Source: Bdellovibrionales bacterium (lineage in GTDB: Bacteria > Bdellovibrionota > Bdellovibrionia > Bdellovibrionales > JAUICD01). From it: a stretch of 64,000 nucleotides of DNA. Location of the stretch: the NCBI GenBank assembly GCA_965197425.1, contig CBDANC010000015.1, forward strand, positions 128,001 through 192,000, in the 5' to 3' direction. Below, piece after piece: positions 1 to 64,000 of the stretch. The translations under genes were made by a program, and so were the position numbers. Below the pieces are notes generated by a model, which ran no database searches, was not told the origin of the DNA, and saw only the letters and a list, made by a program, of their open reading frames with translations. How positions within the stretch are numbered: position 1 is the stretch's first letter; each line of letters opens with the position of its first letter.

Positions 1-96
1 GTGTTTAAGAAAAACAGAAGAAAAAGATACAGAAGGCTAAATGGACATAGGCAGCAGTGTGTAGAGCTTGTCTGTGAAAAAATTGATTGTAAATAA
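1..96 (+). CDS. rplU: 50S ribosomal protein L21, C-terminal part (runs off window start)
   Basis: Frame 1 reads VFKKNRRKRYRRLNGHRQQCVELVCEKIDCK*, matching the L21 C-terminal K/R-rich GHRQ motif; lies immediately upstream of rpmA. Confidence 0.9.
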   Translation: MFKKNRRKRYRRLNGHRQQCVELVCEKIDCK

Positions 97-121
97 AATT
101 TAACACAGGTGGGGCACAACC

Positions 122-376
122 ATGGCATCGAAGAAATCTGGTGGAAGTAGTAAGAATGGAAGAGATTCCAAAAGCAAACGGCTGGGTGTGAAGATATTTG
201 GTGGTGAAGCAGTAAAACCTGGGACTATAATAGTTCGTCAAAGAGGAACCAAGTTTCATATAGGGAAAAATGTAAAAGCCGGTCGTGATCATACAATATT
301 TTCTAAAATTTCTGGTGTTGTAAAGTTTGAACAAGTCAGTAAATCCAAATACAAAATAAGTGTCTACGATCACTAA
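122..376 (+). CDS. rpmA: 50S ribosomal protein L27
   Basis: [24 protein letters not shown]...[11 protein letters not shown]...GRDHTIF L27 signature. Confidence 0.98.
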
Positions 377-387
377 AAGACACCCCT

Positions 388-1515
388 ATGCCAAACCTAT
401 TTATAGATAGAGCTAATATAGTTGTCAGATCTGGCAAGGGTGGTGCTGGCAAAGTTAGTTTCAGAAGAGAGAAGTATCGTCCAAAAGGAGGACCAGATGG
501 AGGAGATGGAGGAAATGGTGGTGGTATCATTTTTAAAGTAAATCACCAAATGCGATCCCTTATGGATATAACTCAAAAAAAATATTATACGGCAGAGGAT
601 GGCTTATGTGGTGGAGGTTCTAACAAGAAAGGTCGTAGTGGAAAGAGTCTAGCTATTGAAGTTCCCTCCGGTACGGTTATATGTTCTGAATCGGAAACTT
701 TGCACGACATGGAAGAAACTCCAGAAATTGTACTATTAAAAGGTGGTATGGGTGGAAAAGGTAATACATTTTTCAAAAGTAGTACAAATCAAACGCCTTA
801 TTTTGCACAACCAGGTGAACCAGGCCAAGAGATTGAAATTACACTGGAGCTAAAGCTATTAGCTGATGTTGGTATAATAGGGCTTCCCAATGTAGGTAAG
901 TCTCAACTGTTAGCTACAATATCAAATGCTAGGCCAAAAATAGCTAATTATCCATTTACTACCTTGGTGCCAAATTTAGGAGTAGTAAAAAGATTTAAAG
1001 ATAGGCCTTCTTTTACTGTCTCAGATATACCAGGTCTTATTAAAGGTGCTTCTAAGGGAGTAGGTCTTGGAATAAATTTTTTAAAGCATGTAGAGAGAAC
1101 AAAAATTCTGGTTCACATGCTAGATTGCAGTGCAACTTTGGATAAATTGATTAAAAACTACAACACAATAAACAACGAACTGAAGCTTTATGACTTACAC
1201 CAGTGGAGTATCCACAAAAATTCACTTGATCTATCCAAAAAACTACAAATAGTTGTGTTAAACAAAATTGATCTGGTGGATGATTCTCATTTAACAAAAT
1301 TAAAATCTAAATTCCCCCGAGCTATTTTAATATCTGCAGCCACAAATGAAGGTATAGACTCTTTACTACATCATATATTGGACACAATTCCATCACCAGT
1401 GGAGTATCCACTACCGGTTGAGTATCCACTACCGGTGGAGTATCCACTACCGGTGGAGTATCCACCTGCAACTATGTCTTACATGGAACCTGACACAGAG
1501 CAGATCGACTTGTAA
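388..1515 (+). CDS. obgE: GTPase Obg/CgtA
   Basis: Gly-rich Obg fold (GGPDGGDGGNGG), G1 GLPNVGKS, YPFTT, DIPG, NKID; rplU-rpmA-obg synteny. Confidence 0.97.
   Translation: MPNLFIDRANIVVRSGKGGAGKVSFRREKYRPKGGPDGGDGGNGGGIIFKVNHQMRSLMDITQKKYYTAEDGLCGGGSNKKGRSGKSLAIEVPSGTVICSESETLHDMEETPEIVLLKGGMGGKGNTFFKSSTNQTPYFAQPGEPGQEIEITLELKLLADVGIIGLPNVGKSQLLATISNARPKIANYPFTTLVPNLGVVKRFKDRPSFTVSDIPGLIKGASKGVGLGINFLKHVERTKILVHMLDCSATLDKLIKNYNTINNELKLYDLHQWSIHKNSLDLSKKLQIVVLNKIDLVDDSHLTKLKSKFPRAILISAATNEGIDSLLHHILDTIPSPVEYPLPVEYPLPVEYPLPVEYPPATMSYMEPDTEQIDL
1396..1467 (+). repeat. 4 x 18-bp tandem repeat (CCRGTKGAGTATCCACYW) encoding PVEYPL in the Obg C-terminal tail
   Basis: Read directly: ccagtggagtatccacta ccggttgagtatccacta ccggtggagtatccacta ccggtggagtatccacct. 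Confidence 0.95.
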
Positions 1516-1538
1516 TCTAGAATTTTTATTTGAGGTAA

Positions 1539-2117
1539 TTGGTGCAAAGTAAAAAAATAGGAATGTTTGGAGGTAGTTTCAATCCATTTCACAATGGTCA
1601 TATTAACTGTATAGTAGAAGCTAAAAAAGCTCTAGGTTTAGATACAGTTATGGTAATTCCTGCCTATAAAAATCCTCTAAAACCTATGATACAATCTCCT
1701 ACACCACAACAACGCCTACATATGTCTACACTTTCATGCAAAGACTATGACTTCATATATGTGGATGACAGAGACATAAAGAGAAAAGGGGATAGTTTTA
1801 CAATAGTATCTGTAAAAGAGCTTGAGAAAATGTATAGTGATATATATCTAATTATGGGAGCAGATCTATTCGGGTTTTTTTATGACTATGCTGGTTATGA
1901 TGAGATAGCAAAGAGAGTTAAAGTGGTGGTAGCTTCAAGACTTGGTTATGAGATAAAAAAAGGTCGTGACATAATTCATATTAAATTAAATGACATAGAC
2001 ATATCAGCTTCTAGACTTAGGAAGTGGATCAAACAAAACAATAACAGGGTATACGATTACATGAACAAGAATGTGGTGGAGTTTATAAAAGAAAACAAAC
2101 TCTATCTCGACTATTAG
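1539..2117 (+). CDS. nadD: Nicotinate-nucleotide adenylyltransferase
   Basis: IGMFGGSFNPFHNGH (HxGH motif), LIMGAD, ISAS motif; follows obg. Confidence 0.93.
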   Translation: MVQSKKIGMFGGSFNPFHNGHINCIVEAKKALGLDTVMVIPAYKNPLKPMIQSPTPQQRLHMSTLSCKDYDFIYVDDRDIKRKGDSFTIVSVKELEKMYSDIYLIMGADLFGFFYDYAGYDEIAKRVKVVVASRLGYEIKKGRDIIHIKLNDIDISASRLRKWIKQNNNRVYDYMNKNVVEFIKENKLYLDY

Positions 2118-2122
2118 CAGGC

Positions 2123-2656
2123 TTATTCTATTAAAAGATCGCTTATCATATCGACGTATCTAGAGTGACTCCAATCATTAGCTCCATCGGAAGACAAAAC
2201 TTTTTTATTATATTTATCTAAAACGAAATTTGCTGGAAGGGCAGAAACACCAAAATATTCCGATGTTTTATTATTATAATCCATGTAGTAATCAAATGGC
2301 ATCTGCATACTGATCCAAATATTATCAACTTCACCTTTAGATATGTTTTCACCTACATTTACAGCTACTACTTTAAATCCTTTATTTTTTAATTTTTCAT
2401 ATAGCTTTGCAATTGTTGGAAGTTCTACCTTGCATGCTCCACACCATGTGGCCCAGAAAGCAACCAAGGTTACAACACCTTGAACTTCTGATAATTCTAT
2501 TACCTGTCCGCTCCTGTCTGTAAGAAGTGCCCTTTGTTCTCCACCAAGTTTTGCCCAATCTTCGTTACCTTTAGTTTGAGAGTAAAGCAAAGCTAATATA
2601 CTTCCGATCACTAAAAGTGTAACCAATATTGTTATAGGTTTTAAAAATGATTTCAC
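2123..2656 (-). CDS. TlpA/ResA-family thiol:disulfide oxidoreductase, membrane anchored
   Basis: FWATWCGACKVELP thioredoxin-like CxxC and an N-terminal hydrophobic helix; start placed at GTG 2656 (ORF track extends to 2695). Confidence 0.88.
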   Translation of the reverse strand: MKSFLKPITILVTLLVIGSILALLYSQTKGNEDWAKLGGEQRALLTDRSGQVIELSEVQGVVTLVAFWATWCGACKVELPTIAKLYEKLKNKGFKVVAVNVGENISKGEVDNIWISMQMPFDYYMDYNNKTSEYFGVSALPANFVLDKYNKKVLSSDGANDWSHSRYVDMISDLLIE

Positions 2657-2877
2657 CAGGTAAAAATAAAGCTCTAAACAGACATAGTCAACCAAGGCTT
2701 ATATCAAATCAGAAGGGGCAGATAGTTTTAGAGTATGTGCTTATATTAGTTGTAACTGTGGCATTAGCCTCTACCATTGTAAGTACAATGGTGAAGAGAT
2801 CGGATAATGAAGATGAGCGTGGGTTTATCATAAACTCATGGAGCCAGTTAATAGATGTAATAGCCTCAGATGTCTAA
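2647..2877 (+). CDS. Small prepilin-like protein (class III signal peptide, Flp/Tad-like)
   Basis: NQKG|QIVLEYVLILVVTVALA: G|xxxxEY cleavage motif followed by a hydrophobic helix; overlaps the glpK start. Confidence 0.72.
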   Translation: MISPGKNKALNRHSQPRLISNQKGQIVLEYVLILVVTVALASTIVSTMVKRSDNEDERGFIINSWSQLIDVIASDV

Positions 2878-4333
2878 AACTGAATGTATTTTAGCAATAG
2901 ATCAAGGTACCACTGGTACAACAGCTTGTCTTGTTAGTAAATCTGGTTTTATATTGGCTAAGCACAATGTAGAATTTAGACAAATTTATCCGCAACCAGG
3001 TTGGGTAGAACACAATCCACAAGATATCTGGAAAAGTACAAAACAAGCTGTCCAGAAGGTGTTAGAAAAATCCAGAACCAAGAAAATTCACTCTATTGGT
3101 ATTACCAACCAAAGAGAAACCATTTTGATATGGAATAAAAAGACAGGCAAAGTTTTACATAATGCAATTGTTTGGCAATGTAGAAGAACAAAAGATTTTT
3201 GTGATAAATTAAGAAAAACAAGTAAAAGCAAAATAAAATCAAAAACAGGTCTTGTTATAGATCCATACTTTAGTGCTTCAAAGGCCAGATGGTTACTTAA
3301 TAGATACAAAAATAAAGATACAATTGTTGGTACTATTGATACCTTTTTGTTATGGAAATTAACAGGAGGCATGGCTCATAAAACTGATGTTACTAATGCA
3401 TCTAGAACACAGCTTTTTAACATCAAAACTCTTAGTTGGGACGAAGAGCTTTTAAAAATCTTTAAAGTTCCAAAACATACACTGGCTTCTGTTATGCCTT
3501 CAGGTAGTATTTTTGGTACCACAAAAGACCTAGACTTTCTTCCTAATGGAATTCCTATATCTGGCATGATTGGGGATCAACAGGCTGCTTTATTTGGAGG
3601 GGGTAGTTTTAATCCGGGGAACACCAAATGCACTTTAGGAACCGGCAGCTTCATGTTGATGAACATAGGTGATAAACCAAAGAACGCAAGGCATTGCTTA
3701 ACCACGATAGCTTGGCAACTAAAACAAGATAAACCGGCAGTGTATGCTTTAGAAGGTTCTGTCTTTATATGTGCTGCTGCTGTTTCGTGGTTAAGAGATG
3801 GGCTAAAAATTATAAAAGATGCCAAGGAAATTGAATCACTGGCAAAAAAAGAATCAGATAGTGGAGGTGTAGAATTCGTTCCAGCTTTAACAGGGCTAGG
3901 ATCGCCCCATTGGGATGCAGGTGCTAGGGGTTTGATTTGTGGATTAACAAGAGGAACAAATAGATCACATATAGCTAGAGCTACACTAGAGGCAATGGCA
4001 CTGCAAAACTGCGAAGTTCTATTTGAAATGGAAAAAATTAAAAAAATTAAGAAAATAAAAATTGATGGGGGAGCTGCTAAAAATAATCTGCTTTTACAAT
4101 ACCACAGCGACTACCTGGGGGTGGAAGTTACAAAACCAAAAATAGTTGAAACAACAGCAATGGGAGCTGCATTTATGGCAGGTCTTACCACTGGCTTTTG
4201 GAAAAACTTAAACGAAATAGAAAACATACTCAAAGTGGATAAAGTATTTAAATGTAAGATGACCAAACAGAAAAGAAATATGAGACTTGCTTCTTGGCAA
4301 AAAGCTATCAAAAAAACCAAAGACAAATCATAA
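2870..4333 (+). CDS. glpK: Glycerol kinase
   Basis: AIDQGTT, PQPGWVEH, GITNQRET, AIVWQCRRT, TDVTNASRT, GDQQAALFG, YALEGS motifs. Confidence 0.96.
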   Translation: MSKTECILAIDQGTTGTTACLVSKSGFILAKHNVEFRQIYPQPGWVEHNPQDIWKSTKQAVQKVLEKSRTKKIHSIGITNQRETILIWNKKTGKVLHNAIVWQCRRTKDFCDKLRKTSKSKIKSKTGLVIDPYFSASKARWLLNRYKNKDTIVGTIDTFLLWKLTGGMAHKTDVTNASRTQLFNIKTLSWDEELLKIFKVPKHTLASVMPSGSIFGTTKDLDFLPNGIPISGMIGDQQAALFGGGSFNPGNTKCTLGTGSFMLMNIGDKPKNARHCLTTIAWQLKQDKPAVYALEGSVFICAAAVSWLRDGLKIIKDAKEIESLAKKESDSGGVEFVPALTGLGSPHWDAGARGLICGLTRGTNRSHIARATLEAMALQNCEVLFEMEKIKKIKKIKIDGGAAKNNLLLQYHSDYLGVEVTKPKIVETTAMGAAFMAGLTTGFWKNLNEIENILKVDKVFKCKMTKQKRNMRLASWQKAIKKTKDKS

Positions 4334-4476
4334 AAAATCAAATTAACACACATAAAAAATTGTTACTTGTTAAATAACCCTCTAAATGCCCAAAGTTTGA
4401 GCTTCCGTGTAATAAATAGCTTGAAAAGCTTTAAGACTTAGGACTATATCTTGTTGGTGTTTATTATTTGTAAGAT

Positions 4477-5106
4477 ATGAAGCGGATTTTATTTACATTT
4501 TGTTTGTGTGGTATTCTCTCCACCGGTGTGATTGCAAGCGATGAGTTGGATTTCGGAAAGAAGGCTGCTGATGAGTATGTTCTGAATAGGACAAATAGGC
4601 TGACCTACCCTGGAGAAGCTCGCTTTATTGGTATACTAGGTGGCCACACCTTTAAATCCTCTGCCTACAACTGGGGTGATATGCAGTGTAGCGACAAATG
4701 TCAGGATATTGGTGGATACCAGGTAGGGTTGGTTTATGGCACCAGGATGAATTGGAAGTCTGTGGATTTGTTGTGGAGGGCCGTGGTCAATTTTTTCAAT
4801 CTAAAAGATGAGTATAAACCCATATCATTTTCCATTAAACCCAATTTAGTGTTTCCTGAAATTAAATCCAAAGTACCTATATATGTTGGTATTGGGGCGG
4901 GGTTAGGTATGTTTACTAGGCAAGCTTCTAAAACCTCGGCACTATCTGTTGATATAGATATGTTTACAGGATTTAGGGCAATGAATGTGTTAAGTTCCCT
5001 TGGTTTCTTTGCTGAGGTAGGTTGGCAAACCAAAATATTTTTGTTGTCTACAAGAGGGAGATTTATATCTGGCTATGTGGCTGTTGGTACTGGATTAAAT
5101 TTCTAA
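4477..5106 (+). CDS. Secreted protein, probable small outer-membrane beta-barrel
   Basis: Signal peptide, alternating hydrophobic strands (PIYVGIGAGLG, LGFFAEVGW), C-terminal Phe. Confidence 0.6.
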   Translation: MKRILFTFCLCGILSTGVIASDELDFGKKAADEYVLNRTNRLTYPGEARFIGILGGHTFKSSAYNWGDMQCSDKCQDIGGYQVGLVYGTRMNWKSVDLLWRAVVNFFNLKDEYKPISFSIKPNLVFPEIKSKVPIYVGIGAGLGMFTRQASKTSALSVDIDMFTGFRAMNVLSSLGFFAEVGWQTKIFLLSTRGRFISGYVAVGTGLNF

Positions 5107-5111
5107 TATCT

Positions 5112-6146
5112 CTACCGTGCTGATTGGCAGTCGTAGACTGTACAACGGCTGTATTCGTCGCTACAACTTGCACTAACATCAACTTCTCTAATCCTACTTC
5201 CACAGGCCAAATAAATGTCACTGTTCAGTGGAGTATAACAGCTTTGTGATAGTACATAACAAGTTTCTCCACCCCCAGGATTTTGAGTGGTAGTAGTTCC
5301 ACACCAAGAAGAATCTGTACTTAGTTTAAAGCCTGTACTATCTATTTTATAATAGACAGTATAATTACTTTCTACATTTGAGGCCTTGACATTGAATTGA
5401 ACCGTTTTACATCTGTTATTAGTAGGCGTATTTGGCACATTAACATTAAGCACTGAGTTTTGTGTATTACAATGAATTTTTTCGAGGGTTTGTGTGTTGC
5501 TCCCTGATGTAGCTCTTATAATACAACTAGAACTAAATGGGTTGTTTAATCTGACAGATATTACATAAGCAGCTTCACCTGTATGACAATTGGCAACGGT
5601 GGGTACTGTATCTGGAACAAAAGCGTTTATTCCTGCTACAGGGCATCGATACCCAAGATCTGCTTCGATACTAGAAACGAGTGTTATATTTTTTTGATAA
5701 GAGAAACGATCATCTCCAAGATCTTCAATTGCTACTACTGTATATTTTCCAAGCTTTCTTGAATCAAAAGAGTGTGTAAGTTCACCTCCACTAACAGGCT
5801 CTCTAAGTACATTTGTTACTACTCCCTTTGAATCGATATAATCAATATACCACTCCAAATTGTCCGATGCTTGTGGATCAGAAACCGTGAAAACTACGTT
5901 AGAGGGTTTTAATATGTCATCATGATATGTTTTGTTTCCTACCCTCATCTCTATGTCATCGCTGAAATTTCCACCATGGCTAGATGAGCCAGATGAGCCA
6001 GATCTATGTATGGCACAGTTTTGAAATATTGCCATTGCTCCTAGACCCATGAAAAGCGATGCAATGGCTATGTACAGATAGTGCTTAGTTTCACCGCGAA
6101 CTTTCATGAGAGGTAGTTCGGAATTTAATGAACCAAACTTAATCAA
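5112..6146 (-). CDS. Hypothetical Cys-containing lipoprotein-like protein (FQNC motif)
   Basis: Hydrophobic stretch ending AIFQNC, Ser/Gly linker, beta-rich body, Cys-rich C-terminus; true start probably downstream of 6146 (MKVRG). Confidence 0.6.
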   Translation of the reverse strand: MIKFGSLNSELPLMKVRGETKHYLYIAIASLFMGLGAMAIFQNCAIHRSGSSGSSSHGGNFSDDIEMRVGNKTYHDDILKPSNVVFTVSDPQASDNLEWYIDYIDSKGVVTNVLREPVSGGELTHSFDSRKLGKYTVVAIEDLGDDRFSYQKNITLVSSIEADLGYRCPVAGINAFVPDTVPTVANCHTGEAAYVISVRLNNPFSSSCIIRATSGSNTQTLEKIHCNTQNSVLNVNVPNTPTNNRCKTVQFNVKASNVESNYTVYYKIDSTGFKLSTDSSWCGTTTTQNPGGGETCYVLSQSCYTPLNSDIYLACGSRIREVDVSASCSDEYSRCTVYDCQSAR

Positions 6147-6239
6147 TTAGCTATGATTCGAAGTGCGTACCATATGGTAAATCAGAGAATTTCTATTTTT
6201 GTTCTTGCAAGGTATGTGGTTTCCAATCATATATTACCT

Positions 6240-6470
6240 ATGGCAGATAAATCTTCAAAATTTGAAGAAAATGTGAAGGGCTCATTTTATGTGGATAACA
6301 CTTGCATTGCTTGTGATGCATGTAGTGTTGCTGCCCCTAATAACTTTAAGCTGTTAGAAGATGAGTATGCATTTGTATTTAAACAACCCGATTCTGAAGA
6401 AGAAAAAGAACAGTGTTTAGAAGCAATGGAGAGTTGTCCGGTAGAGGCTATAGGAAATGATGGAGATTAA
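6240..6470 (+). CDS. Ferredoxin (single-cluster type)
   Basis: FYVDNTCIACDACSVAAP...CPVEAI; start set at ATG 6240 (MADKSSK). Confidence 0.9.
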   Translation: MADKSSKFEENVKGSFYVDNTCIACDACSVAAPNNFKLLEDEYAFVFKQPDSEEEKEQCLEAMESCPVEAIGNDGD

Positions 6471-7074
6471 GCCTCTATTGAGGTTACTGAAGAAAAATTA
6501 CGAGGAAACTGAGTGCGCTCTAGAGCACAAAAATCCCTGGCAACTTTTGATAGCTACAATGTTATCTGCGCAATGTACAGATGAAAGAGTTAATATGGTA
6601 ACTCCAGTATTATTTAAAAAGTTTACAAATGAAAAACAGTTGGCAAAGGCGAATGTTAAGGAAGTAGAAAAACTTGTCTATTCAACTGGATTTTATAAAA
6701 ATAAAGCACGAAATATAATAAAAGCCTCTCAGGCTCTATCTAGCTTTGAGAAATTCCCAGATACCATGGAAATTTTAGGCTCACTTCCAGGTGTTGGTAG
6801 AAAAACTGCAAATGTGGTTTTGGCAAATGCATTTGGAAAACCTGCGGTTGTGGTCGATACCCATGTCACAAGGCTGGTTAACAGATTTGGGCTTGCCAAA
6901 GGAAAAAATGCTACAATCTTGGAAAGAAAGCTTAATGATATTTTAGATAAAAAAGATTGGATTATGTTTTCTCACTATCTAATTGCGCATGGCAGAGCAG
7001 TTTGTAAAGCTAGAAAACCTAACTGCTCTAAATGCTTCTTATACGATCTTTGTCCTAGAGTTGGTGTTCAATAA
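6457..7074 (+). CDS. nth: Endonuclease III
   Basis: LSAQCTD, HhH LPGVGRKTANVV, VDTHV, C-terminal CKARKPNCSKCFLYDLC FeS motif. Confidence 0.96.
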   Translation: MMEIKPLLRLLKKNYEETECALEHKNPWQLLIATMLSAQCTDERVNMVTPVLFKKFTNEKQLAKANVKEVEKLVYSTGFYKNKARNIIKASQALSSFEKFPDTMEILGSLPGVGRKTANVVLANAFGKPAVVVDTHVTRLVNRFGLAKGKNATILERKLNDILDKKDWIMFSHYLIAHGRAVCKARKPNCSKCFLYDLCPRVGVQ

Positions 7075-7117
7075 TAGTTTGACATAATAAGGCTTGGGTG
7101 GAACACTTTTTTCGACA

Positions 7118-7600
7118 ATGTTTATATCATTTTTTGAAAGCTTTAAACACGTAGGTCATTTAATTCCAGTAGCAGGGCTTAGGATATACTTGGGTGTTTA
7201 CTATATCTGCGAATGTTACTCTAGATATAACAATGATTTCTTGTCTGCCAATATTATACCTAGTTTAATCAAAGATAATTTATCTGAACAATTAAATATA
7301 GGTGGATATCAGAACTTTATAAGTGGCTACATATTAGATCACTGGAAGTTTGTAGCTTACTTTGTATTGATTTGTGTACTGTTGATTGGCGTATCTTTTA
7401 TATTTGGTTTTATGGTAAAAGTATTTTCTTTAATAGCAGTTTTTTTAAGTTTACATATTCTGATGTTTGGTAATAGTAGTGATTTTTTAATACATCAAAT
7501 TCTCATTGGTGTTAATCTTACTTTTTTCTTGATTGGTGCTGGTAGGTGCATAGGAATAGACTATTTCTTTTATAAGAAAACCAGAGGCTTATTTTGGTAA
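7118..7600 (+). CDS. DoxX/DoxD-family membrane protein
   Basis: LRIYLG, several TM helices, GAGRCIGID C-terminal motif. Confidence 0.75.
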   Translation: MFISFFESFKHVGHLIPVAGLRIYLGVYYICECYSRYNNDFLSANIIPSLIKDNLSEQLNIGGYQNFISGYILDHWKFVAYFVLICVLLIGVSFIFGFMVKVFSLIAVFLSLHILMFGNSSDFLIHQILIGVNLTFFLIGAGRCIGIDYFFYKKTRGLFW

Positions 7601-8565
7601 AAATTATTTTGATAGTCCTGGCTTTAATTTATCCTATTTGGAAAATTTTAGACAGAACTCCGGACTGTTATCTTAGTATTTATACATACTCTTCATTTAC
7701 TAGCAGTTGGGGTGCTGGGCCTGCCTTAAACAAAATGTTTATAGACAAGCACAGTTGTGAGTTGAGGTTTGAGGATGTTGGAGATTCCAGAACTATTTTA
7801 CAACGCTTAAAAAGAGAAATAGAAGTGAAACAAAAATCAGATGTAGATGTGGTTCTTGGGTTGGATCAGTATTCAATAGATGAAGCTAAAAATACAACAA
7901 AATGGGTTAATATAGAGAATTTGAAACCAGATTTTTACGATTGGAGTACCCACAAATACTTTAAGGAGGAACAGTTTTTTATACCATTTGATTGGGCTCC
8001 TTTGGTATTTATCACAAATCTGGAAGATAAGATTAGTTCCGTAGATGAAATATTGAATCACAAATACTCTCTTATGGAACCTAGAAGTAGCTCTCCGGGA
8101 TTTCAGTTTTTAGTCTGGATCTTAAATGGTATGGGAAAAGATGTTTTAACCAAATTCAAAAACAACGCACACACTATTTCTCCGTCTTGGAGCACTGCTT
8201 ATGGTCTTTTTACAAAAAATGAAACCAATGTCATATTTACTTATCTTACCTCATTGGCGTATCACATGGAAAAAAACGAAACAAACTATAAGATGGTTGA
8301 AATAAATAAACCCTATCCATATCAGGTAGAATTTTTGGGTATTTCGAATGACAGCACAAAAAAGAATTTAGGTAAATTGTTTATAGAATTCATTTTGTCC
8401 AATGAGGCACAGCTTGCAGTTATGAAGCACAACTATATGTTGCCAGTTGCGGCCTCAGTGGTTAAAGGTACTGTTTTTGAGAATCTGCCAGATGTCAAGT
8501 TGGTAAAAGAGAACAGGGAACAAAAAAAAGCACAATACTATATAGATATTTGGAAAGACATATGA
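7594..8565 (+). CDS. thiB: Thiamine ABC transporter substrate-binding protein
   Basis: YTYSSFTSSWGAGP, DVVLGLD, PFDW, PRSSSPG, WSTAYGLF, YLTSLAYH, QVEF motifs typical of TbpA/ThiB. Confidence 0.88.
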   Translation: MVKIILIVLALIYPIWKILDRTPDCYLSIYTYSSFTSSWGAGPALNKMFIDKHSCELRFEDVGDSRTILQRLKREIEVKQKSDVDVVLGLDQYSIDEAKNTTKWVNIENLKPDFYDWSTHKYFKEEQFFIPFDWAPLVFITNLEDKISSVDEILNHKYSLMEPRSSSPGFQFLVWILNGMGKDVLTKFKNNAHTISPSWSTAYGLFTKNETNVIFTYLTSLAYHMEKNETNYKMVEINKPYPYQVEFLGISNDSTKKNLGKLFIEFILSNEAQLAVMKHNYMLPVAASVVKGTVFENLPDVKLVKENREQKKAQYYIDIWKDI

Positions 8566-9926
8566 AGCATTTTGCTTTGTTAGGCCTGTTTTTATTTTTA
8601 TTTTTACCTTATGTTTTTTTATTTTCATTAGACAACTTTTCTTTTGTTAGTTTAGATTTTACAGTCATCTATCACACATTCATTCAGGCATTTATTAGTG
8701 CACTGCTATCTATATTGTTAGGTCTTATAGGTGCTTGCGGTTTACTCAACTTAAAGAGATTAGAGTTCATATGCCTTCTGCCATCTATATTACCTTCATT
8801 GTTTGTGATAATTGCATTGTTGAATATAAAAATGCCCTACGGCTTTGTTGGGATAGTGGTTGCACATACTGTGATAAATGTTGGGCTGGTTTCTTTTATA
8901 TTAGCTCAAGCTATAAAAGGTTCTTGTGGTAGAGAAATTTTTTTAGCAAGGTTATGTGGTATATCTAGAATTAAGGTTTTTTTTAAAATTGTGCTAGTAA
9001 AAATTAAAACTCAGACTCTATATGCATTTTTAACTGTTTTTGCTTTTTGTCTCTCTAGTTTTTCTATACCTCTTATTCTAGGAGGGGGAAAATTCCAAGT
9101 ACTGGAGCTTTTAATATATGAACTTGTCAGATTTGACAACAACCTATCTGGAGCTGCGCTGGTTTCTGTTTATCAGATTGTGGTTATGTTGTTATTGGTT
9201 ACTATAATTTCAAAATTAAATGTAGAAAAAAACAAAACAGTTAAGTGGGATTATATTAGTTTTAAACCATTTGTTTTAATTCCCGTTTCAATATTAATTT
9301 TGTTGTTTGGTTCTGTGATATTTAACCTCATAGGTATTTTACAAATAAAAGATGTTTTAAATTTGAGTTTAGTTCAAAGTTTTATTGGCACACTTTCATT
9401 AAGTGCGTTCACTGGTTTGTTGGTTATGTTAGTGTTAGCTGTTATGTTATTTGTAGGTGAAAGCAAATTTTTAGATAGAGTTTATTTATCATTTATAGCA
9501 CCTAGTACTGCTGTTATAGGAGTATCGATGATTGTGTTGTCTTATTGGCTTGGTGTTGGTTTGACTCCTGTTGCTATGTGTTTGTTATTCATTGGTGTGT
9601 TGTATAGACTTGGTTGGTCTGATGAAATAAAAAAATACAAAAAACAGAAATTTTTGGCCAGAGTTTATGGACACAATGATTTTTCCATATTTAAAAATAT
9701 ATCTTGGCCACTTTCAAAAAAATTAGCAGGCAAACTCTCAGGTTTGGCTGCATTTTGGGCAGCAGGAGATTTTGCAGTATGTACAATTTTAAATGAAAAA
9801 ACGCTTGGTTTGGTAGCAAAAAACTTCCTGTCTAGTTACAGGGTGGATGGTGTAAGTTGGATTTTTCTATTAATGACTTTTGTTGGTGCTATGATGTATT
9901 TTATGTTCAGATATGTCACTGATTAA
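8562..9926 (+). CDS. thiP: Thiamine ABC transporter permease
   Basis: Two-domain multi-TM permease (SFSIPLILGG, LELLIYE, GDFA); ATGA overlap with the thiB stop. Confidence 0.78.
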   Translation: MKHFALLGLFLFLFLPYVFLFSLDNFSFVSLDFTVIYHTFIQAFISALLSILLGLIGACGLLNLKRLEFICLLPSILPSLFVIIALLNIKMPYGFVGIVVAHTVINVGLVSFILAQAIKGSCGREIFLARLCGISRIKVFFKIVLVKIKTQTLYAFLTVFAFCLSSFSIPLILGGGKFQVLELLIYELVRFDNNLSGAALVSVYQIVVMLLLVTIISKLNVEKNKTVKWDYISFKPFVLIPVSILILLFGSVIFNLIGILQIKDVLNLSLVQSFIGTLSLSAFTGLLVMLVLAVMLFVGESKFLDRVYLSFIAPSTAVIGVSMIVLSYWLGVGLTPVAMCLLFIGVLYRLGWSDEIKKYKKQKFLARVYGHNDFSIFKNISWPLSKKLAGKLSGLAAFWAAGDFAVCTILNEKTLGLVAKNFLSSYRVDGVSWIFLLMTFVGAMMYFMFRYVTD

Positions 9927-10545
9927 GAATATAAATCTAAAATTAAATAATTTTTGTCTAAGCCTTGAAGAAGTAGAGGTTCCAGATCAAGGCATGACTG
10001 TTGTAATGGGTAAGAGCGGTAGTGGTAAAAGCACTTTGCTTAAGGTATTAATGGGCTGGTTTAACCCAAAGGGATGGAGTTGGCTTTTTAAGGAACAAGA
10101 TTTAAGCCTTTTGCCCGTTGAAAAAAGAAAGCTTGGTGTTTTGTTTCAAGAAAATGATATTTTTCATCACCTAACAGTTAGGGATAACCTGCTGTTTTCA
10201 GGAAGAGTAAAAAAAGAGACTGACCTTTCCAAAAGATTAATACAAAAATTAGATCTAAATGGTATTTTTGATAAAAAGGGAATTGAGTTGTCTGGGGGTG
10301 AAAGGCAGAGAGTAGCTTTGGCAAACGCTATTATGACAGCTCCTAATATATTGTTACTAGACGAACCTTTTAATTCTTTAGATAGAGAATTGAAGTCACA
10401 GGCCGTAGCACTTACGCTTAATATTATAGATGAGTTTAAAATTCCTGCAATTATGGTGACTCATGATGAAGCCGACAAATCTATTGCCAAAAAATTATTG
10501 AAGATATATAACGGAAAGGTGACTGAGGCTGTGGATTTGGTTTGA
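9913..10545 (+). CDS. thiQ: ABC transporter ATP-binding protein (thiamine)
   Basis: Walker A GKSGSGKS, LSGGERQRV, LLLDEPF, VTHD; third gene of the thiB-thiP unit. Confidence 0.8.
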   Translation: MSLIKNINLKLNNFCLSLEEVEVPDQGMTVVMGKSGSGKSTLLKVLMGWFNPKGWSWLFKEQDLSLLPVEKRKLGVLFQENDIFHHLTVRDNLLFSGRVKKETDLSKRLIQKLDLNGIFDKKGIELSGGERQRVALANAIMTAPNILLLDEPFNSLDRELKSQAVALTLNIIDEFKIPAIMVTHDEADKSIAKKLLKIYNGKVTEAVDLV

Positions 10546-10598
10546 TAAAATCAAAGTTTAAAGACTTTTCTTAAAAACTATAACGAGGCCCAAAAACC

Positions 10599-11237
10599 AT
10601 GAGTAATAACATAATTAAAAAATTTACTGCTAGCCGTAGATTCATTTGCTTTTTGTTCTTAGCCTCTGTAATTTTACCTGCCAAGTTTTCCTATGCAGTT
10701 TCTTTTATGGGCAAAACTTCTGCTAAATTTTCATATGTCAAATCTAATGTTGGCAATGCTAGTTCATCAGATATAAAAAGCAGTGTAAGCAATTTGTCTT
10801 TTGATTTAAATTTGGTATTTAACAACGGCATATTTATTGGTTTGTCTGGCGATAAGGATCATTTGTTTCAAAGAAGCCTAGATGGGTTTGGAAATGAAAT
10901 CAAGGAATTAACTTCAACATTAGGTTTTGGGGTAAATGTTGGGTATTGGAATTCAGGTTTCTACGCAAGTTTAACTTATTTGCCTGTGGTATCAGGTGAG
11001 ACTTTCTCTGATGTTAGTATTGCTGAGGCAGCTGGTATCGTAGGTCAGGCTGGATTGGCTATGAATTTAGCAGGTGTAATTCCTGGCATTGATTCTTGGC
11101 CTTATATAGGTTTAGGCCCTAGCTTTAGATATAAAATGCTAGTGAATCAGAATCTCAAAACATCAAGTTCTTTGAATGACAAAAATAGCACAACCTCTGG
11201 TTTATCTTTAATGCTAGATCTAGTGCTTGTCTTTTAA
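10599..11237 (+). CDS. Secreted protein, probable outer-membrane beta-barrel
   Basis: Signal peptide ending SYA, amphipathic strands, C-terminal Phe. Confidence 0.55.
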   Translation: MSNNIIKKFTASRRFICFLFLASVILPAKFSYAVSFMGKTSAKFSYVKSNVGNASSSDIKSSVSNLSFDLNLVFNNGIFIGLSGDKDHLFQRSLDGFGNEIKELTSTLGFGVNVGYWNSGFYASLTYLPVVSGETFSDVSIAEAAGIVGQAGLAMNLAGVIPGIDSWPYIGLGPSFRYKMLVNQNLKTSSSLNDKNSTTSGLSLMLDLVLVF

Positions 11238-11354
11238 AGTGAGTGTTGGTCAAGCTATAGAAAAACACTAATGCACAGAGCCAGTGAGCCATGGTAGCTT
11301 AGGCTTTTATAAAAGTACTTGTCAAAAGCACTAAAAATATAGATAAAAAACTCT

Positions 11355-12500
11355 ATGGTTTGTAATAGTCGCTACATGCTATTTAGTTTGCATATAAAAA
11401 ATGTTGGTATTGACACTTTGAGCACAAAGGTAAAAGAGATCTCTGATCTGAATGATGCAAAAAAGATCCAAAAGAGATTACAATCAAATGAGATATATTA
11501 TCTCCATACCTGTAACAGAGTGGAAATTTTGATGTCTTATGACAAAGACAAAACAATTGATACAAATATGTTGCCTTCTTACAAAGCAAGACATGATTTG
11601 AAGGATATTATATCTCATTTATTAAAGGTGGCCTCAGGTGCAGACTCAGTGTTGTTTGGGGAAAATCAGATATTAACTCAGTTTAAAGAAGCTATGGAAA
11701 ATTCTAGAAAGGCAGGTTTAACTGGGCCTAGTTTAAACCCTCTTTTACAAATGATTATAAGAGATGCGAAGGTAATAAAATCTAAGGTAAAAATTACTGC
11801 AAATCATAATTCAATTAGTTCTATGGCTGGTCACTATATTAGAAAGAGAGCGAGAGGCAAGTATATAAAGGTTTTGTTAGTTGGATACAGCAATACAAAT
11901 AGATCTTTATATTTACTTCTTAAAAAAGCATCTAACGTAGAGATATATTGGACAAATAGGACTCATGGAAAAATAGATACTGATGTGAAAGAGATCGCAT
12001 GGCGTAGATTTATGGATGGCAAATTGCCCGGTGTTGATGTTATTGTTCTGGCTACAAAATGTAATAACAAACTTATTACTGTAAAAAACTTAAATTCTAC
12101 AAATGCCAATTTGGTTGTTGATCTATCAGTCCCATCCAACGCATCTAAGAGATTGGTTCAGGCAAATCATGTTGAGTACATTGGCATTTCTGAGATAAAT
12201 GAGCTAATAAATCAATCTCAGAGAGGAGCAAAAGAAAAATTAGAAATCATAAACCATATAATAGACTTAAAATCTGGCATGCAGATCAAAGATCTCTTAT
12301 TAAGATCAAAGAGTAATGTTGTAACTGATATTTTAAACACTTCTGAGGATATTTATAACAAGGCAATGAATGAGTCTGATAATTATCTTAGAGATCTTGA
12401 TGAAGTTTCAATGTCTCAAGTAAAAAAATGGTCTAAGCATTTGGTTAAAAAACTAAACCATGAATATTTAGAAACTGTAAAATTACTTTTATCAAGATGA
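11355..12500 (+). CDS. hemA: Glutamyl-tRNA reductase (divergent)
   Basis: Catalytic TCNRVE, VASGADSVLFGENQILTQ, NRT, VDLSVP; first gene of the hem cluster. Confidence 0.88.
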   Translation: MVCNSRYMLFSLHIKNVGIDTLSTKVKEISDLNDAKKIQKRLQSNEIYYLHTCNRVEILMSYDKDKTIDTNMLPSYKARHDLKDIISHLLKVASGADSVLFGENQILTQFKEAMENSRKAGLTGPSLNPLLQMIIRDAKVIKSKVKITANHNSISSMAGHYIRKRARGKYIKVLLVGYSNTNRSLYLLLKKASNVEIYWTNRTHGKIDTDVKEIAWRRFMDGKLPGVDVIVLATKCNNKLITVKNLNSTNANLVVDLSVPSNASKRLVQANHVEYIGISEINELINQSQRGAKEKLEIINHIIDLKSGMQIKDLLLRSKSNVVTDILNTSEDIYNKAMNESDNYLRDLDEVSMSQVKKWSKHLVKKLNHEYLETVKLLLSR

Positions 12501-14038
12501 AAATTCGTGTAGGCACAAGGGGTAGTTCTCTTGCTCTTATCCAGACAGCTATTGTAGAGGCTCTTTTAAACGAAAAATATGAAAATGTAGAGATTGAAAG
12601 AGTTATCATAAAGACAAAAGGGGATATTGATCTAAAGCCCTTGTTGGATCTTTCAGGGGATGGATTTTTTACTAAAACTCTTTTTAATGCTTTGATGGAT
12701 GATAAGATTGACCTTGCTGTACATTCTGCAAAAGATTTACCTACAGTCAGTCATAATGGTTTTGCATATTATGCTGTAGGTGAAAGAGAGTCTGTTACAG
12801 ACACACTTTTAATTAAGGAAAACTGTGGTTTAAATCCAGTAATTGGAACATCTTCTATAAGAAGGGCTTTACAGATAGCTGATTACAATCCAAATGCAGT
12901 GATAAAGCCAATAAGAGGAAATGTGGATTCCCGTATTAAGAAGATTTTATCTGGCAAGTTTGATGGTATTGTGTTGGCATCTGCTGGATTAAATAGATTA
13001 AAGGTTGAATTACCAGAGGGCTTAATCTTAAAACCTATGGATTTTGTTACAGCTCCCGGCCAGGGAGTTTTGGCTATTCAGGTTAAGGAGTCTTTTAAAA
13101 GCAAAGTAGAAAAAATAATAAATTATGATTTAGATAAAGTTTTAAAAACAGAAAAAACTTTTTTAACTTATCTAGGTGGTGGTTGCCACTTGCCTTTTGG
13201 TTGTAATATTGAAAAGCAAAATTTAAAAATTTATTATAACTCAACTAAAGATATTATTAAATCCCTAAGCCCTAACTTTTCTTATGATAATCAAAGCTTT
13301 TGTTTTAATAAAAATGTTAGGTTTGATGATAAGGGTGGTAGTTTAGAGGAGCTATTTCAAAAGGGAATAGATGGTATACTAGGAAAAACTTCAAACTCCG
13401 TTGTTTGGATAACATCGCCTATACAAAATCAATTACAAACATCATTAAAGCTAAACAAAACACAAGTTATTTGTTTTCCGTTGATAGAAACAGCACCTAT
13501 GTTTAAAGATGAAGATTTACATAATTTAAAAGATGATTTCGATTGTGTTATATTTCCTAGTCAAACAGGAATAAAATTAGCAAAAGGAATTTTTGCTAAA
13601 ACCCGTGTATTTTGTATGGGTGAAAGTAGTAAAAAACTACTAGAGAGTTTTGAGTATAGTGATATTTCGATAATTGATAATTTAGATAAATTACGAGGCT
13701 ATAAAAAAACTCTATTGTTGTCGGCAGATTATTCTTTGGTAGCGGGAAGGCTTAAACAAAGTAATATATCCCATACACAATTTAAATTATATAAGACCAA
13801 AAATGTGATTTGGCAGAGCTTGCCATATAAGCCTAGGAAAGAAGATTTTATAATATTCACAAGTCCATCTACTGTGGAAAGCTTTGTTGAAAATGTTAAA
13901 GCTCATCCTTTACTTTTAAACTTAAACAGATTTGTGTTAGGTGATACAACGCTTGCCAAGCTAACTTCATTTGGTTTAGAAGGACAAATAGCAAAACATG
14001 GTAATATAGACTCATTAGTAGAGTTAATAGAAGGCTAG
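12497..14038 (+). CDS. hemC: Hydroxymethylbilane synthase fused to a uroporphyrinogen-III synthase-like domain (HemC-HemD)
   Basis: GTRGSSLALIQ, VHSAKDLP, GTSSIRR, IRGNV, LGGGC; last ~215 aa carry HemD-like ITSP, FPLIET, VIFPS, FTSPSTV. Confidence 0.9.
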   Translation: MKIRVGTRGSSLALIQTAIVEALLNEKYENVEIERVIIKTKGDIDLKPLLDLSGDGFFTKTLFNALMDDKIDLAVHSAKDLPTVSHNGFAYYAVGERESVTDTLLIKENCGLNPVIGTSSIRRALQIADYNPNAVIKPIRGNVDSRIKKILSGKFDGIVLASAGLNRLKVELPEGLILKPMDFVTAPGQGVLAIQVKESFKSKVEKIINYDLDKVLKTEKTFLTYLGGGCHLPFGCNIEKQNLKIYYNSTKDIIKSLSPNFSYDNQSFCFNKNVRFDDKGGSLEELFQKGIDGILGKTSNSVVWITSPIQNQLQTSLKLNKTQVICFPLIETAPMFKDEDLHNLKDDFDCVIFPSQTGIKLAKGIFAKTRVFCMGESSKKLLESFEYSDISIIDNLDKLRGYKKTLLLSADYSLVAGRLKQSNISHTQFKLYKTKNVIWQSLPYKPRKEDFIIFTSPSTVESFVENVKAHPLLLNLNRFVLGDTTLAKLTSFGLEGQIAKHGNIDSLVELIEG

Positions 14039-14060
14039 TTCTCTGATTTTGATTAGGTAA

Positions 14061-15305
14061 TTGGAAATGAATCAAAAAAGTTTATTTGGTAAGGCAAGAA
14101 AATATATTCCTGCAGGTGTACATTCACCTGTGAGGGCATTTTTGTCGGTAAAGGGTTCGCCGATATTTATTAACCGTGCAAAGGGCGCTTATCTGTATGA
14201 TGAAAATAACAGAAAGTTCTTGGATTTTTGTATGGGTTGGGGATCCTTGGCACTTGGTCATGCACAAAACAAAGTTATATCTAGTATAAAGAAGCAGGCA
14301 TCTCTGGGAACATATTATGGAACTGTGACCAAGCTAGATATAGAGCTTTCAAAGGGAATACTAAGTCGTATCCAACCTTTCGAAAAAATAAGATTCGTAA
14401 ATTCTGGTACAGAAGCAGTAATGACAGCAATTAGATTAGCTAGAGGTGTAACAAATAAAAATATGATAGTAAAAATTGATGGCAGTTATCATGGTCATAC
14501 AGACTCTATGTTGGTGTCGAGTGGAAGTGGACTAATTACCAAAGGAACTGGTAGCTCGGATGGAGTTCCTCAATCTGTTTTGAAAGATACATTAGTAGTG
14601 AAATATAATTCAAGAGAGGCACTAAAAAAAGTTTTTAGTAAGTATGGAGATAAGATAGCTGCATTGATAATTGAGCCTGTGTTGGCAAACTGTGGTTTAT
14701 TTGAACATGATTTAGACTATCACAAACTATGTAGAGCTTTAACAACCAAGCATAAGTCACTGTTAATTTATGATGAAGTGATAACTGGATTTAGGTTGTC
14801 TTATGGTGGAGCAAAAGAGGTTTTAAACATAACTCCAGACATTGCAACCTATGGCAAGGTAATAGGAGGTGGCTTGCCAGTAGGAGCGGTTGCTGGTTTC
14901 AATAAATTTATGAAACATCTAGCACCAGAAGGAAATGTATATCAAGCTGGGACATTGAGTGCTAATCCTCTTACAATGTCAGCAGGGCTTGCCACATTAA
15001 ATGTAATGAATAAGACTTTTTATTCTCAAATGGAAAAATTAGGTTTATATATGGATAGTGTTTTTAAGAAAATAAAAAATATTCACTACAAGAGAGTAGC
15101 TAGTATTTTTTGGCTTTACTTTGAACAGCAAAAAGCTTCAAAGGCTAAAGAAATATTATCCTCAAGGTACAAGTTGTATCATAAAGAGTTTGTTGACAGG
15201 GGTATATATCTTCCACCTAGTGCATTTGAGGTATGTTTTTTGTCTTCTGCACACAAAAAAAAGGATATAGATAAATTGGCGCAAGCAGTGTTGGATTTGG
15301 TGTAA
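14061..15305 (+). CDS. hemL: Glutamate-1-semialdehyde 2,1-aminomutase
   Basis: GVHSPVRAF, RFVNSGTEA, YHGH, DEVITGFR, GKVIGGGLPVGA, YQAGTLS. Confidence 0.96.
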   Translation: MEMNQKSLFGKARKYIPAGVHSPVRAFLSVKGSPIFINRAKGAYLYDENNRKFLDFCMGWGSLALGHAQNKVISSIKKQASLGTYYGTVTKLDIELSKGILSRIQPFEKIRFVNSGTEAVMTAIRLARGVTNKNMIVKIDGSYHGHTDSMLVSSGSGLITKGTGSSDGVPQSVLKDTLVVKYNSREALKKVFSKYGDKIAALIIEPVLANCGLFEHDLDYHKLCRALTTKHKSLLIYDEVITGFRLSYGGAKEVLNITPDIATYGKVIGGGLPVGAVAGFNKFMKHLAPEGNVYQAGTLSANPLTMSAGLATLNVMNKTFYSQMEKLGLYMDSVFKKIKNIHYKRVASIFWLYFEQQKASKAKEILSSRYKLYHKEFVDRGIYLPPSAFEVCFLSSAHKKKDIDKLAQAVLDLV

Positions 15306-15307
15306 AA

Positions 15308-16330
15308 ATGAGTAGTTTTGTAGATGCTTTGCTGCATTCGAAAAATAGTAAAAGAGTCCCTGTTTGGTTTATGAGGCAGGCAGGCAGATATTTGCCTGAG
15401 TACATGGAAATTAAAAATAAAAGTAACTTTAAAACTATGAGTACAACACCTGATTTAATCAAAACAATTACACTTCAGCCGTTAAAGAGATTTGATCTGG
15501 ATGCTGCAATAATATTTTCTGATATTTTAACACCACTAGGGCCTATGGGTGCATCTTTTGATTTTGGTTTAAAAGGCCCTGAGTTAAAAGAACATGGACC
15601 TGATGCACTACTTGAGTTGAGAGAACTGAATCCTTCTGATGATATGGGTTTTGTTAGAGAAGCTATGAAGTTGGTGTTAGATGAAATTCAGATTCCTTTG
15701 ATAGGCTTTGTTGGGGCTCCTTTTACTTTGGCCTCATATTTAATAGAAGGTGGAGGTTCTAGAGAATTTAGAAAAACGAAAACATTTATGTACAATGAAA
15801 GAACCAAATTTATGTCTGGTCTGGATCATTTAGCAGAAGAACTTTCTAAATATATCAATTACCAAATCGATAGTGGGGTTAGTGCTATACAAATTTTTGA
15901 TTCGTGGGGTGGTATATTATCCCTCAGAGACTACGATAGGTTTATATTGCCTTCTTTAGATAGGATGTTAAGTAATATTAAACCTATACCTGTTATTTTT
16001 TATACTCAACCCAGTTTGCACTTGTTGCCGGGGCTATCAAAGCTCAAAATATCTGCTATTAGTTTAGATTGGAGATGTGGTATTAGCAGGGCATATAAGG
16101 TACTAAAAGAATGTGGTGCAGATGTAGCAATTCAAGGCAATTTAGATCCAATGGCAATGACCGCTGATTATTCATATGTAAAAGAGAGTGTTTTATCAAT
16201 ACTAAATGAAGCAGAGGGGATAGGACTAGAAAGGTTTATATTTAATGTAGGTCAAGGCCTTACCCCGCAAACTAGGATTGACAATGTAGAGAAGATTATA
16301 AAAGAAGTACATAAATACAGGGATATATAA
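15308..16330 (+). CDS. hemE: Uroporphyrinogen decarboxylase
   Basis: PVWFMRQAGRYLPEY, AAIIFSDIL, GFVGAPFTLASYLIEG, QIFDSW, QGNLDP. Confidence 0.96.
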   Translation: MSSFVDALLHSKNSKRVPVWFMRQAGRYLPEYMEIKNKSNFKTMSTTPDLIKTITLQPLKRFDLDAAIIFSDILTPLGPMGASFDFGLKGPELKEHGPDALLELRELNPSDDMGFVREAMKLVLDEIQIPLIGFVGAPFTLASYLIEGGGSREFRKTKTFMYNERTKFMSGLDHLAEELSKYINYQIDSGVSAIQIFDSWGGILSLRDYDRFILPSLDRMLSNIKPIPVIFYTQPSLHLLPGLSKLKISAISLDWRCGISRAYKVLKECGADVAIQGNLDPMAMTADYSYVKESVLSILNEAEGIGLERFIFNVGQGLTPQTRIDNVEKIIKEVHKYRDI

Positions 16331-16373
16331 AAAGCTAAGTTAACTTTTTATAGTAATTGGTGAGTAAGATAAA

Positions 16374-17384
16374 ATGAAAATAGATGTGCATACACATATA
16401 ATACCACAAGACATGCCTAAGTTCAGGGATATGTTTGGCTATGGTAATTTTACTCACATTGAGCAATGTGATAATTGCAGGGCTAATTTAGTAAATAATG
16501 AAGGTGTTATTTTTAAAAACCTCTCCAGTAATTCTTGGGATGCCAGGGTTCGTTTGAAAGAGTGTGACGGGACTGGTGTGGGGATTCAGGTTATCTCTAC
16601 TGTTCCTATAATGTTTAACTATTGGGCTAAACCAAAAGACTGTGACTATACTTCTAAGTTTATAAATGATCATATATCTAAAGTTGTAAGTGTTGATCCA
16701 AAAAGATTTTTTGGTTTGGGAACTTTACCCATGCAAGACACCGAGCTTGCGATCAAAGAATTGGATAGGTGTGTAAATGAGCTGGGGTTACTTGGAGTTG
16801 AAATAGGCTCTAACATAAACGGCATGGATCTTAATGATGAAAAGGTATTTCCAATTTTTCAGGCTGCTTCAGACATGAGTGCTAGTATATTTATTCATCC
16901 TTGGGATGGAATGATGGAAGGTTCAAAAATGCAATCTCATTGGCTTCCATGGTTAGTTGGAATGCCATCTGAAGCATCTAGAGCTATTTGTTCCATGATT
17001 TTTGGTGGTATATTTGAAAGGTTGCCAAAGCTTAGAGTGTTATTTGCACATGGAGGAGGATCTTTTCCTGCTACACTTGGTAGAATACAACACGGCTCTA
17101 AGGTAAGACCAGATCTGTGTAATACTTCAAATACAGTTAGCCCTGTGGATAGCTTAGGTAAATTTTATGTCGATTCGCTTGTGCACAGTAAAGATGCATT
17201 ATCTCATCTCTTAAGTGTGTTTGGTGTGGATAAAGTTTGTCTTGGTAGTGACTACCCATTTCCATTTGGAGAGGCTACACCAGGTAGGTTGATTGAGGAG
17301 GATACGGGGTCTTTTCCACAAAGCTTGAAGGATAGAATTTATTATAGGAACGCACTTAGGTGGGTTGGTAAAATTAAGAGTTAA
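16374..17384 (+). CDS. Aminocarboxymuconate-semialdehyde decarboxylase (ACMSD)-type amidohydrolase
   Basis: IDVHTH, STVPIMFNYWAK, LGTLPMQ, FIHPWD, WLPWLVGMP, FAHGGGSFP, LGSDYPF. Confidence 0.88.
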   Translation: MKIDVHTHIIPQDMPKFRDMFGYGNFTHIEQCDNCRANLVNNEGVIFKNLSSNSWDARVRLKECDGTGVGIQVISTVPIMFNYWAKPKDCDYTSKFINDHISKVVSVDPKRFFGLGTLPMQDTELAIKELDRCVNELGLLGVEIGSNINGMDLNDEKVFPIFQAASDMSASIFIHPWDGMMEGSKMQSHWLPWLVGMPSEASRAICSMIFGGIFERLPKLRVLFAHGGGSFPATLGRIQHGSKVRPDLCNTSNTVSPVDSLGKFYVDSLVHSKDALSHLLSVFGVDKVCLGSDYPFPFGEATPGRLIEEDTGSFPQSLKDRIYYRNALRWVGKIKS

Positions 17385-17409
17385 TATCACAACACTGATT
17401 GAGTTTAAC

Positions 17410-17635
17410 AAGGTCTTCCGAACGAGGTCAATAAAGTGAACTTGTTACTTAAAGGTGAGCCTAGCGAAGCTAAAAATGGGCTGGTGTAACGACTGTACAA
17501 AGTACAAGTGGAACCAGAACATTTTTAAGCTAAGTGGCTCCTTCTTGCTTTTTTTGACCGAGTGGTTGCCCAGCACTGGAACAAGATGCCGATTTCGTCA
17601 CACAAGGTCTTCCGAACGAAGATTAGGAAGGCCTT
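17410..17635 (-). repeat. Modular hairpin repeat cluster: type-A element with a type-B element nested in its loop, plus a back-to-back pair of A ends
   Basis: Shares CTGGGCAACCACTCGG and CCTCGTTCGGAAGACCTT ends with copies at 18.9, 35.7, 38.9, 49.1, 53.3 and 55.3 kb; inner 17447-17541 has GGAGCCAC...CTCACCTTTAAGT ends. Confidence 0.88.
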
Positions 17636-17831
17636 AAAGCGCTGACTGAATATGGCAAATAACGCCTTGTTTATATTGTGTCTTTCTTTGTAAACCTTAT
17701 CAGGTGCGACTAAATTTTGTTCAAGATCTGCACTGAAAATATTTATAAAAATAACATGCTTGTAATATCCGGATAGTTGATATACCAAGTATTTCAATTA
17801 CTAATAAACTTTTTATTTATTTGATTTTAAA

Positions 17832-17847
17832 TGGTACAGGTTTTGCT
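17832..17847 (+). promoter_or_regulatory. Sigma-54 (-24/-12) promoter candidate
   Basis: TGGTACAGGTTTTGCT fits TGGCAC-N5-TTGCW with exact GG-N10-GC spacing, 28 nt before the 17876 start. Confidence 0.65.
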
Positions 17848-17875
17848 TTAAAACTCTTAAGAAGGGTCATTTTAG

Positions 17876-18760
17876 TTGGAATATTTTAACAATACAAAGT
17901 CAGTTTTGAGCAAATTTACAAAGATGGTACATGGTCGTTTTGGATTTGATGCTACCTTTCATACTGTAAAGAAGAGTGCTAAGAATGGGGACGGGCTTCT
18001 AAAAGTTATAGAAGATAACAAATACGCAAAAATCATAGCTTATAAAAATCATGTTATTATGCCAATAGAGCAATTTGGTGTTGTGCTTGGGTATGTAAAA
18101 ATCGAAAATGGCATTGCTCTTAAGCAAAACCACTTGATGCAAGTAAGTGATCTTTCAGATTTGTTGGTTAAGACAATGATTGTATCTGAAAAAAATAAAA
18201 GAATTCAGCTTATAATAGAGGATATTATTCAATCGAACTTAAGTAGCGTAAATGAGCTAGATACATTTTCAGAAAATCAGGTAAATCATTTAAAGGTTCT
18301 AAAAACTAATCTTCCTTTATTGATATTATCCAACACTCATTTGTCGGCTAGAAATTTGGCAAGAGACCTACATAGTGATTACAAAAGTGATCATTTTGTA
18401 ATTGTTGATGACTGTAATATATCTTATTTTAAAACATCTAAATCCATTAGCACTTTTAAAAATTGTACCATTTATATATCAGAGCTTGCAGATTTAGAAA
18501 AACAACCACAGTTGGCATTTGAACACTATCTTAAAATAGGGTCTTCACATGGCCCAAAAGTTATGGCATGTACTATTTTTGATCCTATACATTTAGTTAA
18601 AAAACAAATTGTTAGACAGGAGCTCATATATCTTTTATCAGGTAACAGAATTTTAAGTCCAGAAGATGAGTGCAGACTAGAGGACAAATCTACCTTAACT
18701 AAATATCTATTTAGTTCATTGAAAAATAAGTCTAAGATTTCACTTTTGCCTGGTATTTAA
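17876..18760 (+). CDS. Hypothetical protein with a degenerate sigma-54 activator (AAA+)-like domain
   Basis: LPLLIL...ARDLH...FVIVD...TIYISELADL...Q...KVMACT...RQELIYLL parallels bEBP motif order, but Walker A and GAFTGA are not recognisable. Confidence 0.55.
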   Translation: MEYFNNTKSVLSKFTKMVHGRFGFDATFHTVKKSAKNGDGLLKVIEDNKYAKIIAYKNHVIMPIEQFGVVLGYVKIENGIALKQNHLMQVSDLSDLLVKTMIVSEKNKRIQLIIEDIIQSNLSSVNELDTFSENQVNHLKVLKTNLPLLILSNTHLSARNLARDLHSDYKSDHFVIVDDCNISYFKTSKSISTFKNCTIYISELADLEKQPQLAFEHYLKIGSSHGPKVMACTIFDPIHLVKKQIVRQELIYLLSGNRILSPEDECRLEDKSTLTKYLFSSLKNKSKISLLPGI

Positions 18761-18770
18761 CTTGCAATTA

Positions 18771-18978
18771 TTAGTCTCATCTTTAGTGGAAACAGGCACT
18801 CGGCCAAAAGATGTCTTGGCTACATTTGGACTTCGTCCTGCATTTCACCAATACATCTTATTGGCCTCATTAACCTCACCTTTAGTTACTGGGTCGGCAT
18901 CGTGTCCAGAGCTGGGCAACCACTCGGATAAAAAAAGTGAACAAGTCCACTTATTTTTATCCTCGTTCGGAAGACCTT
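18771..18978 (+). repeat. Modular hairpin repeat cluster: lone B end, type-B element with long core, type-A element with short core
   Basis: CACTCGGCCAAAAGATGTCTTGG...CATCTTATTGGCCTCATTAACCTCACCTTTAGT followed by GCTGGGCAACCACTCGG...GTGAACAAGTCCAC...CCTCGTTCGGAAGACCTT. Confidence 0.88.
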
Positions 18979-19028
18979 AGATTGTAGGTTATTTGTAAAA
19001 TAAAAGATGCCATGCTAGAGTCGATCTT

Positions 19029-20012
19029 ATGGTAGAGAGTGGTCGTGAAGACTTAGAAAAGTTAGAGAAAGATAATTTAACTCCAGACCATTTTGATAAT
19101 AAGAAAAGCATACAAACATTTTTAGGCACAGATAACTTCAATATAACTCCTCTTACAGGGGATGCATCTAATAGAAATTATTTTAGGATAACCACTTCAA
19201 ATAAAAATTATATTTTGATGCAAAGTCATGATGAAAATAGCAATAAAAATTTTGTTACTATCTTAAATATTCTAGAAACTGCTAAAGTTAATGTTCCAAA
19301 ACTTTTTAAACACAAAAATCTTTTTATGTTAGAAGACCTAGGAGATCTAACATTAGAGCAGTTGTTCTTTAAAGAGAAAAAAGAAGCTGTAATTACTATG
19401 TACAAAAAGGCAATAGATCAACTAATACAGCTTCAAAAAGTTCAGTCTAATTTAAATATTACTTTTGATACAAAAAAATTATTTGAAGAGCTTATGTTTT
19501 TTAAAAATCAATTTTTTGTAGGTGCTAGTAAAATTGATAAGGAGATGGAAGCTACTTTTCAAAGTATATGCGAAAGGCTTGATAGCAAAAATCATGTTAC
19601 ATGCTTTGTGCATAGAGATTTTCATTCAAGAAATATAATGGTGTACAATAATAAACCTTACATCATTGATTTTCAAGATGCTAGAATAGGGATTTGTCAG
19701 TATGATTTGGTAAGCTTATTAAAAGACTCTTATATACATATACCGTTTGGGAACTGTCTTTTAGATTATTACTTTGAAAATTCTCATTTTAAATTCAACA
19801 AAGAAGAGTTTATGCAAGTGTTTGAGCTTCAGAGTGTTCAAAGAAGTCTTAAAGCTTGTGGTAGCTTTAAGAGTTTTGATAATTTAAAAAATGACAAAAG
19901 ATATTTAAAATATATTCCTATTGGCTTGGACTATGCTCTGGAAAGTTTAAAGAAATTTAAAGAATACAAAACACTTTTTGATATTATATTGGATTTAAGG
20001 GGTGGTTTATGA
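19029..20012 (+). CDS. amgK: Anomeric MurNAc/GlcNAc kinase (aminoglycoside phosphotransferase fold)
   Basis: LTGDASNRNYFR, LEDLGD, HRDFHSRNIM, IDFQDA, YDLVSLL; paired with a nucleotidyltransferase. Confidence 0.8.
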   Translation: MVESGREDLEKLEKDNLTPDHFDNKKSIQTFLGTDNFNITPLTGDASNRNYFRITTSNKNYILMQSHDENSNKNFVTILNILETAKVNVPKLFKHKNLFMLEDLGDLTLEQLFFKEKKEAVITMYKKAIDQLIQLQKVQSNLNITFDTKKLFEELMFFKNQFFVGASKIDKEMEATFQSICERLDSKNHVTCFVHRDFHSRNIMVYNNKPYIIDFQDARIGICQYDLVSLLKDSYIHIPFGNCLLDYYFENSHFKFNKEEFMQVFELQSVQRSLKACGSFKSFDNLKNDKRYLKYIPIGLDYALESLKKFKEYKTLFDIILDLRGGL

Positions 20013-20722
20013 ATACATTGGTTTTATCTTCAGGGCTGGGTTCCAGGTTAAGGCCTATTACTTATCATACACCTAAGCCTATGGTGAAGATTTTGGATCT
20101 TCCAATGGTGTGTTTTAGTATGTACCCTTTAATTCCATATACAAATACTTTTGTATTTAATCTGAGTTATTTGGCATCAAAATTACACAATGCTCTTTTA
20201 GGTATTCCTGTTAAAAAACAATTTGTCATGGAGGGAGACAAGCCTTTAGGTGTTACAAAAGGAATTTTAAATGCTAAATCTTTTTTAGAAGATGGTGAAA
20301 ATTTTTTTGTTGTAAATGCTGACACTGTATTTTTGCCAGAAAAGAAAGATTTTATAAAACAGTGTTTAGATTTTCATAATAATAGTAATTCCATTGCTAC
20401 ATTCGTTGTTATGGATTTTGAGTCAGATCATATAAAATTGGCAATAGATGATGAGAATACCTTAGTAGGGGTAAAAAAGGATAAGGGATTTCATTTTATA
20501 GGGTATTATATTTTAAACAAAAAATTTTTTGAGTTTTTGTCTTATGATTCTGATCTATTTAAATGTGTTCTTAAAGCTGGTAAGACTAATAATGTAAAAT
20601 GTTTTGTTTCAAAAGGGCTTTGGTTTGAAGTCGGTAATGGGACATCTTTAATAGAAGCAAGAAATTTTTTAAAAGGATATTCTAATACTTATTTAGAAGA
20701 ACTTTTGAAATTTTATAGATAA
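20009..20722 (+). CDS. murU: Nucleotidyltransferase, probable MurNAc-alpha-1-P uridylyltransferase
   Basis: LSSGLGSRLRPITYHTPKPMV, VVNAD; ATGA-coupled to amgK. Confidence 0.7.
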   Translation: MNTLVLSSGLGSRLRPITYHTPKPMVKILDLPMVCFSMYPLIPYTNTFVFNLSYLASKLHNALLGIPVKKQFVMEGDKPLGVTKGILNAKSFLEDGENFFVVNADTVFLPEKKDFIKQCLDFHNNSNSIATFVVMDFESDHIKLAIDDENTLVGVKKDKGFHFIGYYILNKKFFEFLSYDSDLFKCVLKAGKTNNVKCFVSKGLWFEVGNGTSLIEARNFLKGYSNTYLEELLKFYR

Positions 20723-20733
20723 AATTAAGTGTT

Positions 20734-21603
20734 CTAATTAGCTTTATTGTCTATCCACCATCTAGATTTTTGGGCTGACATTTTGGTACTGGGTTTCATT
20801 GCCAGGGCTCTTTTATTGTATTGTCTTTTGATCATATCAAAGATATTGTCTCCTGATACGCCTATTTTTTCTTTACCGTGCGTTACGCTTAGTCCTTTTA
20901 CATCTTCTTTTTTTGGTTGTTGAGGTAGGTTAAATAATGAAGAGAAGTCTGGCATTTTGTAATCCATGCTACTGGGGTTATAGCTATAAGAGTTAGGATT
21001 CGGCATGCTGTTTCTGATAGAGTTAGATGCGACTTGATGTTTTTTTAGAGCTTCATTATATTTTTTTCGAAAACCGTTTGTGATTCTTTTTTCTATTTTA
21101 CTCATCTCTGATTGTAGTTTATTGAATTCTTGAGGTGTAAAACCTGCATTCAAAAACTTCTCACGATTTTTGAGATCTTGTATATCAATTGATTTTCCTT
21201 TTGGTGTTTTTATCTTTCCAGTTTTTTGTTCTATCAAATAGCCCATATCTTCTAATTTGGATTGCATTTGTTGAAGTTTTGGGTCTGTGTAGGTATTTTG
21301 ATTTATGAGTGTTTGGGCGTAATCTGGCATTTCGTAGCCATCGGGCTTAATGTGATCTGCCGTTTTAAAGGAGCTCAGGGCTTGCTTCCCGCTTAATAAT
21401 GCTTGGCCTGTATGTACAGTTGCAAGAACACAACTAAATCCTGGTGAGGCCAGGCACTTTGCTCCTTGATCGACGGCTTCTTTGGTATTTATTGTAGAGC
21501 TGCTCATTCCGGTAATACCTGTTAGCATGGCTGAGTCAAACATGTCGTTTGCATAGATAAATAGTGGAAATATGAATGTTGTAACAAAAATGGTTTTCTT
21601 CAT
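20734..21603 (-). CDS. Hypothetical secreted protein
   Basis: Signal peptide (…FIYA), helical body, C-terminal IGVSGDNIFDMIKRQY. Confidence 0.7.
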   Translation of the reverse strand: MKKTIFVTTFIFPLFIYANDMFDSAMLTGITGMSSSTINTKEAVDQGAKCLASPGFSCVLATVHTGQALLSGKQALSSFKTADHIKPDGYEMPDYAQTLINQNTYTDPKLQQMQSKLEDMGYLIEQKTGKIKTPKGKSIDIQDLKNREKFLNAGFTPQEFNKLQSEMSKIEKRITNGFRKKYNEALKKHQVASNSIRNSMPNPNSYSYNPSSMDYKMPDFSSLFNLPQQPKKEDVKGLSVTHGKEKIGVSGDNIFDMIKRQYNKRALAMKPSTKMSAQKSRWWIDNKAN

Positions 21604-22898
21604 GGAAGAAGAATTCCTCTTTTTTCGTTAATTGACCGTGTTACTTTTTGAAAGTTACTTTCTCCGTTTGCAGTTGATATACCGGTGGAGTTTGTTGGTT
21701 TGTTTACGCTTGCTATGCTTCTTTGTTTAGCTTTTTCTCCTCCAGGAAGAAATTTCTTTAAATCAAAAAAGCTGGACTTGCCTCCGCCGAATCCATCTAA
21801 ATTAGATGAAGGGGAAGCATTAGATGGGGTGCCGTCTGTATATCCTCCGCCACCGCTTCCGCCGCTACCTCCGCCGCCACCTCCAGCAGATTGTACTCCT
21901 CCTAAAATGTCTGTGTCATAGCCAGGGCTTCCTCCTGAAGCTCCACCAGATGAGCCTCCACCGGAGTCACTGCTTCCGCCACCTCCTCCGCCAAGGCCAC
22001 CGCCGCCTCCACCTGGAGGGCTAAATCCACCGCTTCCGTTAGCTCCTTGGGATCCAAAGTCTGCTGGCTCTTCGTCTCTAAGTAGCTCATCTAGATCGTA
22101 GTTTTCATCTCCAAAGCCTTGGTTTTGTTGTTGACTGAAAGGGTCCATGTTCATGTTACCGGCTGCTCCACTGCACATAGGTGATGATGGATCTCTTAGG
22201 CATGCACAAGCTGGTTTATTGAAGTGTTCAGGTTTCCCACAATCTTCTGGAGATATGTTGCCACCTGCGGCAGCTGCATTTTGGTTTGATTCATCTTCCA
22301 TCTTCTTACAGGAGTCCATCATCCTTTTAACATTTGCGCCACTTAAAGCAGTCTGTGCTGTTAGTTGCCATTTGAAATCGCTAAATTCTTTACACTTTCT
22401 CTGGCTTACAATCCAACTAGTAAGGCCATTACCAGTAAGGCCAATGCTCTCAGGGTCCGCTGCACAAGCTGAATTACAAGCTGATACAGCCTGCCAGCAT
22501 TTACCAGTTAAGAATCCATTCATAGCAGCAGACAGCCATGTGGTACCTTCTAAAATATCACATGTCTTTTTCATATCATTAGATGCATAGGCAGACCCCA
22601 GAGCTGGTAGCATAGTTGTAAGTGCGGTAAGCCCACCTCCTACAGTGGACATATCACCCATGCACCATCTTTCCGCTGCACTAACCGCATTATGACAAGC
22701 ATTTAGTAGGTTCGTTGGCTCGTTAGGTGCAACTTCTCTAATAATGTTTAGTGTTGGAATATGTTGTTGGATTGTTCTATCTGTCTCTGGTAAGTAAGAG
22801 GGGTCTGGATCTCCTTCTGAGTTTTGTGAGTACAAATTGGTGGAAACTCCACTCGTAATGGCTAAAAATGCCAATAAAGCTAACCTTAAAAAATTCAC
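21600..22898 (-). CDS. Hypothetical secreted Cys-containing, Gly/Ser-rich protein
   Basis: Signal peptide, paired Cys, long poly-Gly/Ser segment, C-terminal ISTANGESNFQKVTRSI. Confidence 0.75.
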   Translation of the reverse strand: MNFLRLALLAFLAITSGVSTNLYSQNSEGDPDPSYLPETDRTIQQHIPTLNIIREVAPNEPTNLLNACHNAVSAAERWCMGDMSTVGGGLTALTTMLPALGSAYASNDMKKTCDILEGTTWLSAAMNGFLTGKCWQAVSACNSACAADPESIGLTGNGLTSWIVSQRKCKEFSDFKWQLTAQTALSGANVKRMMDSCKKMEDESNQNAAAAGGNISPEDCGKPEHFNKPACACLRDPSSPMCSGAAGNMNMDPFSQQQNQGFGDENYDLDELLRDEEPADFGSQGANGSGGFSPPGGGGGGLGGGGGGSSDSGGGSSGGASGGSPGYDTDILGGVQSAGGGGGGSGGSGGGGYTDGTPSNASPSSNLDGFGGGKSSFFDLKKFLPGGEKAKQRSIASVNKPTNSTGISTANGESNFQKVTRSINEKRGILLP

Positions 22899-22954
22899 TT
22901 ATATACCCTCACTTATAGACGATCTACAGCTCATGTACCTTCGGCAAATTTCGA

Positions 22955-23112
22955 ACTAAAGGTGAGCTTAATGAGGCAAAAAACAAGGAGGCTTTGCCTA
23001 CCTTTTTTTGCCGAGTGGCTCCTTCCTGGTGGGCCTCATGGCTGATTCCTCTGTTCGGGTATTCTGGCATTCCGGAACTCAAGCAACCAGTCAGTGTTAA
23101 CCTCACCTTCAC
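22955..23112. repeat. Two back-to-back type-B hairpin repeat elements
   Basis: Minus-strand GGAGCCACTCGGCAAAAAAAGGTAGGCAAAGCCTCCTTGTTTTTTGCCTCATTAAGCTCACCTTTAGT, then a plus-strand hairpin ending GTTAACCTCACCTT. Confidence 0.75.
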
Positions 23113-23182
23113 ACTGTATTTTATTGGGATTTTCTAAAAAAAGTTATAGCAATGTGTATCTTGTTTGCTATGATCTTGTTTC

Positions 23183-23335
23183 ATGGGATGGGGCTTTCGA
23201 AACAAGAACTCTCACAGGGGTATTGACAGTAGTGCTGTTGGTGGTGTTGCTGATAAAGAAGCTAATACTAAAAACACTAGTAATAACGAATATTTAGCTG
23301 TACCCCCCCCTCTAAAATTCCGCACAGAGGTTTAA
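23183..23335 (+). CDS. 50-aa ORF spanning a C8 tract; candidate out-of-frame N-terminus of the giant pilin-like gene
   Basis: ATG 23183 MGWGFRNK...YLAVPPPLKFRTEV*; with C9 at 23303-23310 it would continue in frame into the prepilin ORF. Confidence 0.45.
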   Translation: MGWGFRNKNSHRGIDSSAVGGVADKEANTKNTSNNEYLAVPPPLKFRTEV

Positions 23336-26300
23336 AGTTACGCTTAAGTAATGCATATTTCAAACAGAATAAAAGTTGGTTTAAGCCACTATTAAAATGC
23401 CTCCGCCTGCAAGGTGGTAAATGCCTCCATCTGCAAGGTGGTGGGTACTCTACTGGTGGTAAATGCCCCCACCTGCAAGGTGGTGGATACTCCACTGGTG
23501 GTGGTTTTACTTTAATAGAGACTGTAGTTGGTTTAGCCTTAGTATCCATATCTGGTTTTGTAGTTACATTTATATCTGGTCAGATGAACACGGCATCTAA
23601 GTTGACTGATGATTCCTATGAATGTGCAGCTATAGCTACTAATGTAATGGAGAGATTTTCTCAGGGTGGCTTAGAGCCTATTGTTTTGCTTAACTCAGAG
23701 CATTTCCCTGGTACTCCTCCTACTGATTTTGAAGCAGCTATAGAAGAAAGAAGCACTATATCTGTAAACACTAGTGGAGAGGCTACTCATAATGCTGGTC
23801 CTAATCTTGTTATAGAGCCTCATGGTAGTAATAGTCACATTACTTTGAAAGTAGATAAGTTTCATAGAGGTAGTGGTGTTAGTTTAGTAGAAGATTTATT
23901 TAACGAGTACCGTTCTACCATATGTCCATCTAATGTAGATAACCTGACCTTTGATCTTGCTAATGATATGGTGATTACCTACAAGGCTGGTAACACTGCT
24001 AAGCTGATAGACTTACATAAGAAGCTAGATGATGTAAAACCAGCAACTCCAGGACCTGAACCTGATTACTATAAGGAAATGGCTGATGCTAATTTATCTT
24101 CTAATAACTATGCTTGGGATACTTTTACCTCTGAGTACTTATATGGTTTATCCAAGAGTCTCAAAAATGCCTTAAATTTGCATCTCTTAGCAGGTTTTAC
24201 TGATTATAGTACTAGTTATACTAATACTGCTCAGCCATATGATGTGAAGATAGGTATAAGGCCTTGGAGTTTATCTAATCGTAGTGCTCTTGGTTGTACT
24301 GATACTAAGGTTCATCCAGCAGTCTTTTTAAGACCTGGTTCTAAATATGACAGATACATTACAGATAGTATTTTAGGCACCAACGAATTAGAGAGACAGA
24401 ATAAGATTGGTTATAAGCTGGAGAGGAGTCTAACTTCAGCTAAGATGAGGTCAGATGTAGGTTTGAAGTTATTTGTTGAAGTTAAAACAAGACCTGGTGT
24501 GGATAAGTTAGAAAGATCCTGTAAGTCAAATAAGTTATTTGCTTATGCTAACAGCTTTGCAGTTCCTCCATCTAGAAGACCTGTATATGTTCACCATGAC
24601 AGAGAGATTAAAGATGGTTCTAATGATTTTATAGCTTCCACAACTCACCCTCTTCAAAACAACCCTGGTTTAAATGTTGGTTATAAGTATGGTGCTGCTG
24701 ATTCTATCCCTACTAAGCCTGATGGTGCTACTCATGCTACTCTTAGTGATTATGCTACAGAAGCTACATTAAACTTTAGGAATATTGGTAAGGTTTGGAG
24801 AGATGTAAACAACCCTAGTTCCTTTGCTGATGATGAGGAAGATTTTAGAGGGGTCTTTTTATGTGGTTTTGAGAAGAATCGTTTTGAAGACTGTGTTAAA
24901 GGCCCCCCCGATTGTGATGATATACCAGGTTTAAGCTCCTATAGGACTTTTGGTACTAATGGTGCACATAAGGCTGGTATAAGAAGCTATGATACTGAGT
25001 ATGGTAGTAGAGATGGCTCCGTAAACTCATCTAGGAGATGGGATTTATGTGAGAACTTTAAGCTTACCCCCAGTCAATCTAATAATTCTACCACACTAAA
25101 AGCCAGTGCATCCAATGTAGATGATGGTAAGTTAGGACTTGAGTTAGATAATTTAAATGTATCCAGTTGGCCTGATGAAGATCAGGATGCTGATTATAGA
25201 GTTAGATTTAAGTTAGTAGATGAATATGGTAATGATTACTCTGCCACAGAAAATGGACAGATACAGGAGGATGATTATACCGAGGAGCATAGAGTTTTTG
25301 CCTACAACTGTGCACAGTTTGGTAATACTCATGCTTCTGGTAGTTATCAAAATCCCCCTATAGGCTGTGGAGTTATAAATCCTGATCCTAATATTGCTAA
25401 GTACAACCGTAGGATAGATAATCCTTTCTATAATACCCAAGCAGATTGTGAACATCAGTTTAACCTACTTTCCAGCCCCAGTGCTCAATGTGTGAAAGTT
25501 ACTAATATTAGGGTTTACAATGATTATTTTGATGATTCCATAGAGGAGAGGACAGGTCCTGCGAACAGCCCTGTTCGTCCTGTTAATGGTACTGGAGTTA
25601 CCTGTGATTATTGGGTTGAGCAATGTGTAAAAGATGGTACAGCCTGTGTGCAATGTGGCCAAGGTTATATGCGTGATTATCCTAATGCCACAAGACAATC
25701 TTGTCATGGAGGTTCTGCAAGCTTAGGTGGAGTTACCTGTTATAAAGCAGGCTCTCATTGTTGTCATAATGATTATGGTAGTTTTAACTGTTTTACAGGT
25801 AAGGATCCTTGTTCAAATCCTAATGGTTGTGGATTTAACCAAGATCCTACCTGTGGAGCTACCTGTGGTGATAACGGCCACGGATGTAATATTTGTACAG
25901 GAGCTACTCCTTGTAACACAGCTGGTTGTGATAGTTGTAGTTTTGGTACTGCTGGAGTTTGTCAATATAAGTGTAGTTTCCCTACTCAGTACTGTGATGG
26001 TGCTAGTAATTGTGTAGAATGTCTGAATGACGGCCACTGTGGTGGTAATGATATATGTTGTTCTTACAGTTGTAAGGCCCCATGTAGTCCAGATTCTGAT
26101 CAATGTGAGGAGTGTGCTAGTGATTGTGCATCTCCTCATTCAATATGTGGTTCTGGTGAAGGGTGTAATGGTAGTGGGTGTTGTGTAGAGCTACCGCCTT
26201 GGTGTAATCCTGCATGTACAGGTACAGATATATGTTGTGGTACTGGTACTTGTCAGTCTAGTTGTGCTCCCCTGAATGTTGGTGCATGTACTTCTGGTAA

Positions 26301-28719
26301 TACACCTCCGCCTCCATGTCCTGGTGGTCAGATAATGTGTGGTGGTAGTTGTAGGATTGCAGCTTGTAATAATGATAATGACTGTAATTCAGGTGAGACC
26401 TGTCAGAATGGAGGAAGTTGTACTGCTACATGTGCAGGTGTTACCTGTGGTACTGGTAGTATGACGGGCTATCCTAATTCTCCTCCTGATCCAGGGTGTG
26501 GAGCTACAAGTAGAATCGCAAGTGGTGTAGAATGCTGGACAGATCCAAATTGTACAGGAAGTACTCCGAACTGCTGTGGCACAACTTGTCAGGCCACTTG
26601 TGGCTGTACCTCAGATATTGAGTGCTCTGTGCCTACACCGGCTACTCCGTGTTGTGTTGGTACTACCTGTGCTGCTGCAGCTTGTACAGTAGATCCTAAT
26701 AATTGTGTAACATGTCCTACTGGCTCGTGTGGTACTCCAGTTACAGGGCCAGCAACTTGTACGGCGGACCCGAATACATGTACCACATGTCCTAATGGTC
26801 CATGTGGTACTCCAGTTACAACAACTCCTTGTGGTCCATGTAACCCACCAACTTGCACGCCGGATCCTGATAATTGTGTAACATGTCCTACTGGCTCATG
26901 TGGTACTCCAGTGACGGGAACAGCAACTTGTACGGCGGACCCGAATACATGTACTACATGTTCTAATGGCCCATGTGGTACTCCAGTTACAACAACTCCT
27001 TGTGGTCCATGTACTTCTAATAGTGACTGTGCTGATCCAGCTAAGCCGAATTGTTGTGGTGGAAGCTGTCAAGCAGTCACTTGCGTAAGTACACCATGTA
27101 CTTCTAATGGTGACTGTGCTGATCCAGCTAAGCCGAATTGTTGTGGTGGAAGCTGTCAAGCAGCTACTTGTCCAGTAAACTGTGGTACACCTACTTGTGA
27201 TGACTGTGAGACACAACAAAATTGTACTGGAACAGGGTGGACCTGTGCACCTAAAACTGATGGAACTAGTTGTGGCACATGTGGAACATGCAGTAGCGGG
27301 TCTTGTAATGAACCGGCTACTTGTCCAGTAAACTGTGGTACACCTACTTGTGATGACTGTGAGACACAACAAAATTGTACTGGAACAGGGTGGACCTGTG
27401 CACCTAAAACTGATGGAACTAGTTGTGGCACATGTGGAACATGCAGTAGCGGGTCTTGTAATGAACCGGCTACTTGTCCAGTAAACTGTGGTACACCTAC
27501 TTGTGATGACTGTGAGACACAACAAAATTGTACTGGAACAGGGTGGACCTGTGCACCTAAAACTGATGGAACTAGTTGTGGCACATGTGGAACATGCAGT
27601 AGCGGGTCTTGTAATGAACCGGCTACTTGTCCAGTAAACTGTGGTACACCTACTTGTGATGACTGTGAGACACAACAAAATTGTACTGGAACAGGGTGGA
27701 CCTGTGCACCTAAAACTGATGGAACTAGTTGTGGCACATGTGGAACATGCAGTAGCGGGTCTTGTAATGAACCGGCTACTTGTCCAGTAAACTGTGGTAC
27801 ACCTACTTGTGATGACTGTGAGACACAACAAAATTGTACTGGAACAGGGTGGACCTGTGCACCTAAAACTGATGGAACTAGTTGTGGCACATGTGGAACA
27901 TGCAGTAGCGGGTCTTGTAATGAACCGGCTACTTGTCCAGTAAACTGTGGTACACCTACTTGTGATGACTGTGAGACACAACAAAATTGTACTGGAACAG
28001 GGTGGACCTGTGCACCTAAAACTGATGGAACTAGTTGTGGCACATGTGGAACATGCAGTAGCGGGTCTTGTAATGAACCGGCTACTTGTCCAGTAAACTG
28101 TGGTACACCTACTTGTGATGACTGTGAGACACAACAAAATTGTACTGGAACAGGGTGGACCTGTGCACCTAAAACTGATGGAACTAGTTGTGGCACATGT
28201 GGAACATGCAGTAGCGGGTCTTGTAATGAACCGGCTACTTGTCCAGTAAACTGTGGTACACCTACTTGTGATGACTGTGAGACACAACAAAATTGTACTG
28301 GAACAGGGTGGACCTGTGCACCTAAAACTGATGGAACTAGTTGTGGCACATGTGGAACATGCAGTAGCGGGTCTTGTAATGAACCATCACCCTGTCCATG
28401 TACCTCCGATAGCGAATGTGGTGCGGGTGAAAGATGTTGTTCTGGTGACTGCATAGAACCTGCTTGTAGCAGTGATGGTGATTGCAATTCAGGTGAAACT
28501 TGTGAAAATCCAGGAGATTGTAATGCCAGTTGTGTTGATCCGTGTGACGGTGCAAGAGATTGTCAGGCTAGTAATGCTTTCGATGTCAGTGATTTGTCGA
28601 GTTGCACGGCGTGGGCAATTGGAGCAGGCTTGGGTGAATGTAACCCGCTACCACCAAGTTGCGAAGCATTCTATCATAACAGCACACTTTGTTGTTATGT
28701 AGCTGTGTGCGGATTTTAG
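23287..28719 (+). CDS. Giant Cys-rich type IV pilin-like surface protein (start uncertain)
   Basis: Frame is open from 23287; G|FTLIETVVGLALVSISGFVVTFISG prepilin motif (Phe codon 23506) lies upstream of the ORF-track ATG 23584; C-terminal ~1000 aa are Cys-rich repeats. Confidence 0.85.
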   Translation, partial: RIFSCTPPSKIPHRGLKLRLSNAYFKQNKSWFKPLLKCLRLQGGKCLHLQGGGYSTGGKCPHLQGGGYSTGGGFTLIETVVGLALVSISGFVVTFISGQMNTASKLTDDSYECAAIATNVMERFSQGGLEPIVLLNSEHFPGTPPTDFEAAIEERSTISVNTSGEATHNAGPNLVIEPHGSNSHITLKVDKFHRGSGVSLVEDLFNEYRSTICPSNVDNLTFDLANDMVITYKAGNTAKLIDLHKKLDDVKPATPGPEPDYYKEMADANLSSNNYAWDTFTSEYLYGLSKSLKNALNLHLLAGFTDYSTSYTNTAQPYDVKIGIRPWSLSNRSALGCTDTKVHPAVFLRPGSKYDRYITDSILGTNELERQNKIGYKLERSLTSAKMRSDVGLKLFVEVKTRPGVDKLERSCKSNKLFAYANSFAVPPSRRPVYVHHDREIKDGSNDFIASTTHPLQNNPGLNVGYKYGAADSIPTKPDGATHATLSDYATEATLNFRNIGKVWRDVNNPSSFADDEEDFRGVFLCGFEKNRFEDCVKGPPDCDDIPGLSSYRTFGTNGAHKAGIRSYDTEYGSRDGSVNSSRRWDLCENFKLTPSQSNNSTTLKASASNVDDGKLGLELDNLNVSSWPDEDQDADYRVRFKLVDEYGNDYSATENGQIQEDDYTEEHRVFAYNCAQFGNTHASGSYQNPPIGCGVINPDPNIAKYNRRIDNPFYNTQADCEHQFNLLSSPSAQCVKVTNIRVYNDYFDDSIEERTGPANSPVRPVNGTGVTCDYWVEQCVKDGTACVQCGQGYMRDYPNATRQSCHGGSASLGGVTCYKAGSHCCHNDYGSFNCFTGKDPCSNPNGCGFNQDPTCGATCGDNGHGCNICTGATPCNTAGCDSCSFGTAGVCQYKCSFPTQYCDGASNCVECLNDGHCGGNDICCSYSCKAPCSPDSDQCEECASDCASPHSICGSGEGCNGSGCCVELPPWCNPACTGTDICCGTGTCQSSCAPLNVGACTSGNTPPPPCPGGQIMCGGSCRIAACNNDNDCNSGETCQNGGSCTATCAGVTCGTGSMTGYPNSPPDPGCGATSRIASGVECWTDPNCTGSTPNCCGTTCQATCGCTSDIECSVPTPATPCCVGTTCAAAACTVDPNNCVTCPTGSCGTPVTGPATCTADPNTCTTCPNGPCGTPVTTTPCGPCNPPTCTPDPDNCVTCPTGSCGTPVTGTATCTADPNTCTTCSNGPCGTPVTTTPCGPCTSNSDCADPAKPNCCGGSCQAVTCVSTPCTSNGDCADPAKPNCCGGSCQAATCPVNCGTPTCDDCETQQNCTGTGWTCAPKTDGTSCGTCGTCSSGSCNEPATCPVNCGTPTCDDCETQQNCTGTGWTCAPKTDGTSCGTCGTCSSGSCNEPATCPVNCGTPTCDDCETQQNCTGTGWTCAPKTDGTSCGTCGTCSSGSCNEPATCPVNCGTPTCDDCETQQNCTGTGWTCAPKTDGTSCGTCGTCSSGSCNEPATCPVNCGTPTCDDCETQQNCTGTGWTCAPKTDGTSCGTCGTCSSGSCNEPATCPVNCGTPTCDDCETQQNCTGTGWTCAPKTDGTSCGTCGTCSSGSCNEPATCPVNCGTPTCDDCETQQNCTGTGWTCAPKTDGTSCGTCGTCSSGSCNEPATCPVNCGTPTCDDCETQQNCTGTGWTCAPKTDGTSCGTCGTCSSGSCNEPSPCPCTSDSECGAGERCCSGDCIEPACSSDGDCNSGETCENPGDCNASCVDPCDGARDCQASNAFDVSDLSSCTAWAIGAGLGECNPLPPSCEAFYHNSTLCCYVAVCGF
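23395..23502 (+). repeat. Tandem repeat (24 + 42 + 42 bp) in the prepilin leader, encoding KC(L/P)(R/H)LQGG(GYSTGG)
   Basis: AAATGCC..C..CTGCAAGGTGGT units read directly; contains GTGGATACTCCAC at 23483-23495. Confidence 0.9.
26680..27162 (+). repeat. Degenerate coding duplications in the giant protein: 2 x 171 bp and 2 x 87 bp
   Basis: DPxNCVTCPTGSCGTPVTG...CGPC at 26692 and 26863; CTSNxDCADPAKPNCCGGSCQA twice at about 27007 and 27094. Confidence 0.88.
27163..28385 (+). repeat. 8 x 153-bp tandem repeat (51-aa unit with 10 Cys)
   Basis: TGTGGTACACC recurs at 27181, 27334, 27487, 27640, 27793, 27946, 28099, 28252; no differences between units seen by eye. Confidence 0.97.
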
Positions 28720-28822
28720 TTTCAAAGACGAGTGAAAATAAAATACACCTCAATTTTCAAGTCATCTTGTTGTAGTTCTAATAAACTTTGAGGTGCGTAA
28801 GGCCGTCACCAAAAACTAGCGG

Positions 28823-28844
28823 AACCCCGAGGACTGGGGTTTTT
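28823..28844 (+). terminator. Possible intrinsic terminator downstream of the giant pilin-like gene
   Basis: AACCCC-GAGGACT-GGGGTT followed by TTT; short stem. Confidence 0.35.
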
Positions 28845-28982
28845 AATGAAGTGACTGTATCAAAGTCTAATTCGTATAGTAAAAACAGGTTCGCTTTTAA
28901 GTAACAGGATCGATTGTGAAGTCTCATAGGAACATTAGGTCTACGACAAAAAAATAACAAATGAATTTTTTGCTAAGCATGG

Positions 28983-31900
28983 TTAATGTTTAGCTCTCAG
29001 TGCTTTTGCAGTTATTGCATTGGAAACTGTCGAAAGATCTAAAGGAGCAACACTCCTATCAGAATATTCAGAAACAGTTTTAATTGTATACTGTGCTGCC
29101 TCAGATGAGTCTGCAACAATACCCCTATGAGGTCCTCCAATTCTAATTGAACTATTAGAAAGATTGTTATTGTGATGATAACGGCAGTATCCAACATATG
29201 AATCTATATCGACATCTTCACAAAGTTCCGATACTAAAACCTCCTTGTCAGCGCTAAATACAGGAACGAATTGATTGGTCCCAGAATAGGACATTATAGT
29301 TGAAACTGGAAGATCGCTTAGATACCCTCCATAGCCATAGCCAAACCCAGTAGCATTTGCACCATTAAGTCCAAACGATCCCGGATCTGCCCCAGCGTTC
29401 AACAGTGTATCTACATCATGGTGAAGACCTAAAATATGACCAATTTCATGCGCTAATATACTAGAAGCTGAATAGTAGTTACCACTACTATTACTTGAAA
29501 AGAAATGATCCCTAACCCTTACAACTCCCCTAGAGTTCCATCTGGATAAAGAGTGATGATTAATATAGAACGGATTTATTGTTGCCGCACCACCTCCTGT
29601 GCCAAGAACAACTGAAAAAATTATGTCAGCAGGGTGATCCTTACGAATAATCGGGAGGAACTCCAAAAGTAATGCTTGTTCCCCTTGTCCATATGAAGAG
29701 CCAGCATTAAGCCTTTCATCTTCAAAAAATAAATCATCAAAGGAAGGCAGATCACATAGCAAATACCCTCTATACTCAGAAAAAGGACTCATTACTGAAG
29801 CCCTAAGCTCAACATTTATCCCAGATCTCTGAAATAACCTGTTTGTATTTTCAATAACATTATCTTCAAACTTCTTTCGCCAATCACCAATAGCATTGTT
29901 TACAATAGTATCTGAAAAAATGAATGCAGCATCAATAACATACCTAGTGTTAGGCTCTGCTTTTTCAAACTTTTGTCTTTGCTCATCACCACCAAATATA
30001 TCATCCGACATTGCACCATCAAAGGCTACGTCATCTGGTAAAGAGGCAAATGCTCCAGTTGCATATGTATCACATGTAAAACGATCTACTTCCTCCTGAT
30101 CACCATGCTGCTCATGATAGCGATCATAACTTGATGTAGATGGTCTGTATTCAACATCACAAGAATTGAAAGCATACACAACTCCATAATCTCCATGATA
30201 AAATGTTTTTGTGTCGTCTAAATAGGAATTAACAGAGCTACTATCAGCGATCTTAGCTACATCAGATCTTCTGGCAAAATTGCTGACCACAACATCATAA
30301 ACAACCCACTCAGTAAAAATTTCTCCGAAATGTGTTGCAGGCTCATACGGAGGATTTATAGTAATAACAGTCTTACCACCTAAATGACTTACCGATGCTA
30401 GGTTCAAACCTATAGGTCCGTTTAATCTTACACGATCCTCTCTAGGCCGATATTCCCTTTCAGAAATCTCTATCATCTCTAGAATATCTTCCTTTGTAAT
30501 CTCTCGCCACTGGCCAGAATCAGGTAAATATACAACCTCTGAATCAAAATAAATCTTTATAACTTCTGTTGGATCCCAACTGGACTCAATTAACTCCCTT
30601 CCTCCTCTTGGAGTGAAAGTGTAGACTACCTGAGGAATCCTAATGCAGTCCTTCGAGCCATCATCATTTGTTAGCTCAAAATAGCCAGAAGCATTCTCTT
30701 CACACAAGGTGCTAATATTAGGTGTTGAAAATGAAGAGTATTCTTTGTTTATTAGTGCAAGGTAGTCTTCTGTGTTGGTAGCATCTAAGACTTTCGAGAC
30801 GTTTAAAGAACTGGCATAGTTTTTTACCTTTACTGAATAACTTCCAGCAGGATAGCTTGGTTGAGGAGTTAGGATAAAATATGAGCTTTCCTCCTCAACT
30901 CCTGCTTCCATCTGAAATCTAAATGTACTAGTTAATAGATTTGTGCCTCCTGTGTTTAGTTCGATCATGTTTCTTGCAAAAGCTGCTGTAAGCCCTTCAT
31001 AACGAGAAGAATCTATAAAACTTATTCTTTCATCAAAACTTACCTTTATAGAGTGATCTGAGATTGTAGATGTATCTTCTACGGTGTTTCCTTCTTTATC
31101 AAGGTAAGTAATAGTAGGAGGGTTTATAAGCTTAATACAATCTGTTGTATTATCATCATAAGTTAACTCAAAATAACCAACTTCTTCTCTTCCACAAGGA
31201 GTTTCTATGTTAAAAGGTTGTTCTTGGCTTATTTCAGCTAGATAGCTTTGAATGTTATTACTTGCTAAAATAGCTCCATCATCATCACTTTTTGCATAAT
31301 TACCTACAGACAATACATACTGACCCAGCTCATATCTATTATCATTAGGAGGATTTATAGTAATAACTGTATTTTCGTTAGATTCTGTGACAGATATCTG
31401 ATCTTCACCAATAGGACCATCTACAGTTGCAAGATCAACTCCTGAACTATTAGTAATTGCAATCATTTCTAAGATATTTGGCTTGGTTAGACTGTTGGAT
31501 GTAATACCGTCTGTGTACACTATCTTAGCATCAAACTCCATTCTTATAATAGTGGTAGGATCTCCACTGTGTTCATCAGAAAAACTTTCTTTATCTTGTG
31601 TAAAGGTAAAGCTTAGTTGAGGTAGCTTTATACAACTAGTAGTTAAATTATTATTTGTTAGCTCAAAATAACCAGGTTCATTATTAGTACAAGAAGTTGG
31701 TATTACAGGAGATGTAAAAGAGGATAAGGACTGTGACATAGCATTAATCTTGCTAAGATACTCAGCTCTGTTAGTAGCATTAGCAATCTTGGATATATCA
31801 GCCTTCTTTGCATAATTACTCACACCAACTACATAATCTCCAGCAGGGTAGTTGGTTTCCGGAGTTAAAGTAAAAGAAGTCTCATCACTTGAAATCTCTA

Positions 31901-32984
31901 TGGTAAAACCAAAGCCAACATCTAACAGATCTATATTGCCTAACTTTATATCAACCATCTTAACTACATTCTCGGGAGTTAAGTTTCCATGGTCAGTAGC
32001 ATCAATAAAGCCTACAGCCTCTTTGAAGGTTACCTTTATGCTGTGATTTGTGATTTCATTTGTGTTTATAACATTCCCATCTTCATCAAGATAAGTAATA
32101 GTAGGAGGTTCGATGAGCTGTATACAGTTGCTAGCACTATTACCAGTAGAACTAGTTAGCTGAAAATACCCTGGTTCTCCCCTGGTACAAGGAGTCTCTA
32201 TTATTGGATCAGGATCTGGTTCTGTAACATCACCACATGAAGCTATACCTAGTGTGGCTAATATTAACATAGCTCCATTCAAAACAGGCTTTACTCTAGA
32301 AGTTACTAAGTTTGATCTTACTAAATTTCTTGCTAATTTTAACCTTTTAATGGGGGTAAAGGAAATAAGAAGTCCTGCTGCGGAAACTCCGCTGGTAACT
32401 GAAAATGTAGAGCTTCCTTCGTTAGATAATGTGGGATTATTAGAGTTTTGAGCTTGAACATTGGAATTACCTAATTCTAAGCCTCTTAGAGCAGATTCAC
32501 CATAAGACTTATAATCACTGTTATTTCTACCGTCTTCTATGCTTTTACTATTACCAGTGGAGTATCCATCTACATTTGTAAAACCAAGTGCTCTACAAAA
32601 TGATTGGTTGGTGTTTGAGTCAGAAGAACATAGAGATGATACAAACTCTAGGATGCTCTCAGTACAACCTTCGGTATCAATTAATAAATTTCCATTAGAA
32701 TCTGTCTTTTGTAGTTTATCGAAGAATTCCTGTGAAGACAGGGTGGATACTCCACTCGTACTATTTGCCTCAGTTTGAGTAACTTCCTGTAAAACCTCAC
32801 ATGAAGAGACTGCACTTTGTGCTAATCTAAGATCCGTTGTACTAGGATCTGTGAAACTGTTGAAGTGTCCGCTTTGGGCATTAGAATTAACTGAGAAAAC
32901 GAGAAGAAGTAAAAAACTCACTCGGGTTATGTAATCACTACGAATGGTGTAATCAAAGAAATTATATTTTAATAAATTTCTCAA
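28983..32984 (-). CDS. Large secreted metzincin (reprolysin/M12-like) zinc metalloprotease with four internal repeats
   Basis: HEIGHILGLHHD zinc motif and STIMSY Met-turn near the C-terminus; four C..GYFxLT..C-headed domains; GAGGAG SD before a TTG start. Confidence 0.85.
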   Translation of the reverse strand: MRNLLKYNFFDYTIRSDYITRVSFLLLLVFSVNSNAQSGHFNSFTDPSTTDLRLAQSAVSSCEVLQEVTQTEANSTSGVSTLSSQEFFDKLQKTDSNGNLLIDTEGCTESILEFVSSLCSSDSNTNQSFCRALGFTNVDGYSTGNSKSIEDGRNNSDYKSYGESALRGLELGNSNVQAQNSNNPTLSNEGSSTFSVTSGVSAAGLLISFTPIKRLKLARNLVRSNLVTSRVKPVLNGAMLILATLGIASCGDVTEPDPDPIIETPCTRGEPGYFQLTSSTGNSASNCIQLIEPPTITYLDEDGNVINTNEITNHSIKVTFKEAVGFIDATDHGNLTPENVVKMVDIKLGNIDLLDVGFGFTIEISSDETSFTLTPETNYPAGDYVVGVSNYAKKADISKIANATNRAEYLSKINAMSQSLSSFTSPVIPTSCTNNEPGYFELTNNNLTTSCIKLPQLSFTFTQDKESFSDEHSGDPTTIIRMEFDAKIVYTDGITSNSLTKPNILEMIAITNSSGVDLATVDGPIGEDQISVTESNENTVITINPPNDNRYELGQYVLSVGNYAKSDDDGAILASNNIQSYLAEISQEQPFNIETPCGREEVGYFELTYDDNTTDCIKLINPPTITYLDKEGNTVEDTSTISDHSIKVSFDERISFIDSSRYEGLTAAFARNMIELNTGGTNLLTSTFRFQMEAGVEEESSYFILTPQPSYPAGSYSVKVKNYASSLNVSKVLDATNTEDYLALINKEYSSFSTPNISTLCEENASGYFELTNDDGSKDCIRIPQVVYTFTPRGGRELIESSWDPTEVIKIYFDSEVVYLPDSGQWREITKEDILEMIEISEREYRPREDRVRLNGPIGLNLASVSHLGGKTVITINPPYEPATHFGEIFTEWVVYDVVVSNFARRSDVAKIADSSSVNSYLDDTKTFYHGDYGVVYAFNSCDVEYRPSTSSYDRYHEQHGDQEEVDRFTCDTYATGAFASLPDDVAFDGAMSDDIFGGDEQRQKFEKAEPNTRYVIDAAFIFSDTIVNNAIGDWRKKFEDNVIENTNRLFQRSGINVELRASVMSPFSEYRGYLLCDLPSFDDLFFEDERLNAGSSYGQGEQALLLEFLPIIRKDHPADIIFSVVLGTGGGAATINPFYINHHSLSRWNSRGVVRVRDHFFSSNSSGNYYSASSILAHEIGHILGLHHDVDTLLNAGADPGSFGLNGANATGFGYGYGGYLSDLPVSTIMSYSGTNQFVPVFSADKEVLVSELCEDVDIDSYVGYCRYHHNNNLSNSSIRIGGPHRGIVADSSEAAQYTIKTVSEYSDRSVAPLDLSTVSNAITAKALRAKH

Positions 32985-33283
32985 AGTTTATGTACTCCTC
33001 AGTAATAATAAGAATATAGAGAATCCATTCGTGTTTGCAAAAAACTAACCTTCAAAAGAAAGCAAAGTTCGTTTATCATCTTTAGTAAATCAACTTGAGA
33101 CAGATTAAAAGCACTTGTTGGCGGACGCTCTGACCGGTAGTGTACAAAATTTATGCTTATAAGTCAACACTGTAAAAATTAGTCATGTTAGTCACAAAGT
33201 GATATAGGTTGTATGTTCAAGTGATTTTAAACTATAAGCGTGGTGTTGTGGTGGAAACTCCATTGGTAGAGGTTTTGTAGATA

Positions 33284-34078
33284 ATGAAAATAACCAAAAT
33301 GTCAGGGGCAGGGAACACATTTTTGATAATAAATGCAATTGGAAAAGAAGCCTTTCAGAAACAAAACCTACCTAGCTTAGCTTCCAAGCTGTGCACAGAA
33401 CACAATACTGATGGTCTGGTTCTGTTAAAGGAAAATACTAAAGTTGATTTTGAGTGGGAATTTTTAAATATAAATGGCTCCCATGCTGATATGTGCGGAA
33501 ATGCTGCCAGATGTGTTGTTATGTATGCTTTTGAAAACAAAATTGCAGCTAAAAAAGTCGAATTTCAGGCAAAAAATAAAATTATAAAAGGTGAGGTTGT
33601 AGACAATAAAACAGTAAAAGTATTTATGGGAAAATCTAGTGCGATAGATTCCTTAAAAGTGTGTGGTGAAGAAGGATTATTGATAGACTCTGGAGTTTTA
33701 CATTTTGTTATAGAAATAAAAAACATAAATGATCTAAACCTGGCTCAGGTAGCATCAGGCATTCAAAAAGAGCCAGGGCCAGCAAATAATGCTAACATAA
33801 CTTTTTTTTGTAGATCTGATAGTAATAGCCAAACAAATTATGTCAAGACATTTGAAAGAGGAGTTTTTAAGTTCACAAAGGCTTGTGGTACAGGTGCTGT
33901 GGCAGTAGGAACAGCCTTAGTGTTTCAGAAGAAACATGCATTTAATGAGCTTATAAACCTTTCGTTTGAGGGTGGTATACTTACTGTATCTGTGTTAGAT
34001 AATTATCAAGATACACTGCTTATGGGAGGTGTGGAAACATTGGATATATTTGAACAAGATTTGAGTCTTTTAAGATGA
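33284..34078 (+). CDS. dapF: Diaminopimelate epimerase
   Basis: KMSGAGNTF, MCGNAARC, FERGV..TKACGTGA. Confidence 0.93.
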   Translation: MKITKMSGAGNTFLIINAIGKEAFQKQNLPSLASKLCTEHNTDGLVLLKENTKVDFEWEFLNINGSHADMCGNAARCVVMYAFENKIAAKKVEFQAKNKIIKGEVVDNKTVKVFMGKSSAIDSLKVCGEEGLLIDSGVLHFVIEIKNINDLNLAQVASGIQKEPGPANNANITFFCRSDSNSQTNYVKTFERGVFKFTKACGTGAVAVGTALVFQKKHAFNELINLSFEGGILTVSVLDNYQDTLLMGGVETLDIFEQDLSLLR

Positions 34079-34965
34079 ATTTTTCAGGAGTTTTTTCAGC
34101 ACTACCAACACCATTTAATGGTGGTGAAGTGGACTTTACATCTCTAATAAGGTTAGTACAGCATCAATTAGACAACGATATTGATGGTATTGTCGTAATG
34201 GGTACAACAGCAGAAAGCCCTGTGTTGTCCTTGAAACAAAGGGAAGCTATCTTTCAAGTTGTAGATGAACGAGTTTCATCAAAGGTACCCATTGTGGTGG
34301 GAACAGGCAGTAATAGCACTCAAGATACAATAGAAAAATCTAAAATAGCAAGAAATTGGGGTGCAGATGCTCTTTTGTGTGTAGTTCCCTATTATAACAA
34401 ACCTCCACAAAGAGGATTATTGAACCACTTTTCCGCAATTAGTAAGGCAGTAAGTGATATACCAATTATCTTATACAATGTTCCTTCAAGAACAGTTACA
34501 TCCTTGAATCTTGAAACAATAGTAGAACTATCTAAGCTTGGTAATGTAATAGGTATTAAGGAAGCTAGTGGTGATATGAAATTTGATGCACAAATTATCA
34601 AGTCTACTAATAAGAAATTTTTAACCTTAAGTGGTGATGATCCTAGTTTCTTTAAATTTTTAGAGACAGGTGGTGATGGTATAATATCTGTTGTTTCTAA
34701 TGTCATACCAAGAGAGTTTTCTTCTGTATTTAAGTTGTATAAAGAGGGGAATGTAAAAGAGGCAAAAACTCTTTTTTCTAAAGTTAAACCTTTAATTGGG
34801 GCGCTAAATTTTGATTCAAACCCAATTCCTATAAAAGCAGCTTTGAATATCTGTGCTTTGTTCAAAACCAAGGAAGTAGTAAGTCCTCTAGCGGATGCTC
34901 TGGAGAATGATGTTTTAAAACTTAAAAAAGTTATGTCTAAGGTACTTAAGATGGAGTTTGAATGA
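34075..34965 (+). CDS. dapA: 4-hydroxy-tetrahydrodipicolinate synthase
   Basis: GTTAES, PYYNKP, LYNVPSRT, GIKEASG, LSGDD, NPIPIK. Confidence 0.96.
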   Translation: MNFSGVFSALPTPFNGGEVDFTSLIRLVQHQLDNDIDGIVVMGTTAESPVLSLKQREAIFQVVDERVSSKVPIVVGTGSNSTQDTIEKSKIARNWGADALLCVVPYYNKPPQRGLLNHFSAISKAVSDIPIILYNVPSRTVTSLNLETIVELSKLGNVIGIKEASGDMKFDAQIIKSTNKKFLTLSGDDPSFFKFLETGGDGIISVVSNVIPREFSSVFKLYKEGNVKEAKTLFSKVKPLIGALNFDSNPIPIKAALNICALFKTKEVVSPLADALENDVLKLKKVMSKVLKMEFE

Positions 34966-35639
34966 GTAAAATTAATTTAGCTGTTATAGGTGCTAGCGGC
35001 AGAATGGGAAAAGAGATAACTAGTCTCGTTAAAAGTGATAACAGTTTGTTGTTAAAAGCGGAAGTATCTAGATCAGGTCCTATTAAGAGTTTGGACAAAG
35101 TAGATCAAAAAATTGATGTGGCCATTGATTTTTCTTTAGTAGAAAATTTTAAAAACACACTTGATTGGTGCGTTTCAAGAAATATCAAGCTGGTAAGCGG
35201 TGTTACGGGTTTAGGGTCAGATGAAGTTGATGCACTACACTCAGCTTCAGGGAGGATCCCATGTCTATGGTCGCCTAATATGAGTTTAGGCATAAATTTA
35301 ATGGCTAAAATGCTTGGTATGTTATCTAGTTTAACTGATTATGACATACAGTTAGTGGAAACCCACCACGAGGGTAAAAAAGATTCTCCGAGTGGGACTG
35401 CTGTTTTTTTGCAAGATATTTTGGACAAAGAAGGCCTTAAAACACAAAAACCAATATCTATAAGAGGTGGTGGTGTGTACGGTGTTCATGAAGTTTTGGC
35501 TATGGGAGAAGGAGACATGATTAGCTTAAAGCACACTGCCTTAAACCGTCTTGTTTTTGCTAAGGGGGCAATTGCTTCGGCAAAGTGGATAAACACTATT
35601 AAAACCCCAGGGCTTTACTCTATCAAAGATATTTTATAA
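34962..35639 (+). CDS. dapB: 4-hydroxy-tetrahydrodipicolinate reductase
   Basis: GASGRMG, IDFS, GVTG, PNMSLG, ETHHEGKKDSPSGTA. Confidence 0.95.
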   Translation: MSKINLAVIGASGRMGKEITSLVKSDNSLLLKAEVSRSGPIKSLDKVDQKIDVAIDFSLVENFKNTLDWCVSRNIKLVSGVTGLGSDEVDALHSASGRIPCLWSPNMSLGINLMAKMLGMLSSLTDYDIQLVETHHEGKKDSPSGTAVFLQDILDKEGLKTQKPISIRGGGVYGVHEVLAMGEGDMISLKHTALNRLVFAKGAIASAKWINTIKTPGLYSIKDIL

Positions 35640-35680
35640 AGATTGCCTGATCAATGTGATTGGATCAACTGTGAGGTCAA

Positions 35681-35750
35681 GAGCTGGGCAACCACTCAGT
35701 CAAAAAAAATGAACAAGTCCACTTATTTTTGACTTCGTTCGAAAAACCTT
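35681..35750 (+). repeat. Type-A hairpin repeat element (short core)
   Basis: GAGCTGGGCAACCACTCAGTCAAAAAAAATGAACAAGTCCACTTATTTTTGACTTCGTTCGAAAAACCTT; abuts the stop codon of the four-helix-bundle gene. Confidence 0.85.
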
Positions 35751-36043
35751 TAAGTATTCTTACACAATTTATATAGATATCGTCCTAGTCTATCTGCTTC
35801 TTCTATTAGATTTTTATGGTTTACAATATTTAGTATTGCTTGCACTTCTCTGAGTGATCCGAGGCTGATTCTATAGAATTTTCTTCGATCTTTAGCTGTT
35901 GGTTTGGCACTTCCCTCTGCTAAATTGAGCACAATGCTTAAGATTGCTCTTTTGAACTGATTTTCAAGTGGTTCTTTTAAGTACAGGCTTCTAGAGTTTT
36001 TATAGAATTTAATTGCTAATTGATAAGTTTTTAATTTTTTCAT
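35750..36043 (-). CDS. Four-helix-bundle protein (23S rRNA IVS protein / TIGR02436-like)
   Basis: LKTYQLA...QFKRAILSIVLNLAEGS...RKFYRISLGSLREV family pattern; start ATG 36043 with AGGGAGG SD. Confidence 0.88.
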   Translation of the reverse strand: MKKLKTYQLAIKFYKNSRSLYLKEPLENQFKRAILSIVLNLAEGSAKPTAKDRRKFYRISLGSLREVQAILNIVNHKNLIEEADRLGRYLYKLCKNT

Positions 36044-36088
36044 AAAAATTTTCCTCCCTACCATCTTTTGATGGGAGGAAATTTTTTT
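36044..36088 (-). promoter_or_regulatory. Hairpin containing the Shine-Dalgarno of the four-helix-bundle gene
   Basis: Minus strand reads AAAATTTCCTCCCATC-AAAA-GATGGTAGGGAGGAAAATTTTT-ATG; CCTCCC can pair with GGGAGG. Confidence 0.65.
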
Positions 36089-36103
36089 GAAAAATTTAAA
36101 TCA

Positions 36104-36174
36104 ATTACCAGATTCCAGATTGCCTGACTGCCTGCTTGTCAGTTTGCCGTAGTACCTGTTTGCCGGACTGTTTA
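36104..36174. repeat. Degenerate 8-nt periodic repeat (about 9 units, consensus nnTGCCWG)
   Basis: attaccag attccag attgcctg actgcctg cttgtcag tttgccgt agtacctg tttgccgg actgttta. Confidence 0.7.
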
Positions 36175-36233
36175 TTTATGATGTTGCTTAGCAACGAAAA
36201 CGCCTTAGAGTTTGGAGACTTGTAGTTTCTTAT

Positions 36234-37493
36234 GTGTTACCATTCGACATAGTGGCTGTTAGATTTTTTTTGTGTTTTTTATTTTCTTTTCCTGTATTTG
36301 CTGGTTCTTTTGAAGATGCTATCAAGTACATAGAAACCCACGAAACCGTCCTAGCTTTAAAAGATAAGGCTGATTCGGTTGTTGCTCAAAGTTATATAGA
36401 TGGATCTTGGGGTGATCCTGTGTTTAGTGTGATGGCAAAAAATTATCCCAGAAGCCTTGATGGCGGAGTATCCATGATGACGGGTATAGATTTTAGTATT
36501 AGGCAAAAAGTTGCCCTAACCAACCGGTATAGAAATATAAAAAAATCTCTTCTATATCAGTCTAATTCTTTAAAACACGAGGCTTTGGATCAAAAGCAGA
36601 TTCTGATAAAGGTCTTGTGGGAAACTTTAGTTCAAAAAAAACAAATTGAAGAAGAAATCAAAATTTTTAAAGAAAATTTAATTTGGATTACTAAAATATT
36701 AGAAGTAAGTAATAAACTTTATGCTAATGGAACAATTTCAAGTCAGGCTATTTTAGATGTTCAAATAAGAAAATCAGAAATAGATATATTAATAACTAAC
36801 AAGGAATTTGAAATTTTAAAAATTGCTGACAAACTAAAATACTTAACGGGAAGTAATAGTATTAAAGAAGACACAATACCTTGGAATATTTTAGATAGAC
36901 CAGGAGGTTCAGATGATAATGAAAATAAAAAAGAGGATAGTGATGAAAGTCAGAACGAAAATAAAGATGCAGAGGTAAAGTATAAATTGGATCATAAGGG
37001 TAAGTCTTATCTAGCTAGGAGAGCTTCCAAGAACTTGTTATTAAAGGCCACAAAAAAAGGATTTTTGCCTGATCTAAGTATCTCTGCTGTTTACACCAAA
37101 AGACAGGATGAGGATTTTGTGGGGTTATCTGTTGGTCTTGCCTTACCTTTTGTAACACATAGAAAAGTAAGTAAGGCTTTATCGGAGAAGTCTTTATTGG
37201 AAAGAAAGTATCGGGATTATAAGAATAAAAGGAAGCTCGAAATTGTTCTTGCTAAAACAGAGTTATCTAAAATTCAAAAAGAGCTTAGCATTTTATCCGA
37301 TAAAACGATAAAATTTGCAACAGACCTTAGAAATATAACTGCAAAGTCTTATAGTTTGGGAAGCTCTAGTTATACTGAATTATTACAAAGTGAGCTTAAA
37401 TTGCAGCAAATGTTGTTAAAGCAAATTATGTTAGAGGCTAAATCCAAATTGACTAAGGTAGAACTTAGATATCTAGGAGCGTATGATGGTTAG
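36234..37493 (+). CDS. TolC-family outer-membrane efflux protein (CusC-like)
   Basis: Signal peptide, DP and LPD turn motifs, helical repeats with YxxG; first gene of an RND triad. Confidence 0.82.
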   Translation: MLPFDIVAVRFFLCFLFSFPVFAGSFEDAIKYIETHETVLALKDKADSVVAQSYIDGSWGDPVFSVMAKNYPRSLDGGVSMMTGIDFSIRQKVALTNRYRNIKKSLLYQSNSLKHEALDQKQILIKVLWETLVQKKQIEEEIKIFKENLIWITKILEVSNKLYANGTISSQAILDVQIRKSEIDILITNKEFEILKIADKLKYLTGSNSIKEDTIPWNILDRPGGSDDNENKKEDSDESQNENKDAEVKYKLDHKGKSYLARRASKNLLLKATKKGFLPDLSISAVYTKRQDEDFVGLSVGLALPFVTHRKVSKALSEKSLLERKYRDYKNKRKLEIVLAKTELSKIQKELSILSDKTIKFATDLRNITAKSYSLGSSSYTELLQSELKLQQMLLKQIMLEAKSKLTKVELRYLGAYDG

Positions 37494-38850
37494 ATTGCTT
37501 ATTTGTTCAGTTTTGGTTTTTTCGACGACGACAGCTTGTACAAAAAAATCAGAACAAAAGGCATCAAATATTTACTACACATGCTCCATGCATCCTGAAA
37601 TTAGGGAGCCTAAGGCCGGAAAATGTCCAATATGTCATATGGATTTGGTGTCAGTTGAAATAGACAAAATAGACAAAATAGACAAAAAGAATAATAAGGC
37701 AGCTTTACAGGTTAAAAATTCTAAAAATAACGACGAATATTACTGCAAGAATTTTCCAGAAGTTAAAAGTAAGTTTGGAGGCGCATGTCCTGTGGATGGA
37801 ACTGCCATGATTCGGGATAAACAGACAGCTTCGGTTGAAAATGCCAAATTGGGAAAAATAGTAGCTCAGGTAAAACTTAAAAAGGCTCATATGAATCACT
37901 TTAAGCCTGAATTTTTTCCCGTAGCTAACATGAACATGGTAAAAAAAATTAGGTTGCTTGCTAGTGTGCTTAGATCGGAAGAGAAGGAAAGTAGAATTGC
38001 TGCAAAAGTGGATGGAAGAGTTGAAAAAGTATTCGTTAGATCCACGGGTAGTGCTGTTCGTGTTGGTAATCCTGTTTTAACTTTATATAGTCCAAAATTA
38101 ATAACTGCTGGTGAAGAATATTTAGTAGCCAGGAGAAGTTTTGCACAGAATAATTCTGCAGAATTTAGAAATATGTTAAATCAAAGTAAAGAGCGCCTAA
38201 AGCTTTGGGGAATTAAAACATTCCAATATGAAAAGTGGTATAGGGACGGTAAAGTTCCAAGGAAGATTGTTATTTATTCAGATGCCACTGGTGTGGTAAG
38301 GAAGAGAAATGCAGTAGTGGGAAAGTATTTTACCGTAGGACAAAACTTTTTTGAGCTATCAAACTTAGATGATGTTTGGGTTGAAATGGATGTTTATGAA
38401 CATGATTCATCTTTGGTACAAGTTGGTCAAAAGGTAGAGCTAAGTTTTGATGCAATACCAGGTGAAAAAGTTCAAGGTGTAATTGATTTTGTAAACCCAG
38501 TATTAGATCCAAAATCTAGAACTTTAAAGATAAGAGCTACTATACACAATTCTTCTGGTAAGCTTAAACCAGGTATGTTGGCTAATGCTGTATTGATCAT
38601 GAACATACCTGGAAATCCATTGGCTATACCTAGAAACGCAATGATTGATACTGGAAAGCGTAAAGTTGTTTGGATCAAATCAAAAGACAATAGCTTTGTA
38701 GCAAGAGCTGTGCAAACAGGTTATGAGTCTGATGGATATGTAGAAGTAAAGTCTGGTTTATCAATTGGAGATAGTGTTGTTATTGAAGGTAATTTTTTGT
38801 TAGATGCACAAGCCCAATTATTTGGTGGATACGAAGACATAACAGACTAA
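37483..38850 (+). CDS. cusB: Heavy-metal RND periplasmic adaptor (CusB-like) with heavy-metal-binding domains
   Basis: YTCSMHPEI..GKCPICHMDLV plus a second C..CPVDG unit; YSPKL, LKPGM, IPRNA. Confidence 0.85.
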   Translation: MMVRLLICSVLVFSTTTACTKKSEQKASNIYYTCSMHPEIREPKAGKCPICHMDLVSVEIDKIDKIDKKNNKAALQVKNSKNNDEYYCKNFPEVKSKFGGACPVDGTAMIRDKQTASVENAKLGKIVAQVKLKKAHMNHFKPEFFPVANMNMVKKIRLLASVLRSEEKESRIAAKVDGRVEKVFVRSTGSAVRVGNPVLTLYSPKLITAGEEYLVARRSFAQNNSAEFRNMLNQSKERLKLWGIKTFQYEKWYRDGKVPRKIVIYSDATGVVRKRNAVVGKYFTVGQNFFELSNLDDVWVEMDVYEHDSSLVQVGQKVELSFDAIPGEKVQGVIDFVNPVLDPKSRTLKIRATIHNSSGKLKPGMLANAVLIMNIPGNPLAIPRNAMIDTGKRKVVWIKSKDNSFVARAVQTGYESDGYVEVKSGLSIGDSVVIEGNFLLDAQAQLFGGYEDITD

Positions 38851-38873
38851 GTGTAAGGTATTTTAGTTATGGG

Positions 38874-38985
38874 ATCAGTGTCGTGTTAGAGAGCTGGGCA
38901 ACCACGAGGCAAAAAATGCTCTGGCTTCACTTGCACTGCGTGCTTTTGTTTTGCTATTTCATTTTTTACCTCTTAGGAAGACCTT
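38874..38985 (+). repeat. Type-A hairpin repeat element between cusB and cusA
   Basis: GAGCTGGGCAACCACGAGGCAAAAAATG...CATTTTTTACCTCTTAGGAAGACCTT, ending 1 nt before ATG 38987. Confidence 0.82.
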
Positions 38986-38986
38986 T

Positions 38987-41900
38987 ATGATTCAAAAGTT
39001 AATAGAGTTTTCGGTAAAAAACAGAATATTAGTTGTAATAGCTTTTTTGTTTATTGCACTAATATCTGTTTTTAGTTTTAGAAGAGCCTCGATAGATATA
39101 ATTCCTGATATAGGTGATAATCAGCAGATTATTTTTACTGAATGGCCGGGAAGATCTCCTAAAGATGTTGAAGAGCAGATTACCTACCCTTTGAGTGCAT
39201 CTATTCAGGGAATTCCTGGAGTTGAAGATATAAGAGGAATGTCTGCTTTTGGTTTTTCTGTTCTCTATGTAATTTTTAAGGATGACATAGATTTTTATTG
39301 GAGTAGAAGCAGAATTTTAGAAAAGCTATCTTTTGTGTCAGGGCTACCTGATGGTGTTAATCCTAAACTTGGGCCAGACTCTACTGGATTAGGTCAAGTT
39401 TATTGGTATGTTTTAGAAAACAAGGAAGACTCTTCGAAGCCAAAATCTCTTGAAGAATTGCGTAGCATTCAAGATTTTTATGTTCGGTATCTATTACAAA
39501 GTGTTGATGGAGTTAGTGAGGTTTCTAGTATTGGAGGTTTTGTTAAGGAGTATCAGATAGATGTAGATCCTAATAATCTATTTGCATACGATGTTCACTT
39601 TAGTGATCTAGTAAAAGCAATTCAAAATAGCAATATAGATGTTGGTGCTGAGGTTATAGAAGAAGGAGATAGGGAGTTTGTAGTAAGGGGTAAAGGTGTA
39701 TTTGAATCTATAGAAGATATTGAGAATGTTGTAGTTGCTGTTAAAAACAATTCACCGGTATTAGTAAAAAATTTAGCTAGAGTTGGAGTAGGCCCTGCTT
39801 TTAGAAGAGGTGCATTGGACAAAAATGGTGTTGAGTCTGTTGGTGGCGTGGTTACCATGCGATTTGGTGAAAATCCAGCAGAGGTTATTAAAGGAGTAAA
39901 GGAAAGAATCAAGGTTGTAGAGGACGGTTTACCTGATGGGGTTAGGCTTACGCCTTTTTATGATAGAACAGAGGTCATTCATAGTGCCTTGTCTACTGTC
40001 TATAAGGCTTTAACTTACGAAATTCTCATAACTATTTTAGTCATATCACTATTTTTAATTCATTTTAAGTCGGCTATTTTGGTTTCATTAACCCTGCCTT
40101 TTGGTGTGGGTATAAGTTTCATTTTAATGAACATGTTTAATGTAGACTCTAACATAATGAGTTTATCTGGCTTGGTCATTGCCATTGGTTCTATGGTGGA
40201 TATGGGAATTATAATGACAGAAAATATCTATCGTGGCTTAGCAAAAAGTAAGGAGGATCAGAATAAAGTTGAGGTAATTATAAGATCTGCTTGTGAAGTA
40301 GGGCCTGCTATGTTGACAGCTGTTTCTACAACTATTGTTACCTTTTTGCCTGTATTTTTTCTCGAAAAAAGTGAAGGGAAACTTTTTGAACCGCTTGCGA
40401 TGGCAAAGACTGTTGCAATGTTTGGTTCTATTGTAGTGGCTATAATTTTAATTCCAGCATTGTCCGTATTTATGTTTAAGTCCAGGCCCAAACTTGAAAC
40501 TAATGAAGTTAGTAACATAATTGTAAGGTGTTATAGGCCAGCGTTGAATTGGGTGTTGGACAACTATTTAAAATTTATGGCTATCCCTTTTGGAATCTTA
40601 GTTTTAGGTTTTGTGGCTTATATTAATATAGGTAAAGAGTTTATGCCTTCAATTAATGAAGGTGATATTTTGTATATGCCGGTTACCACATATGATGTGA
40701 GTATGACAAAAGCCAGGGAGCTTTTGGCCTATACTGATCAAAAATTAAAAGAACATCCATTGGTTGAAGATGCTATAGGGAAGTTGGGTAGGGCTGAGAC
40801 TGCGCTTGATCCAGCTCCTATAGCAATGTTTGAAACTTTAGTTAAGTTAAAGCCTAAGAGTGAATGGCCCTTAGGTAAGTCTATTAATGATATAAAAGAT
40901 GAATTAGATCGAAGTATGCAAATACCAGGACTTGTTAATGCTTGGCTTTTTCCTATTGAAACCAGGATAGCGATGATTTCTACCGGTATAAAAACACAGG
41001 TTGGGGTAAAAATTTTTGGTGATGACATTAAAACATTAGAGAGTTTGTCTTCTAAAATTGCTAACGAGTTAAAAAAGGTAAAAGGAGCTCATGGTGTATA
41101 TGCGGAGGTTGGTGTAGATAAACCTTATATAGAGTTTGACATTGATAGGGTTGCAGCAAGTAGGTATGGAATTAACACTGGTACTATCAATCAAATTATT
41201 CAAACTGCGGTTGGTGGTATGAGTATAGGAGAATTTTTTGATGGTAGGAAGAGATATCCTATTAGGGTTAGGTATAAAAAGGAGTTAAGGGATAGAATTG
41301 ATGAGTTAAAGAAGGTTTTGGTTCCAAGTCCTCTTGGTCAGCATATTCCTCTTAGACAGCTAACTAGTGTAAATGTGGTGATGGGTCCTGCCAGGATTAT
41401 GTCGGAAAATGGAATGTTGCGATCGATGGTTTTGCTTAATGTAAGGAATAGAGATTTAGTTGGTTTTGTAGAGGATGCCAAAAAACACATTCAGAAGATG
41501 GATATTCCAAAAGGTTATTCTATTGTGTGGGCAGGGCAGTATGAGGATCAGGTTCGTTCTAGTAACAGGCTCATGATTTTGATTCCTATTGTGTTATTGA
41601 TCAATTTACTGCTGCTTAATTTGGGGCTTAAGGGTTTTAGGGATGCTGGTATTGTTTTTAGTGCGGTCCCATTTGCTTTTGCGGGTGGTTTGATTTTGTT
41701 ATGGCTTTGGGGATTTAATACATCTGTTGCGGTTTGGGTTGGTTTTATAGCTTTATTTGGTATTGCTGTTGATGATGGTGTTATCATGATGACTTATCTT
41801 AAAAGGGCTATTAGAGAAAGGAAGCCTGCTAACTGGTCTGAGTTAAAAAATTGTGTTTTAGAAGCTGGGAGTAGGAGAATAAGACCGCTTGTTATGACGA

Positions 41901-42091
41901 CTGTTACAACTATTATGGCGTTGTTACCTGTTATGTGGTCTACTGGAACTGGTAGTGAGGTTATAAAGCCTATGGCCATTCCAACATTGGGTGGTATGGT
42001 GGTTGCTACGATAACTTTATTTATTGTACCTGTGGTTTATTCACAGGTTGAGTTTCATAAGTTAAAGGCTAGCCGTGACCACTCATCATAA
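38987..42091 (+). CDS. cusA: CusA/SilA-type Cu(I)/Ag(I) RND efflux permease
   Basis: WPGRSP.DVEEQITYPL, LGPDSTGLG, NIMSLSG, EFMP, DPAPIAMFET, RIAMISTG (Met triad), RIRPLVMT. Confidence 0.93.
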   Translation: MIQKLIEFSVKNRILVVIAFLFIALISVFSFRRASIDIIPDIGDNQQIIFTEWPGRSPKDVEEQITYPLSASIQGIPGVEDIRGMSAFGFSVLYVIFKDDIDFYWSRSRILEKLSFVSGLPDGVNPKLGPDSTGLGQVYWYVLENKEDSSKPKSLEELRSIQDFYVRYLLQSVDGVSEVSSIGGFVKEYQIDVDPNNLFAYDVHFSDLVKAIQNSNIDVGAEVIEEGDREFVVRGKGVFESIEDIENVVVAVKNNSPVLVKNLARVGVGPAFRRGALDKNGVESVGGVVTMRFGENPAEVIKGVKERIKVVEDGLPDGVRLTPFYDRTEVIHSALSTVYKALTYEILITILVISLFLIHFKSAILVSLTLPFGVGISFILMNMFNVDSNIMSLSGLVIAIGSMVDMGIIMTENIYRGLAKSKEDQNKVEVIIRSACEVGPAMLTAVSTTIVTFLPVFFLEKSEGKLFEPLAMAKTVAMFGSIVVAIILIPALSVFMFKSRPKLETNEVSNIIVRCYRPALNWVLDNYLKFMAIPFGILVLGFVAYINIGKEFMPSINEGDILYMPVTTYDVSMTKARELLAYTDQKLKEHPLVEDAIGKLGRAETALDPAPIAMFETLVKLKPKSEWPLGKSINDIKDELDRSMQIPGLVNAWLFPIETRIAMISTGIKTQVGVKIFGDDIKTLESLSSKIANELKKVKGAHGVYAEVGVDKPYIEFDIDRVAASRYGINTGTINQIIQTAVGGMSIGEFFDGRKRYPIRVRYKKELRDRIDELKKVLVPSPLGQHIPLRQLTSVNVVMGPARIMSENGMLRSMVLLNVRNRDLVGFVEDAKKHIQKMDIPKGYSIVWAGQYEDQVRSSNRLMILIPIVLLINLLLLNLGLKGFRDAGIVFSAVPFAFAGGLILLWLWGFNTSVAVWVGFIALFGIAVDDGVIMMTYLKRAIRERKPANWSELKNCVLEAGSRRIRPLVMTTVTTIMALLPVMWSTGTGSEVIKPMAIPTLGGMVVATITLFIVPVVYSQVEFHKLKASRDHSS

Positions 42092-43070
42092 ATTCGTTAC
42101 CTAGTACTCTTTTTAAATTTTCTGTTTTTATAAAGAAATCTTGTGATAGGTGTACGACATCTTTTACTGTTTTTTGTGCAAAAACTTCTTTTCTAAATTG
42201 TGATGAATCCAGGTATCCTGAAGAAAACCATGTAACAAATTTTTTTAATTGAATTAAAATTAGTCTAGAGGGTAGGTGACATGTCAGTTTTTCATATAAT
42301 TTGTTAAGTAGTATTGTATGGTCTATTGTTTCGTTTTGTTTGTTGTGTAGTAGGTTGTATGACTCCATAAATATTGTTGGTTTTTTTAGTGAGCCTCTTC
42401 CTATCATGATTCCATCGCACTCATAATTTTTAAGATACTGTATTGCTTGATTAGCTGTGGTTATATCTCCGTTTCCTATTATTGGAACTTTGCTATTTTG
42501 TTTTACTAGTTTGATGTAGTCCCAGTTGGCTTTTCCCGAAAATGCTTGTGTTCTGGTTCTGGCGTGTAAGCCTACCCATGCTACGCCTTCGTTATGTGCA
42601 ATGTTACATATTTCTATTGCATTTTTGGATTGTTCATCCCATCCGGATCTAATTTTTATTGTAAGTGGTATTGATATGGATGATTTAACTTTGGCTATTA
42701 GTTTTTTTGTAAGGTTAAGGTCTTTTAGTAGTGCGGAGCCGGAGCCCTTCGAAGTTATTTTTTTAACTGGGCATCCCATGTTTATGTCGATGAAGTCATA
42801 TCCTAGTTGTTCTGATATTTTAGAAGCTTCTGATATTATATTTGGATCGTGACCAAATAGTTGAATTCCAATAGGTGATTGTGTTTTTTCAAAATTAGTA
42901 AGGTTCAGTGTTTTTTTGTCGTTTAGGGCTAGTGCGTGTGCTGATATTAGTTCAGTTATCATAATGTGTGTGTTTAGGTCTTTCATAAATGATCTAAACG
43001 CATTGTCTGTCACACCTGCCATGGGTGCTAGTACGAAGGGATTTTTTTTAAGTTCTGTTACAATATCCAT
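42069..43070 (-). CDS. dusB: tRNA-dihydrouridine synthase B
   Basis: LAPMAGVTD, IQLFG, DINMGCPV, KIRSGWD, HART, GNGDI, MIGRG. Confidence 0.92.
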   Translation of the reverse strand: MDIVTELKKNPFVLAPMAGVTDNAFRSFMKDLNTHIMITELISAHALALNDKKTLNLTNFEKTQSPIGIQLFGHDPNIISEASKISEQLGYDFIDINMGCPVKKITSKGSGSALLKDLNLTKKLIAKVKSSISIPLTIKIRSGWDEQSKNAIEICNIAHNEGVAWVGLHARTRTQAFSGKANWDYIKLVKQNSKVPIIGNGDITTANQAIQYLKNYECDGIMIGRGSLKKPTIFMESYNLLHNKQNETIDHTILLNKLYEKLTCHLPSRLILIQLKKFVTWFSSGYLDSSQFRKEVFAQKTVKDVVHLSQDFFIKTENLKRVLGNEFMMSGHG

Positions 43071-43122
43071 GTGCGATCTACTATCTTATGTTTTTTGACA
43101 TTATTTTGTATGTGATATCAAG

Positions 43123-43199
<77 letters not shown>

Positions 43200-43729
43200 A
43201 AAACAAACATTAACTATATGAAAAACAATAACATTTGCAAGTCTCAAAAATAGTCATAAACAGCAACATAGATCCTCAAATACATGACCATAGAATCAAA
43301 AAAAATAGATCTAAATCACAACTAACCATCCTAACATTCGAACCAAAAACACACTCCTAAACTAAAACTTAAACCTCGAGCAAATCTTGGATAAAAGGAA
43401 CTAAAAACAGCTATAACTTCTGTGAAAAACATGAAAATAGCTGTAATTACAGTATGTTATAATAGAACCGAAAGCCTTTAATTTAGAGGGTAAAAAGTAG
43501 TTTTATTGTTAATTGAGTAATAAGAGAATACCAGATAGACAGAACAAATAAGGGTGTGTTCAAACACATGATAATGCTTAGCATCAAAAATTGTGCATTA
43601 TGCGTTTACATTTTCTAACTTTTGTTCATACCATACAGGCTTAGCTAGGGGACTGTTATTGCTGTTGTATTTTATCTAGTGTTGTGTTTATAGTGTCCTT
43701 GCGAAAGAATTGGTAAAGGAGGAGTATTT

Positions 43730-45148
43730 ATGGAGCGATTAAAATTTATTTTCACTACGTTCTCTGTGGTGTTTTTGTTTGCTTTGGTTTCCAATGCACA
43801 AAACGATTCGGCAAATACTGGTGCACAGCCAGAAGCGCCGGCACAAGAGGCACCTGCTGGTGATACGAAGGCCGAGGAAGATCAAAAGATGGATCAAGGC
43901 AAAATGGACCATAGTAAGATGGATCATGGTAAGGATTGCAATTGTAAGGAATGCCGCCGTGGTAAGAAGTCTGCTTGGAAGTGGAAGACTAACACAGATG
44001 TGCGTGTTAACCAGCATTTCAGTGGTAATGACGATGTAACTGCGCTGAACACTTTTTTTGTTAGAGGTATGTTATCTGGTAAGGCAAATGTAGACGATAC
44101 ATTTTACAGTAAAATTAGCTTGTATGGACTATCCGGTTCTTCATCTGGCGAAGACTCTGTGAACCTGTATCAAGCTTGGGTAAAGTGGGCTCCTGATGAA
44201 ATGTTTAGAGTAAAGGCTGGTTTGCTTGATACTTCGTTTTTTGGATACACTGACTTATATAAAGAACGCCCTGACACATTAAAAGGTGCGACGCTTAAGT
44301 TGAAAACTGACTATGCACATATATCCGCATTATATGCCAGATGGCGTGACTCTACTTACTATTCAACGACTGATGAAACTGGACAACCTGTTGGTGGAGA
44401 CACTGATACTCAGCTTGATTATTATGGTTTGAATGTCAAAGTTGCACAACTGCCAGAGTTTGTTAGCAAGATTAAACTGTCGTACTATCTGCAAGCTGGT
44501 GTTGGTGATGAAGATGCTAGGAGTACACTTTCAATAGAGGGTACTGATACAGACCCTGTTAGTCTTGCTGATCGTGCCAGACAAATTCATATGTTTGGAG
44601 GATTGGTTAAAGCTGGCTTAGAAGGATTTAATATAAAAGGAAAATTCTTTTGGCAACAAGGTGAGGACGATCATCAGGCTAATGTAGTTCATGCTAAAGC
44701 TAGCTACACAGCGGCTGAAGCGTTGAATGCTACAGTTTGGGGTGGTTACCACAGGGATTCTCAAGACTTCCAGCCATTCTTCTATAATCAACACAAACTT
44801 GCTGGTTATGGTGACATCTTGGCGTTGGGTAACCTGACTTACTTTGACTTTGGTTTGAAAGTTACTCCTACGGACGGACTTCATGTGGGCGCTGGATACC
44901 ACATCTTTATGAAAACAGATGTAGATTCAGATACCAATTTCTACAACCGACCACATAGCTGGGAGGGAAATGAAGTAGACAGTGGAACTGATGGAAATAT
45001 TGGGCATGAGCTAGATATTTGGGCTAAGAAGAAGTTCAAAAATGGTTTAAGTGCTAAGCTTAGATACGTTAACTTTCAACCTAAAGAAGCACTTACGGTT
45101 GAAGATAGCGACAACAGAGTTGAGTTGAGATTAGTATCTCGATTTTAA
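43730..45148 (+). CDS. Outer-membrane beta-barrel (alginate-export/porin-like) with a Met/His/Cys N-terminal extension
   Basis: AAGGAGGAG SD, signal peptide, KMDQGKMDHSKMDHGKDCNCKEC, LYQAWV, GHELDIW, C-terminal Phe. Confidence 0.72.
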   Translation: MERLKFIFTTFSVVFLFALVSNAQNDSANTGAQPEAPAQEAPAGDTKAEEDQKMDQGKMDHSKMDHGKDCNCKECRRGKKSAWKWKTNTDVRVNQHFSGNDDVTALNTFFVRGMLSGKANVDDTFYSKISLYGLSGSSSGEDSVNLYQAWVKWAPDEMFRVKAGLLDTSFFGYTDLYKERPDTLKGATLKLKTDYAHISALYARWRDSTYYSTTDETGQPVGGDTDTQLDYYGLNVKVAQLPEFVSKIKLSYYLQAGVGDEDARSTLSIEGTDTDPVSLADRARQIHMFGGLVKAGLEGFNIKGKFFWQQGEDDHQANVVHAKASYTAAEALNATVWGGYHRDSQDFQPFFYNQHKLAGYGDILALGNLTYFDFGLKVTPTDGLHVGAGYHIFMKTDVDSDTNFYNRPHSWEGNEVDSGTDGNIGHELDIWAKKKFKNGLSAKLRYVNFQPKEALTVEDSDNRVELRLVSRF

Positions 45149-45170
45149 CTAAGTAAGACCTTACAAAAGT

Positions 45171-45205
45171 AAATAGCCAGGGGTATAATATCCCTGGCTA
45201 TTTTT
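45171..45205 (+). terminator. Intrinsic terminator of the porin-like gene
   Basis: AAATAGCCAGGG-(9 nt)-CCCTGGCTATTT then TT; 12-bp perfect stem 22 nt after the stop. Confidence 0.85.
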
Positions 45206-45790
45206 ATGCACAGATTTTCTAAAACAGTGATTGCTATTTTTGGTTTAACTATTGGATTAGGTTTTATTTTACTATCAAATCCTCCACATACACCATGTGC
45301 ATCTCAATTAGAACAACTAAAATCTAAATACACACCAGCCTTTATACTAGACACATCTTCTAGATACCAAAAGACAACGGGGTTCAGAAGAGCGTTTTTA
45401 TATTGCAAAGAAGCTAACAGCCCTGGTGGATGTTTTACTCTGTTTCATTCAGTAGAACGCTTGCTTTCAGAATTAACAGCAGTACAAGCTAATTGTTTTG
45501 AACATGTGTCTGGCATTTCAGAATTTAGAGATCCAATGTGGAGTACTGCAACACTTTTGGCAGAGTCAGCTTGGAAGAATCGATCCAACCGTGAGCCATA
45601 TGCATGGCTAGATAGATCACACTTATCTTTGTTTTGTAAAATCAAAAACCATCTTATCAGATTAAATGGACAAACTAGATGGGACAATTTTAGAGAAGAA
45701 ATTCTAAAAACATTGCCTGGCACTGAAAACGTTCAAAGAGCAGAGATTTGGAGAAAGTCAATTTTTGCAATTAATTGTCAGAGAATATAG
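45206..45790 (+). CDS. Hypothetical membrane-anchored Cys-containing protein
   Basis: N-terminal TM, NPPHTPC, six Cys; 194-aa ORF filling the gap between neighbours. Confidence 0.7.
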   Translation: MHRFSKTVIAIFGLTIGLGFILLSNPPHTPCASQLEQLKSKYTPAFILDTSSRYQKTTGFRRAFLYCKEANSPGGCFTLFHSVERLLSELTAVQANCFEHVSGISEFRDPMWSTATLLAESAWKNRSNREPYAWLDRSHLSLFCKIKNHLIRLNGQTRWDNFREEILKTLPGTENVQRAEIWRKSIFAINCQRI

Positions 45791-47161
45791 TTACTTTTTA
45801 TTATTTAAAATTTTGTTGCTAAGTAAGTTTTTTAGATCTTGTAGGTTATTTGAATTATTTGATTCAAATGTGCTTGGTTCAACTACAGGTGTGGGTCCTT
45901 CTGTTATAACTCCTGAAAGAGGGATTCTAGGTTGCATAGCAAGTGCAGCCCATGAGTTGAGTCTGCCAGCAGTTTTGGTTTTTCCTAAAAGGCCTTTTGA
46001 TTGATAACCTTGGGCAGTAGATAGAATCCTGTCTTTCACTTGAAGATAGTCAAAGTTGTTGTGTAAAGAAAAAAGCAATGCTGCAACTCCAGTCACAAAC
46101 GCAGTAGCTTGCGATGTCCCTGTCATAACTCCATAACGATTATTAGGTAAAGTAGATCTAATTTTTGATCCAGGTGCTGCAAGGTGTACTGTTTTTACTC
46201 CCCAATTACTAGATGCTAACACATCAGTATTTGTGTTTATTGCGGTTACTGAAATGATATTGTCCAACTCATAGTTTGCAGGATAGTAATTATCCCTGTC
46301 AGAATTAGATTTTTCGTTACCGGCAGCAGCTATAAATAAAGTTCCTTTGTTTTTTGCATGTTTTATAGCTTCATATTCTTGTTTTGAGAACTCTGTTCCT
46401 CCACCAGAATAGTTTATTATCTGTGCTCCCATCTTAGTGGCATATCTTATCGATTTAATAGTATTTAATAAATTGTTATTATTTTTGGATTTTGGATCAT
46501 AGTACTTTAAAGTCATTATCTTAACTTTTGGAACAACACCGCTTAAACCCACACCATTTCCACCTTCAGCACCAAGTATTCCAGATACATGGGTACCGTG
46601 ACCGTGGTTATCTGTTAGATCATTATTTCCACCAACAAAGTTCCAACCATGAACATCATCAATAAATCCATTACCATCATCATCTATTTTGTTTCTAGAT
46701 CTATCCCTTCCTTTTGAATCTAGTCCACTCTCACCTTTATTAACCCACAGGTTGTTTGTTATATCTTCATGGAGTATGTCTATACCAGTATCTATAACAG
46801 CCACTATCACATCAGAGACCTGTTTCTTTTTTTTGGCTTCCCACCAAATATTCCATGCTCTGGATGCATGTACATGAGAGTTTGAGTGTCTTCCTGTCAG
46901 ACCCCAACTTTTGATTATCTCAGGATCATTTAACTTGTTTTTAACTGATTCATCATTTAAAAGAATGGACTTTTCAATTTTAGTTTTTTTTCTGATATTG
47001 TAAGCGTTACTTAAACTGGTTTGTCTAATAACGCCCTCATTCCTGTTTGCCGAAGGCTCTAAAAAATAAAAGAAAGTTACTGCTATAGATAGCAATACTA
47101 TTATAAACGGTTTGATCTTTTTGGTGGATTTCTTCTTCTTTGCCATAAACTTACAACCCAC
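45791..47161 (-). CDS. S8 subtilisin-family serine protease
   Basis: VAVIDTG, HGHGTHVSG, AAGN, TGTSQATA catalytic motifs; NGFIDDVHGWNF insert. Confidence 0.95.
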   Translation of the reverse strand: MGCKFMAKKKKSTKKIKPFIIVLLSIAVTFFYFLEPSANRNEGVIRQTSLSNAYNIRKKTKIEKSILLNDESVKNKLNDPEIIKSWGLTGRHSNSHVHASRAWNIWWEAKKKKQVSDVIVAVIDTGIDILHEDITNNLWVNKGESGLDSKGRDRSRNKIDDDGNGFIDDVHGWNFVGGNNDLTDNHGHGTHVSGILGAEGGNGVGLSGVVPKVKIMTLKYYDPKSKNNNNLLNTIKSIRYATKMGAQIINYSGGGTEFSKQEYEAIKHAKNKGTLFIAAAGNEKSNSDRDNYYPANYELDNIISVTAINTNTDVLASSNWGVKTVHLAAPGSKIRSTLPNNRYGVMTGTSQATAFVTGVAALLFSLHNNFDYLQVKDRILSTAQGYQSKGLLGKTKTAGRLNSWAALAMQPRIPLSGVITEGPTPVVEPSTFESNNSNNLQDLKNLLSNKILNNKK

Positions 47162-47371
47162 CCAAAAGTTCGGTTTTTTTATAAAAAAAGATTAGCTTAT
47201 TTTAAGAGCATCAAATAATAGCTTGTTGGTCAGCTGGTGTGGTTTAAGGTGACACATGCGCAAAGCCCTGCCAAAAAGGCCTTGCGAATTAGATTAGTAT
47301 AACTTTATCCTAGAGTAACAGCGGCACTAGTTAAAAGTGGGTGGCGATAAGAGGTTAGTTAAAGGTGGGCA

Positions 47372-48331
47372 ATGCTTCGTTTTATTGTATTTATGGTTGT
47401 ATGTTTGTTATCTAACTCTGCCAATGCTGCCAGATCAGCAGAGGTGATCACAGATGGTGCCATGGTGTATGAAAAGGCAGACTTTGATTCCACCGTGGTT
47501 GGATATTTGCAAAGAGGCCAAAAAGTTAGAGTATCGAATAGACCAAAAGGGGCTTTTTATAGAGTTCAGTTTTCACAAGGTGTTATAGGATATATCTCGG
47601 ATGTAGATGTGAAAGTCGCGGGTGGAAAAAGCTCAGGGCAAGCGAGTGAAGATGACAATAAATCACGTAAACGCAAAAAAGATAGGAATAAAAAGAAGGA
47701 TCCTGAGCCTAATGAAACAAACAAAGAAGATAATCCTTGGGATGAAGATAGTGCCAAAAGCCCATCTTTCAGTTTTGGTCCTATTGTGTCCTATTTATTT
47801 TCGTACAGTGAAAAACGAGATGATAACCTCGCTGTAGACGATATGAACTTCTTAACCTACGGTCTAAATGTAGGTATACCAATGTTTAGTGGTATATCAT
47901 TGGATATATCAGCACATCTTACTCACTATACATCAAAGTTTGATAAATTTTATGATCAAAGAGGCTATGGGTTAGCATCTGGGAGTGAAAAATTACTTTC
48001 ATTCCCAGCCATGTTTTTGGATCTTGTTTTTACCAGAGTCATTTTTTATGTGTCTCCTAGTTTCGATGTCTCTGCTGGAGTAGGAATAAACTTTCCAATG
48101 CAACGATTGAAAATCACAAGGGAGGTATTCGATGATGAAGGGGATAGCACAACATCGTCTAGTCGTAGAAATTCATCTGATATACCATTAACTAGCGTAA
48201 ACTTAGGTGGAGTTGCGTTCTTAAGCCTAAACTATCATATAAAAAATATTAACTTATTTATAAGGCCTACCTATCGTCACGAGCAGACGATTTACTTTTC
48301 TTTATCTTGTGGGTTAACTTTCTCACTGTAG
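47372..48331 (+). CDS. Secreted protein with an N-terminal SH3-like domain and probable C-terminal beta-barrel
   Basis: Signal peptide; VYEKADFDSTVVGYL..G.KV...FYRV...GYIS SH3b pattern; charged linker; amphipathic strands. Confidence 0.7.
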   Translation: MLRFIVFMVVCLLSNSANAARSAEVITDGAMVYEKADFDSTVVGYLQRGQKVRVSNRPKGAFYRVQFSQGVIGYISDVDVKVAGGKSSGQASEDDNKSRKRKKDRNKKKDPEPNETNKEDNPWDEDSAKSPSFSFGPIVSYLFSYSEKRDDNLAVDDMNFLTYGLNVGIPMFSGISLDISAHLTHYTSKFDKFYDQRGYGLASGSEKLLSFPAMFLDLVFTRVIFYVSPSFDVSAGVGINFPMQRLKITREVFDDEGDSTTSSSRRNSSDIPLTSVNLGGVAFLSLNYHIKNINLFIRPTYRHEQTIYFSLSCGLTFSL

Positions 48332-49010
48332 GTTTGGTTATCTCCCTTATTCCACCTTTTTTAAGACCTCTTAGCATAAGGGTACCGATTGATATTCTTT
48401 GAATTTTCAAAACATCAAAGCCAATTTTTTCGAACATTCGTTTTATCTGTCTATTTTTTCCCTCTGATATTGTGATCCTTACCCAGTCATTGCCTCCTCT
48501 TTTTCGTTCCAGCTTAGTTGCTTCTTTAGATTTTACCTTGCCTCCTATTATACTAATTCCAGTTTTTAATTTGTTGAGCTGAGCTTGAGTAATTGTGCCC
48601 TTTAATTTTACAAGGTAAGTTTTATCTACACCCCATCTAGGGTGAGCCAGCTTGTTTGCAAACTCACCATCATTGGTCAAAATCATAATTCCTTCAGCAT
48701 CCCAATCAAGCCTACCAACAGGAAATAACCCTTTACCCAAAGTTTTAAAATAATCAAAAACTGTAGGTCTGCCCTTGGGATCAGACATAGTGCTCAAGAC
48801 ATTTTTAGGTTTATTAAAAACATAGTAAGCATAATTTTTTTGAGCTATAGGCTTACCACCTACCTTCACCTTATCTTCACCTGGATTTATTATATGGCCA
48901 AGAGTACTTACAAGCCTCCCATTTACATGTACTTTATTTGACTTTATTAGATCGTCAGCTTTCCTCCTGCTACATACACCGCATAGAGAAATATACCTGT
49001 TTAATCTCAT
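48267..49010 (-). CDS. rluB: RluB/RsuA-family rRNA pseudouridine synthase
   Basis: MRLNRYIS..GVCSRRKAD S4 domain, NKP, PVGRLD, EGKNRQI; start set at ATG 49010 behind GAGGAGG. Confidence 0.85.
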   Translation of the reverse strand: MRLNRYISLCGVCSRRKADDLIKSNKVHVNGRLVSTLGHIINPGEDKVKVGGKPIAQKNYAYYVFNKPKNVLSTMSDPKGRPTVFDYFKTLGKGLFPVGRLDWDAEGIMILTNDGEFANKLAHPRWGVDKTYLVKLKGTITQAQLNKLKTGISIIGGKVKSKEATKLERKRGGNDWVRITISEGKNRQIKRMFEKIGFDVLKIQRISIGTLMLRGLKKGGIREITKPTVRKLTHKIKKSKSSARDDR

Positions 49011-49072
49011 TTTTATATTACCAACCTCCTCGTTCTGATGACCTTTAGACACTTTTGTCGTATTACACCTTG

Positions 49073-49289
49073 CAAAGCTGGGCAACTCTAATACTGAAAG
49101 TACCTTGGCTACGCTTGGACTTTGTCCTGCGTTTCGCCTAGGCAACTTTCAGTTTTAGCGAAGACCTTTATGTAACGGGATTAGCATCGTGTCCAAAGCT
49201 GGGCAACTCTAATACTGAAAGTACCTTGGCTACGCTTGGACTTTGTCCTGCGTTTCGCCTAGGCAACTTTCAGTTTTAGCGAAGACCTT
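49073..49289 (+). repeat. Two identical 96-bp type-A elements (long core) separated by 25 bp
   Basis: 49073-49168 and 49194-49289 both read CAAAGCTGGGCAACTCTAATACTGAAAG...CTTTCAGTTTTAGCGAAGACCTT. Confidence 0.95.
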
Positions 49290-49390
49290 GATAGAACTTA
49301 TTACATGACTTATAGCATCAAGACTTAGTATTTTTACCAAATTTAATAACACAATGGTAGGTTTTAGCACTAGTTTAGTTTTAATAATTA

Positions 49391-49876
49391 GTGGGTGAGC
49401 AAGTGGATTCAGGATTATTTGACTCTGAGGAGCGGTTTGATCATCTAGCTCCTCTTAAATTTGATGGTACTTCTGGTGTAAGTGATGATATCCAGGATGT
49501 AAGAGATTATATTAAATCTGAGGTTTCCAAATTATCTGCTAATAGAAAACAGCTAGTATCTTCCTTGGAAAACAAATTTGGCTCTATTGATAAACAGTTT
49601 GATATTTTGGTTAAAAATATAAACAGGAATTTAAAAAAACTAGAAAGAGCATATAGAGTTTTAAATGAGAAATTAATTAGGCAGGCACGTGAGTTTGAAG
49701 AATTTACTGATAAAATGGAAAGTAGACATAATGCAATGATTGTAGAGTTAGAGAAAAAAAATATTATGTTCAAAAAAATTATAGAAGAGCAGGAAGTAAA
49801 GCTGCATACATCCAACGAAACTTTGAAAAGAGCTCATATGCTCTTAGAGAGAGTGAGTAAAGGACAAACTCAATAA
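49391..49876 (+). CDS. Hypothetical coiled-coil protein
   Basis: 161-aa charged heptad-rich ORF upstream of sufB. Confidence 0.65.
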   Translation: MGEQVDSGLFDSEERFDHLAPLKFDGTSGVSDDIQDVRDYIKSEVSKLSANRKQLVSSLENKFGSIDKQFDILVKNINRNLKKLERAYRVLNEKLIRQAREFEEFTDKMESRHNAMIVELEKKNIMFKKIIEEQEVKLHTSNETLKRAHMLLERVSKGQTQ

Positions 49877-49925
49877 TTTTGCCTAAATATAGTTAGATAG
49901 TGTAAAGTGATAGCGGGAGATTGCT

Positions 49926-51362
49926 ATGTCTGTTTCTTTGAAAAAAGATGAAACAAATTATAAATATGGCTTTGTTTCGAAAGTTGAATCAGATACCCTT
50001 AAAAAGGGTTTAAACGAAGATGTCGTTCGTCATATTTCCAACAAAAAAAATGAGCCTAAGTTTTTATTAGACTACAGGCTTAAGGCATTCAACTTATGGA
50101 AAAAAATGAAAGAACCCTCTTGGGCTGGTTTAGAATATTCAAAAATAGATTATCAAAACATGAGCTATTATTCTGCGCCCAAATCTAAAGCTAAAGGCCC
50201 TTCATCATTAGGTGAAATTGATCCTGAACTATTAAAAACTTTTGAAAGATTAGGAATACCTTTGAGCGAACAAAAGAGGTTAACAGGTGTTGCTGTTGAT
50301 GTAGTTTTTGATAGTGTGTCAATAGGAACCACTTACCAGAAAGAATTAGAAGAAAGTGGTGTAATATTTTGCTCCTTTTCAGAAGGAGTACAAGATCACC
50401 CTGAACTAATAGAAAAATATTTGAGTAGTGTTGTACCTATTAATGACAATTTTTTTGCTTGTTTAAATTCTGCTGTATTTACTGATGGGTCGTTTTGTTA
50501 TATACCAAAAGGTGTTCGTTGTCCTATGGACTTATCCACTTACTTTAGAATCAATACCAACGAAACAGGCCAATTTGAAAGAACTCTTGTGATTGCGGAA
50601 GAAGGAAGTTTTGTAAATTACCTTGAAGGTTGTACAGCTCCAATGTTTGATAGCAAACAATTACATGCAGCGGTTGTGGAATTAGTAACTCATAAAAATG
50701 CCGAGATTAATTACTCCACAGTACAAAACTGGTACTCAGGAGATAAAGAAGGAAAAGGTGGGGTATATAATTTTGTTACAAAAAGAGGGAAGTGTAAAGG
50801 TGTTGGTTCAAGAATAACTTGGACACAAGTAGAAGCTGGGGCTGCCATCACATGGAAGTATCCTAGTTGCATCTTAGAAGGCGATAACTCTTCAGGAGCT
50901 TTCTACTCTGTTGCGCTTACGAACGGAAAAATGCAAGCAGATACCGGAACAAAAATGATTCATATAGGAAAAAATACAAAGAGTACCATTATATCAAAAG
51001 GTATATCAGCAGATGAATCTGTTAACTCTTATAGAGGCCTGGTAAAAGTTCTACCTGGAGCTACTGGAGCTAGAAACTATTCACAATGTGACTCCATGTT
51101 GGTTGATAAATCAAGTAGAGCTAATACTTATCCATACACAGAAGTAAAAAATAATACAGCTGTACTAGAGCATGAAGCTAGTACAACCAAGATTAGTGAA
51201 GAACAACTCTTTTACTTGCAAAGCAGAGGGTTAAGTATGGAAGAAGCAATATCTGTTTTGGTAAACGGATTTTGTAAAGATATTTTTAAAAAACTCCCAT
51301 TAGAATTTTCAGAAGAAGCGGTAAAACTAATAGAGCTTAAGCTAGAAAACAGTGTTGGATAG
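49926..51362 (+). CDS. sufB: Fe-S cluster assembly protein SufB
   Basis: [50 protein letters not shown]. Confidence 0.97.
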
Positions 51363-51384
51363 ATTGTTGATGTTGGATAATTAG

Positions 51385-52140
51385 ATGTTGTATGTCAAAG
51401 ATCTGAGTGTAAAGACCGCAGATAGCAATATTTTAAAAGACTTATCTTTGAAGGTAAAAAAAGGAGAGGTACATGCCATAATGGGTCCAAATGGATCTGG
51501 AAAAAGTACTCTTGCCAAAGTTATATCAGGGCACCCAGGATATGAAGTTACAGAAGGAACAATAAAACTAGAAGTCAATAACAAAAAAATAGATTTATTA
51601 GAATTGGATATAGACGAAAGATCAAAAAGAGGTATCTTTACTGCTTTTCAAACTCCTGTCTCAGTATCAAACTTATCTAACTTCAAATTTTTCTATAGTT
51701 TTTTTGAGGCTCACTGTGCATATCAAGGAATAGATGGCATGAGTGAGCCAGACTTTAGAAAACATTTAACAGGTGTGTTAAAAAAGCTAGATGTTGATAA
51801 AGATTTCTTAGAAAGAAATATGAACGAAGGATTTTCTGGAGGAGAACGAAAGAAAAATGAAATCGTACAAATGCTATTGATCAAACCAAGACTTGCCATT
51901 TTAGATGAAATAGATTCTGGACTAGACATAGATTCACTAAAATTAGTAGCAGATTGTATCAATAGTTATCGATCTAATAATAATGCCGTTGTAATGATAA
52001 CTCACTATCAAAGAATTTTGCATCATGTAAAACCTGATTTTGTGCATGTAATATCGGAAGGTAAAATTGTAAAAACTGGTGATATAAGCCTATCATATAA
52101 AGTTGAAGAAAAAGGTTATGACATAATTAGCAAACTATAA
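51385..52140 (+). CDS. sufC: Fe-S cluster assembly ATPase SufC
   Basis: MGPNGSGKST, NEGFSGGERKKNE, LDEIDSGLDID, ITHYQR. Confidence 0.97.
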   Translation: MLYVKDLSVKTADSNILKDLSLKVKKGEVHAIMGPNGSGKSTLAKVISGHPGYEVTEGTIKLEVNNKKIDLLELDIDERSKRGIFTAFQTPVSVSNLSNFKFFYSFFEAHCAYQGIDGMSEPDFRKHLTGVLKKLDVDKDFLERNMNEGFSGGERKKNEIVQMLLIKPRLAILDEIDSGLDIDSLKLVADCINSYRSNNNAVVMITHYQRILHHVKPDFVHVISEGKIVKTGDISLSYKVEEKGYDIISKL

Positions 52141-52153
52141 GGAAAACTAAGTT

Positions 52154-53302
52154 TTGAGTTTTATTAAAACAGTAACTGAATTTGTAAGCCCAAATTACAA
52201 AAAGCACCAAGGATCAATGCTTGATTTTCCACCTAAATCAGAAGAATGGAAGTACACTAGGCTTAGTGGTTTAAATAAGTTTAATCCAACAAAAGCTCTG
52301 AGTCTAAAGATTAAGACCAAAACTGAGAATCAAATTATTTTTGAAAACTCTAAATTAACATATAATACAGTCAAAGATATCGGTATTGATGATAAGCCTT
52401 CATCTAAAAATATATCATACAAAAATGATGATGTTTTAAATCAATTAAACCAAATTATATCACAAAATAGTTATCAACTAGATATTGTAAAATCATGTGA
52501 TGAGACAATTAATATTCATTCAGTAGGAGATGCAATATCAGGTTCTAGAATTCATTTAAAAGTTTCATCAAACACTAAAGCAAGTGTATGTTTTAATCCA
52601 GATTCTCTGGGTGTAACATGTAATGTTTTTGCTGTAACACTTGAGGAGGGTAGTACTCTTGATTTTTATAATGTAGAAGATATAAAGGGAACTAATCTTG
52701 ATCAATATATATTTAATGTTTCTAAAAATGCCACCTTGAACTTTATAAATGTTATATCTGGAGCAGGTACTTCAAGATTAAATGGCGTGTTTAATTTAGA
52801 TTTTGAATATGCTACTCTAAATCTGGGATCTATAAGTTGTATTCATGACAAAGCACATGTAGATAATCATTTTTACATACATCATAATGCTCCCAACACT
52901 TATAGCCAAATTGATGTAAGAAGTATTTTATCTGGAACTTCTAAATATATATATAATGGATTAGTTTTTGTAGATGCAAAGTGTGATGGTTCAAACTCAG
53001 ATCAAATAAACCAAAATATTCTGTTAAGCGACTACGCAACAGTAAATGCAAAACCTGAACTTAAAATACTTTCTGATGATGTACAGGCAAATCATGGTTG
53101 TACTACTGGTCGCATTGAAGATGAGGAGTTATTTTATATCTGCACAAGAGGTTTAGATAAAAAAACAGCAAATCGATTGATCCTAGATGGATATATAACT
53201 GGCATTACAAAAAAAATAAACTTTGGCCAAAGAAAATCAATAGATAGTAGATTATTAGGCATTTTAGATAACAATTTGAATGATAACACAATTGGTGTTT
53301 AG
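52154..53302 (+). CDS. sufD: Fe-S cluster assembly protein SufD
   Basis: EEWKYT, KPELKILSDDVQANHGCTTG, LFYICTRG. Confidence 0.92.
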   Translation: MSFIKTVTEFVSPNYKKHQGSMLDFPPKSEEWKYTRLSGLNKFNPTKALSLKIKTKTENQIIFENSKLTYNTVKDIGIDDKPSSKNISYKNDDVLNQLNQIISQNSYQLDIVKSCDETINIHSVGDAISGSRIHLKVSSNTKASVCFNPDSLGVTCNVFAVTLEEGSTLDFYNVEDIKGTNLDQYIFNVSKNATLNFINVISGAGTSRLNGVFNLDFEYATLNLGSISCIHDKAHVDNHFYIHHNAPNTYSQIDVRSILSGTSKYIYNGLVFVDAKCDGSNSDQINQNILLSDYATVNAKPELKILSDDVQANHGCTTGRIEDEELFYICTRGLDKKTANRLILDGYITGITKKINFGQRKSIDSRLLGILDNNLNDNTIGV

Positions 53303-53329
53303 AAGGAGGGTTAGCAATGAGGCAGAAAA

Positions 53330-53423
53330 CTGGGCAACCATCAAGCAAAAAGATGTCTTGGCTACATTTGGACTTTGTCCTATATTACGCCAATCCATCT
53401 TTTAGCTTGATTAGGAAGACCTT
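53330..53423 (+). repeat. Type-A hairpin repeat element (long core) between sufD and sufS
   Basis: CTGGGCAACCATCAAGCAAAAAGATGTCTTGGCTACATTTGGAC...CATCTTTTAGCTTGATTAGGAAGACCTT directly abutting GTG 53424. Confidence 0.88.
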
Positions 53424-54626
53424 GTGGATAAATTTATAAAAGATCAATTTCCTATATTAAATACCAAGATTAATTCTAAAAGATTGGTGTATCTAGATAG
53501 TGCAGCTACCAGTTTAAAGCCAAGACAAGTTATAGATAGAATATATAAACATTATTTGGAAGAGTCTTCCAATGTGCATAGAGGTGTACATCACTTAAGT
53601 GCAAATGCTACCTTAGCTTATGAAGAGACACGCAAAGGTATAAGTAAGTTTATAGGATCAAAACAATCTGAACAAATTATTTTTACTAAAGGTAGTACAG
53701 AATCATTAAATATGATAGCAAACAACTTTTTGTTATCTAAAGATGATGAAATTTTACTAACCCAGATGGAGCATCACTCCAATATTGTACCATGGTTGAA
53801 TTTATCTAAAAAACAAGGATGTAAAGTTAGATTTTTGCCAGTGCTAGAAGATGGTAGTTTAGATTTAAATAATTTAGCTAAATATTTAAATACCAAAACA
53901 AAAGTCTTTTCGTTCACTTATATCTCAAATGTTTTGGGTACAAAAAATGATATTGAATTTTTAATAAAAAAAGCAAAAGAGGTGGGCGCAATCACAATAA
54001 TAGATGCAGCACAGGCACTAGCACATGTGCCTATTGATGTAGAGAGTTTTGAATGTGATTTTTTAGTTGCATCTGCACACAAATGTTTTGGTCCAACCGG
54101 AGTTGGGTTTTTGTATGCTAAAAAAGAACATTTAGAGAAGTTTGCGCCATATCAATTTGGTGGAGCAATGATTGATGAAGTTACCACCAAACACTTTACT
54201 CTAGCTGATATACCACACAGATTTGAGGCAGGTACTCCTAATATAGCAGGAGTTATAGGTACCTTGGAAGCTATAAATTTTGTAAAAAAAATAACTTTTG
54301 AGAAAATTAGAAAACATGAGTCAGAACTGTTGAAATATGTAAAAGAAAAGTTAAATACAATAGATAAACTTAGGATATTAGCAAATCCTACAGAAGCTAT
54401 TATTTCATTTGTAATAGAAGGTTGTCACCATACAGATATAGGAGAACTTGTAGATAATCACTCTGTTGCAATTAGAGTTGGACACCACTGTTGTCAACCA
54501 TTGATGAATAGATTCGGTATAACGGGATCTATTAGAGCTTCATTTAGTGTTTATAATTGTAAAGATGATATAGATAGGCTTGTGGAGGCTTTAAAGGACT
54601 CTATAAACTTACTTACCAACACTTGA
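53424..54626 (+). CDS. sufS: Cysteine desulfurase SufS
   Basis: YLDSAATS, NVHRG, MEHHSN, DAAQ, SAHKCFGPTG, FEAGTPN, RVGHHC. Confidence 0.96.
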   Translation: MDKFIKDQFPILNTKINSKRLVYLDSAATSLKPRQVIDRIYKHYLEESSNVHRGVHHLSANATLAYEETRKGISKFIGSKQSEQIIFTKGSTESLNMIANNFLLSKDDEILLTQMEHHSNIVPWLNLSKKQGCKVRFLPVLEDGSLDLNNLAKYLNTKTKVFSFTYISNVLGTKNDIEFLIKKAKEVGAITIIDAAQALAHVPIDVESFECDFLVASAHKCFGPTGVGFLYAKKEHLEKFAPYQFGGAMIDEVTTKHFTLADIPHRFEAGTPNIAGVIGTLEAINFVKKITFEKIRKHESELLKYVKEKLNTIDKLRILANPTEAIISFVIEGCHHTDIGELVDNHSVAIRVGHHCCQPLMNRFGITGSIRASFSVYNCKDDIDRLVEALKDSINLLTNT

Positions 54627-54664
54627 ACTTTACATGATACTATAACCTTGTTATCTATAAAAGA

Positions 54665-55231
54665 ATGTGGAAGAAAAATAAAACCAATATACTAATTGAA
54701 CCTACCCCTAACCCCAATGCTCTTAAATTTGTGTTGGACACAGAAGTTATAGATAGGGGTAAAGCCAGTTTTAATGATATAGGTGAATGTGATCATATAC
54801 CTCTAGCAAGAGATATTATATCCATCGAAGGTGTTTTGCAGGTACACTTATTTGAAAATGTCATAAGTGTAACTAAAAGTGATTTAGAGTGGGATGAACT
54901 GACCCCTAAAATAGAGTCAGTGATCGTAACAAGACTTCCATCTCACGACATCAACTTCAACCAAAAGCAAGAAGAACAGCAGGTTAAAAAGAGAGAAAAT
55001 TTGCCTTTAGAAATTCAACAAATTGAAGATATTTTGGATGATACCGTAAGGATAGGTTTAAGAGCGGATGGGGGAGATATAGAAGTATTGGAGCTGGAAG
55101 ATAACAGGCTTTATGTCAAATATGAAGGAGCTTGTGGAACATGCCCTAGTGCTACCACTGGAACTTTATATGTCATAGAGGCAATTCTAAAGGATAGATT
55201 TAACCCTGAAATAGAAGTAATAGCTGTATAA
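54665..55231 (+). CDS. NifU/Nfu-family Fe-S carrier (Nfu N-domain plus NifU domain)
   Basis: EPTPNPNALKF, DGGD, GACGTCP. Confidence 0.92.
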   Translation: MWKKNKTNILIEPTPNPNALKFVLDTEVIDRGKASFNDIGECDHIPLARDIISIEGVLQVHLFENVISVTKSDLEWDELTPKIESVIVTRLPSHDINFNQKQEEQQVKKRENLPLEIQQIEDILDDTVRIGLRADGGDIEVLELEDNRLYVKYEGACGTCPSATTGTLYVIEAILKDRFNPEIEVIAV

Positions 55232-55235
55232 CTTA

Positions 55236-55464
55236 CCTTATGGAAAGTGGTTTATAGTCCACATAAAGTGCTGGGCAACCATTCGGTCAAAAGATGTCTT
55301 GGTTTCACTTGGACTTTGTCCTGCGTTTCACCAACCCATCTTGTTGACCTCGTTCGGAAGACCTTACGGAAAGTGGTTTATAGTCCACATAAAGTGCTGG
55401 GCAACCACTCGGCAGAAAAAAGTAGGCAGAGCCTCCTTATTTTTTGCCTCGTTAGGAAGACCTT
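55236..55464 (+). repeat. Tandem pair of type-A elements with the same leader but different cores
   Basis: ACCTTAYGGAAAGTGGTTTATAGTCCACATAAAGTGCTGGGCAACCA occurs twice; first unit has the long GATGTCTTGG...CATC core, second the short GTAGGCAGAGCCTCC core. Confidence 0.92.
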
Positions 55465-55589
55465 TGACTTTAGTTTTATCTTATTTTTATTTTTCCTAAT
55501 TCAGACCAATTTTATTTACTTTTATTTGATCTTACCTACAAAATCCAATAGATCAAAGCTTGAACTTTTATTCTAAGGATTTTTTAACT

Positions 55590-56795
55590 ATGCCAAAATC
55601 AATTTTAATTGTGGCCTTTACAGTGCTGGTTGATTTAATTGGTTTTGGAATAATAATACCTCTTAGTCCTTACCTTGCAAAAGAGGTTGGAGCAACAAGT
55701 TTTGAGATTGGACTATTAATGTCCATATACTCAGTTATGCAATTTTTTTTCTCACCCATGTGGGGAAAAATTAGTGATAGATATGGAAGACGACCAATAA
55801 TTTTAATCACATTAGTAGGCTCTTCTCTTTCACATATTGCTTTTGCATTTTCTACAGATCTTCTTTTTTTATTCTTAGCTAGAGGTTTAGCAGGTTTTTT
55901 TGGAAGTACGATATCCGTAGCAAGTGCATACATTGCTGATAAAACTGATGAGCACTCTCGATCAAAAAATATGGGTTTAATAGGTGCAGCATTTGGAATA
56001 GGATTTGTGGTAGGACCAATTATATCAGGTTCTCTATCCTACTGGGGGAAAAACTTAGGATTTAGTGATGCTTTTTTAATTGGCTTTCCTGCACTTGGTG
56101 CGGCTCTAATAGCATTGTTAAACTTTATATTTGCATACTTCAAACTACCAGAGAGCTTGGATACAAAAGATACAAGCCAAAAAAATAACAGAGATAGAGT
56201 ATTTATTTTTGATTGGTACTCACTAGTAGGAAAAATACTAATAGTATCCTTGATATGTGCTATTGGTATGGGACAAATGGAATCCACACTGGCTTTGTTG
56301 GTTAAAGAAGTATTTAATTGGTCAGTTATAAAGACAAGCTTTGCCTTTGGATATATGGGGGTCATTCTAGCGTTTTCAAATGGTGTATTACACAGAAAGC
56401 TCATACCAGTAATAGGAGAAAGGCTAGTATTAACTTTTGGGTTAATTTTAACTTCACTAAGTATGTTTATGATCTCTATTTCTGAAAATATACCTACACT
56501 ATCTGTTGCTGTAACTTTTCTGGCTATAGGCTCAGGACTAGTAAACCCTAGTATACTTGGAATATTAAGCCTCTCTTTTTCAAAAAAAAGACAAGGATTC
56601 ATAATGGGTGTGTATCAAAGCTATGCTTCATTAGGAAGGATTATAGGACCACTAGCAGGAGGGTATTTATTTGATGCTTGGGGATATAAATCTCCATACC
56701 AAACATCATCCATATACATATTGGTATCACTTATTATTGTACTGACTATCTACAAAAAAATTCCAACTAAAGGAAAAACTAAAACTGAGACTTAA
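55590..56795 (+). CDS. MFS transporter, TetA/DHA1-like
   Basis: [21 protein letters not shown] motif A, AYIAD, GFVVGP, GRIIGP. Confidence 0.9.
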
Positions 56796-57513
56796 GATAA
56801 AGTTTATTTAACTCGGCAATAGCTTTAACACTAATTTCTTTAGGACAAGTTGCTTCGCATGCTTTAGTGCTAGAGCAAAAACCAAAACCCTCCTTGTCCA
56901 TTTGATTTACCATTTTTACTACTCTATTTTTTTCAATTTTTCCCTGGGGAAGAGAATTAAGATGAGCAATCTTAGCCCCCACAAAGAGCATAGCTGATGC
57001 ATTTTTGCAGGCAGCTACACAAGCGCCACAACCTATACAGGCAGCAAAATCCATTGCCACATCAGCTTGCTTTTTTTCTACTGGTATGCTGTTAGCATCT
57101 GGTGCAGAACCTGTAGATACAGATATAAAACCACCGCTTTGAATTATCCTATCAAATGAACTTCTATCAACAACAAGATCACTTATTACCTTAAAAGGTT
57201 TAGCTCTAAATGGTTCGATGGTAATAACATCACCATCATTGAAATGTCGCATGTGAAGCTGACAAGTGGTAACTCCCTTAACCGGTCCATGTGGATTACC
57301 GTCTATAGTCATTGAGCATGTACCACAAATACCTTCTCTACAGTCGTGATCAAAATTTACAGGACGCTCTCCCTTTTTAATAAGAGAAAGGTTAAGTACA
57401 TCCAACATTTCTAAAAAAGACATATCAGGATTAACATCCTTCAAATCATATTCCACCAGCTTTCCATTTGAGGTTGCGTCTTTTTGTCTCCAAATTCTAA
57501 GTTTTAGGTTCAT
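56779..57513 (-). CDS. sdhB: Succinate dehydrogenase/fumarate reductase iron-sulfur subunit
   Basis: [36 protein letters not shown]. Confidence 0.95.
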
Positions 57514-57526
57514 ATTAAAGGTCTTC

Positions 57527-59437
57527 CTACTTATAACTTCTCTTTGTGGGTTTGATATATTCAAAGCTCAAATTTTCTTTGTGTAAAGTTGGATCTTTTT
57601 CGTTGTACTGCCAAGCAGAGACATGAGAAAAATTATCATCATCTCTTAGTGCTTCACCGTCAGGAGCTTGATACTCTTCTCTAAAATGTCCACCGCAAGA
57701 CTCTTTTCTAATCAGAGCATCTTTTGTCATAAGTTCTCCTAAATCTATAAAATCCAAAAGTCTTCCAGCATGTTCTAACTCTGCATTTAATTCGCGATCA
57801 TCTCCTACTATCTTTAGATCATTTTTACATTCATCTCTCAAATTTTGTATTTGTTCGATAGCTTTTTTAAGACCAGTTTCGTTCCTAGACATACCTACAT
57901 TATCCCACATTATGTTACCTAGTTTTTTATGAAGCTCCATAGGAGACTTACTACCATTGGTGTTTTTTAATTTTTGTATATTGTTGTTTACTAGATTTTC
58001 AGCTTCTACAAATTCATTTTGATCTGTAGTTATATCTTTTAGATCGGTATTTGCCAAAAAATTTCCTATTGTATATGGGATAACAAAATATCCATCAACC
58101 AAACCCTGCATCAATGCAGAGGCTCCAAGTCTGTTAGCCCCATGATCAGAAAAGTTACATTCACCTAAAGCAAAAAGGCCTTGTGTGGTTGTCATTAAAT
58201 TATAATCCACCCATAATCCACCCATAGTATAATGAACAGCAGGGTAGATACGCATTGGTTTATTATAAGGGTTATCTCCTGTAATTTTCTCGTACATATG
58301 AAATAGATTTCCATACTTAGCTTCGATAACTTCTTTGCCATCTCTTTTAATGGCATCTTTGAAATCAAGATATACAGATAATCTTGTGTCTCCAACTCCA
58401 AACCCATCATCACAAATACTCTTTGCAGCTCTTGAAGCCACATCCCTAGGCACTAAATTTCCAAAACTAGGATATCTTCTTTCTAAATAATAATCTCTAT
58501 CACTTTCAGGAATTTCCCAGGCCTTTCTTTTGTCGTCTTTATTTTTAGGAACCCAAACCCTGCCGTCATTTCTCAACGACTCAGACATCAAAGTTAATTT
58601 TGACTGATAATCGCCAGAGACAGGAATACAGGTTGGATGAATCTGTGTGTAACAAGGGTTTGCAAACAAAGCCCCTTTCCTATAAGCCCTGAAGGAAGCC
58701 GTAACATTAGATGCCTTAGCATTTGTGGAAAGATAAAATACATTGCCATAACCACCAGTGGCTAGGACAACAGCATGAGCAGAATAACGTTCTAGCTTTC
58801 CATCAACTAAATTTCGTACAATTATTCCACGAGCCTTGTCATCGATCACAACGAGATCCAACATTTCCCTTCTGGTAAGGATTTTAAGCTTCCCAGTGGA
58901 TACTTGCCTGGATAAAGCGCTATAGGCACCCAACAAAAGTTGCTGACCAGTCTGCCCTCTTGCATAAAAAGTTCTCTTTACCTGAGCACCGCCAAATGAT
59001 CTATTGTCTAAGTAACCACTATACTCTCTAGCAAACGGAACACCTTGAGCTACTGCCTGATCAATTATATTCAAAGAAAGCTCTGAAAGGCGGTACACAT
59101 TAGATTCTCTTGCTCTAAAATCGCCACCCTTAATTGTGTCATAAAATAATCTGTAAACACTATCACCATCATTTTGATAGTTTTTGGCGGCATTAATACC
59201 ACCCTGAGCTGCTATAGAATGAGCTCGTCTGGGGCTGTCTTGAATACAAAGGCAAGTTACATTATAACCCAATTCTGCTAAGCTTGCGCCAGCAGACGCT
59301 CCAGCAAGACCCGTGCCTACAACTATTATGTTAAACTTTCTTTTGTTGTTTGGAGAAACAATACTCATATTAAACTTATGAGTACGCCATCTGTCTTCAA
59401 TAGGACCTGATGGTGAGTGAGAATCTAAATTTACCAC
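57527..59437 (-). CDS. sdhA: Succinate dehydrogenase/fumarate reductase flavoprotein
   Basis: [43 protein letters not shown]; start set at GTG 59437. Confidence 0.96.
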
Positions 59438-60111
59438 ATTGGCCCCTTTAAATAGAGATAAATGGGTGGAATACAAAAACCAACACCTACAATCATACCA
59501 TAAACAAAACTAAATTTTCTTACCATAGAATCATATTTTACGCTGTAAAGTCCGAGCGATTGAAGGCTAGAACTAATGCCGTTAGATAAATGAAAACCCA
59601 ATATTAAAACTGTAACACAATAAAAGGAAACATAGGGAAAACCTTGAAACTTCTCAACCACTAGACGAAAGATATCTCTTATTTCCGTCGTATCATAAGT
59701 TACATGATATACAGTACCAAACTTAAAGCTAACCAAGTGTATAATGATAAATAACAAAATTAGAATACCCTGATATTTCATTGTTTTAGCAATAAAACTT
59801 GTACCCTTATCTCCACTAGATGAAACTATGCCTCCAGACTTTGCCTTGGAGTTTTTAATACTAACACTTATAGCAAAAACTATGTGAGTAAGAAGCAAAA
59901 ATAGAAGAGCAGCTTCCATCAAATAAATCCCAGGATTTGATACAATCGAATGAGAGTATTTATTGTAAACCTCGGCACCTGCAAAAATTAATAGGTTGCC
60001 AGCCATATGGCTTAAAACAAATAAAGCCCAGCCTATGCCAGATACTGCCATTAACTGCTTCTGACCGACAGAGGAAAACGCATACTTTAGTAAGTTAGAC
60101 ATATTAAACAT
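59431..60111 (-). CDS. sdhC: Succinate dehydrogenase cytochrome b subunit
   Basis: [14 protein letters not shown], five TM helices with His ligands; upstream of sdhA. Confidence 0.92.
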
Positions 60112-60266
60112 ACCCCATATAGGGCAATCTAATAAAAATTTAAGTTAATGTCATTTAAAATTTAAACTAGCTGACCGCCACCAGCCTGTTCCAAGGAAGC
60201 CCTCGGTAACCTGATAGCCCCTGTTATATCACCTAGTTTTTTTGTCTTGGAGATGGCCTGCTCTTT

Positions 60267-61319
60267 CTATTCATCAAAATGAGCAGATCTAGTTTGCATT
60301 CCATGTTTTCTCTTATAATTACGAACCAATCTATTTAGATCAAAGGAATCAGTATTAACAGTCTCGGCAATCTCTGCTACATTGCCTGAATCCATGGCCC
60401 ATTCGATCATAGTTTCCTTATCTTCATCAGAAAATCTATCAAGAGGTTTATAGTTAGGTTGCGCATGAAGTTTGTTTCTATAATTATTGACCCAATTACG
60501 CAGGGTTTGTTCGATCATCCCCAAATATCTTGCAGCCTCTGCTGTATTGCCTAACTCTATAGCCAGCTGAATAGCAATGGCCTTTTGCTCCTTTAAATAC
60601 CTACCATAGGTATTATTATCAGTGTTCCTAGCATTTCTAATCTGAATATTTCGTATTTCTTCATGTTCACGAATCCAATTGTATAGAGTTGGTTGAGGAA
60701 TTTTCAATAACCTTGCAGCCTCTGTCACATTACCATCCGTTTTTTTTACCAACTTAATAGCAAGCTGACTTTGATTGGCTGAATAAACCCTGCCTCTTTC
60801 AAGAGGATTTGTAATACTGTTGAACTCAGAGACTATGCTTTCAATCTCACGATCACGAACAATACGAACATTGTAAAATTCGTCAATGAGAGCTTGAACC
60901 CTACCTACCCTATCTTTATCTGTATGTTCATAAGAAGAAACTATATAACTTTCAATATTTGTAACCTGTGAACCGTTGGTCTTTTCATTATCAATTAACC
61001 ACCCAATGTCAGCCTCAGGAATGTCTAATATAATAGAAACTTCGCTTATATCTCTATCAAATGCTTCTACCAACTCAATGATATAGGCTCTTCGTTCATC
61101 TGAATATCCGTTAGTGGAAGGAGGAAGCTTATTATACTCGCTAATAACATATTGTAATTCAATAATATAAGCTTCAAGAGCGGATGCCTCAGAAGATTGT
61201 GTAAGTGCATCCCGACAGGATGCATCTGACCCATTATTTAATTCTAACCCAGATGCATAGGCAGAAATAACAAATGTATTGGAAAGCACTAAAGCTATTT
61301 GTAATAAGTTAAAAATCAT
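60267..61319 (-). CDS. Signal-peptide protein with four transposase-like helix-turn-helix repeats
   Basis: MIFNLLQIALVLSNTFVISAYA|; repeats such as GNVTEAARLLKIPQPTLYNWI and GNTAEAARYLGMIEQTLRNWV; AGGA SD. Confidence 0.75.
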   Translation of the reverse strand: MIFNLLQIALVLSNTFVISAYASGLELNNGSDASCRDALTQSSEASALEAYIIELQYVISEYNKLPPSTNGYSDERRAYIIELVEAFDRDISEVSIILDIPEADIGWLIDNEKTNGSQVTNIESYIVSSYEHTDKDRVGRVQALIDEFYNVRIVRDREIESIVSEFNSITNPLERGRVYSANQSQLAIKLVKKTDGNVTEAARLLKIPQPTLYNWIREHEEIRNIQIRNARNTDNNTYGRYLKEQKAIAIQLAIELGNTAEAARYLGMIEQTLRNWVNNYRNKLHAQPNYKPLDRFSDEDKETMIEWAMDSGNVAEIAETVNTDSFDLNRLVRNYKRKHGMQTRSAHFDE

Positions 61320-61504
61320 TATGTCCTACTATTTTGAATGTTGTTTCTTTTAACGAACTCAACTTAAACTTATTGGTGATAAAGTTTGTTGGTAAACGGA
61401 GGTACACCTTATCATATTTTATACTTTACCAGGATAGAAACCATGAGATGGAAAGTCGTTGTGAAATCTTTTTAAGTACTGCGTAAGTAAGTTTGATAAT
61501 TTTT

Positions 61505-61560
61505 CTAAATCAACACGAACCTGGTGAAACTTATCAACCATTGCTTGAGCCCTCTTTTCT
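61505..61560 (-). repeat. Orphan duplicate of part of the 61586-62107 coding sequence
   Basis: CTAAATCAACACGAACCTGGTGAAACTTATCAACCATTGCTTGAGCC nearly identical to about 61705-61760. Confidence 0.85.
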
Positions 61561-61585
61561 TCATCTGCATGTTGGTATGAAGGGG

Positions 61586-64000: not shown

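Follow-up and report, generated by a model that had tools for sequence, protein, structure and literature searches.

The dispersed palindrome GTGGA-N3-TCCAC, noticed in unrelated genes along a 64,000-nt stretch of a Bdellovibrionales genome (the window), is part of a non-autonomous mobile hairpin and is not a nucleoid-protein site, as indicated by its insertion relative to orthologues, its polymorphism in near relatives, its covarying stems, its target motif, the lack of target duplication and its lineage restriction. We propose, with a probability of roughly 0.6, that this 18-bp hairpin was precisely inserted at ~90 sites as a folded single strand by an HUH/Y1-like enzyme that has been lost or is external. 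The element is likely to be among the smallest mobile DNA elements known.

The host genome (G000, Bdellovibrionales bacterium, JAUICD01) comprises 1.6 Mb in 15 contigs, is 99% complete and has ~1,300 genes, and all genome-wide counts refer to it. It was compared with a congener (G001), the relatives G002, G003 and G004, and a further 383 genomes from the order, as well as with contigs from run X1 and from runs X3 and X4, the last two representing near relatives that are ~95% identical.

The 18-bp unit and its copies

The 13-bp motif of the original prediction is real, with seven occurrences in the window versus a shuffle mean of 0.04 and 56 genome-wide with a 3-nt spacer versus 0–5 for each other spacer from 0 to 12, but the true unit has 18 bp, namely a 5-nt leader (YACNR), a 5-bp stem, a G-T-N loop and the second arm of the stem. 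The CCA said to precede it often belongs to the element itself, as part of the leader. The leader is one-sided, and the unit has no terminal inverted repeats. The hairpin is not preceded on its 5′ side, where the leader lies, by a GTAG/GTRG tag; GTAG occurs solely at some array junctions, where it lies 3′ of the hairpin and on the opposite strand. In total the genome contains 139 units in 89 arrays of 1–4 units each. Two profile hits with indel-free orthologues, C15:300593 and C15:389253, were for that reason left out of both the target count and the final count, while C14:210648 was kept even though its orthologue likewise lacks an indel; for the target count, paralogous duplicate sites were collapsed, reducing 89 to 83.

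The stem varies in sequence and is conserved in pairing. In a set gathered with a pairing-blind profile, pair 7-17 is TA in 88 units, CG in 21 and mismatched in 8 (p 1e-15; p 3e-9 on distinct sequences only), entire stems are swapped between units with pairing kept, and G-T wobble pairs are tolerated. Of 50 pairs of adjoining units within arrays, only 3 consist of identical sequences. The genome also has a BIME-like intergenic family with 18-nt REP-like units, from which the 18-bp unit likely derives.

Of the 13 sites originally listed for the window, 12 are members, including the six exact copies at 1203, 1399, 1435, 1453, 23483 and 32743, all of which were located as described; the site at 36463 is not a member, having no leader, a score of 6.7 bits and an orthologue without an indel, and the member at 7936–7953 in the thiamine-binding-protein gene had been missed. 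The copies and their hosts are as follows.

388..1515, + strand: obgE, host gene with five units at two sites
1198..1215, + strand: single unit in obgE, reading HQWSIH; a clean 6-codon insertion missing from the congener Obg
1394..1465, + strand: four non-identical units in the obgE tail, reading (P/L)PVEYP four times; orthologue tail shorter and poorly alignable
7936..7953, + strand: degenerate unit in the thiamine ABC substrate-binding protein gene, reading YDWSTH; a clean 18-bp insertion
22840..22857, − strand: unit with a GTT loop near the N-terminus of a 432-aa ORF, reading TSGVST; no clean orthologous site
23395..23483, − strand: three related 24-bp E hairpins interleaved with two 18-bp units
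23441..23458, − strand: degenerate unit in a prepilin-like leader region, between 24-bp E hairpins
23483..23500, − strand: unit in the prepilin-like leader region, coding strand GYSTGG
32380..32397, − strand: unit with a compensated stem in an M12-like metalloprotease gene; it sits at the same position in two paralogues
32552..32569, + strand: unit antisense in the metalloprotease gene, GYST
32743..32760, − strand: consensus unit in sense orientation in the metalloprotease gene, reading TSGVST
33251..33268, − strand: intergenic unit immediately upstream of dapF

The obgE unit at 1198..1215 falls in a gap relative to PDB 1LNZ, and the stem at 32380 (GCGGA/TCCGC) indeed carries the compensatory change that had been read as preserving symmetry. 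The E hairpins have a 6-bp stem and a GCA loop (opposite strand).

Insertion and lineage restriction

Exact excision of 18n bp yields a gap-free match to the congener at 25 of 34 alignable arrays, including those in Obg, TyrRS, GcvP, ProRS and FumC, while gaps remain at the other nine, and the 25 clean alignments include some to divergent or paralogous DNA. Orthologue alignment had been suggested at the outset as a check for indels, and at the 25 gap-free arrays it shows the motif as an indel, although in the summed boundary test shift 0 is only narrowly ahead (175 versus 172 for +2). In-frame insertions of 6, 12 and 18 aa that are specific to G000 number 12, 6 and 2, of which 9, 5 and 2 contain the element, against 2, 0 and 0 in the congener, and one repeat site is present in 26 empty copies and filled once. 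At least one site is 18 bp shorter in the contigs of runs X3 and X4, and run X3 has at least one extra unit at a different site, an exact copy of the neighbouring unit that slippage would explain equally well. Some copies do lie in tolerant places, as had been thought, but they are not limited to gene ends and also occupy the interiors of core enzymes, with six-residue inserts in TyrRS, ProRS, Obg, FumC, citrate synthase and GcvP. The predicted mini-element is thus borne out by the exact insertions, by copies that near relatives have or lack, by the covariation of the stems and by the target motif; it is not self-propagating in the strict sense, however, because it encodes nothing. The congener has palindromes of its own, which sit in larger intergenic repeats, and shows no peak of 6-aa insertions.

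The element is restricted to one lineage: there are no copies in the congener or in other members of the family, at most two matches occur in 382 of the 383 other genomes of the order (G357 has seven within 5 kb), and phylum-wide there is one match in one of 400 other genomes. No other genome among 185,579 species genomes has more than one dimer junction. Single hits (11 in genome_contigs, 4 in metagenome_contigs and 1 in viral_contigs) were treated as chance because none has a second full unit. A search of the main texts of openly accessible papers found no published description of the 18-bp element.

Target site and reading frames

The insertion target is W-C-H-N-N^H; the C at −4 is present at 59 of 83 non-redundant sites (p 2e-26) and, among 25 empty sites of the congener, at 11 (p 0.002). 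There is no target duplication, end-flank identity is not above shuffles, and base covariation between element and target, as expected of a guide, gave nothing beyond multiple-testing noise. Since the 3′ end of the element itself (TCCAC) fits the same motif, new units may land at the ends of old ones and so build mixed arrays.

Genes are not avoided, as 78 of 89 arrays lie in open frames of at least 150 aa, equal to the coding density of 0.87. These arrays use five of the six reading frames, and frame use tracks target availability with the exception of the stop-prone frame (0 observed versus 8.3 expected); because the 18-bp length keeps the reading frame, selection would act mainly by removing insertions in the frame that creates stops. 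Orientation relative to genes (42 sense, 36 antisense) is unbiased, and no replication-strand bias was seen against local GC skew, which is noisy.

Proposed mechanism and alternatives

We envisage that the 18-nt hairpin moves as a folded single strand through the action of an HUH/Y1-like strand-transfer enzyme, either lost since or provided by a source beyond the assembled genome, which would recognise the hairpin fold, the loop G and the leader, and that copies probably spread locally. HUH systems offer parallels in favour of this reading, namely short REPs that have a perfect stem and a selected loop G (PMC8266576), and a tag 1–2 nt from the stem together with 10–13 nt of foot plus stem (PMC6006769). 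The absence of the enzyme, of a GTAG tag and of strand bias counts against an HUH-like route, a lagging-strand preference being expected for IS200/605 (PMC6006769).

The enzyme search covered named families. Y1 transposase was found in neither G000 nor the congener (no PF01797 matches; motif and phmmer searches also blank); PF01797 is present in G003 and G004, and no hairpins of this kind lie beside the Y1 genes of relatives. The Y2_Tnp profile was silent on controls. Searches of G000 found no IS110 enzyme, DUF559 candidate, integrase or tyrosine recombinase, Cas1 or stand-alone GIY-YIG protein (the sole match has 612 aa), and no candidate mobiliser emerged among the genes that repeats flank in both congeners. 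MutS is present. DDE_Tnp_1 was rejected as a mobiliser, its single match being on contig C11, which looks foreign because it has a second ribosomal-protein operon and no repeats.

We put forward only tentatively the broader claim that this is the smallest mobile DNA we found described in bacteria, moving without a known transposase family and continually adding six-residue loops to essential proteins. For example, the unit might form a single-stranded dumbbell circle of 18 nt with a junction (TCCAC^YAC) that mimics the target, and an ordinary host enzyme or an unrecognised protein among the ~1,300 genes might integrate it.

It is unlikely that the same mobile element spreads with no dedicated enzyme, by polymerase template switching or repair capture of a released hairpin oligonucleotide at nearby forks and with arrays arising by slippage. 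Such a route is consistent with the lack of a known mobilising gene in a genome this small and complete, with strong local clustering (33 of 72 gaps are <2 kb versus 7.0 expected), with divergent variants common to neighbours in 6 of 43 pairs versus 1.8 (P 0.006, to which paralogues contribute), and with reports of hairpin inserts without an enzyme in mitochondria (PMC7813641). There is also no SbcD match in G000, but SbcD is missing in four of five relatives searched as well, and the fixed 18-bp length and ends, the polar target and the lack of end homology argue for an enzyme that cuts in a defined way.

We regard as improbable an RNA-mediated route in which the hairpin is transcribed and reverse-copied, perhaps aided by a multi-copy, four-helix-bundle, Avd-like protein (PF05635). 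The tolerance of G-T wobble pairs and the 22 PF05635 matches in G000 versus none in G001 would fit, yet G002 and G004 have 14 and 19 such matches without the element, there is no sense bias, and neither G000 nor G001 has a reverse transcriptase (RVT_1) match.

More doubtful again is the idea that a chromosome-organising or methylating protein binds the motif as a selected site (matS/SBS/HIP1-like), and the chromosome-organising site of the original prediction is not upheld. The motif is palindromic and highly over-represented, and the suggested density map places 41 of 86 arrays at 0.8–1.1 Mb in congener coordinates, around the congener's GC-skew maximum, an indirect and weak mapping because gene order differs between the two genomes. 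Arrays nevertheless occur in 15 of 16 100-kb bins, the motif is absent from the congener and lacking or nearly so in all but one of the other genomes of the order, copies arrive by 18n-bp insertion and not by substitution, and stems vary while pairing persists.

Three profile matches have an orthologue of equal length without an indel, but peptide-level selection, chance and assembly artefact are refuted as explanations of the whole family, given that five frames are used, that the suggested codon-preserving shuffles leave a large genome-wide excess in ORFs (48 versus 1.75 for synonymous-codon and 0.35 for codon-order shuffles), and that run X1 contigs span several units with zero differences.

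Relation to known repeats

The original statement that the motif matches none of its analogies holds for membership, as the element does not belong to the SDR, RPE or short-REP families, but it works like all three and is unusually small. A 2008 study by Elhai et al. reportedly gave SDRs a length of 21–27 nt. Nostocaceae SDRs are ~20-bp, dispersed, tandem-capable, lineage-limited and thought to be mobile with no known enzyme, and SDR5 inserts precisely at a preferred site, HIP1 (PMC2884548, PMC4390886, PMC5861425). Our element is similarly very short, structured and dispersed, with empty orthologous sites, tandem arrays and precise insertion; compared by description and not by sequence, it differs in phylum, in its 18-bp length and in a loose polar target that is not HIP1.

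Group 3 or subclass 2.5 REPs (PMC8266576, PMC6006769, PMC3733652) share with it a short perfect stem, a 3-nt loop with a fixed first G, a one-sided leader, 10 nt of foot plus stem and the company of a BIME-like sister family in the same genome. The 18-nt unit lies just below the 20–50 nt range given there for REPs. Its tag is YAC-NR and not GT(A/G)G, its arrays are largely intragenic (78 of 89) whereas REPs are mainly extragenic, and, unlike in REP/RAYT systems (REPtron), the genome has no RAYT/tnpA-REP gene.

Rickettsia RPEs, described in PMC10969869 as ~150-bp, MITE-like and encoding a conserved peptide, are likewise palindromic and inserted in frame in unrelated housekeeping genes, but on that description our element differs from RPEs and MITEs in its 18 bp, its lack of terminal inverted repeats and target duplication, and its use of five frames. 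Small inverted repeats of mitochondria, such as the placozoan GGVBCC-N3-GGVBCC (PMC7813641), resemble it as GC-rich N3-loop hairpins in coding genes that differ between close relatives and have no known enzyme; they are organellar and are described there without a leader or target motif. Unlike HIP1, matS or SlmA-type sites, the element has no fixed sequence conserved across related species, and its stems are variable.

For the long-standing question of how tiny gene-less hairpins such as SDRs, RPEs and mitochondrial palindromes are spread, this element provides an unusually clean case, with an exact unit, covarying copies, a measurable target, a congener whose sites are empty and near relatives that are polymorphic. 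The small genome has no recognisable mobilising gene and therefore offers fewer candidates, and the unit defines an oligonucleotide substrate for in vitro work. Should an ordinary RAYT-like enzyme be responsible, the novelty would lie in the element's record small size and its type of tag and not in its mechanism. The six-residue inserts in core enzymes also amount to a natural linker-scanning experiment.

An 18-bp hairpin unit

The original prediction of a dispersed palindrome, GTGGA-GTA-TCCAC, embedded in unrelated genes was borne out, as GTGGA-N3-TCCAC is present in 7 copies in the window where 0.04 are expected, and in 56 copies in the 1.6-Mb genome with this 3-nt spacer, versus 0-5 for each of the other spacer lengths from 0 to 12 nt. 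The anticipated excess over a codon-preserving expectation is also found, with 48 copies within ORFs compared to 1.75 after a synonymous-codon shuffle and 0.35 after a codon-order shuffle. Twelve of the 13 sites first put forward are family members; the one at 36463 is an indel-free match to ordinary coding sequence, and an additional member lies at window position 7936.

The palindrome is part of a larger unit, with a conserved 5-nt leader in the flanks and an 18-bp period in arrays. Each unit has a YACNR leader followed by a hairpin with a 5-bp stem and a G-T-N loop. A position-independent profile (at least 15 bits) finds 117 units in this genome (G000), a single one in its congener (G001) and none when the genome is reversed, and a structural scan gives 90, 1 and 0 matches, respectively. 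The final set, comprising both searches and array neighbors minus two matches with indel-free orthologues, contains 139 units that form 89 arrays, of which 58 have one unit, 17 two, 9 three and 5 four.

Stem sequences of the 18-bp units
GTGGA/TCCAC: 56 units
GCGGA/TCCGC: 14 units
CTGGT/ACCAG: 7 units
GTGGT/ACCAC: 6 units
CTGGC/GCCAG: 4 units

Covariation is seen in the pairing-blind profile set between positions 7 and 17 (TA 88, CG 21, other 8; p = 1e-15, or 3e-9 with distinct sequences only) and between positions 10 and 14, the p-values overstating independence because the copies are related. The predicted fold is a 5-bp hairpin, whichever strand is considered. Conservation appears to be of structure together with leader and loop bases, and not of a double-stranded recognition sequence.

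Insertion into genes

We propose that the 18-bp hairpin is a real, lineage-specific and recently active mobile element, and we assign a probability of about 0.9 to its being a mobile element. The HQWSIH of the Obg protein has no counterpart at that place in the congener and falls at a gap position relative to the solved Obg structure 1LNZ. Alignment with orthologues points to insertion: 34 of the 89 arrays can be aligned to G001 across the site, and exact 18n-bp excision leaves 25 of these gap-free and 9 with gaps, some of the 25 alignments being low-identity or paralogous. In three matches the orthologue is of equal length; these count against insertion and are either chance matches or replacements.

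Clean insertion hosts
TyrRS: three units
GcvP: three internal sites and one at its start
ProRS, FumC, citrate synthase, YchF, RecX and Hsp20

In an independent count of well-flanked insertions among 1,006 reciprocal best pairs, G000 has 12 of 6 residues, 6 of 12 and 2 of 18, versus 2, 0 and 0 in G001, and the element is carried by 9/12, 5/6 and 2/2 of those in G000. One unit occupies a site in an intergenic repeat that is empty in 26 copies. Units at C15:444581 and C13:37253 lie right at the beginning of secF and gcvP, where they supply in-frame GTG codons and can mislead start calling.

Open frames of at least 150 aa hold 78 of the 89 arrays, which equals the coding density, with 42 in the sense and 36 in the antisense orientation. 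Four frames track the supply of target sites (observed versus expected, 22 and 24.1, 14 and 14.1, 8 and 6.5, 11 and 11.9), the TSGVST frame is found 23 times versus 13.1 expected, and the antisense frame that makes a stop 55% of the time is found 0 times versus 8.3. Insertion would seem to be near-neutral and filtered at the protein level. The arrays are clustered, with 33 of 72 gaps under 2 kb versus 7.0 expected, and neighbors share divergent variants above chance (6/43, P = 0.006).

Two genes have other peculiarities. The C-terminus of MutS (C15:80600-82870) is ~80 residues shorter than that of the congener, with a repeat just downstream. A prepilin-like N-terminus (window 23300-23583) is in frame with a 1,711-aa ORF, but the frame of a paralogue appears shifted relative to it where a few C residues follow one another near 23303, a possible case of phase variation or assembly slip.

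Distribution and recent variability

The exact core has 0 copies in G001 and other family members. A degenerate pattern matches 68 times in G000; of the 383 other genomes in the order, 382 have at most two matches and the remaining one has 7 within 5 kb; elsewhere in the phylum 1 of 400 genomes has a match, and only one. Collection-wide scans gave single matches only, without further full units. Among the matches listed, contigs of run X1, which may be the source sample, span several units with no differences; 18 bp are missing at C13:42874 in one contig each from X3 and X4, runs of near relatives from the same study; this X3 contig, ~95% identical to G000, has in addition an extra unit at C13:42942; and another X3 contig retains the 5′ units of GcvP.

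Target site and mechanism

Of 83 non-redundant arrays, 59 have C at the upstream position −4 (background 0.18, p = 2e-26), 69 have A or T at −5, and 80 have a base other than G at +1. Empty sites in the congener also have C at −4 (11/25, p = 0.002), and so the target C likely predates insertion. The end of the element itself, TCCAC then Y, fits this target. A summed boundary test is highest at the proposed ends by a narrow margin (175 versus 172 and 170), and the shifts permitted by TyrRS (0 to +2) and one GcvP site (−2 to 0) have 0 in common. Element ends match the flanks no better than in shuffles, which indicates that the target is not duplicated. Only 3 of 50 pairs of neighboring units in arrays are identical, which favors repeated insertion over simple slippage, although the additional X3 unit is an exact duplicate.

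The one-sided leader, structure-based conservation, fixed loop G, lack of duplication and polar target 5′ of the cut lead us to propose that the element would be moved by enzyme-mediated, HUH-like single-strand transfer, a mechanism we regard as fairly probable. Such features are hallmarks of HUH (IS200/IS605, TnpA-REP) chemistry (PMC8266576, PMC6006769). The Y1 transposase PF01797 has no match in G000 or G001, though two relatives match. Tyrosine recombinase PF00589 likewise has none in either genome (14/14 controls match), and XerC/D may be absent from both. Family-by-family searches of G000 also gave no match to reverse transcriptase, IS110, DUF559, stand-alone GIY-YIG or Cas1, and the sole DDE_Tnp_1 match in G000 is on the foreign-looking contig C11. 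The assembly is 99% complete by markers, in 15 pieces, and the enzyme negatives cover named families only. Spread by an enzyme-free replication or repair route is the best of the alternatives, yet we consider it unlikely. An RNA route is more doubtful still. A selected binding site is the least probable of these, and the one result friendly to a terminus-site reading is that 41 of 86 arrays fall near the GC-skew maximum of G001, by an indirect mapping that occupies 15 of 16 bins.

Comparison with known elements and other repeats

The SDRs of the Nostocaceae are 21-27 nt in size. Besides working like these SDRs (as cited in PMC2884548, PMC4390886 and PMC5861425), the 18-bp element works like RPEs, which are ~150 bp and in frame (PMC10969869), and like intragenic REPs (PMC3733652), REPINs (PMC3116915) and placozoan N3-loop repeats (PMC7813641). 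It differs from REPs in tag, location and cognate gene, and also lacks what defines MITEs, and is therefore placed in none of those families. No description of it was found in the literature searched, and the mobile hairpin belongs to a class of elements that is known but whose mechanism is unsolved.

In a BIME-like intergenic family, 18-nt units built like the 18-bp element (a leader such as TACCT, a GC stem and a GTA loop) occur together with 24-bp units whose loop is GCA, arranged back to back around a conserved ~50-bp linker containing GTGGAGTA. This family is the likely source of the 18-bp element, which would be its solo, gene-tolerant offshoot.

Other repeat families in the genome
L123, L124, L125, L127, L128 and L129 (e.g., C15:87351-87610): BIME-like family
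Window 22950-23060 and 35670-35750, also genome-wide: large modular intergenic hairpin repeat, ~130-145 copies of end motifs, none in the congener
C15:353050, C13:208900, C6:2556, C12:103542 and ~40 other sites: ~66-bp element
Window 35750-36064 (−) and ~18 other places: four-helix-bundle gene (PF05635), 97 aa

Nested intergenic hairpin repeats occur in the congener too, in unrelated families of its own, and it likewise has no Y1 transposase match. Contig C11 is likely from another organism, as it lacks all of the repeats and has a second ribosomal-protein operon that is more divergent. Contig C9 has a transposase-like ORF without a congener match, and C2, C3, C5 and C8 are gene-less, satellite-like DNA, likely foreign.

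The ~66-bp element forms in-frame insertions in four-helix-bundle genes, has copies in the large intergenic repeat and is sometimes nested inside itself. Copies of the PF05635 gene are 75-85% identical and are flanked by degenerate 7-8-bp tandem repeats with a hairpin upstream. Profile matches number 22 in G000, 0 in G001 and, in the relatives compared, 14 in G002, 0 in G003 and 19 in G004, and this multi-copy gene looks like a mobile cassette.

Follow-up and report, generated by a model that had tools for sequence, protein, structure and literature searches.

The window, a stretch of 64,000 nucleotides from an uncultured Bdellovibrio-like bacterium (genome G000, 99% complete), carries short hairpin repeats between its genes, including members of cus- and suf-type operons and a four-helix-bundle gene (Table 1). 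A first-pass annotation had described 12 elements at 8 loci, with two end types (A and B) and interchangeable cores. The loci and the quoted motifs are all in the sequence, and we counted 12 complete units: a type A host with a nested B at 17.4 kb, B then A at 18.8 kb, one B at 23.0 kb, single A units at 35.7, 38.9 and 53.3 kb, and two A units each at 49.1 and 55.3 kb. Four orphan half-units are also present. The long core does occur with both end types (B at 18.8 kb, A at 53.3 and 55.3 kb), as does the GTAGGC short core (B at 23.0 kb, A at 55.4 kb), and the four covarying stem pairs that had been quoted were found. The unit as first drawn needs two corrections: its outer stem is variable, and it extends about 29 nt further 5'. 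This leader, the fixed spacing between end and stem, and the effect on ribosome-binding sites are additions to that description.

Table 1. Repeat elements in the window, with positions counted from its first letter.
Positions	Strand	Feature	Basis
17410..17603	-	Type A unit, short-core hairpin, interrupted by a nested type B	CM hit 17410-17604, 40.6 bits
17575..17603	-	Leader of the 17410..17603 unit	
17565..17574	-	Left motif of the 17410..17603 unit	
17410..17418	-	Right motif of the 17410..17603 unit	
17447..17545	-	Type B element, long core, inside the short core of the type A host	sequence
17604..17625	-	Orphan: right motif with 3' arm, left from an upstream unit truncated at its 5' side	
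18783..18882	+	Type B unit, long core, right end AACCTCACCTT	DNA fold z -5.0
18883..18978	+	Type A unit following the B unit head-to-tail; GTGAAC short core, leader of 28 nt	CM
22959..23058	-	Type B unit with leader, GTAGGC short core	
23099..23109	+	Orphan type B right end, orientation opposite to the 22959..23058 unit	
35653..35750	+	Type A unit, short core; adjoins stop codon of opposite-strand four-helix-bundle gene	CM
38863..38985	+	Long-core type A unit separating cusB- and cusA-like genes; AGGAAG variant right end one base ahead of ATG at 38987	CM
49028..49045	+	Orphan: degenerate 3' arm and right motif ahead of tandem pair	
49047..49168	+	Long-core type A unit with a leader of family 3	CM
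49169..49289	+	Type A unit, leader family 1, same long core as 49047..49168	CM
53299..53423	+	Long-core type A unit separating sufD and sufS; AGGAAG right end directly abuts GTG start	CM
53303..53325		Orphan: inverted type B remnant forming the leader of the 53299..53423 unit	
55240..55365	+	Long-core type A unit with a leader of family 4, degenerate CCTT upstream	CM
55366..55464	+	Type A unit, GTAGGC short core, leader as in 55240..55365, head-to-tail	CM, fold

The unit, its copies and its fold

The repeats are true copies of a small, folded, gene-less DNA element. Eight units in the window follow a strict end-to-end pattern that was absent from each of 40 second-order Markov simulations, and CTGGGCAAC and GAAGACCTT occur 142 and 194 times over the whole genome. 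Hence, the repeats are not due to chance. The family comprises 145 units genome-wide, in about 135 intergenic clusters where units are mostly on the same strand, head-to-tail, and sometimes nested. Each unit consists of a leader of about 29 nt, CTGGGCAAC, a variable hairpin and GAAGACCTT. Only CTGGGCAAC and GAAGACCTT are nearly invariant; CACTCGG/CCTCGTT form the outer stem, which varies. The motifs at the hairpin foot are GGGCAAC and, on the opposite strand, GGTCTTC. Despite several dissimilar leader families, the leader measures 27-32 nt at 71 of 72 tandem junctions. The distance from CCTT to the stem is 38-40 nt in 47 of 50 cases, and 38-41 nt in 53 of 56 in a congener, G001. The right end is sharp and the left end is ragged. 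The two ends are not mutually complementary, and we saw no fixed target duplication (run length mode 1-2 nt). The family is thus unlike classical MITEs, with their terminal inverted repeats and fixed target-site duplication, as its asymmetric ends had suggested at the outset.

Of 73 distinct units, 64 and 62 are complementary at the outer stem pairs, against 40 and 25 after shuffling. Among 15 pairs, 10 are compensatory, which was seen in 0 of 500 shuffles, and slid controls were 32-47% paired; the covariation noticed in the window holds in this larger alignment. Covariation alone could have another source, arm-to-arm conversion within a palindrome. Since conversion may mimic it, the mismatches conserved in two species are the better argument for selection. 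On the reader's strand, i.e., the one on which the units were first described, these mismatches are C.T in 318 cases and A.G in 13, so that the complementary strand has purine-purine mismatches, including tandem GA. The complementary strand also folds better, in 95 of 118 units as DNA and in 103 of 118 as RNA, and its long-core loops are purine-N-A (44/47 in G000, 47/48 in G001). In DNA, both tandem GA pairs and C(GNA)G triloops of this kind form stable structures. The choice of strand is not clean, because short-core loops are purine-N-A on the reader's strand and not on its complement (70 of 83) and because G.T and A.C mismatches are even (88:86). Overall, the bias of the conserved mismatches towards one strand suggests DNA that folds as a single strand.

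The exact end pattern of G000 occurs in none of 60 relatives. Metagenomes gave at least 119 matches to it and viral sequences gave 20, all single and with no BLAST similarity to the units, which we took as chance; further viral scans gave 2 chance matches in coding sequence, and others 0, 1 and 2 single matches. The best E values of BLAST searches against phage and plasmid sequences were only 7-9, no Rfam model matched the family, and searches of openly accessible literature found no published description. The initial view of an undescribed, asymmetric, modular and structure-constrained family is supported.

Differences between strains and species

The element family is mobile. Two sites that are filled in the window are empty in conspecific strains: positions 38857-38986 are absent in three of the four conspecific runs compared (X4, X5, X7), which have 9 other letters instead, and positions 53276-53427 are absent in three of four, with 14 letters instead in X3 and X4 and 12 in X5. 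In the empty sufD-sufS allele (X3, X4, X5), the two genes are coupled by an ATGA overlap. Between the empty alleles and the filled flanks there are differences of 9-14 letters, so that the exact junctions are blurred. Outside the window, a 95-nt tandem unit at C15:435.8 kb is absent in X3, X4 and X5 (not reported absent in X1), a difference that could be a slippage deletion between 8 shared letters.

Copies could instead have spread with no dedicated enzyme, by replication slippage, gene conversion and RecA-type recombination between palindromes. This would account for the loss of a tandem unit with 8 letters of microhomology, and recombination between neighbours is expected to swap ends and cores. 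However, units have inserted between genes at new sites that share no homology, each with a sharp right end, and their spacing is the same in two species and with leaders that are unlike one another. Both observations call for site-specific recognition. We consider an enzyme-free origin very improbable.

The family has also expanded independently in the congener G001 (93% complete, single contig, around 68% protein identity). A covariance model of 15 G000 units gave 102 matches (E<=0.01) in the 1.6 Mb of this genome and no match in the other 59 of 60 relatives. These 102 homologous units are mostly at different sites and keep the same ends, the 38-41-nt spacing, the internal loops and the purine-N-A triloops. 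Among 679 syntenic gene pairs, an element is present only in G000 in 49 (median +229 nt), only in G001 in 13 (-257 nt) and in both in 5. The genes flanked by elements in both species number 12, for 7.9 expected, and include no nuclease or recombinase recognizable by eye.

The first-pass annotation had left the choice between a structured RNA and an element mobilised as single-stranded DNA. The latter is favoured by the presence and absence of units between strains, the expansion in the congener, the DNA-type triloops and the strand bias of the mismatches. Selection on an RNA fold, be it that of a small RNA, a terminator or a retro-mobile transcript, would fit a fold that is also stable as RNA (median z -3.6), short cores that resemble bidirectional terminators by eye, a reader's strand co-oriented with the flanking genes 49 to 27 in G000, and the many GNRA-type loops of an analogous family in two other genomes, G002 and G004. 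Yet orientation relative to flanking genes is random in G001 (19/20/19/17), which leaves the RNA half of the proposal without support, and the better-folding strand is less often on the mRNA. In addition, Rfam has no match, G000 and G002 have no reverse transcriptase, a terminator scan called none at three loci between 17.4 and 23.1 kb, and elements lie within operons (sufD-sufS, cusB-cusA). A structured RNA is thus decidedly improbable.

Candidates for the moving enzyme

The window encodes no cognate enzyme, as claimed, and searches of the genome for RAYT/HUH and IS110 genes found none, and hence none flanked by element ends. Y1 transposases (PF01797) have 0 matches in G000, G001 and G002, and a custom profile of the Y1 proteins of relatives, run in six frames, also gave nothing; the sole IS200 of family f1, in G004, has ordinary ends unrelated to the elements. 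IS110 (PF02371) has 0 matches in G000, G001, G002 and G004, and tyrosine recombinases (PF00589) have none in G000. No Rep_trans, Phage_CRI or Y2 gene was found, one of the underlying searches being uninformative because its positive control was silent. The proteins common to G000 and G001 include none with a convincing HUH motif; other enzyme searches yielded only UvrC-sized matches in one case and one type IA topoisomerase in another. We scanned with Pfam 271 of the 280 proteins of G001 that a pre-filter kept as basic, soluble and not very large, among 1131 with a G000 homologue. The only mobility-type candidates were Rpn, one serine recombinase and one small HNH; around 45 proteins had no Pfam family. 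That no nick-and-join enzyme was found counts against the mechanism proposed below, for the family has persisted since the two species split, which an inherited helper would explain more easily.

The serine recombinase (230-240 aa) is syntenic and 77% identical between G000 and G001, with relatives in G002 and G004. A double-strand site-specific recombinase, of this small serine type or of the IS110 type, would excise units as circles and integrate them at a TT core, the hairpin being a passenger. TT does remain at both ends of many units, although circles in contigs are indistinguishable from tandem junctions, and head-to-tail modules formed via circular intermediates are known for the IS110 element ISPpu9 (PMC12288879, in part). 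However, IS110 is missing, the serine recombinase family is common (15 of 21 genomes), and the genes examined have no element ends within 300-420 nt. A duplex recombinase would also leave the conserved internal loops and the strand-biased mismatches unexplained, and we judge it unlikely.

Breaks made by the Rpn/YhgA-like PD-(D/E)XK nuclease could instead provide 3' ends that prime template-switch copying of the folded element to new sites. Transposase_31 is found in exactly the four family-f1 genomes with hairpin families (1, 16, 16 and 19 matches) and in 0 of 37 other relatives. Across the order, 30 of 301 genomes have it, and the 13-mer of a third hairpin family reaches at least 9 copies in 7 of these 30 and in 3 of the 271 others. 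The ragged left ends fit this model. Yet three Rpn-negative genomes also have the third family in multiple copies, and the co-occurrence is confounded by kinship and small-genome lifestyle. No elements lie near the Rpn genes in G000, nor near most of them in G001, and long hairpins are no denser around them (14 in 87 kb) than in controls, themselves repeat-rich (24 in 140 kb). Rpn proteins are also said to act as anti-phage toxins. The products of RpnA prime polymerase, and joining by template switching has been proposed, but the enzyme is described as having no sequence specificity and no cruciform preference (PMC5350276, in part). Altogether, a role of Rpn seems quite unlikely.

A further candidate helper is a multicopy four-helix-bundle (23S-IVS/Avd-like) gene, of which the hairpins would be gene-less derivatives. 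It has 19 matches at 18 loci in G000, 14 in G002 and 19 in G004, the 7-mers on its flanks are similar to the left motifs, and several elements lie directly against its cassettes. Around 6 of the 18 cassettes adjoin an element, an estimate roughly equal to the density expectation, and three other genomes rich in the gene have no dispersed hairpin repeat in the sampled regions. The candidate is largely refuted by G001, which has a homologous hairpin family and, at 93% completeness, no such gene: the gene is not required, and the reading is extremely improbable.

Proposed mechanism, known systems and effects on genes

We propose that the units are non-autonomous mobile DNA, probably read as a folded single strand and moved by an external HUH- or Rep-like nick-and-join enzyme, with about an even chance of being right. 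The enzyme, not found in the assembled genome, is likely supplied from outside the element. It would bind the complement of the reader's strand (GGTCTTC-hairpin-GTTGCCCAG-leader), sit on the interrupted stem and cut at CCTT, 38-41 nt away from the foot of the stem. Joining would then take place beside a TT-containing target similar to the end/leader junction of the element itself. Every right end that is inserted would recreate such a target, so that units would accumulate head-to-tail or one inside another; exchange between homologous neighbours would swap ends, leaders and cores, producing the "interchangeable" modules. The sharp right and ragged left ends could arise as in one-ended or rolling-circle copying. 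Selection would retain only insertions between genes and, at start codons, only right ends readable as a ribosome-binding site.

CTT is found at the left boundary of 47 of 75 first units and in 9 of 75 control windows, the former count being inflated by truncated upstream units. Matches of at least 6 nt between leader and target occur in 7 of 118 cases in G000, three of them leftover tandem units, and in 2 of 61 in G001, which is not significant; one site empty in G001 has a 10-nt match between target and leader start. We found no lagging-strand bias in G001 (47 vs 36 clusters, p 0.27, with replichores from a weak third-position skew). A replication-strand bias in G000 (73:43) was discarded because the skew there tracks gene direction.

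The units resemble REP/BIME and REPINs, which are likewise short and imperfect hairpins found between genes in high copy; both show conserved mismatches and strand asymmetry, form tandem and nested clusters, have an asymmetric mobile unit and persist for long in a lineage (PMC3116915 and PMC8266576, in part). Recognition of REP by TnpA-REP also requires a strand-specific stem with conserved mismatches, and the enzyme cuts a short site on the 5' or 3' side of that stem (PMC8266576, in part). While the units work like these elements, an analogy already drawn at first sight, they do not belong with them: they lack a GTAG (or CGTC-type) tetranucleotide at the stem foot, they are not inverted doublets, they have a 29-nt leader at fixed spacing to the CCTT end, and a RAYT or other Y1 gene is missing from three of the four genomes. 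Non-autonomous derivatives of IS200/IS605 are called PATE-type elements. The units share with them asymmetric ends, the lack of terminal inverted repeats and of a fixed target duplication, and a hairpin with a short cleavage-like site at a defined distance. They differ in having one long hairpin rather than left and right end hairpins, no TnpA with matching ends and no lagging-strand bias (G001); by inspection, no single guide tetranucleotide of IS200/IS605 type fits all end types.

Rolling-circle origins and IS91-type elements have one sharp and one ragged end and tandem copies, as here, but none of their Rep_trans, Phage_CRI or Y2 genes was found. In a post hoc comparison with the M13 plus-strand origin (V00604), the junction of leader family 1 ranked 1 of 1268 windows (24.6 vs 24.4 for the runner-up) and other leader sets ranked 8, 16, 330 and 653, so this likeness is only a weak lead. 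Integron attC sites are recombined by a tyrosine integrase at a RYYYAAC...GTTRRRY core. Many units lack the GTT partner, and the missing PF00589 match in G000 further separates them from a cassette array. Pneumococcal BOX, RUP and SPRITE are also modular, below about 200 bp per unit, near gene ends and can affect the expression of neighbouring genes; BOX and RUP end in inverted repeats and duplicate their target (PMC3049150, in part), whereas the ends here are non-complementary and the modules are whole units, tandem or nested. The IS110 mini-element ssr9 of ISPpu9 is likewise gene-less and modular, with asymmetric ends and a helper in trans (PMC12288879, in part), but here the four genomes have no IS110 recombinase and there is no small RNA evidence.

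REP, REPIN and IS200/IS605 derivatives depend on a HUH transposase in the same genome, and none was found here; the family persists across two species of one genus and still differs between strains. Either a phage or plasmid that was not binned carries the helper, or folded DNA can be moved by an enzyme of another class. A possible, if unlikely, version of the latter is that small-genome Bdellovibrionales have miniature mobile DNA of a class of its own, in which folded single-stranded DNA would be moved, to targets like its own end/leader junction, by a non-HUH enzyme, most plausibly the Rpn/YhgA "transposase_31" nuclease or a host enzyme, rewiring operons by putting its own end in place of their ribosome-binding sites. 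With the ends and spacing of the 120-nt substrate now defined, both alternatives are testable. The family further provides an example, and one that can be counted, of how the end of a mobile element also serves as a ribosome-binding site within essential operons (suf, cus). The Shine-Dalgarno variant of the right end is found in 14 of 15 ends that abut a start codon and in 29 of 96 others (p 4e-6).

Anatomy and genomic distribution of the units

The first-pass annotation had described modular hairpin repeats at eight loci of the window, and we recovered both motifs and loci as described, with 12 complete units and four half-units. A strict unit pattern matched eight times in the window and never in 40 simulations. 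Each unit opens with a leader and CTGGGCAAC, followed by a 40-190-nt hairpin and GAAGACCTT; in type B, the ends are AAACAGGCAC or GAAGGAGCCAC on the left and CTCACCTT on the right. The hairpin interiors hold short cores, long cores, or composites with nested further modules, including type B within type A (at 17.4 kb) and type A within type A. A separate hairpin module of ~66 nt (M, about 45 copies in the source genome, G000) also nests in the elements. The leader measures 27-32 nt in 71 of 72 tandem junctions, despite several dissimilar leader sequence families, and the first unit of many arrays is truncated to its 3' arm and right motif.

Across G000 (1.60 Mb, 99% complete), 145 units running from left to right motif form ~135 clusters that cover 24 kb. 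Only two clusters lie within long ORFs, and both cases look spurious; in the window, which spans C15:128001-192000, the units are flanked by housekeeping genes (hem, dap, cus, suf, sdh). Right ends are sharply defined: of the 131 terminal ones, 25 lie at most 7 nt from an in-frame start codon and 30 a few bases from a convergent stop codon. Where ATG/GTG begins 0-1 nt after a right end, that end reads A/G-GGAAG in 14/15 cases vs 29/96 elsewhere (p = 4e-6), which we infer to reflect selection for a replacement ribosome-binding site. In the congener G001, the elements showed no lagging-strand bias.

The window also contains two giant cysteine-rich ORFs, one with nine near-identical 153-nt tandem repeats, and duplicated genes for hypothetical secreted proteins (DNA blocks 82-94% identical) from an eight-member G000 family. 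Elsewhere in G000, a 548-aa transposase-like ORF is 89% identical to one in a region of the sister-genus genomes G002/G004. By eye, contig C9 resembles a eukaryotic transposon contaminant and contig C10 a phage fragment.

Covariation and strand

The annotation's claim that stem bases covary holds in a larger sample of 73 distinct units and 15 long-core units, both above shuffles. At two variable positions of the outer stem, complementary bases occur in 64 and 62 of the 73 units, while 5000 shuffles gave means of 40 and 25 and maxima of 51 and 39. In the alignment of the 15 long-core units, 96% of cells are paired and both sides changed at 10 of 15 pairs; none of 500 shuffles reached this level and slid partners pair at 32-47%, in a test where the structure derives from the same sequences and the copies are related. 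Conversion between the arms could look like covariation, but such conversion would remove mismatches, which are retained here.

On the strand on which the motifs are written here, C.T mismatches outnumber A.G by 318 to 13, hence purine-purine pairs on the complementary strand. The latter is the better folder in 95 of 118 units as DNA and in 103 as RNA, and its long-core loops are purine-N-A triloops in 44/47 cases in G000. This strand picture is not clean: short-core purine-N-A loops lie on the written strand (70/83), and G.T and A.C mismatches are even (88:86). No Rfam family matched the units.

Mobility between strains and species

The hairpins form a real, structure-constrained, mobile, and gene-less family of one genus. 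Seven sequencing runs, none recorded as RNA, cover the window region. Among runs of related strains, the 38.9-kb element is absent in X4, X5, and X7, and the 53.3-kb element in X3, X4, and X5; in the alleles free of the latter, sufD and sufS share an ATGA overlap. Both junctions are approximate, because the empty alleles hold 9-14 other letters. A 95-nt tandem unit on the same contig is also absent in X3, X4, and X5.

The annotation had proposed a covariance model; built from 15 G000 units, it revealed a homologous family in the congener G001 (102 matches; median protein identity with G000 of 68%) and matched none of 59 other relatives. A degenerate end pattern gave 43 matches in G000 and 26 in G001; the 299 other genomes searched in the order had 0-3. 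Both families have in common the ends, the internal loops, and a CCTT-to-stem distance of 38-41 nt, and purine-N-A triloops occur in 47/48 cases in G001. Element sites are mostly not shared: among 679 syntenic gene pairs, 49 have an element only in G000, 13 only in G001, and five in both. In G001, several Rpn gene copies have elements inside them or at their margins, and intact paralogues supply an approximate empty site (right junction sharp, left ragged).

CTT occurs at the left boundary of 47/75 first units vs 9/75 controls, a figure inflated by truncated units. Seven of 118 units, against 1.3 expected, have a leader start that matches the sequence behind their own right end over at least 6 nt; three of the seven are leftover tandems, and one has a 10-nt match at a site empty in G001. 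Within G001 the effect is not significant. We found no target duplication of fixed length at unit boundaries. We infer that the units are recognised as folded single-stranded DNA, cleaved at a CCTT site whose distance from the stem is fixed, and inserted at look-alike TT sites; self-targeting would build the arrays and shuffle the modules.

Analogous families and candidate movers

G002 and G004 carry an analogous family, non-alignable with that of G000, comprising TTCCTTAACAT (989 and 246 copies, respectively), a 32-34-nt leader, and a three-way-junction hairpin with GNRA-type and AGA loops. CCTT lies 32-34 nt before the branched hairpin; the family is very dense and partial 3' arms are repeated. 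In a third family, spanning several Bdellovibrionales families, perfect stems that differ between loci enclose a conserved AAAACGAGTTCGG...TGTCTGAGCTTTT core.

By analogy with TnpA-REP (PMC8266576) and REPINs (PMC3116915), an HUH- or Rep-like enzyme acting in trans would be the single most likely mover, with an even chance in our estimate. The family works like REP/REPIN, yet lacks defining features of these elements, as well as of MITEs, attC sites, BOX (PMC3049150), and IS110 mini-elements (PMC12288879). A search of the openly accessible literature returned no description of it.

The annotation had suggested looking for a RAYT/HUH, IS110, or other transposase flanked by the same ends; G000 has no match for Y1, IS110, tyrosine recombinase, or reverse transcriptase, and G001 and G002 none for Y1 or IS110. 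In the five genomes searched, neither Rep_trans nor Phage_CRI occurs, and neither screening for HUH motifs nor a custom Y1 profile yielded a candidate. Among 271 basic proteins common to G000 and G001 and scanned against Pfam, the mobility-type candidates were Rpn/YhgA nucleases, one small serine recombinase, and a small HNH protein. Rpn tracks the four hairpin-bearing members of the taxonomic family (4/41 genomes) and occurs in 30/301 genomes of the order. However, Rpn genes do not flank elements, the third hairpin family is multicopy in three Rpn-negative genomes too, and the nuclease is non-specific in vitro (PMC5350276). No element ends lie near the serine recombinase genes examined.

The whole G000 genome lacks any tyrosine recombinase match, XerC/XerD included; the small serine recombinase, syntenic in G001 and 77% identical, might stand in for them. 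A 36-repeat CRISPR array and a 1037-aa ORF whose N-terminus is Cas9-like occur in G001 and not in G000.

The four-helix-bundle gene (PF05635; 19 matches at 18 G000 loci) has repeat vocabulary in common with the hairpin elements, each copy having 7-mer repeat arrays and, upstream, an RBS hairpin; as a helper it was rejected, being absent from G001. Its proteins share 68-80% identity with their G002 and G004 counterparts, which, with the absence from the congener, suggests horizontal spread. Five such G000 genes or remnants carry module M in frame at one and the same codon, and an AA duplication seems to accompany it. In divergent head-to-head pairs of four-helix-bundle genes in G035, G031, and G025, one perfect palindrome is common to both and its arms reach the first codons, as if produced by fold-back copying.

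Coordinates of features (C, contigs; L, regions from relatives; G, genomes)
Feature	Genome	Position
Giant cysteine-rich ORFs	G000, window	23584-28719 (+); 28983-32984 (-)
153-nt repeats in first ORF	G000, window	27005-28528
Four-helix-bundle gene	G000, window	35750-36064 (-)
Secreted-protein genes	G000, window	60267-62274 (-)
95-nt tandem unit	G000	C15:435.8 kb
Module M in four-helix-bundle genes	G000	C6:2583, C12:103569, C13:84808, C13:208928, C15:353034
Transposase-like ORF	G000	C11:5853-7499
Small serine recombinase	G000	C12:4669-5388
CRISPR array	G001	C1 ~469 kb
Cas9-like ORF	G001	L284:13008-16118
Elements at Rpn genes	G001	L335, L337, L289, L304
Sister-genus family	G002, G004	L060-L075, L241-L252
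Third family	G265, G221, G258, G230, G125, G164, G251, G247	L531, L532, L568-L581
Head-to-head pairs	G035, G031, G025	L081/L260, L083/L258, L256, L257, L259

Follow-up and report, generated by a model that had tools for sequence, protein, structure and literature searches.

The locus analysed here raises the question of how a long reading frame that encodes a type IV prepilin-like N-terminus could be translated when no common start codon precedes it, and what part a poly-C tract just upstream might play. The window, i.e., the whole stretch of 64,000 nt that was analysed, corresponds to positions 128001-192000 of contig C15 in the source genome (G000), which comprises 1.6 Mb in 15 contigs, has a G+C content of about 35% and is 99.37% complete; because of the contig label, the gene copy in the window is called the C15 copy or, simply, the window copy. 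Among the 80 of 591 RecA matches that were listed, the two best belong to genomes of Pseudobdellovibrionaceae (78% and 77%), and the source is therefore probably a member of the Bdellovibrionota.

Reading frames and parts of the window locus

A sequence-only reading of this DNA had proposed that the frame upstream of the ATG at 23584 encodes a prepilin cleavage motif, and we found GGG|FTLIETVVGLALVSISGFVVTFISG there, i.e., Gly|FTLIET and a hydrophobic stretch that begins at 23506. Its description of the frames could also be reproduced. The pilin frame is open from 23287, directly behind TAA TAA (23281-23286), and upstream of 23584 it contains no ATG, GTG or TTG, only ATA, ATT and CTG. The frame of another ATG, at 23183, crosses a run of eight cytosines (C8, 23303-23310) and ends at the TAA at 23333-23335 after 50 codons, while a run of C6 or C9 joins this ATG to the pilin frame; the computed C9 product has 1,845 aa with a leader of 108 aa. 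Lengths of 3n are thus in frame for the window copy, and C8 is not.

All of the following parts of the cassette lie on the forward strand. An element that is common to all four copies of the gene (23115-23182) is a putative promoter of what may be a leaderless-type transcript, and is followed by the 50-aa peptide that would be the OFF-state product (23183-23335), whose start is conserved in the copies on contigs C12, C14 and C6 as well as in the outside homologs P0004 and P0005. The post-tract half of the leader (23311-23505) is long, hydrophilic and basic and ends with Gly-1; the repeats at 23395-23502 are spaced by 24 and 42, and 42 nt, all of which are multiples of three, and preserve the frame as had been claimed. 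The type IV pilin-type N-terminus (23506-23580), with Phe+1, Glu+5 and the hydrophobic stretch, was recognised from the sequence, hydropathy and profile matches. It opens a predicted mature protein of 1,737 aa that is uninterrupted (23506-28719) and has 196 of its 204 Cys after residue 560; according to the repeat analysis, its variable tail contains eight perfect 153-nt repeats (27163-28385), each of which is a Cys-rich unit of 51 aa. Gene callers begin the gene at 23584, so that the pilin signal is lost, which is a trap for annotation. Upstream of the cassette lies a dispersed intergenic repeat of about 80 nt (22946-23046, no strand assigned), which gave 94 blastn lines in the genome and has a high depth in the public runs.

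Sister copies and tract statistics

The genome has four copies of the gene, on contigs C15, C12, C14 and C6, all of which share the upstream element, the start ATG and the poly-C tract in a leader of 71-108 codons. The C12 copy has a C9 tract and is in frame (1,533 aa), and its leader is nearly identical to that of the window copy plus one C. With C16 in both, the C14 copy is in frame (1,915 aa) and the C6 copy is out of frame (59 aa), as is the window copy with C8 (50 aa). Tract length therefore sets the reading frame and both states exist, two of the four copies being in frame and two out. The earlier proposal that the assembled allele is the OFF state and that one additional C restores the frame was borne out in that the predicted in-frame C9 state exists as the C12 copy; the C8 and C9 in the near-identical leaders of the C15 and C12 copies belong to paralogs at two loci.

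C or G runs of at least 8 nt occur only 12 times in the 1.6-Mb genome, and since four of these lie in the leaders of the four copies, their placement is more than chance. The two longest runs of the genome belong to this family, and runs of at least 9 nt number 10 compared to 0.32 expected by extrapolation from short runs. Among the 18 N_methyl matches in the genome, four are this family and 13 others were examined (a further weak match stands outside the count); none of these 13 prepilin-like genes had a C/G run of at least 7 nt within -400/+600 nt. The sister copies have tracts of C9, C16 and C16, and the C8 of the window copy is one under the G/C tract cut-off of 9 that is described for PhasomeIt (PMC5953494).

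Probable start site and coding character of the leader

None of the four copies has a stop in the ATG frame ahead of the tract or in the pilin frame behind it, compared to one to nine stops in the other frames. When the C15 and C12 leaders are compared, five of the seven changes are synonymous; between the pre-tract leaders of the C14 and C6 copies, all six changes are non-synonymous, which counts against a coding reading. Three sequences outside the genome share the same Met: P0004, which is 65% identical and has the Pro run in an in-frame leader of 83 aa; P0005, with an in-frame leader of 74 aa without a tract; and, from a different study, a contig of run X5, in which 222 nt without a tract make 74 codons in frame at the DNA level. 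We infer that the leader is translated from the ATG at 23183. A Shine-Dalgarno sequence is absent there, but an extended -10-like motif, TGcTATGAT (23166-23174), stops 8 nt short of the ATG, an arrangement that would be compatible with a leaderless transcript; a sigma-70 consensus scan of 22800-23700 found no full promoter. The alternative of a rare start codon, which the sequence-only reading had left standing, is a minor rival: ATA, ATT and CTG are in frame, but the only start-like codon after the tract that is shared is CTG, which lies 5-19 codons before Phe+1 in all four copies and lacks a ribosome-binding site.

Relatives and distribution of the tracts

Of 40 relatives, only G001, a sister species of the same genus, matched the window protein. 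All eight of its copies have a poly-G tract (G9-G13) 206-236 nt after Phe+1, which places it inside the mature part, and their leaders have no tract. Two of these copies are in frame, one copy also has a stop in the leader, and a TTG is found 10 codons before Phe+1 in four. In another genus, G002 has six giant Cys-rich pilin-like genes, five with C16-C19 in a leader of 60-67 codons and an ATG with a Shine-Dalgarno-like stretch ahead of the tract; two of these five are in frame. G004 has eight similar genes, only one of them with a leader tract (C19, in frame). An hhalign comparison of the G002 and G004 proteins with the window protein aligned 57 N-terminal columns (E 1.3e-6), while BLASTP found nothing; we treat them as the same architecture, the link to the window protein being shown for the pilin head. 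Across these genomes and G000, seven of the 18 tract-bearing genes are in frame, which is near the one third expected of random length, although kin are not independent and, for G001, G002 and G004, the length given for a long run may be wrong by one.

A joint profile found matches in seven of 201 genomes of the order and was strong only in four of the five genomes of this family; the three weak genomes have single genes of 500-620 aa with a leader without a tract. Against 1.84 billion representatives, the same profile gave 107 matches, 105 of them new. A recognisable pilin start was present in 58 of the new matches, and 31 of these have a leader longer than 26 aa; six of the long leaders have a run of at least four Pro, and a seventh, P0022, was added by eye. 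P0020 has the leader of a G002 gene with four instead of six Pro (94.5% identical), and in P0060, P0063, P0064 and P0080, which are not encoded at the G001 loci examined, a stop comes just after the Gly run. In such protein-only matches, Pro and Gly runs are a proxy for DNA tracts. Word-index protein searches returned only the genome's own copies together with P0004 and P0005, and no related loci were found in genome contigs with the window protein as query or in metagenome contigs with alignment A3 as query. It is likely that the tracts arose more than once.

Long runs are also common elsewhere in some of these genomes. G001 has 27 and G002 has 24 C/G runs of at least 12 nt compared to 0-3 in most of the 151 genomes counted in the order; high numbers were also found in G077 (31) and G089 (41, in clusters), and most of the non-pilin runs examined in G001 fall outside long open frames. 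A lack of mismatch repair was rejected as an explanation for the long tracts, as mutS and mutL are present in all five family genomes. In the source genome, C9-C10 runs lie 39-57 nt upstream of genes at C13:136258, C13:247885, C15:372515 and C15:374114; the genes behind them look secreted- or lipoprotein-like by eye, and the runs are candidates for promoter-type phase variation. Additionally, at C4:3-5150 the source genome has a giant gene that is rich in Cys and of the kind found in G002 and G004 (a 1,628-aa frame with 155 Cys), which is cut by the contig start and has a frameshift near 270-290, outside any homopolymer.

Pilin-like features of the proteins

A class III signal consists of a leader ending in Gly and then 20-25 hydrophobic residues with Glu5, its length being called variable (PMC10191384), and the leaders of described prepilins have 6-26 aa (PMC4471445). 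The signal of the window protein, G|FTLIETVVGLALVSISGFVVTFISG, has a leader that ends in Gly, a hydrophobic stretch and Glu5. Hydropathy over 19 residues reaches 2.1 in the pilin stretch, and none of the four proteins tested has a second such stretch. The leaders are basic and hydrophilic, with a maximum hydropathy of at most 0.15 in three of four and 1.57 in P0004, and at 71-108 aa they are far outside the described range. The Pfam N_methyl scores of 14.6 and 18 bits are below the curated cut-off of 21.2, which one G001 copy passes with 22.5. The best matches of the family profile in the PDB were pilins (E 1e-5). In the AlphaFold model, which has a mean pLDDT of 31.6, only the helix at residues 2-54 is suggestive of a pilin fold, and in the ESM Atlas, pilin-like as well as unnamed clusters came up at 0.92, but the counts of shared features were low, which makes this a lead only. 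Neither Pfam nor NCBIfam named any domain in the tail. The genome encodes a PilD with a methylase domain and six pilus/T2SS-type ATPases with strong matches. Judged by its sequence, the window protein is a predicted type IV prepilin by the class III definition in all respects except its leader length and the Pfam cut-off.

Mosaic copies and the metzincin partner

The leader of the window copy resembles that of the C12 copy, while its body shares 3,203 identical nt with the C14 copy; accordingly, the first approximately 1,080 aa of the mature protein are 99% identical to the C14 copy. The bodies of the C12 and C6 copies, in turn, match each other. These mosaics suggest recent recombination, a mis-join across the identical block being the alternative; the frame state of the window copy is set upstream of this block.

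Downstream of the window copy lies a convergent gene (28983-32984, reverse strand) that encodes a metzincin-type metallopeptidase of 1,333 aa (Reprolysin-like, HExxHxxGxxH). A paralog of it is placed tail-to-tail with all four copies in the source genome and directly downstream of seven of the eight G001 copies (six convergent, one tandem); no such partner was found at the six G002 loci. The metzincin gene is itself multi-copy with internal repeats, and more copies cluster at C13:280000-298000, away from the pilin genes. A lipoprotein-signal-like stretch was seen by eye about 230 residues into the window metzincin.

Parts of the cassette also occur on their own. At C15:82927-83132, directly after mutS and adjoining the dispersed repeat, there is an orphan that consists of the upstream element and the pre-tract leader (79% identical), with no C run, a 62-aa ORF and no pilin. 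A 61-nt copy of the upstream element at C13:37554-37614 ends just before the position of the ATG. Both may be what is left of lost copies, or they may belong to a promoter cassette that can move. Moreover, a single pilin-like gene at C12:152593-154470 (625 aa, 31 Cys) has a 7-aa leader and no tract; its matches to the two giant families are weak, and it may be similar to the gene from which they arose.

The tract in contigs of public runs

A comparison of strains, which had been suggested as a check, was made with contigs of public runs. A contig of run X1 (1,697 nt) covers 23176-24872 with no other letters and no gaps and keeps C8 unchanged, which argues against an assembly slip and weakens the earlier alternative of a homopolymer sequencing error; however, run X1 possibly stems from the source sample itself, and the C12 copy has the same tract flanks, so the contig is not independent proof of C8. 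A contig of run X4, which comes from another study and a related strain, has one more C, but it extends just 7 letters past the tract and is therefore not taken as bridging. Run X2 has a record that begins at the tract and none that bridges it, and X3 has no coverage of the tract. A mixture of tract lengths at the window locus was not seen in the assembled contigs of the runs, which drop minor alleles, and the switching itself is therefore not visible in them.

Discussion

In our view, the window locus is very probably the OFF copy of a four-copy family of giant Cys-rich type IV pilin-like proteins that undergoes slipped-strand phase variation via the poly-C tract in its leader. G/C runs are described as slipping during replication (PMC5953494), and such a change in the leader tract would switch each copy on or off, the ON state yielding a prepilin of 1,400-1,900 aa. 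PilD cleaves after the leader Gly on the cytoplasmic side (PMC10191384, PMC4471445), and at the predicted site here it would remove a cytoplasmic leader of 70-110 aa. As the leader would be discarded, the prolines of the tract would never be part of the mature protein and their number would be free to vary. Through the pilin head, the variable and disulfide-rich tail may then be displayed as an adhesin, either on a type IV filament or on the cell surface, a role that the architecture of the protein suggests. With several mosaic copies that switch independently, a population would have a mixed surface repertoire, which may serve as bet-hedging against variation in phage, prey or host.

This reading has to be weighed against others, one of which accepts that the family is phase-variable and takes the window copy as a contracted, nearly locked-off allele (C9 to C8) that is on its way to becoming a pseudogene or a silent recombination donor. 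Because C8 is below the cut-off of 9 and both mutS and mutL are present, the window copy may indeed revert slowly; its body is, in addition, redundant with the in-frame C14 copy across the 3,203 identical nt, and the orphan at C15:82927 is an example of a tract-less leader that has no pilin. We still consider a locked-off allele unlikely, as the frame of 1,737 aa is unbroken and shows no decay and the related strain of run X4 has one more C, albeit in a non-bridging contig. It is very unlikely that C8 is an assembly error, with C9 as the true allele and the gene simply on. The technology of the assembly and of runs X1 and X2 is not on record, there is the non-homopolymer frameshift on contig C4, and the tract flanks recur in the C12 copy. 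However, the X1 contig, even if possibly from the same sample and thus not independent, spans the tract without a difference; the genome is 99.37% complete with open frames of at least 100 aa covering 89% of it; and an error at one locus leaves the long tracts in all copies unexplained.

Two further explanations leave the tract in place and deny it the role of a heritable switch. Translation could begin at the CTG 11 codons before Phe+1, which would give a normal short leader and make the tract non-coding or active in transcription. The CTG in the pilin frame of all four copies, the TTG 10 codons before Phe+1 in four of the eight G001 copies and the missing Shine-Dalgarno sequence at the ATG at 23183 speak for such a start, but in the alignment, the CTG of the C14 and C6 copies also has none. 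Moreover, a CTG start does not explain why the pre-tract leader is free of stops and keeps its frame, why the tract-less relatives are in frame from the same Met or why G002 has the layout ATG, tract and pilin, and we give it hardly any probability. Alternatively, the C run could be a programmed site of ribosomal or transcriptional slippage with low constitutive expression, as proline tRNA is known to slip on CCC-C runs. In the DNA, however, tract length ranges from 8 to 19 among the copies and both frames occur, a pattern that one would expect if the tract is mutable, but not if it is a conserved recoding signal; recoding therefore appears extremely improbable.

The best-known examples of phase variation by slippage come from pathogens that are adapted to a host. 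In Neisseria, the opa genes are scattered over the genome in several copies that recombine, and each is switched through a coding repeat close to its 5' end; the present family would resemble them in these respects. Opa proteins are outer-membrane beta-barrels and their genes have pentamer repeats. The chimeric fibre proteins of Bdellovibrio bacteriovorus are phage-fibre-like trimers and not pilins. Like the proteins described here, they form a diversified, mosaic surface family within the Bdellovibrionota, one that has been tied to prey recognition (PMC10769870). A closer parallel in the position of the switch is offered by pilC1/pilC2 of Neisseria gonorrhoeae, which encode paralogous, pilus-associated surface proteins and are switched by a frameshift at a G/C homopolymer, a poly-G tract, in the region that codes for the export signal (PMC13190605, PMC13017665). 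PilC, however, is no pilin (PMC8179133), whereas the window protein has a predicted class III pilin N-terminus; here, the tract lies in a putative cytoplasmic leader of 71-108 aa, and there are 4-8 copies in an uncultured relative within the Bdellovibrionota. In the modular type IV pilins, such as PilB/PilC of S. sanguinis and CofB of ETEC, a large C-terminal module is also grafted onto a pilin head (PMC8179133). The most extreme multi-domain case of that survey has 860 aa, although its Dataset S1 may list longer ones, and the survey makes no mention of phase variation (PMC8179133). The proteins of the present family, by contrast, have 813-1,915 aa or more and contain as many as 214 Cys, but no extra domain that could be named; they also differ in their very long leader and in the putative switch tract. 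A 2026 review on Bdellovibrio mentions neither a slippage switch nor phase variation (PMC13689555), and our search, outside of which most of the subscription literature lies, found no paper that deals with phase variation in the Bdellovibrionota, nor one that describes such a tract within a prepilin leader. The points that appear new are the position of the tract within a class III leader that is very long and presumably cleaved off, the likely repeated origin of the tracts, the mosaic copies and the metzincin that adjoins nearly every copy in the genus, together with the ON/OFF set of four, the tract-less relatives and the occurrence in a second genus.

As a tentative extension, which we hold to be possible rather than probable, these small-genome Bdellovibrionota may have an opa-like variable surface system that is built of giant pilins, in which the stretched leader would be a disposable pad for independent tracts and in which leaders and bodies would recombine. 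In this genus, each pilin and its own metzincin might then form an attach-and-digest module that is directed at prey or host. A whole uncultured family of Bdellovibrio relatives appears to apply slippage switching to a multi-copy family of pilins that has not been described before, and such switching points to strong selection that fluctuates and acts on the cell surface of these presumed predators or symbionts. With about 100 aa, the leader would also probe the leader length that the prepilin peptidase and SRP accept.
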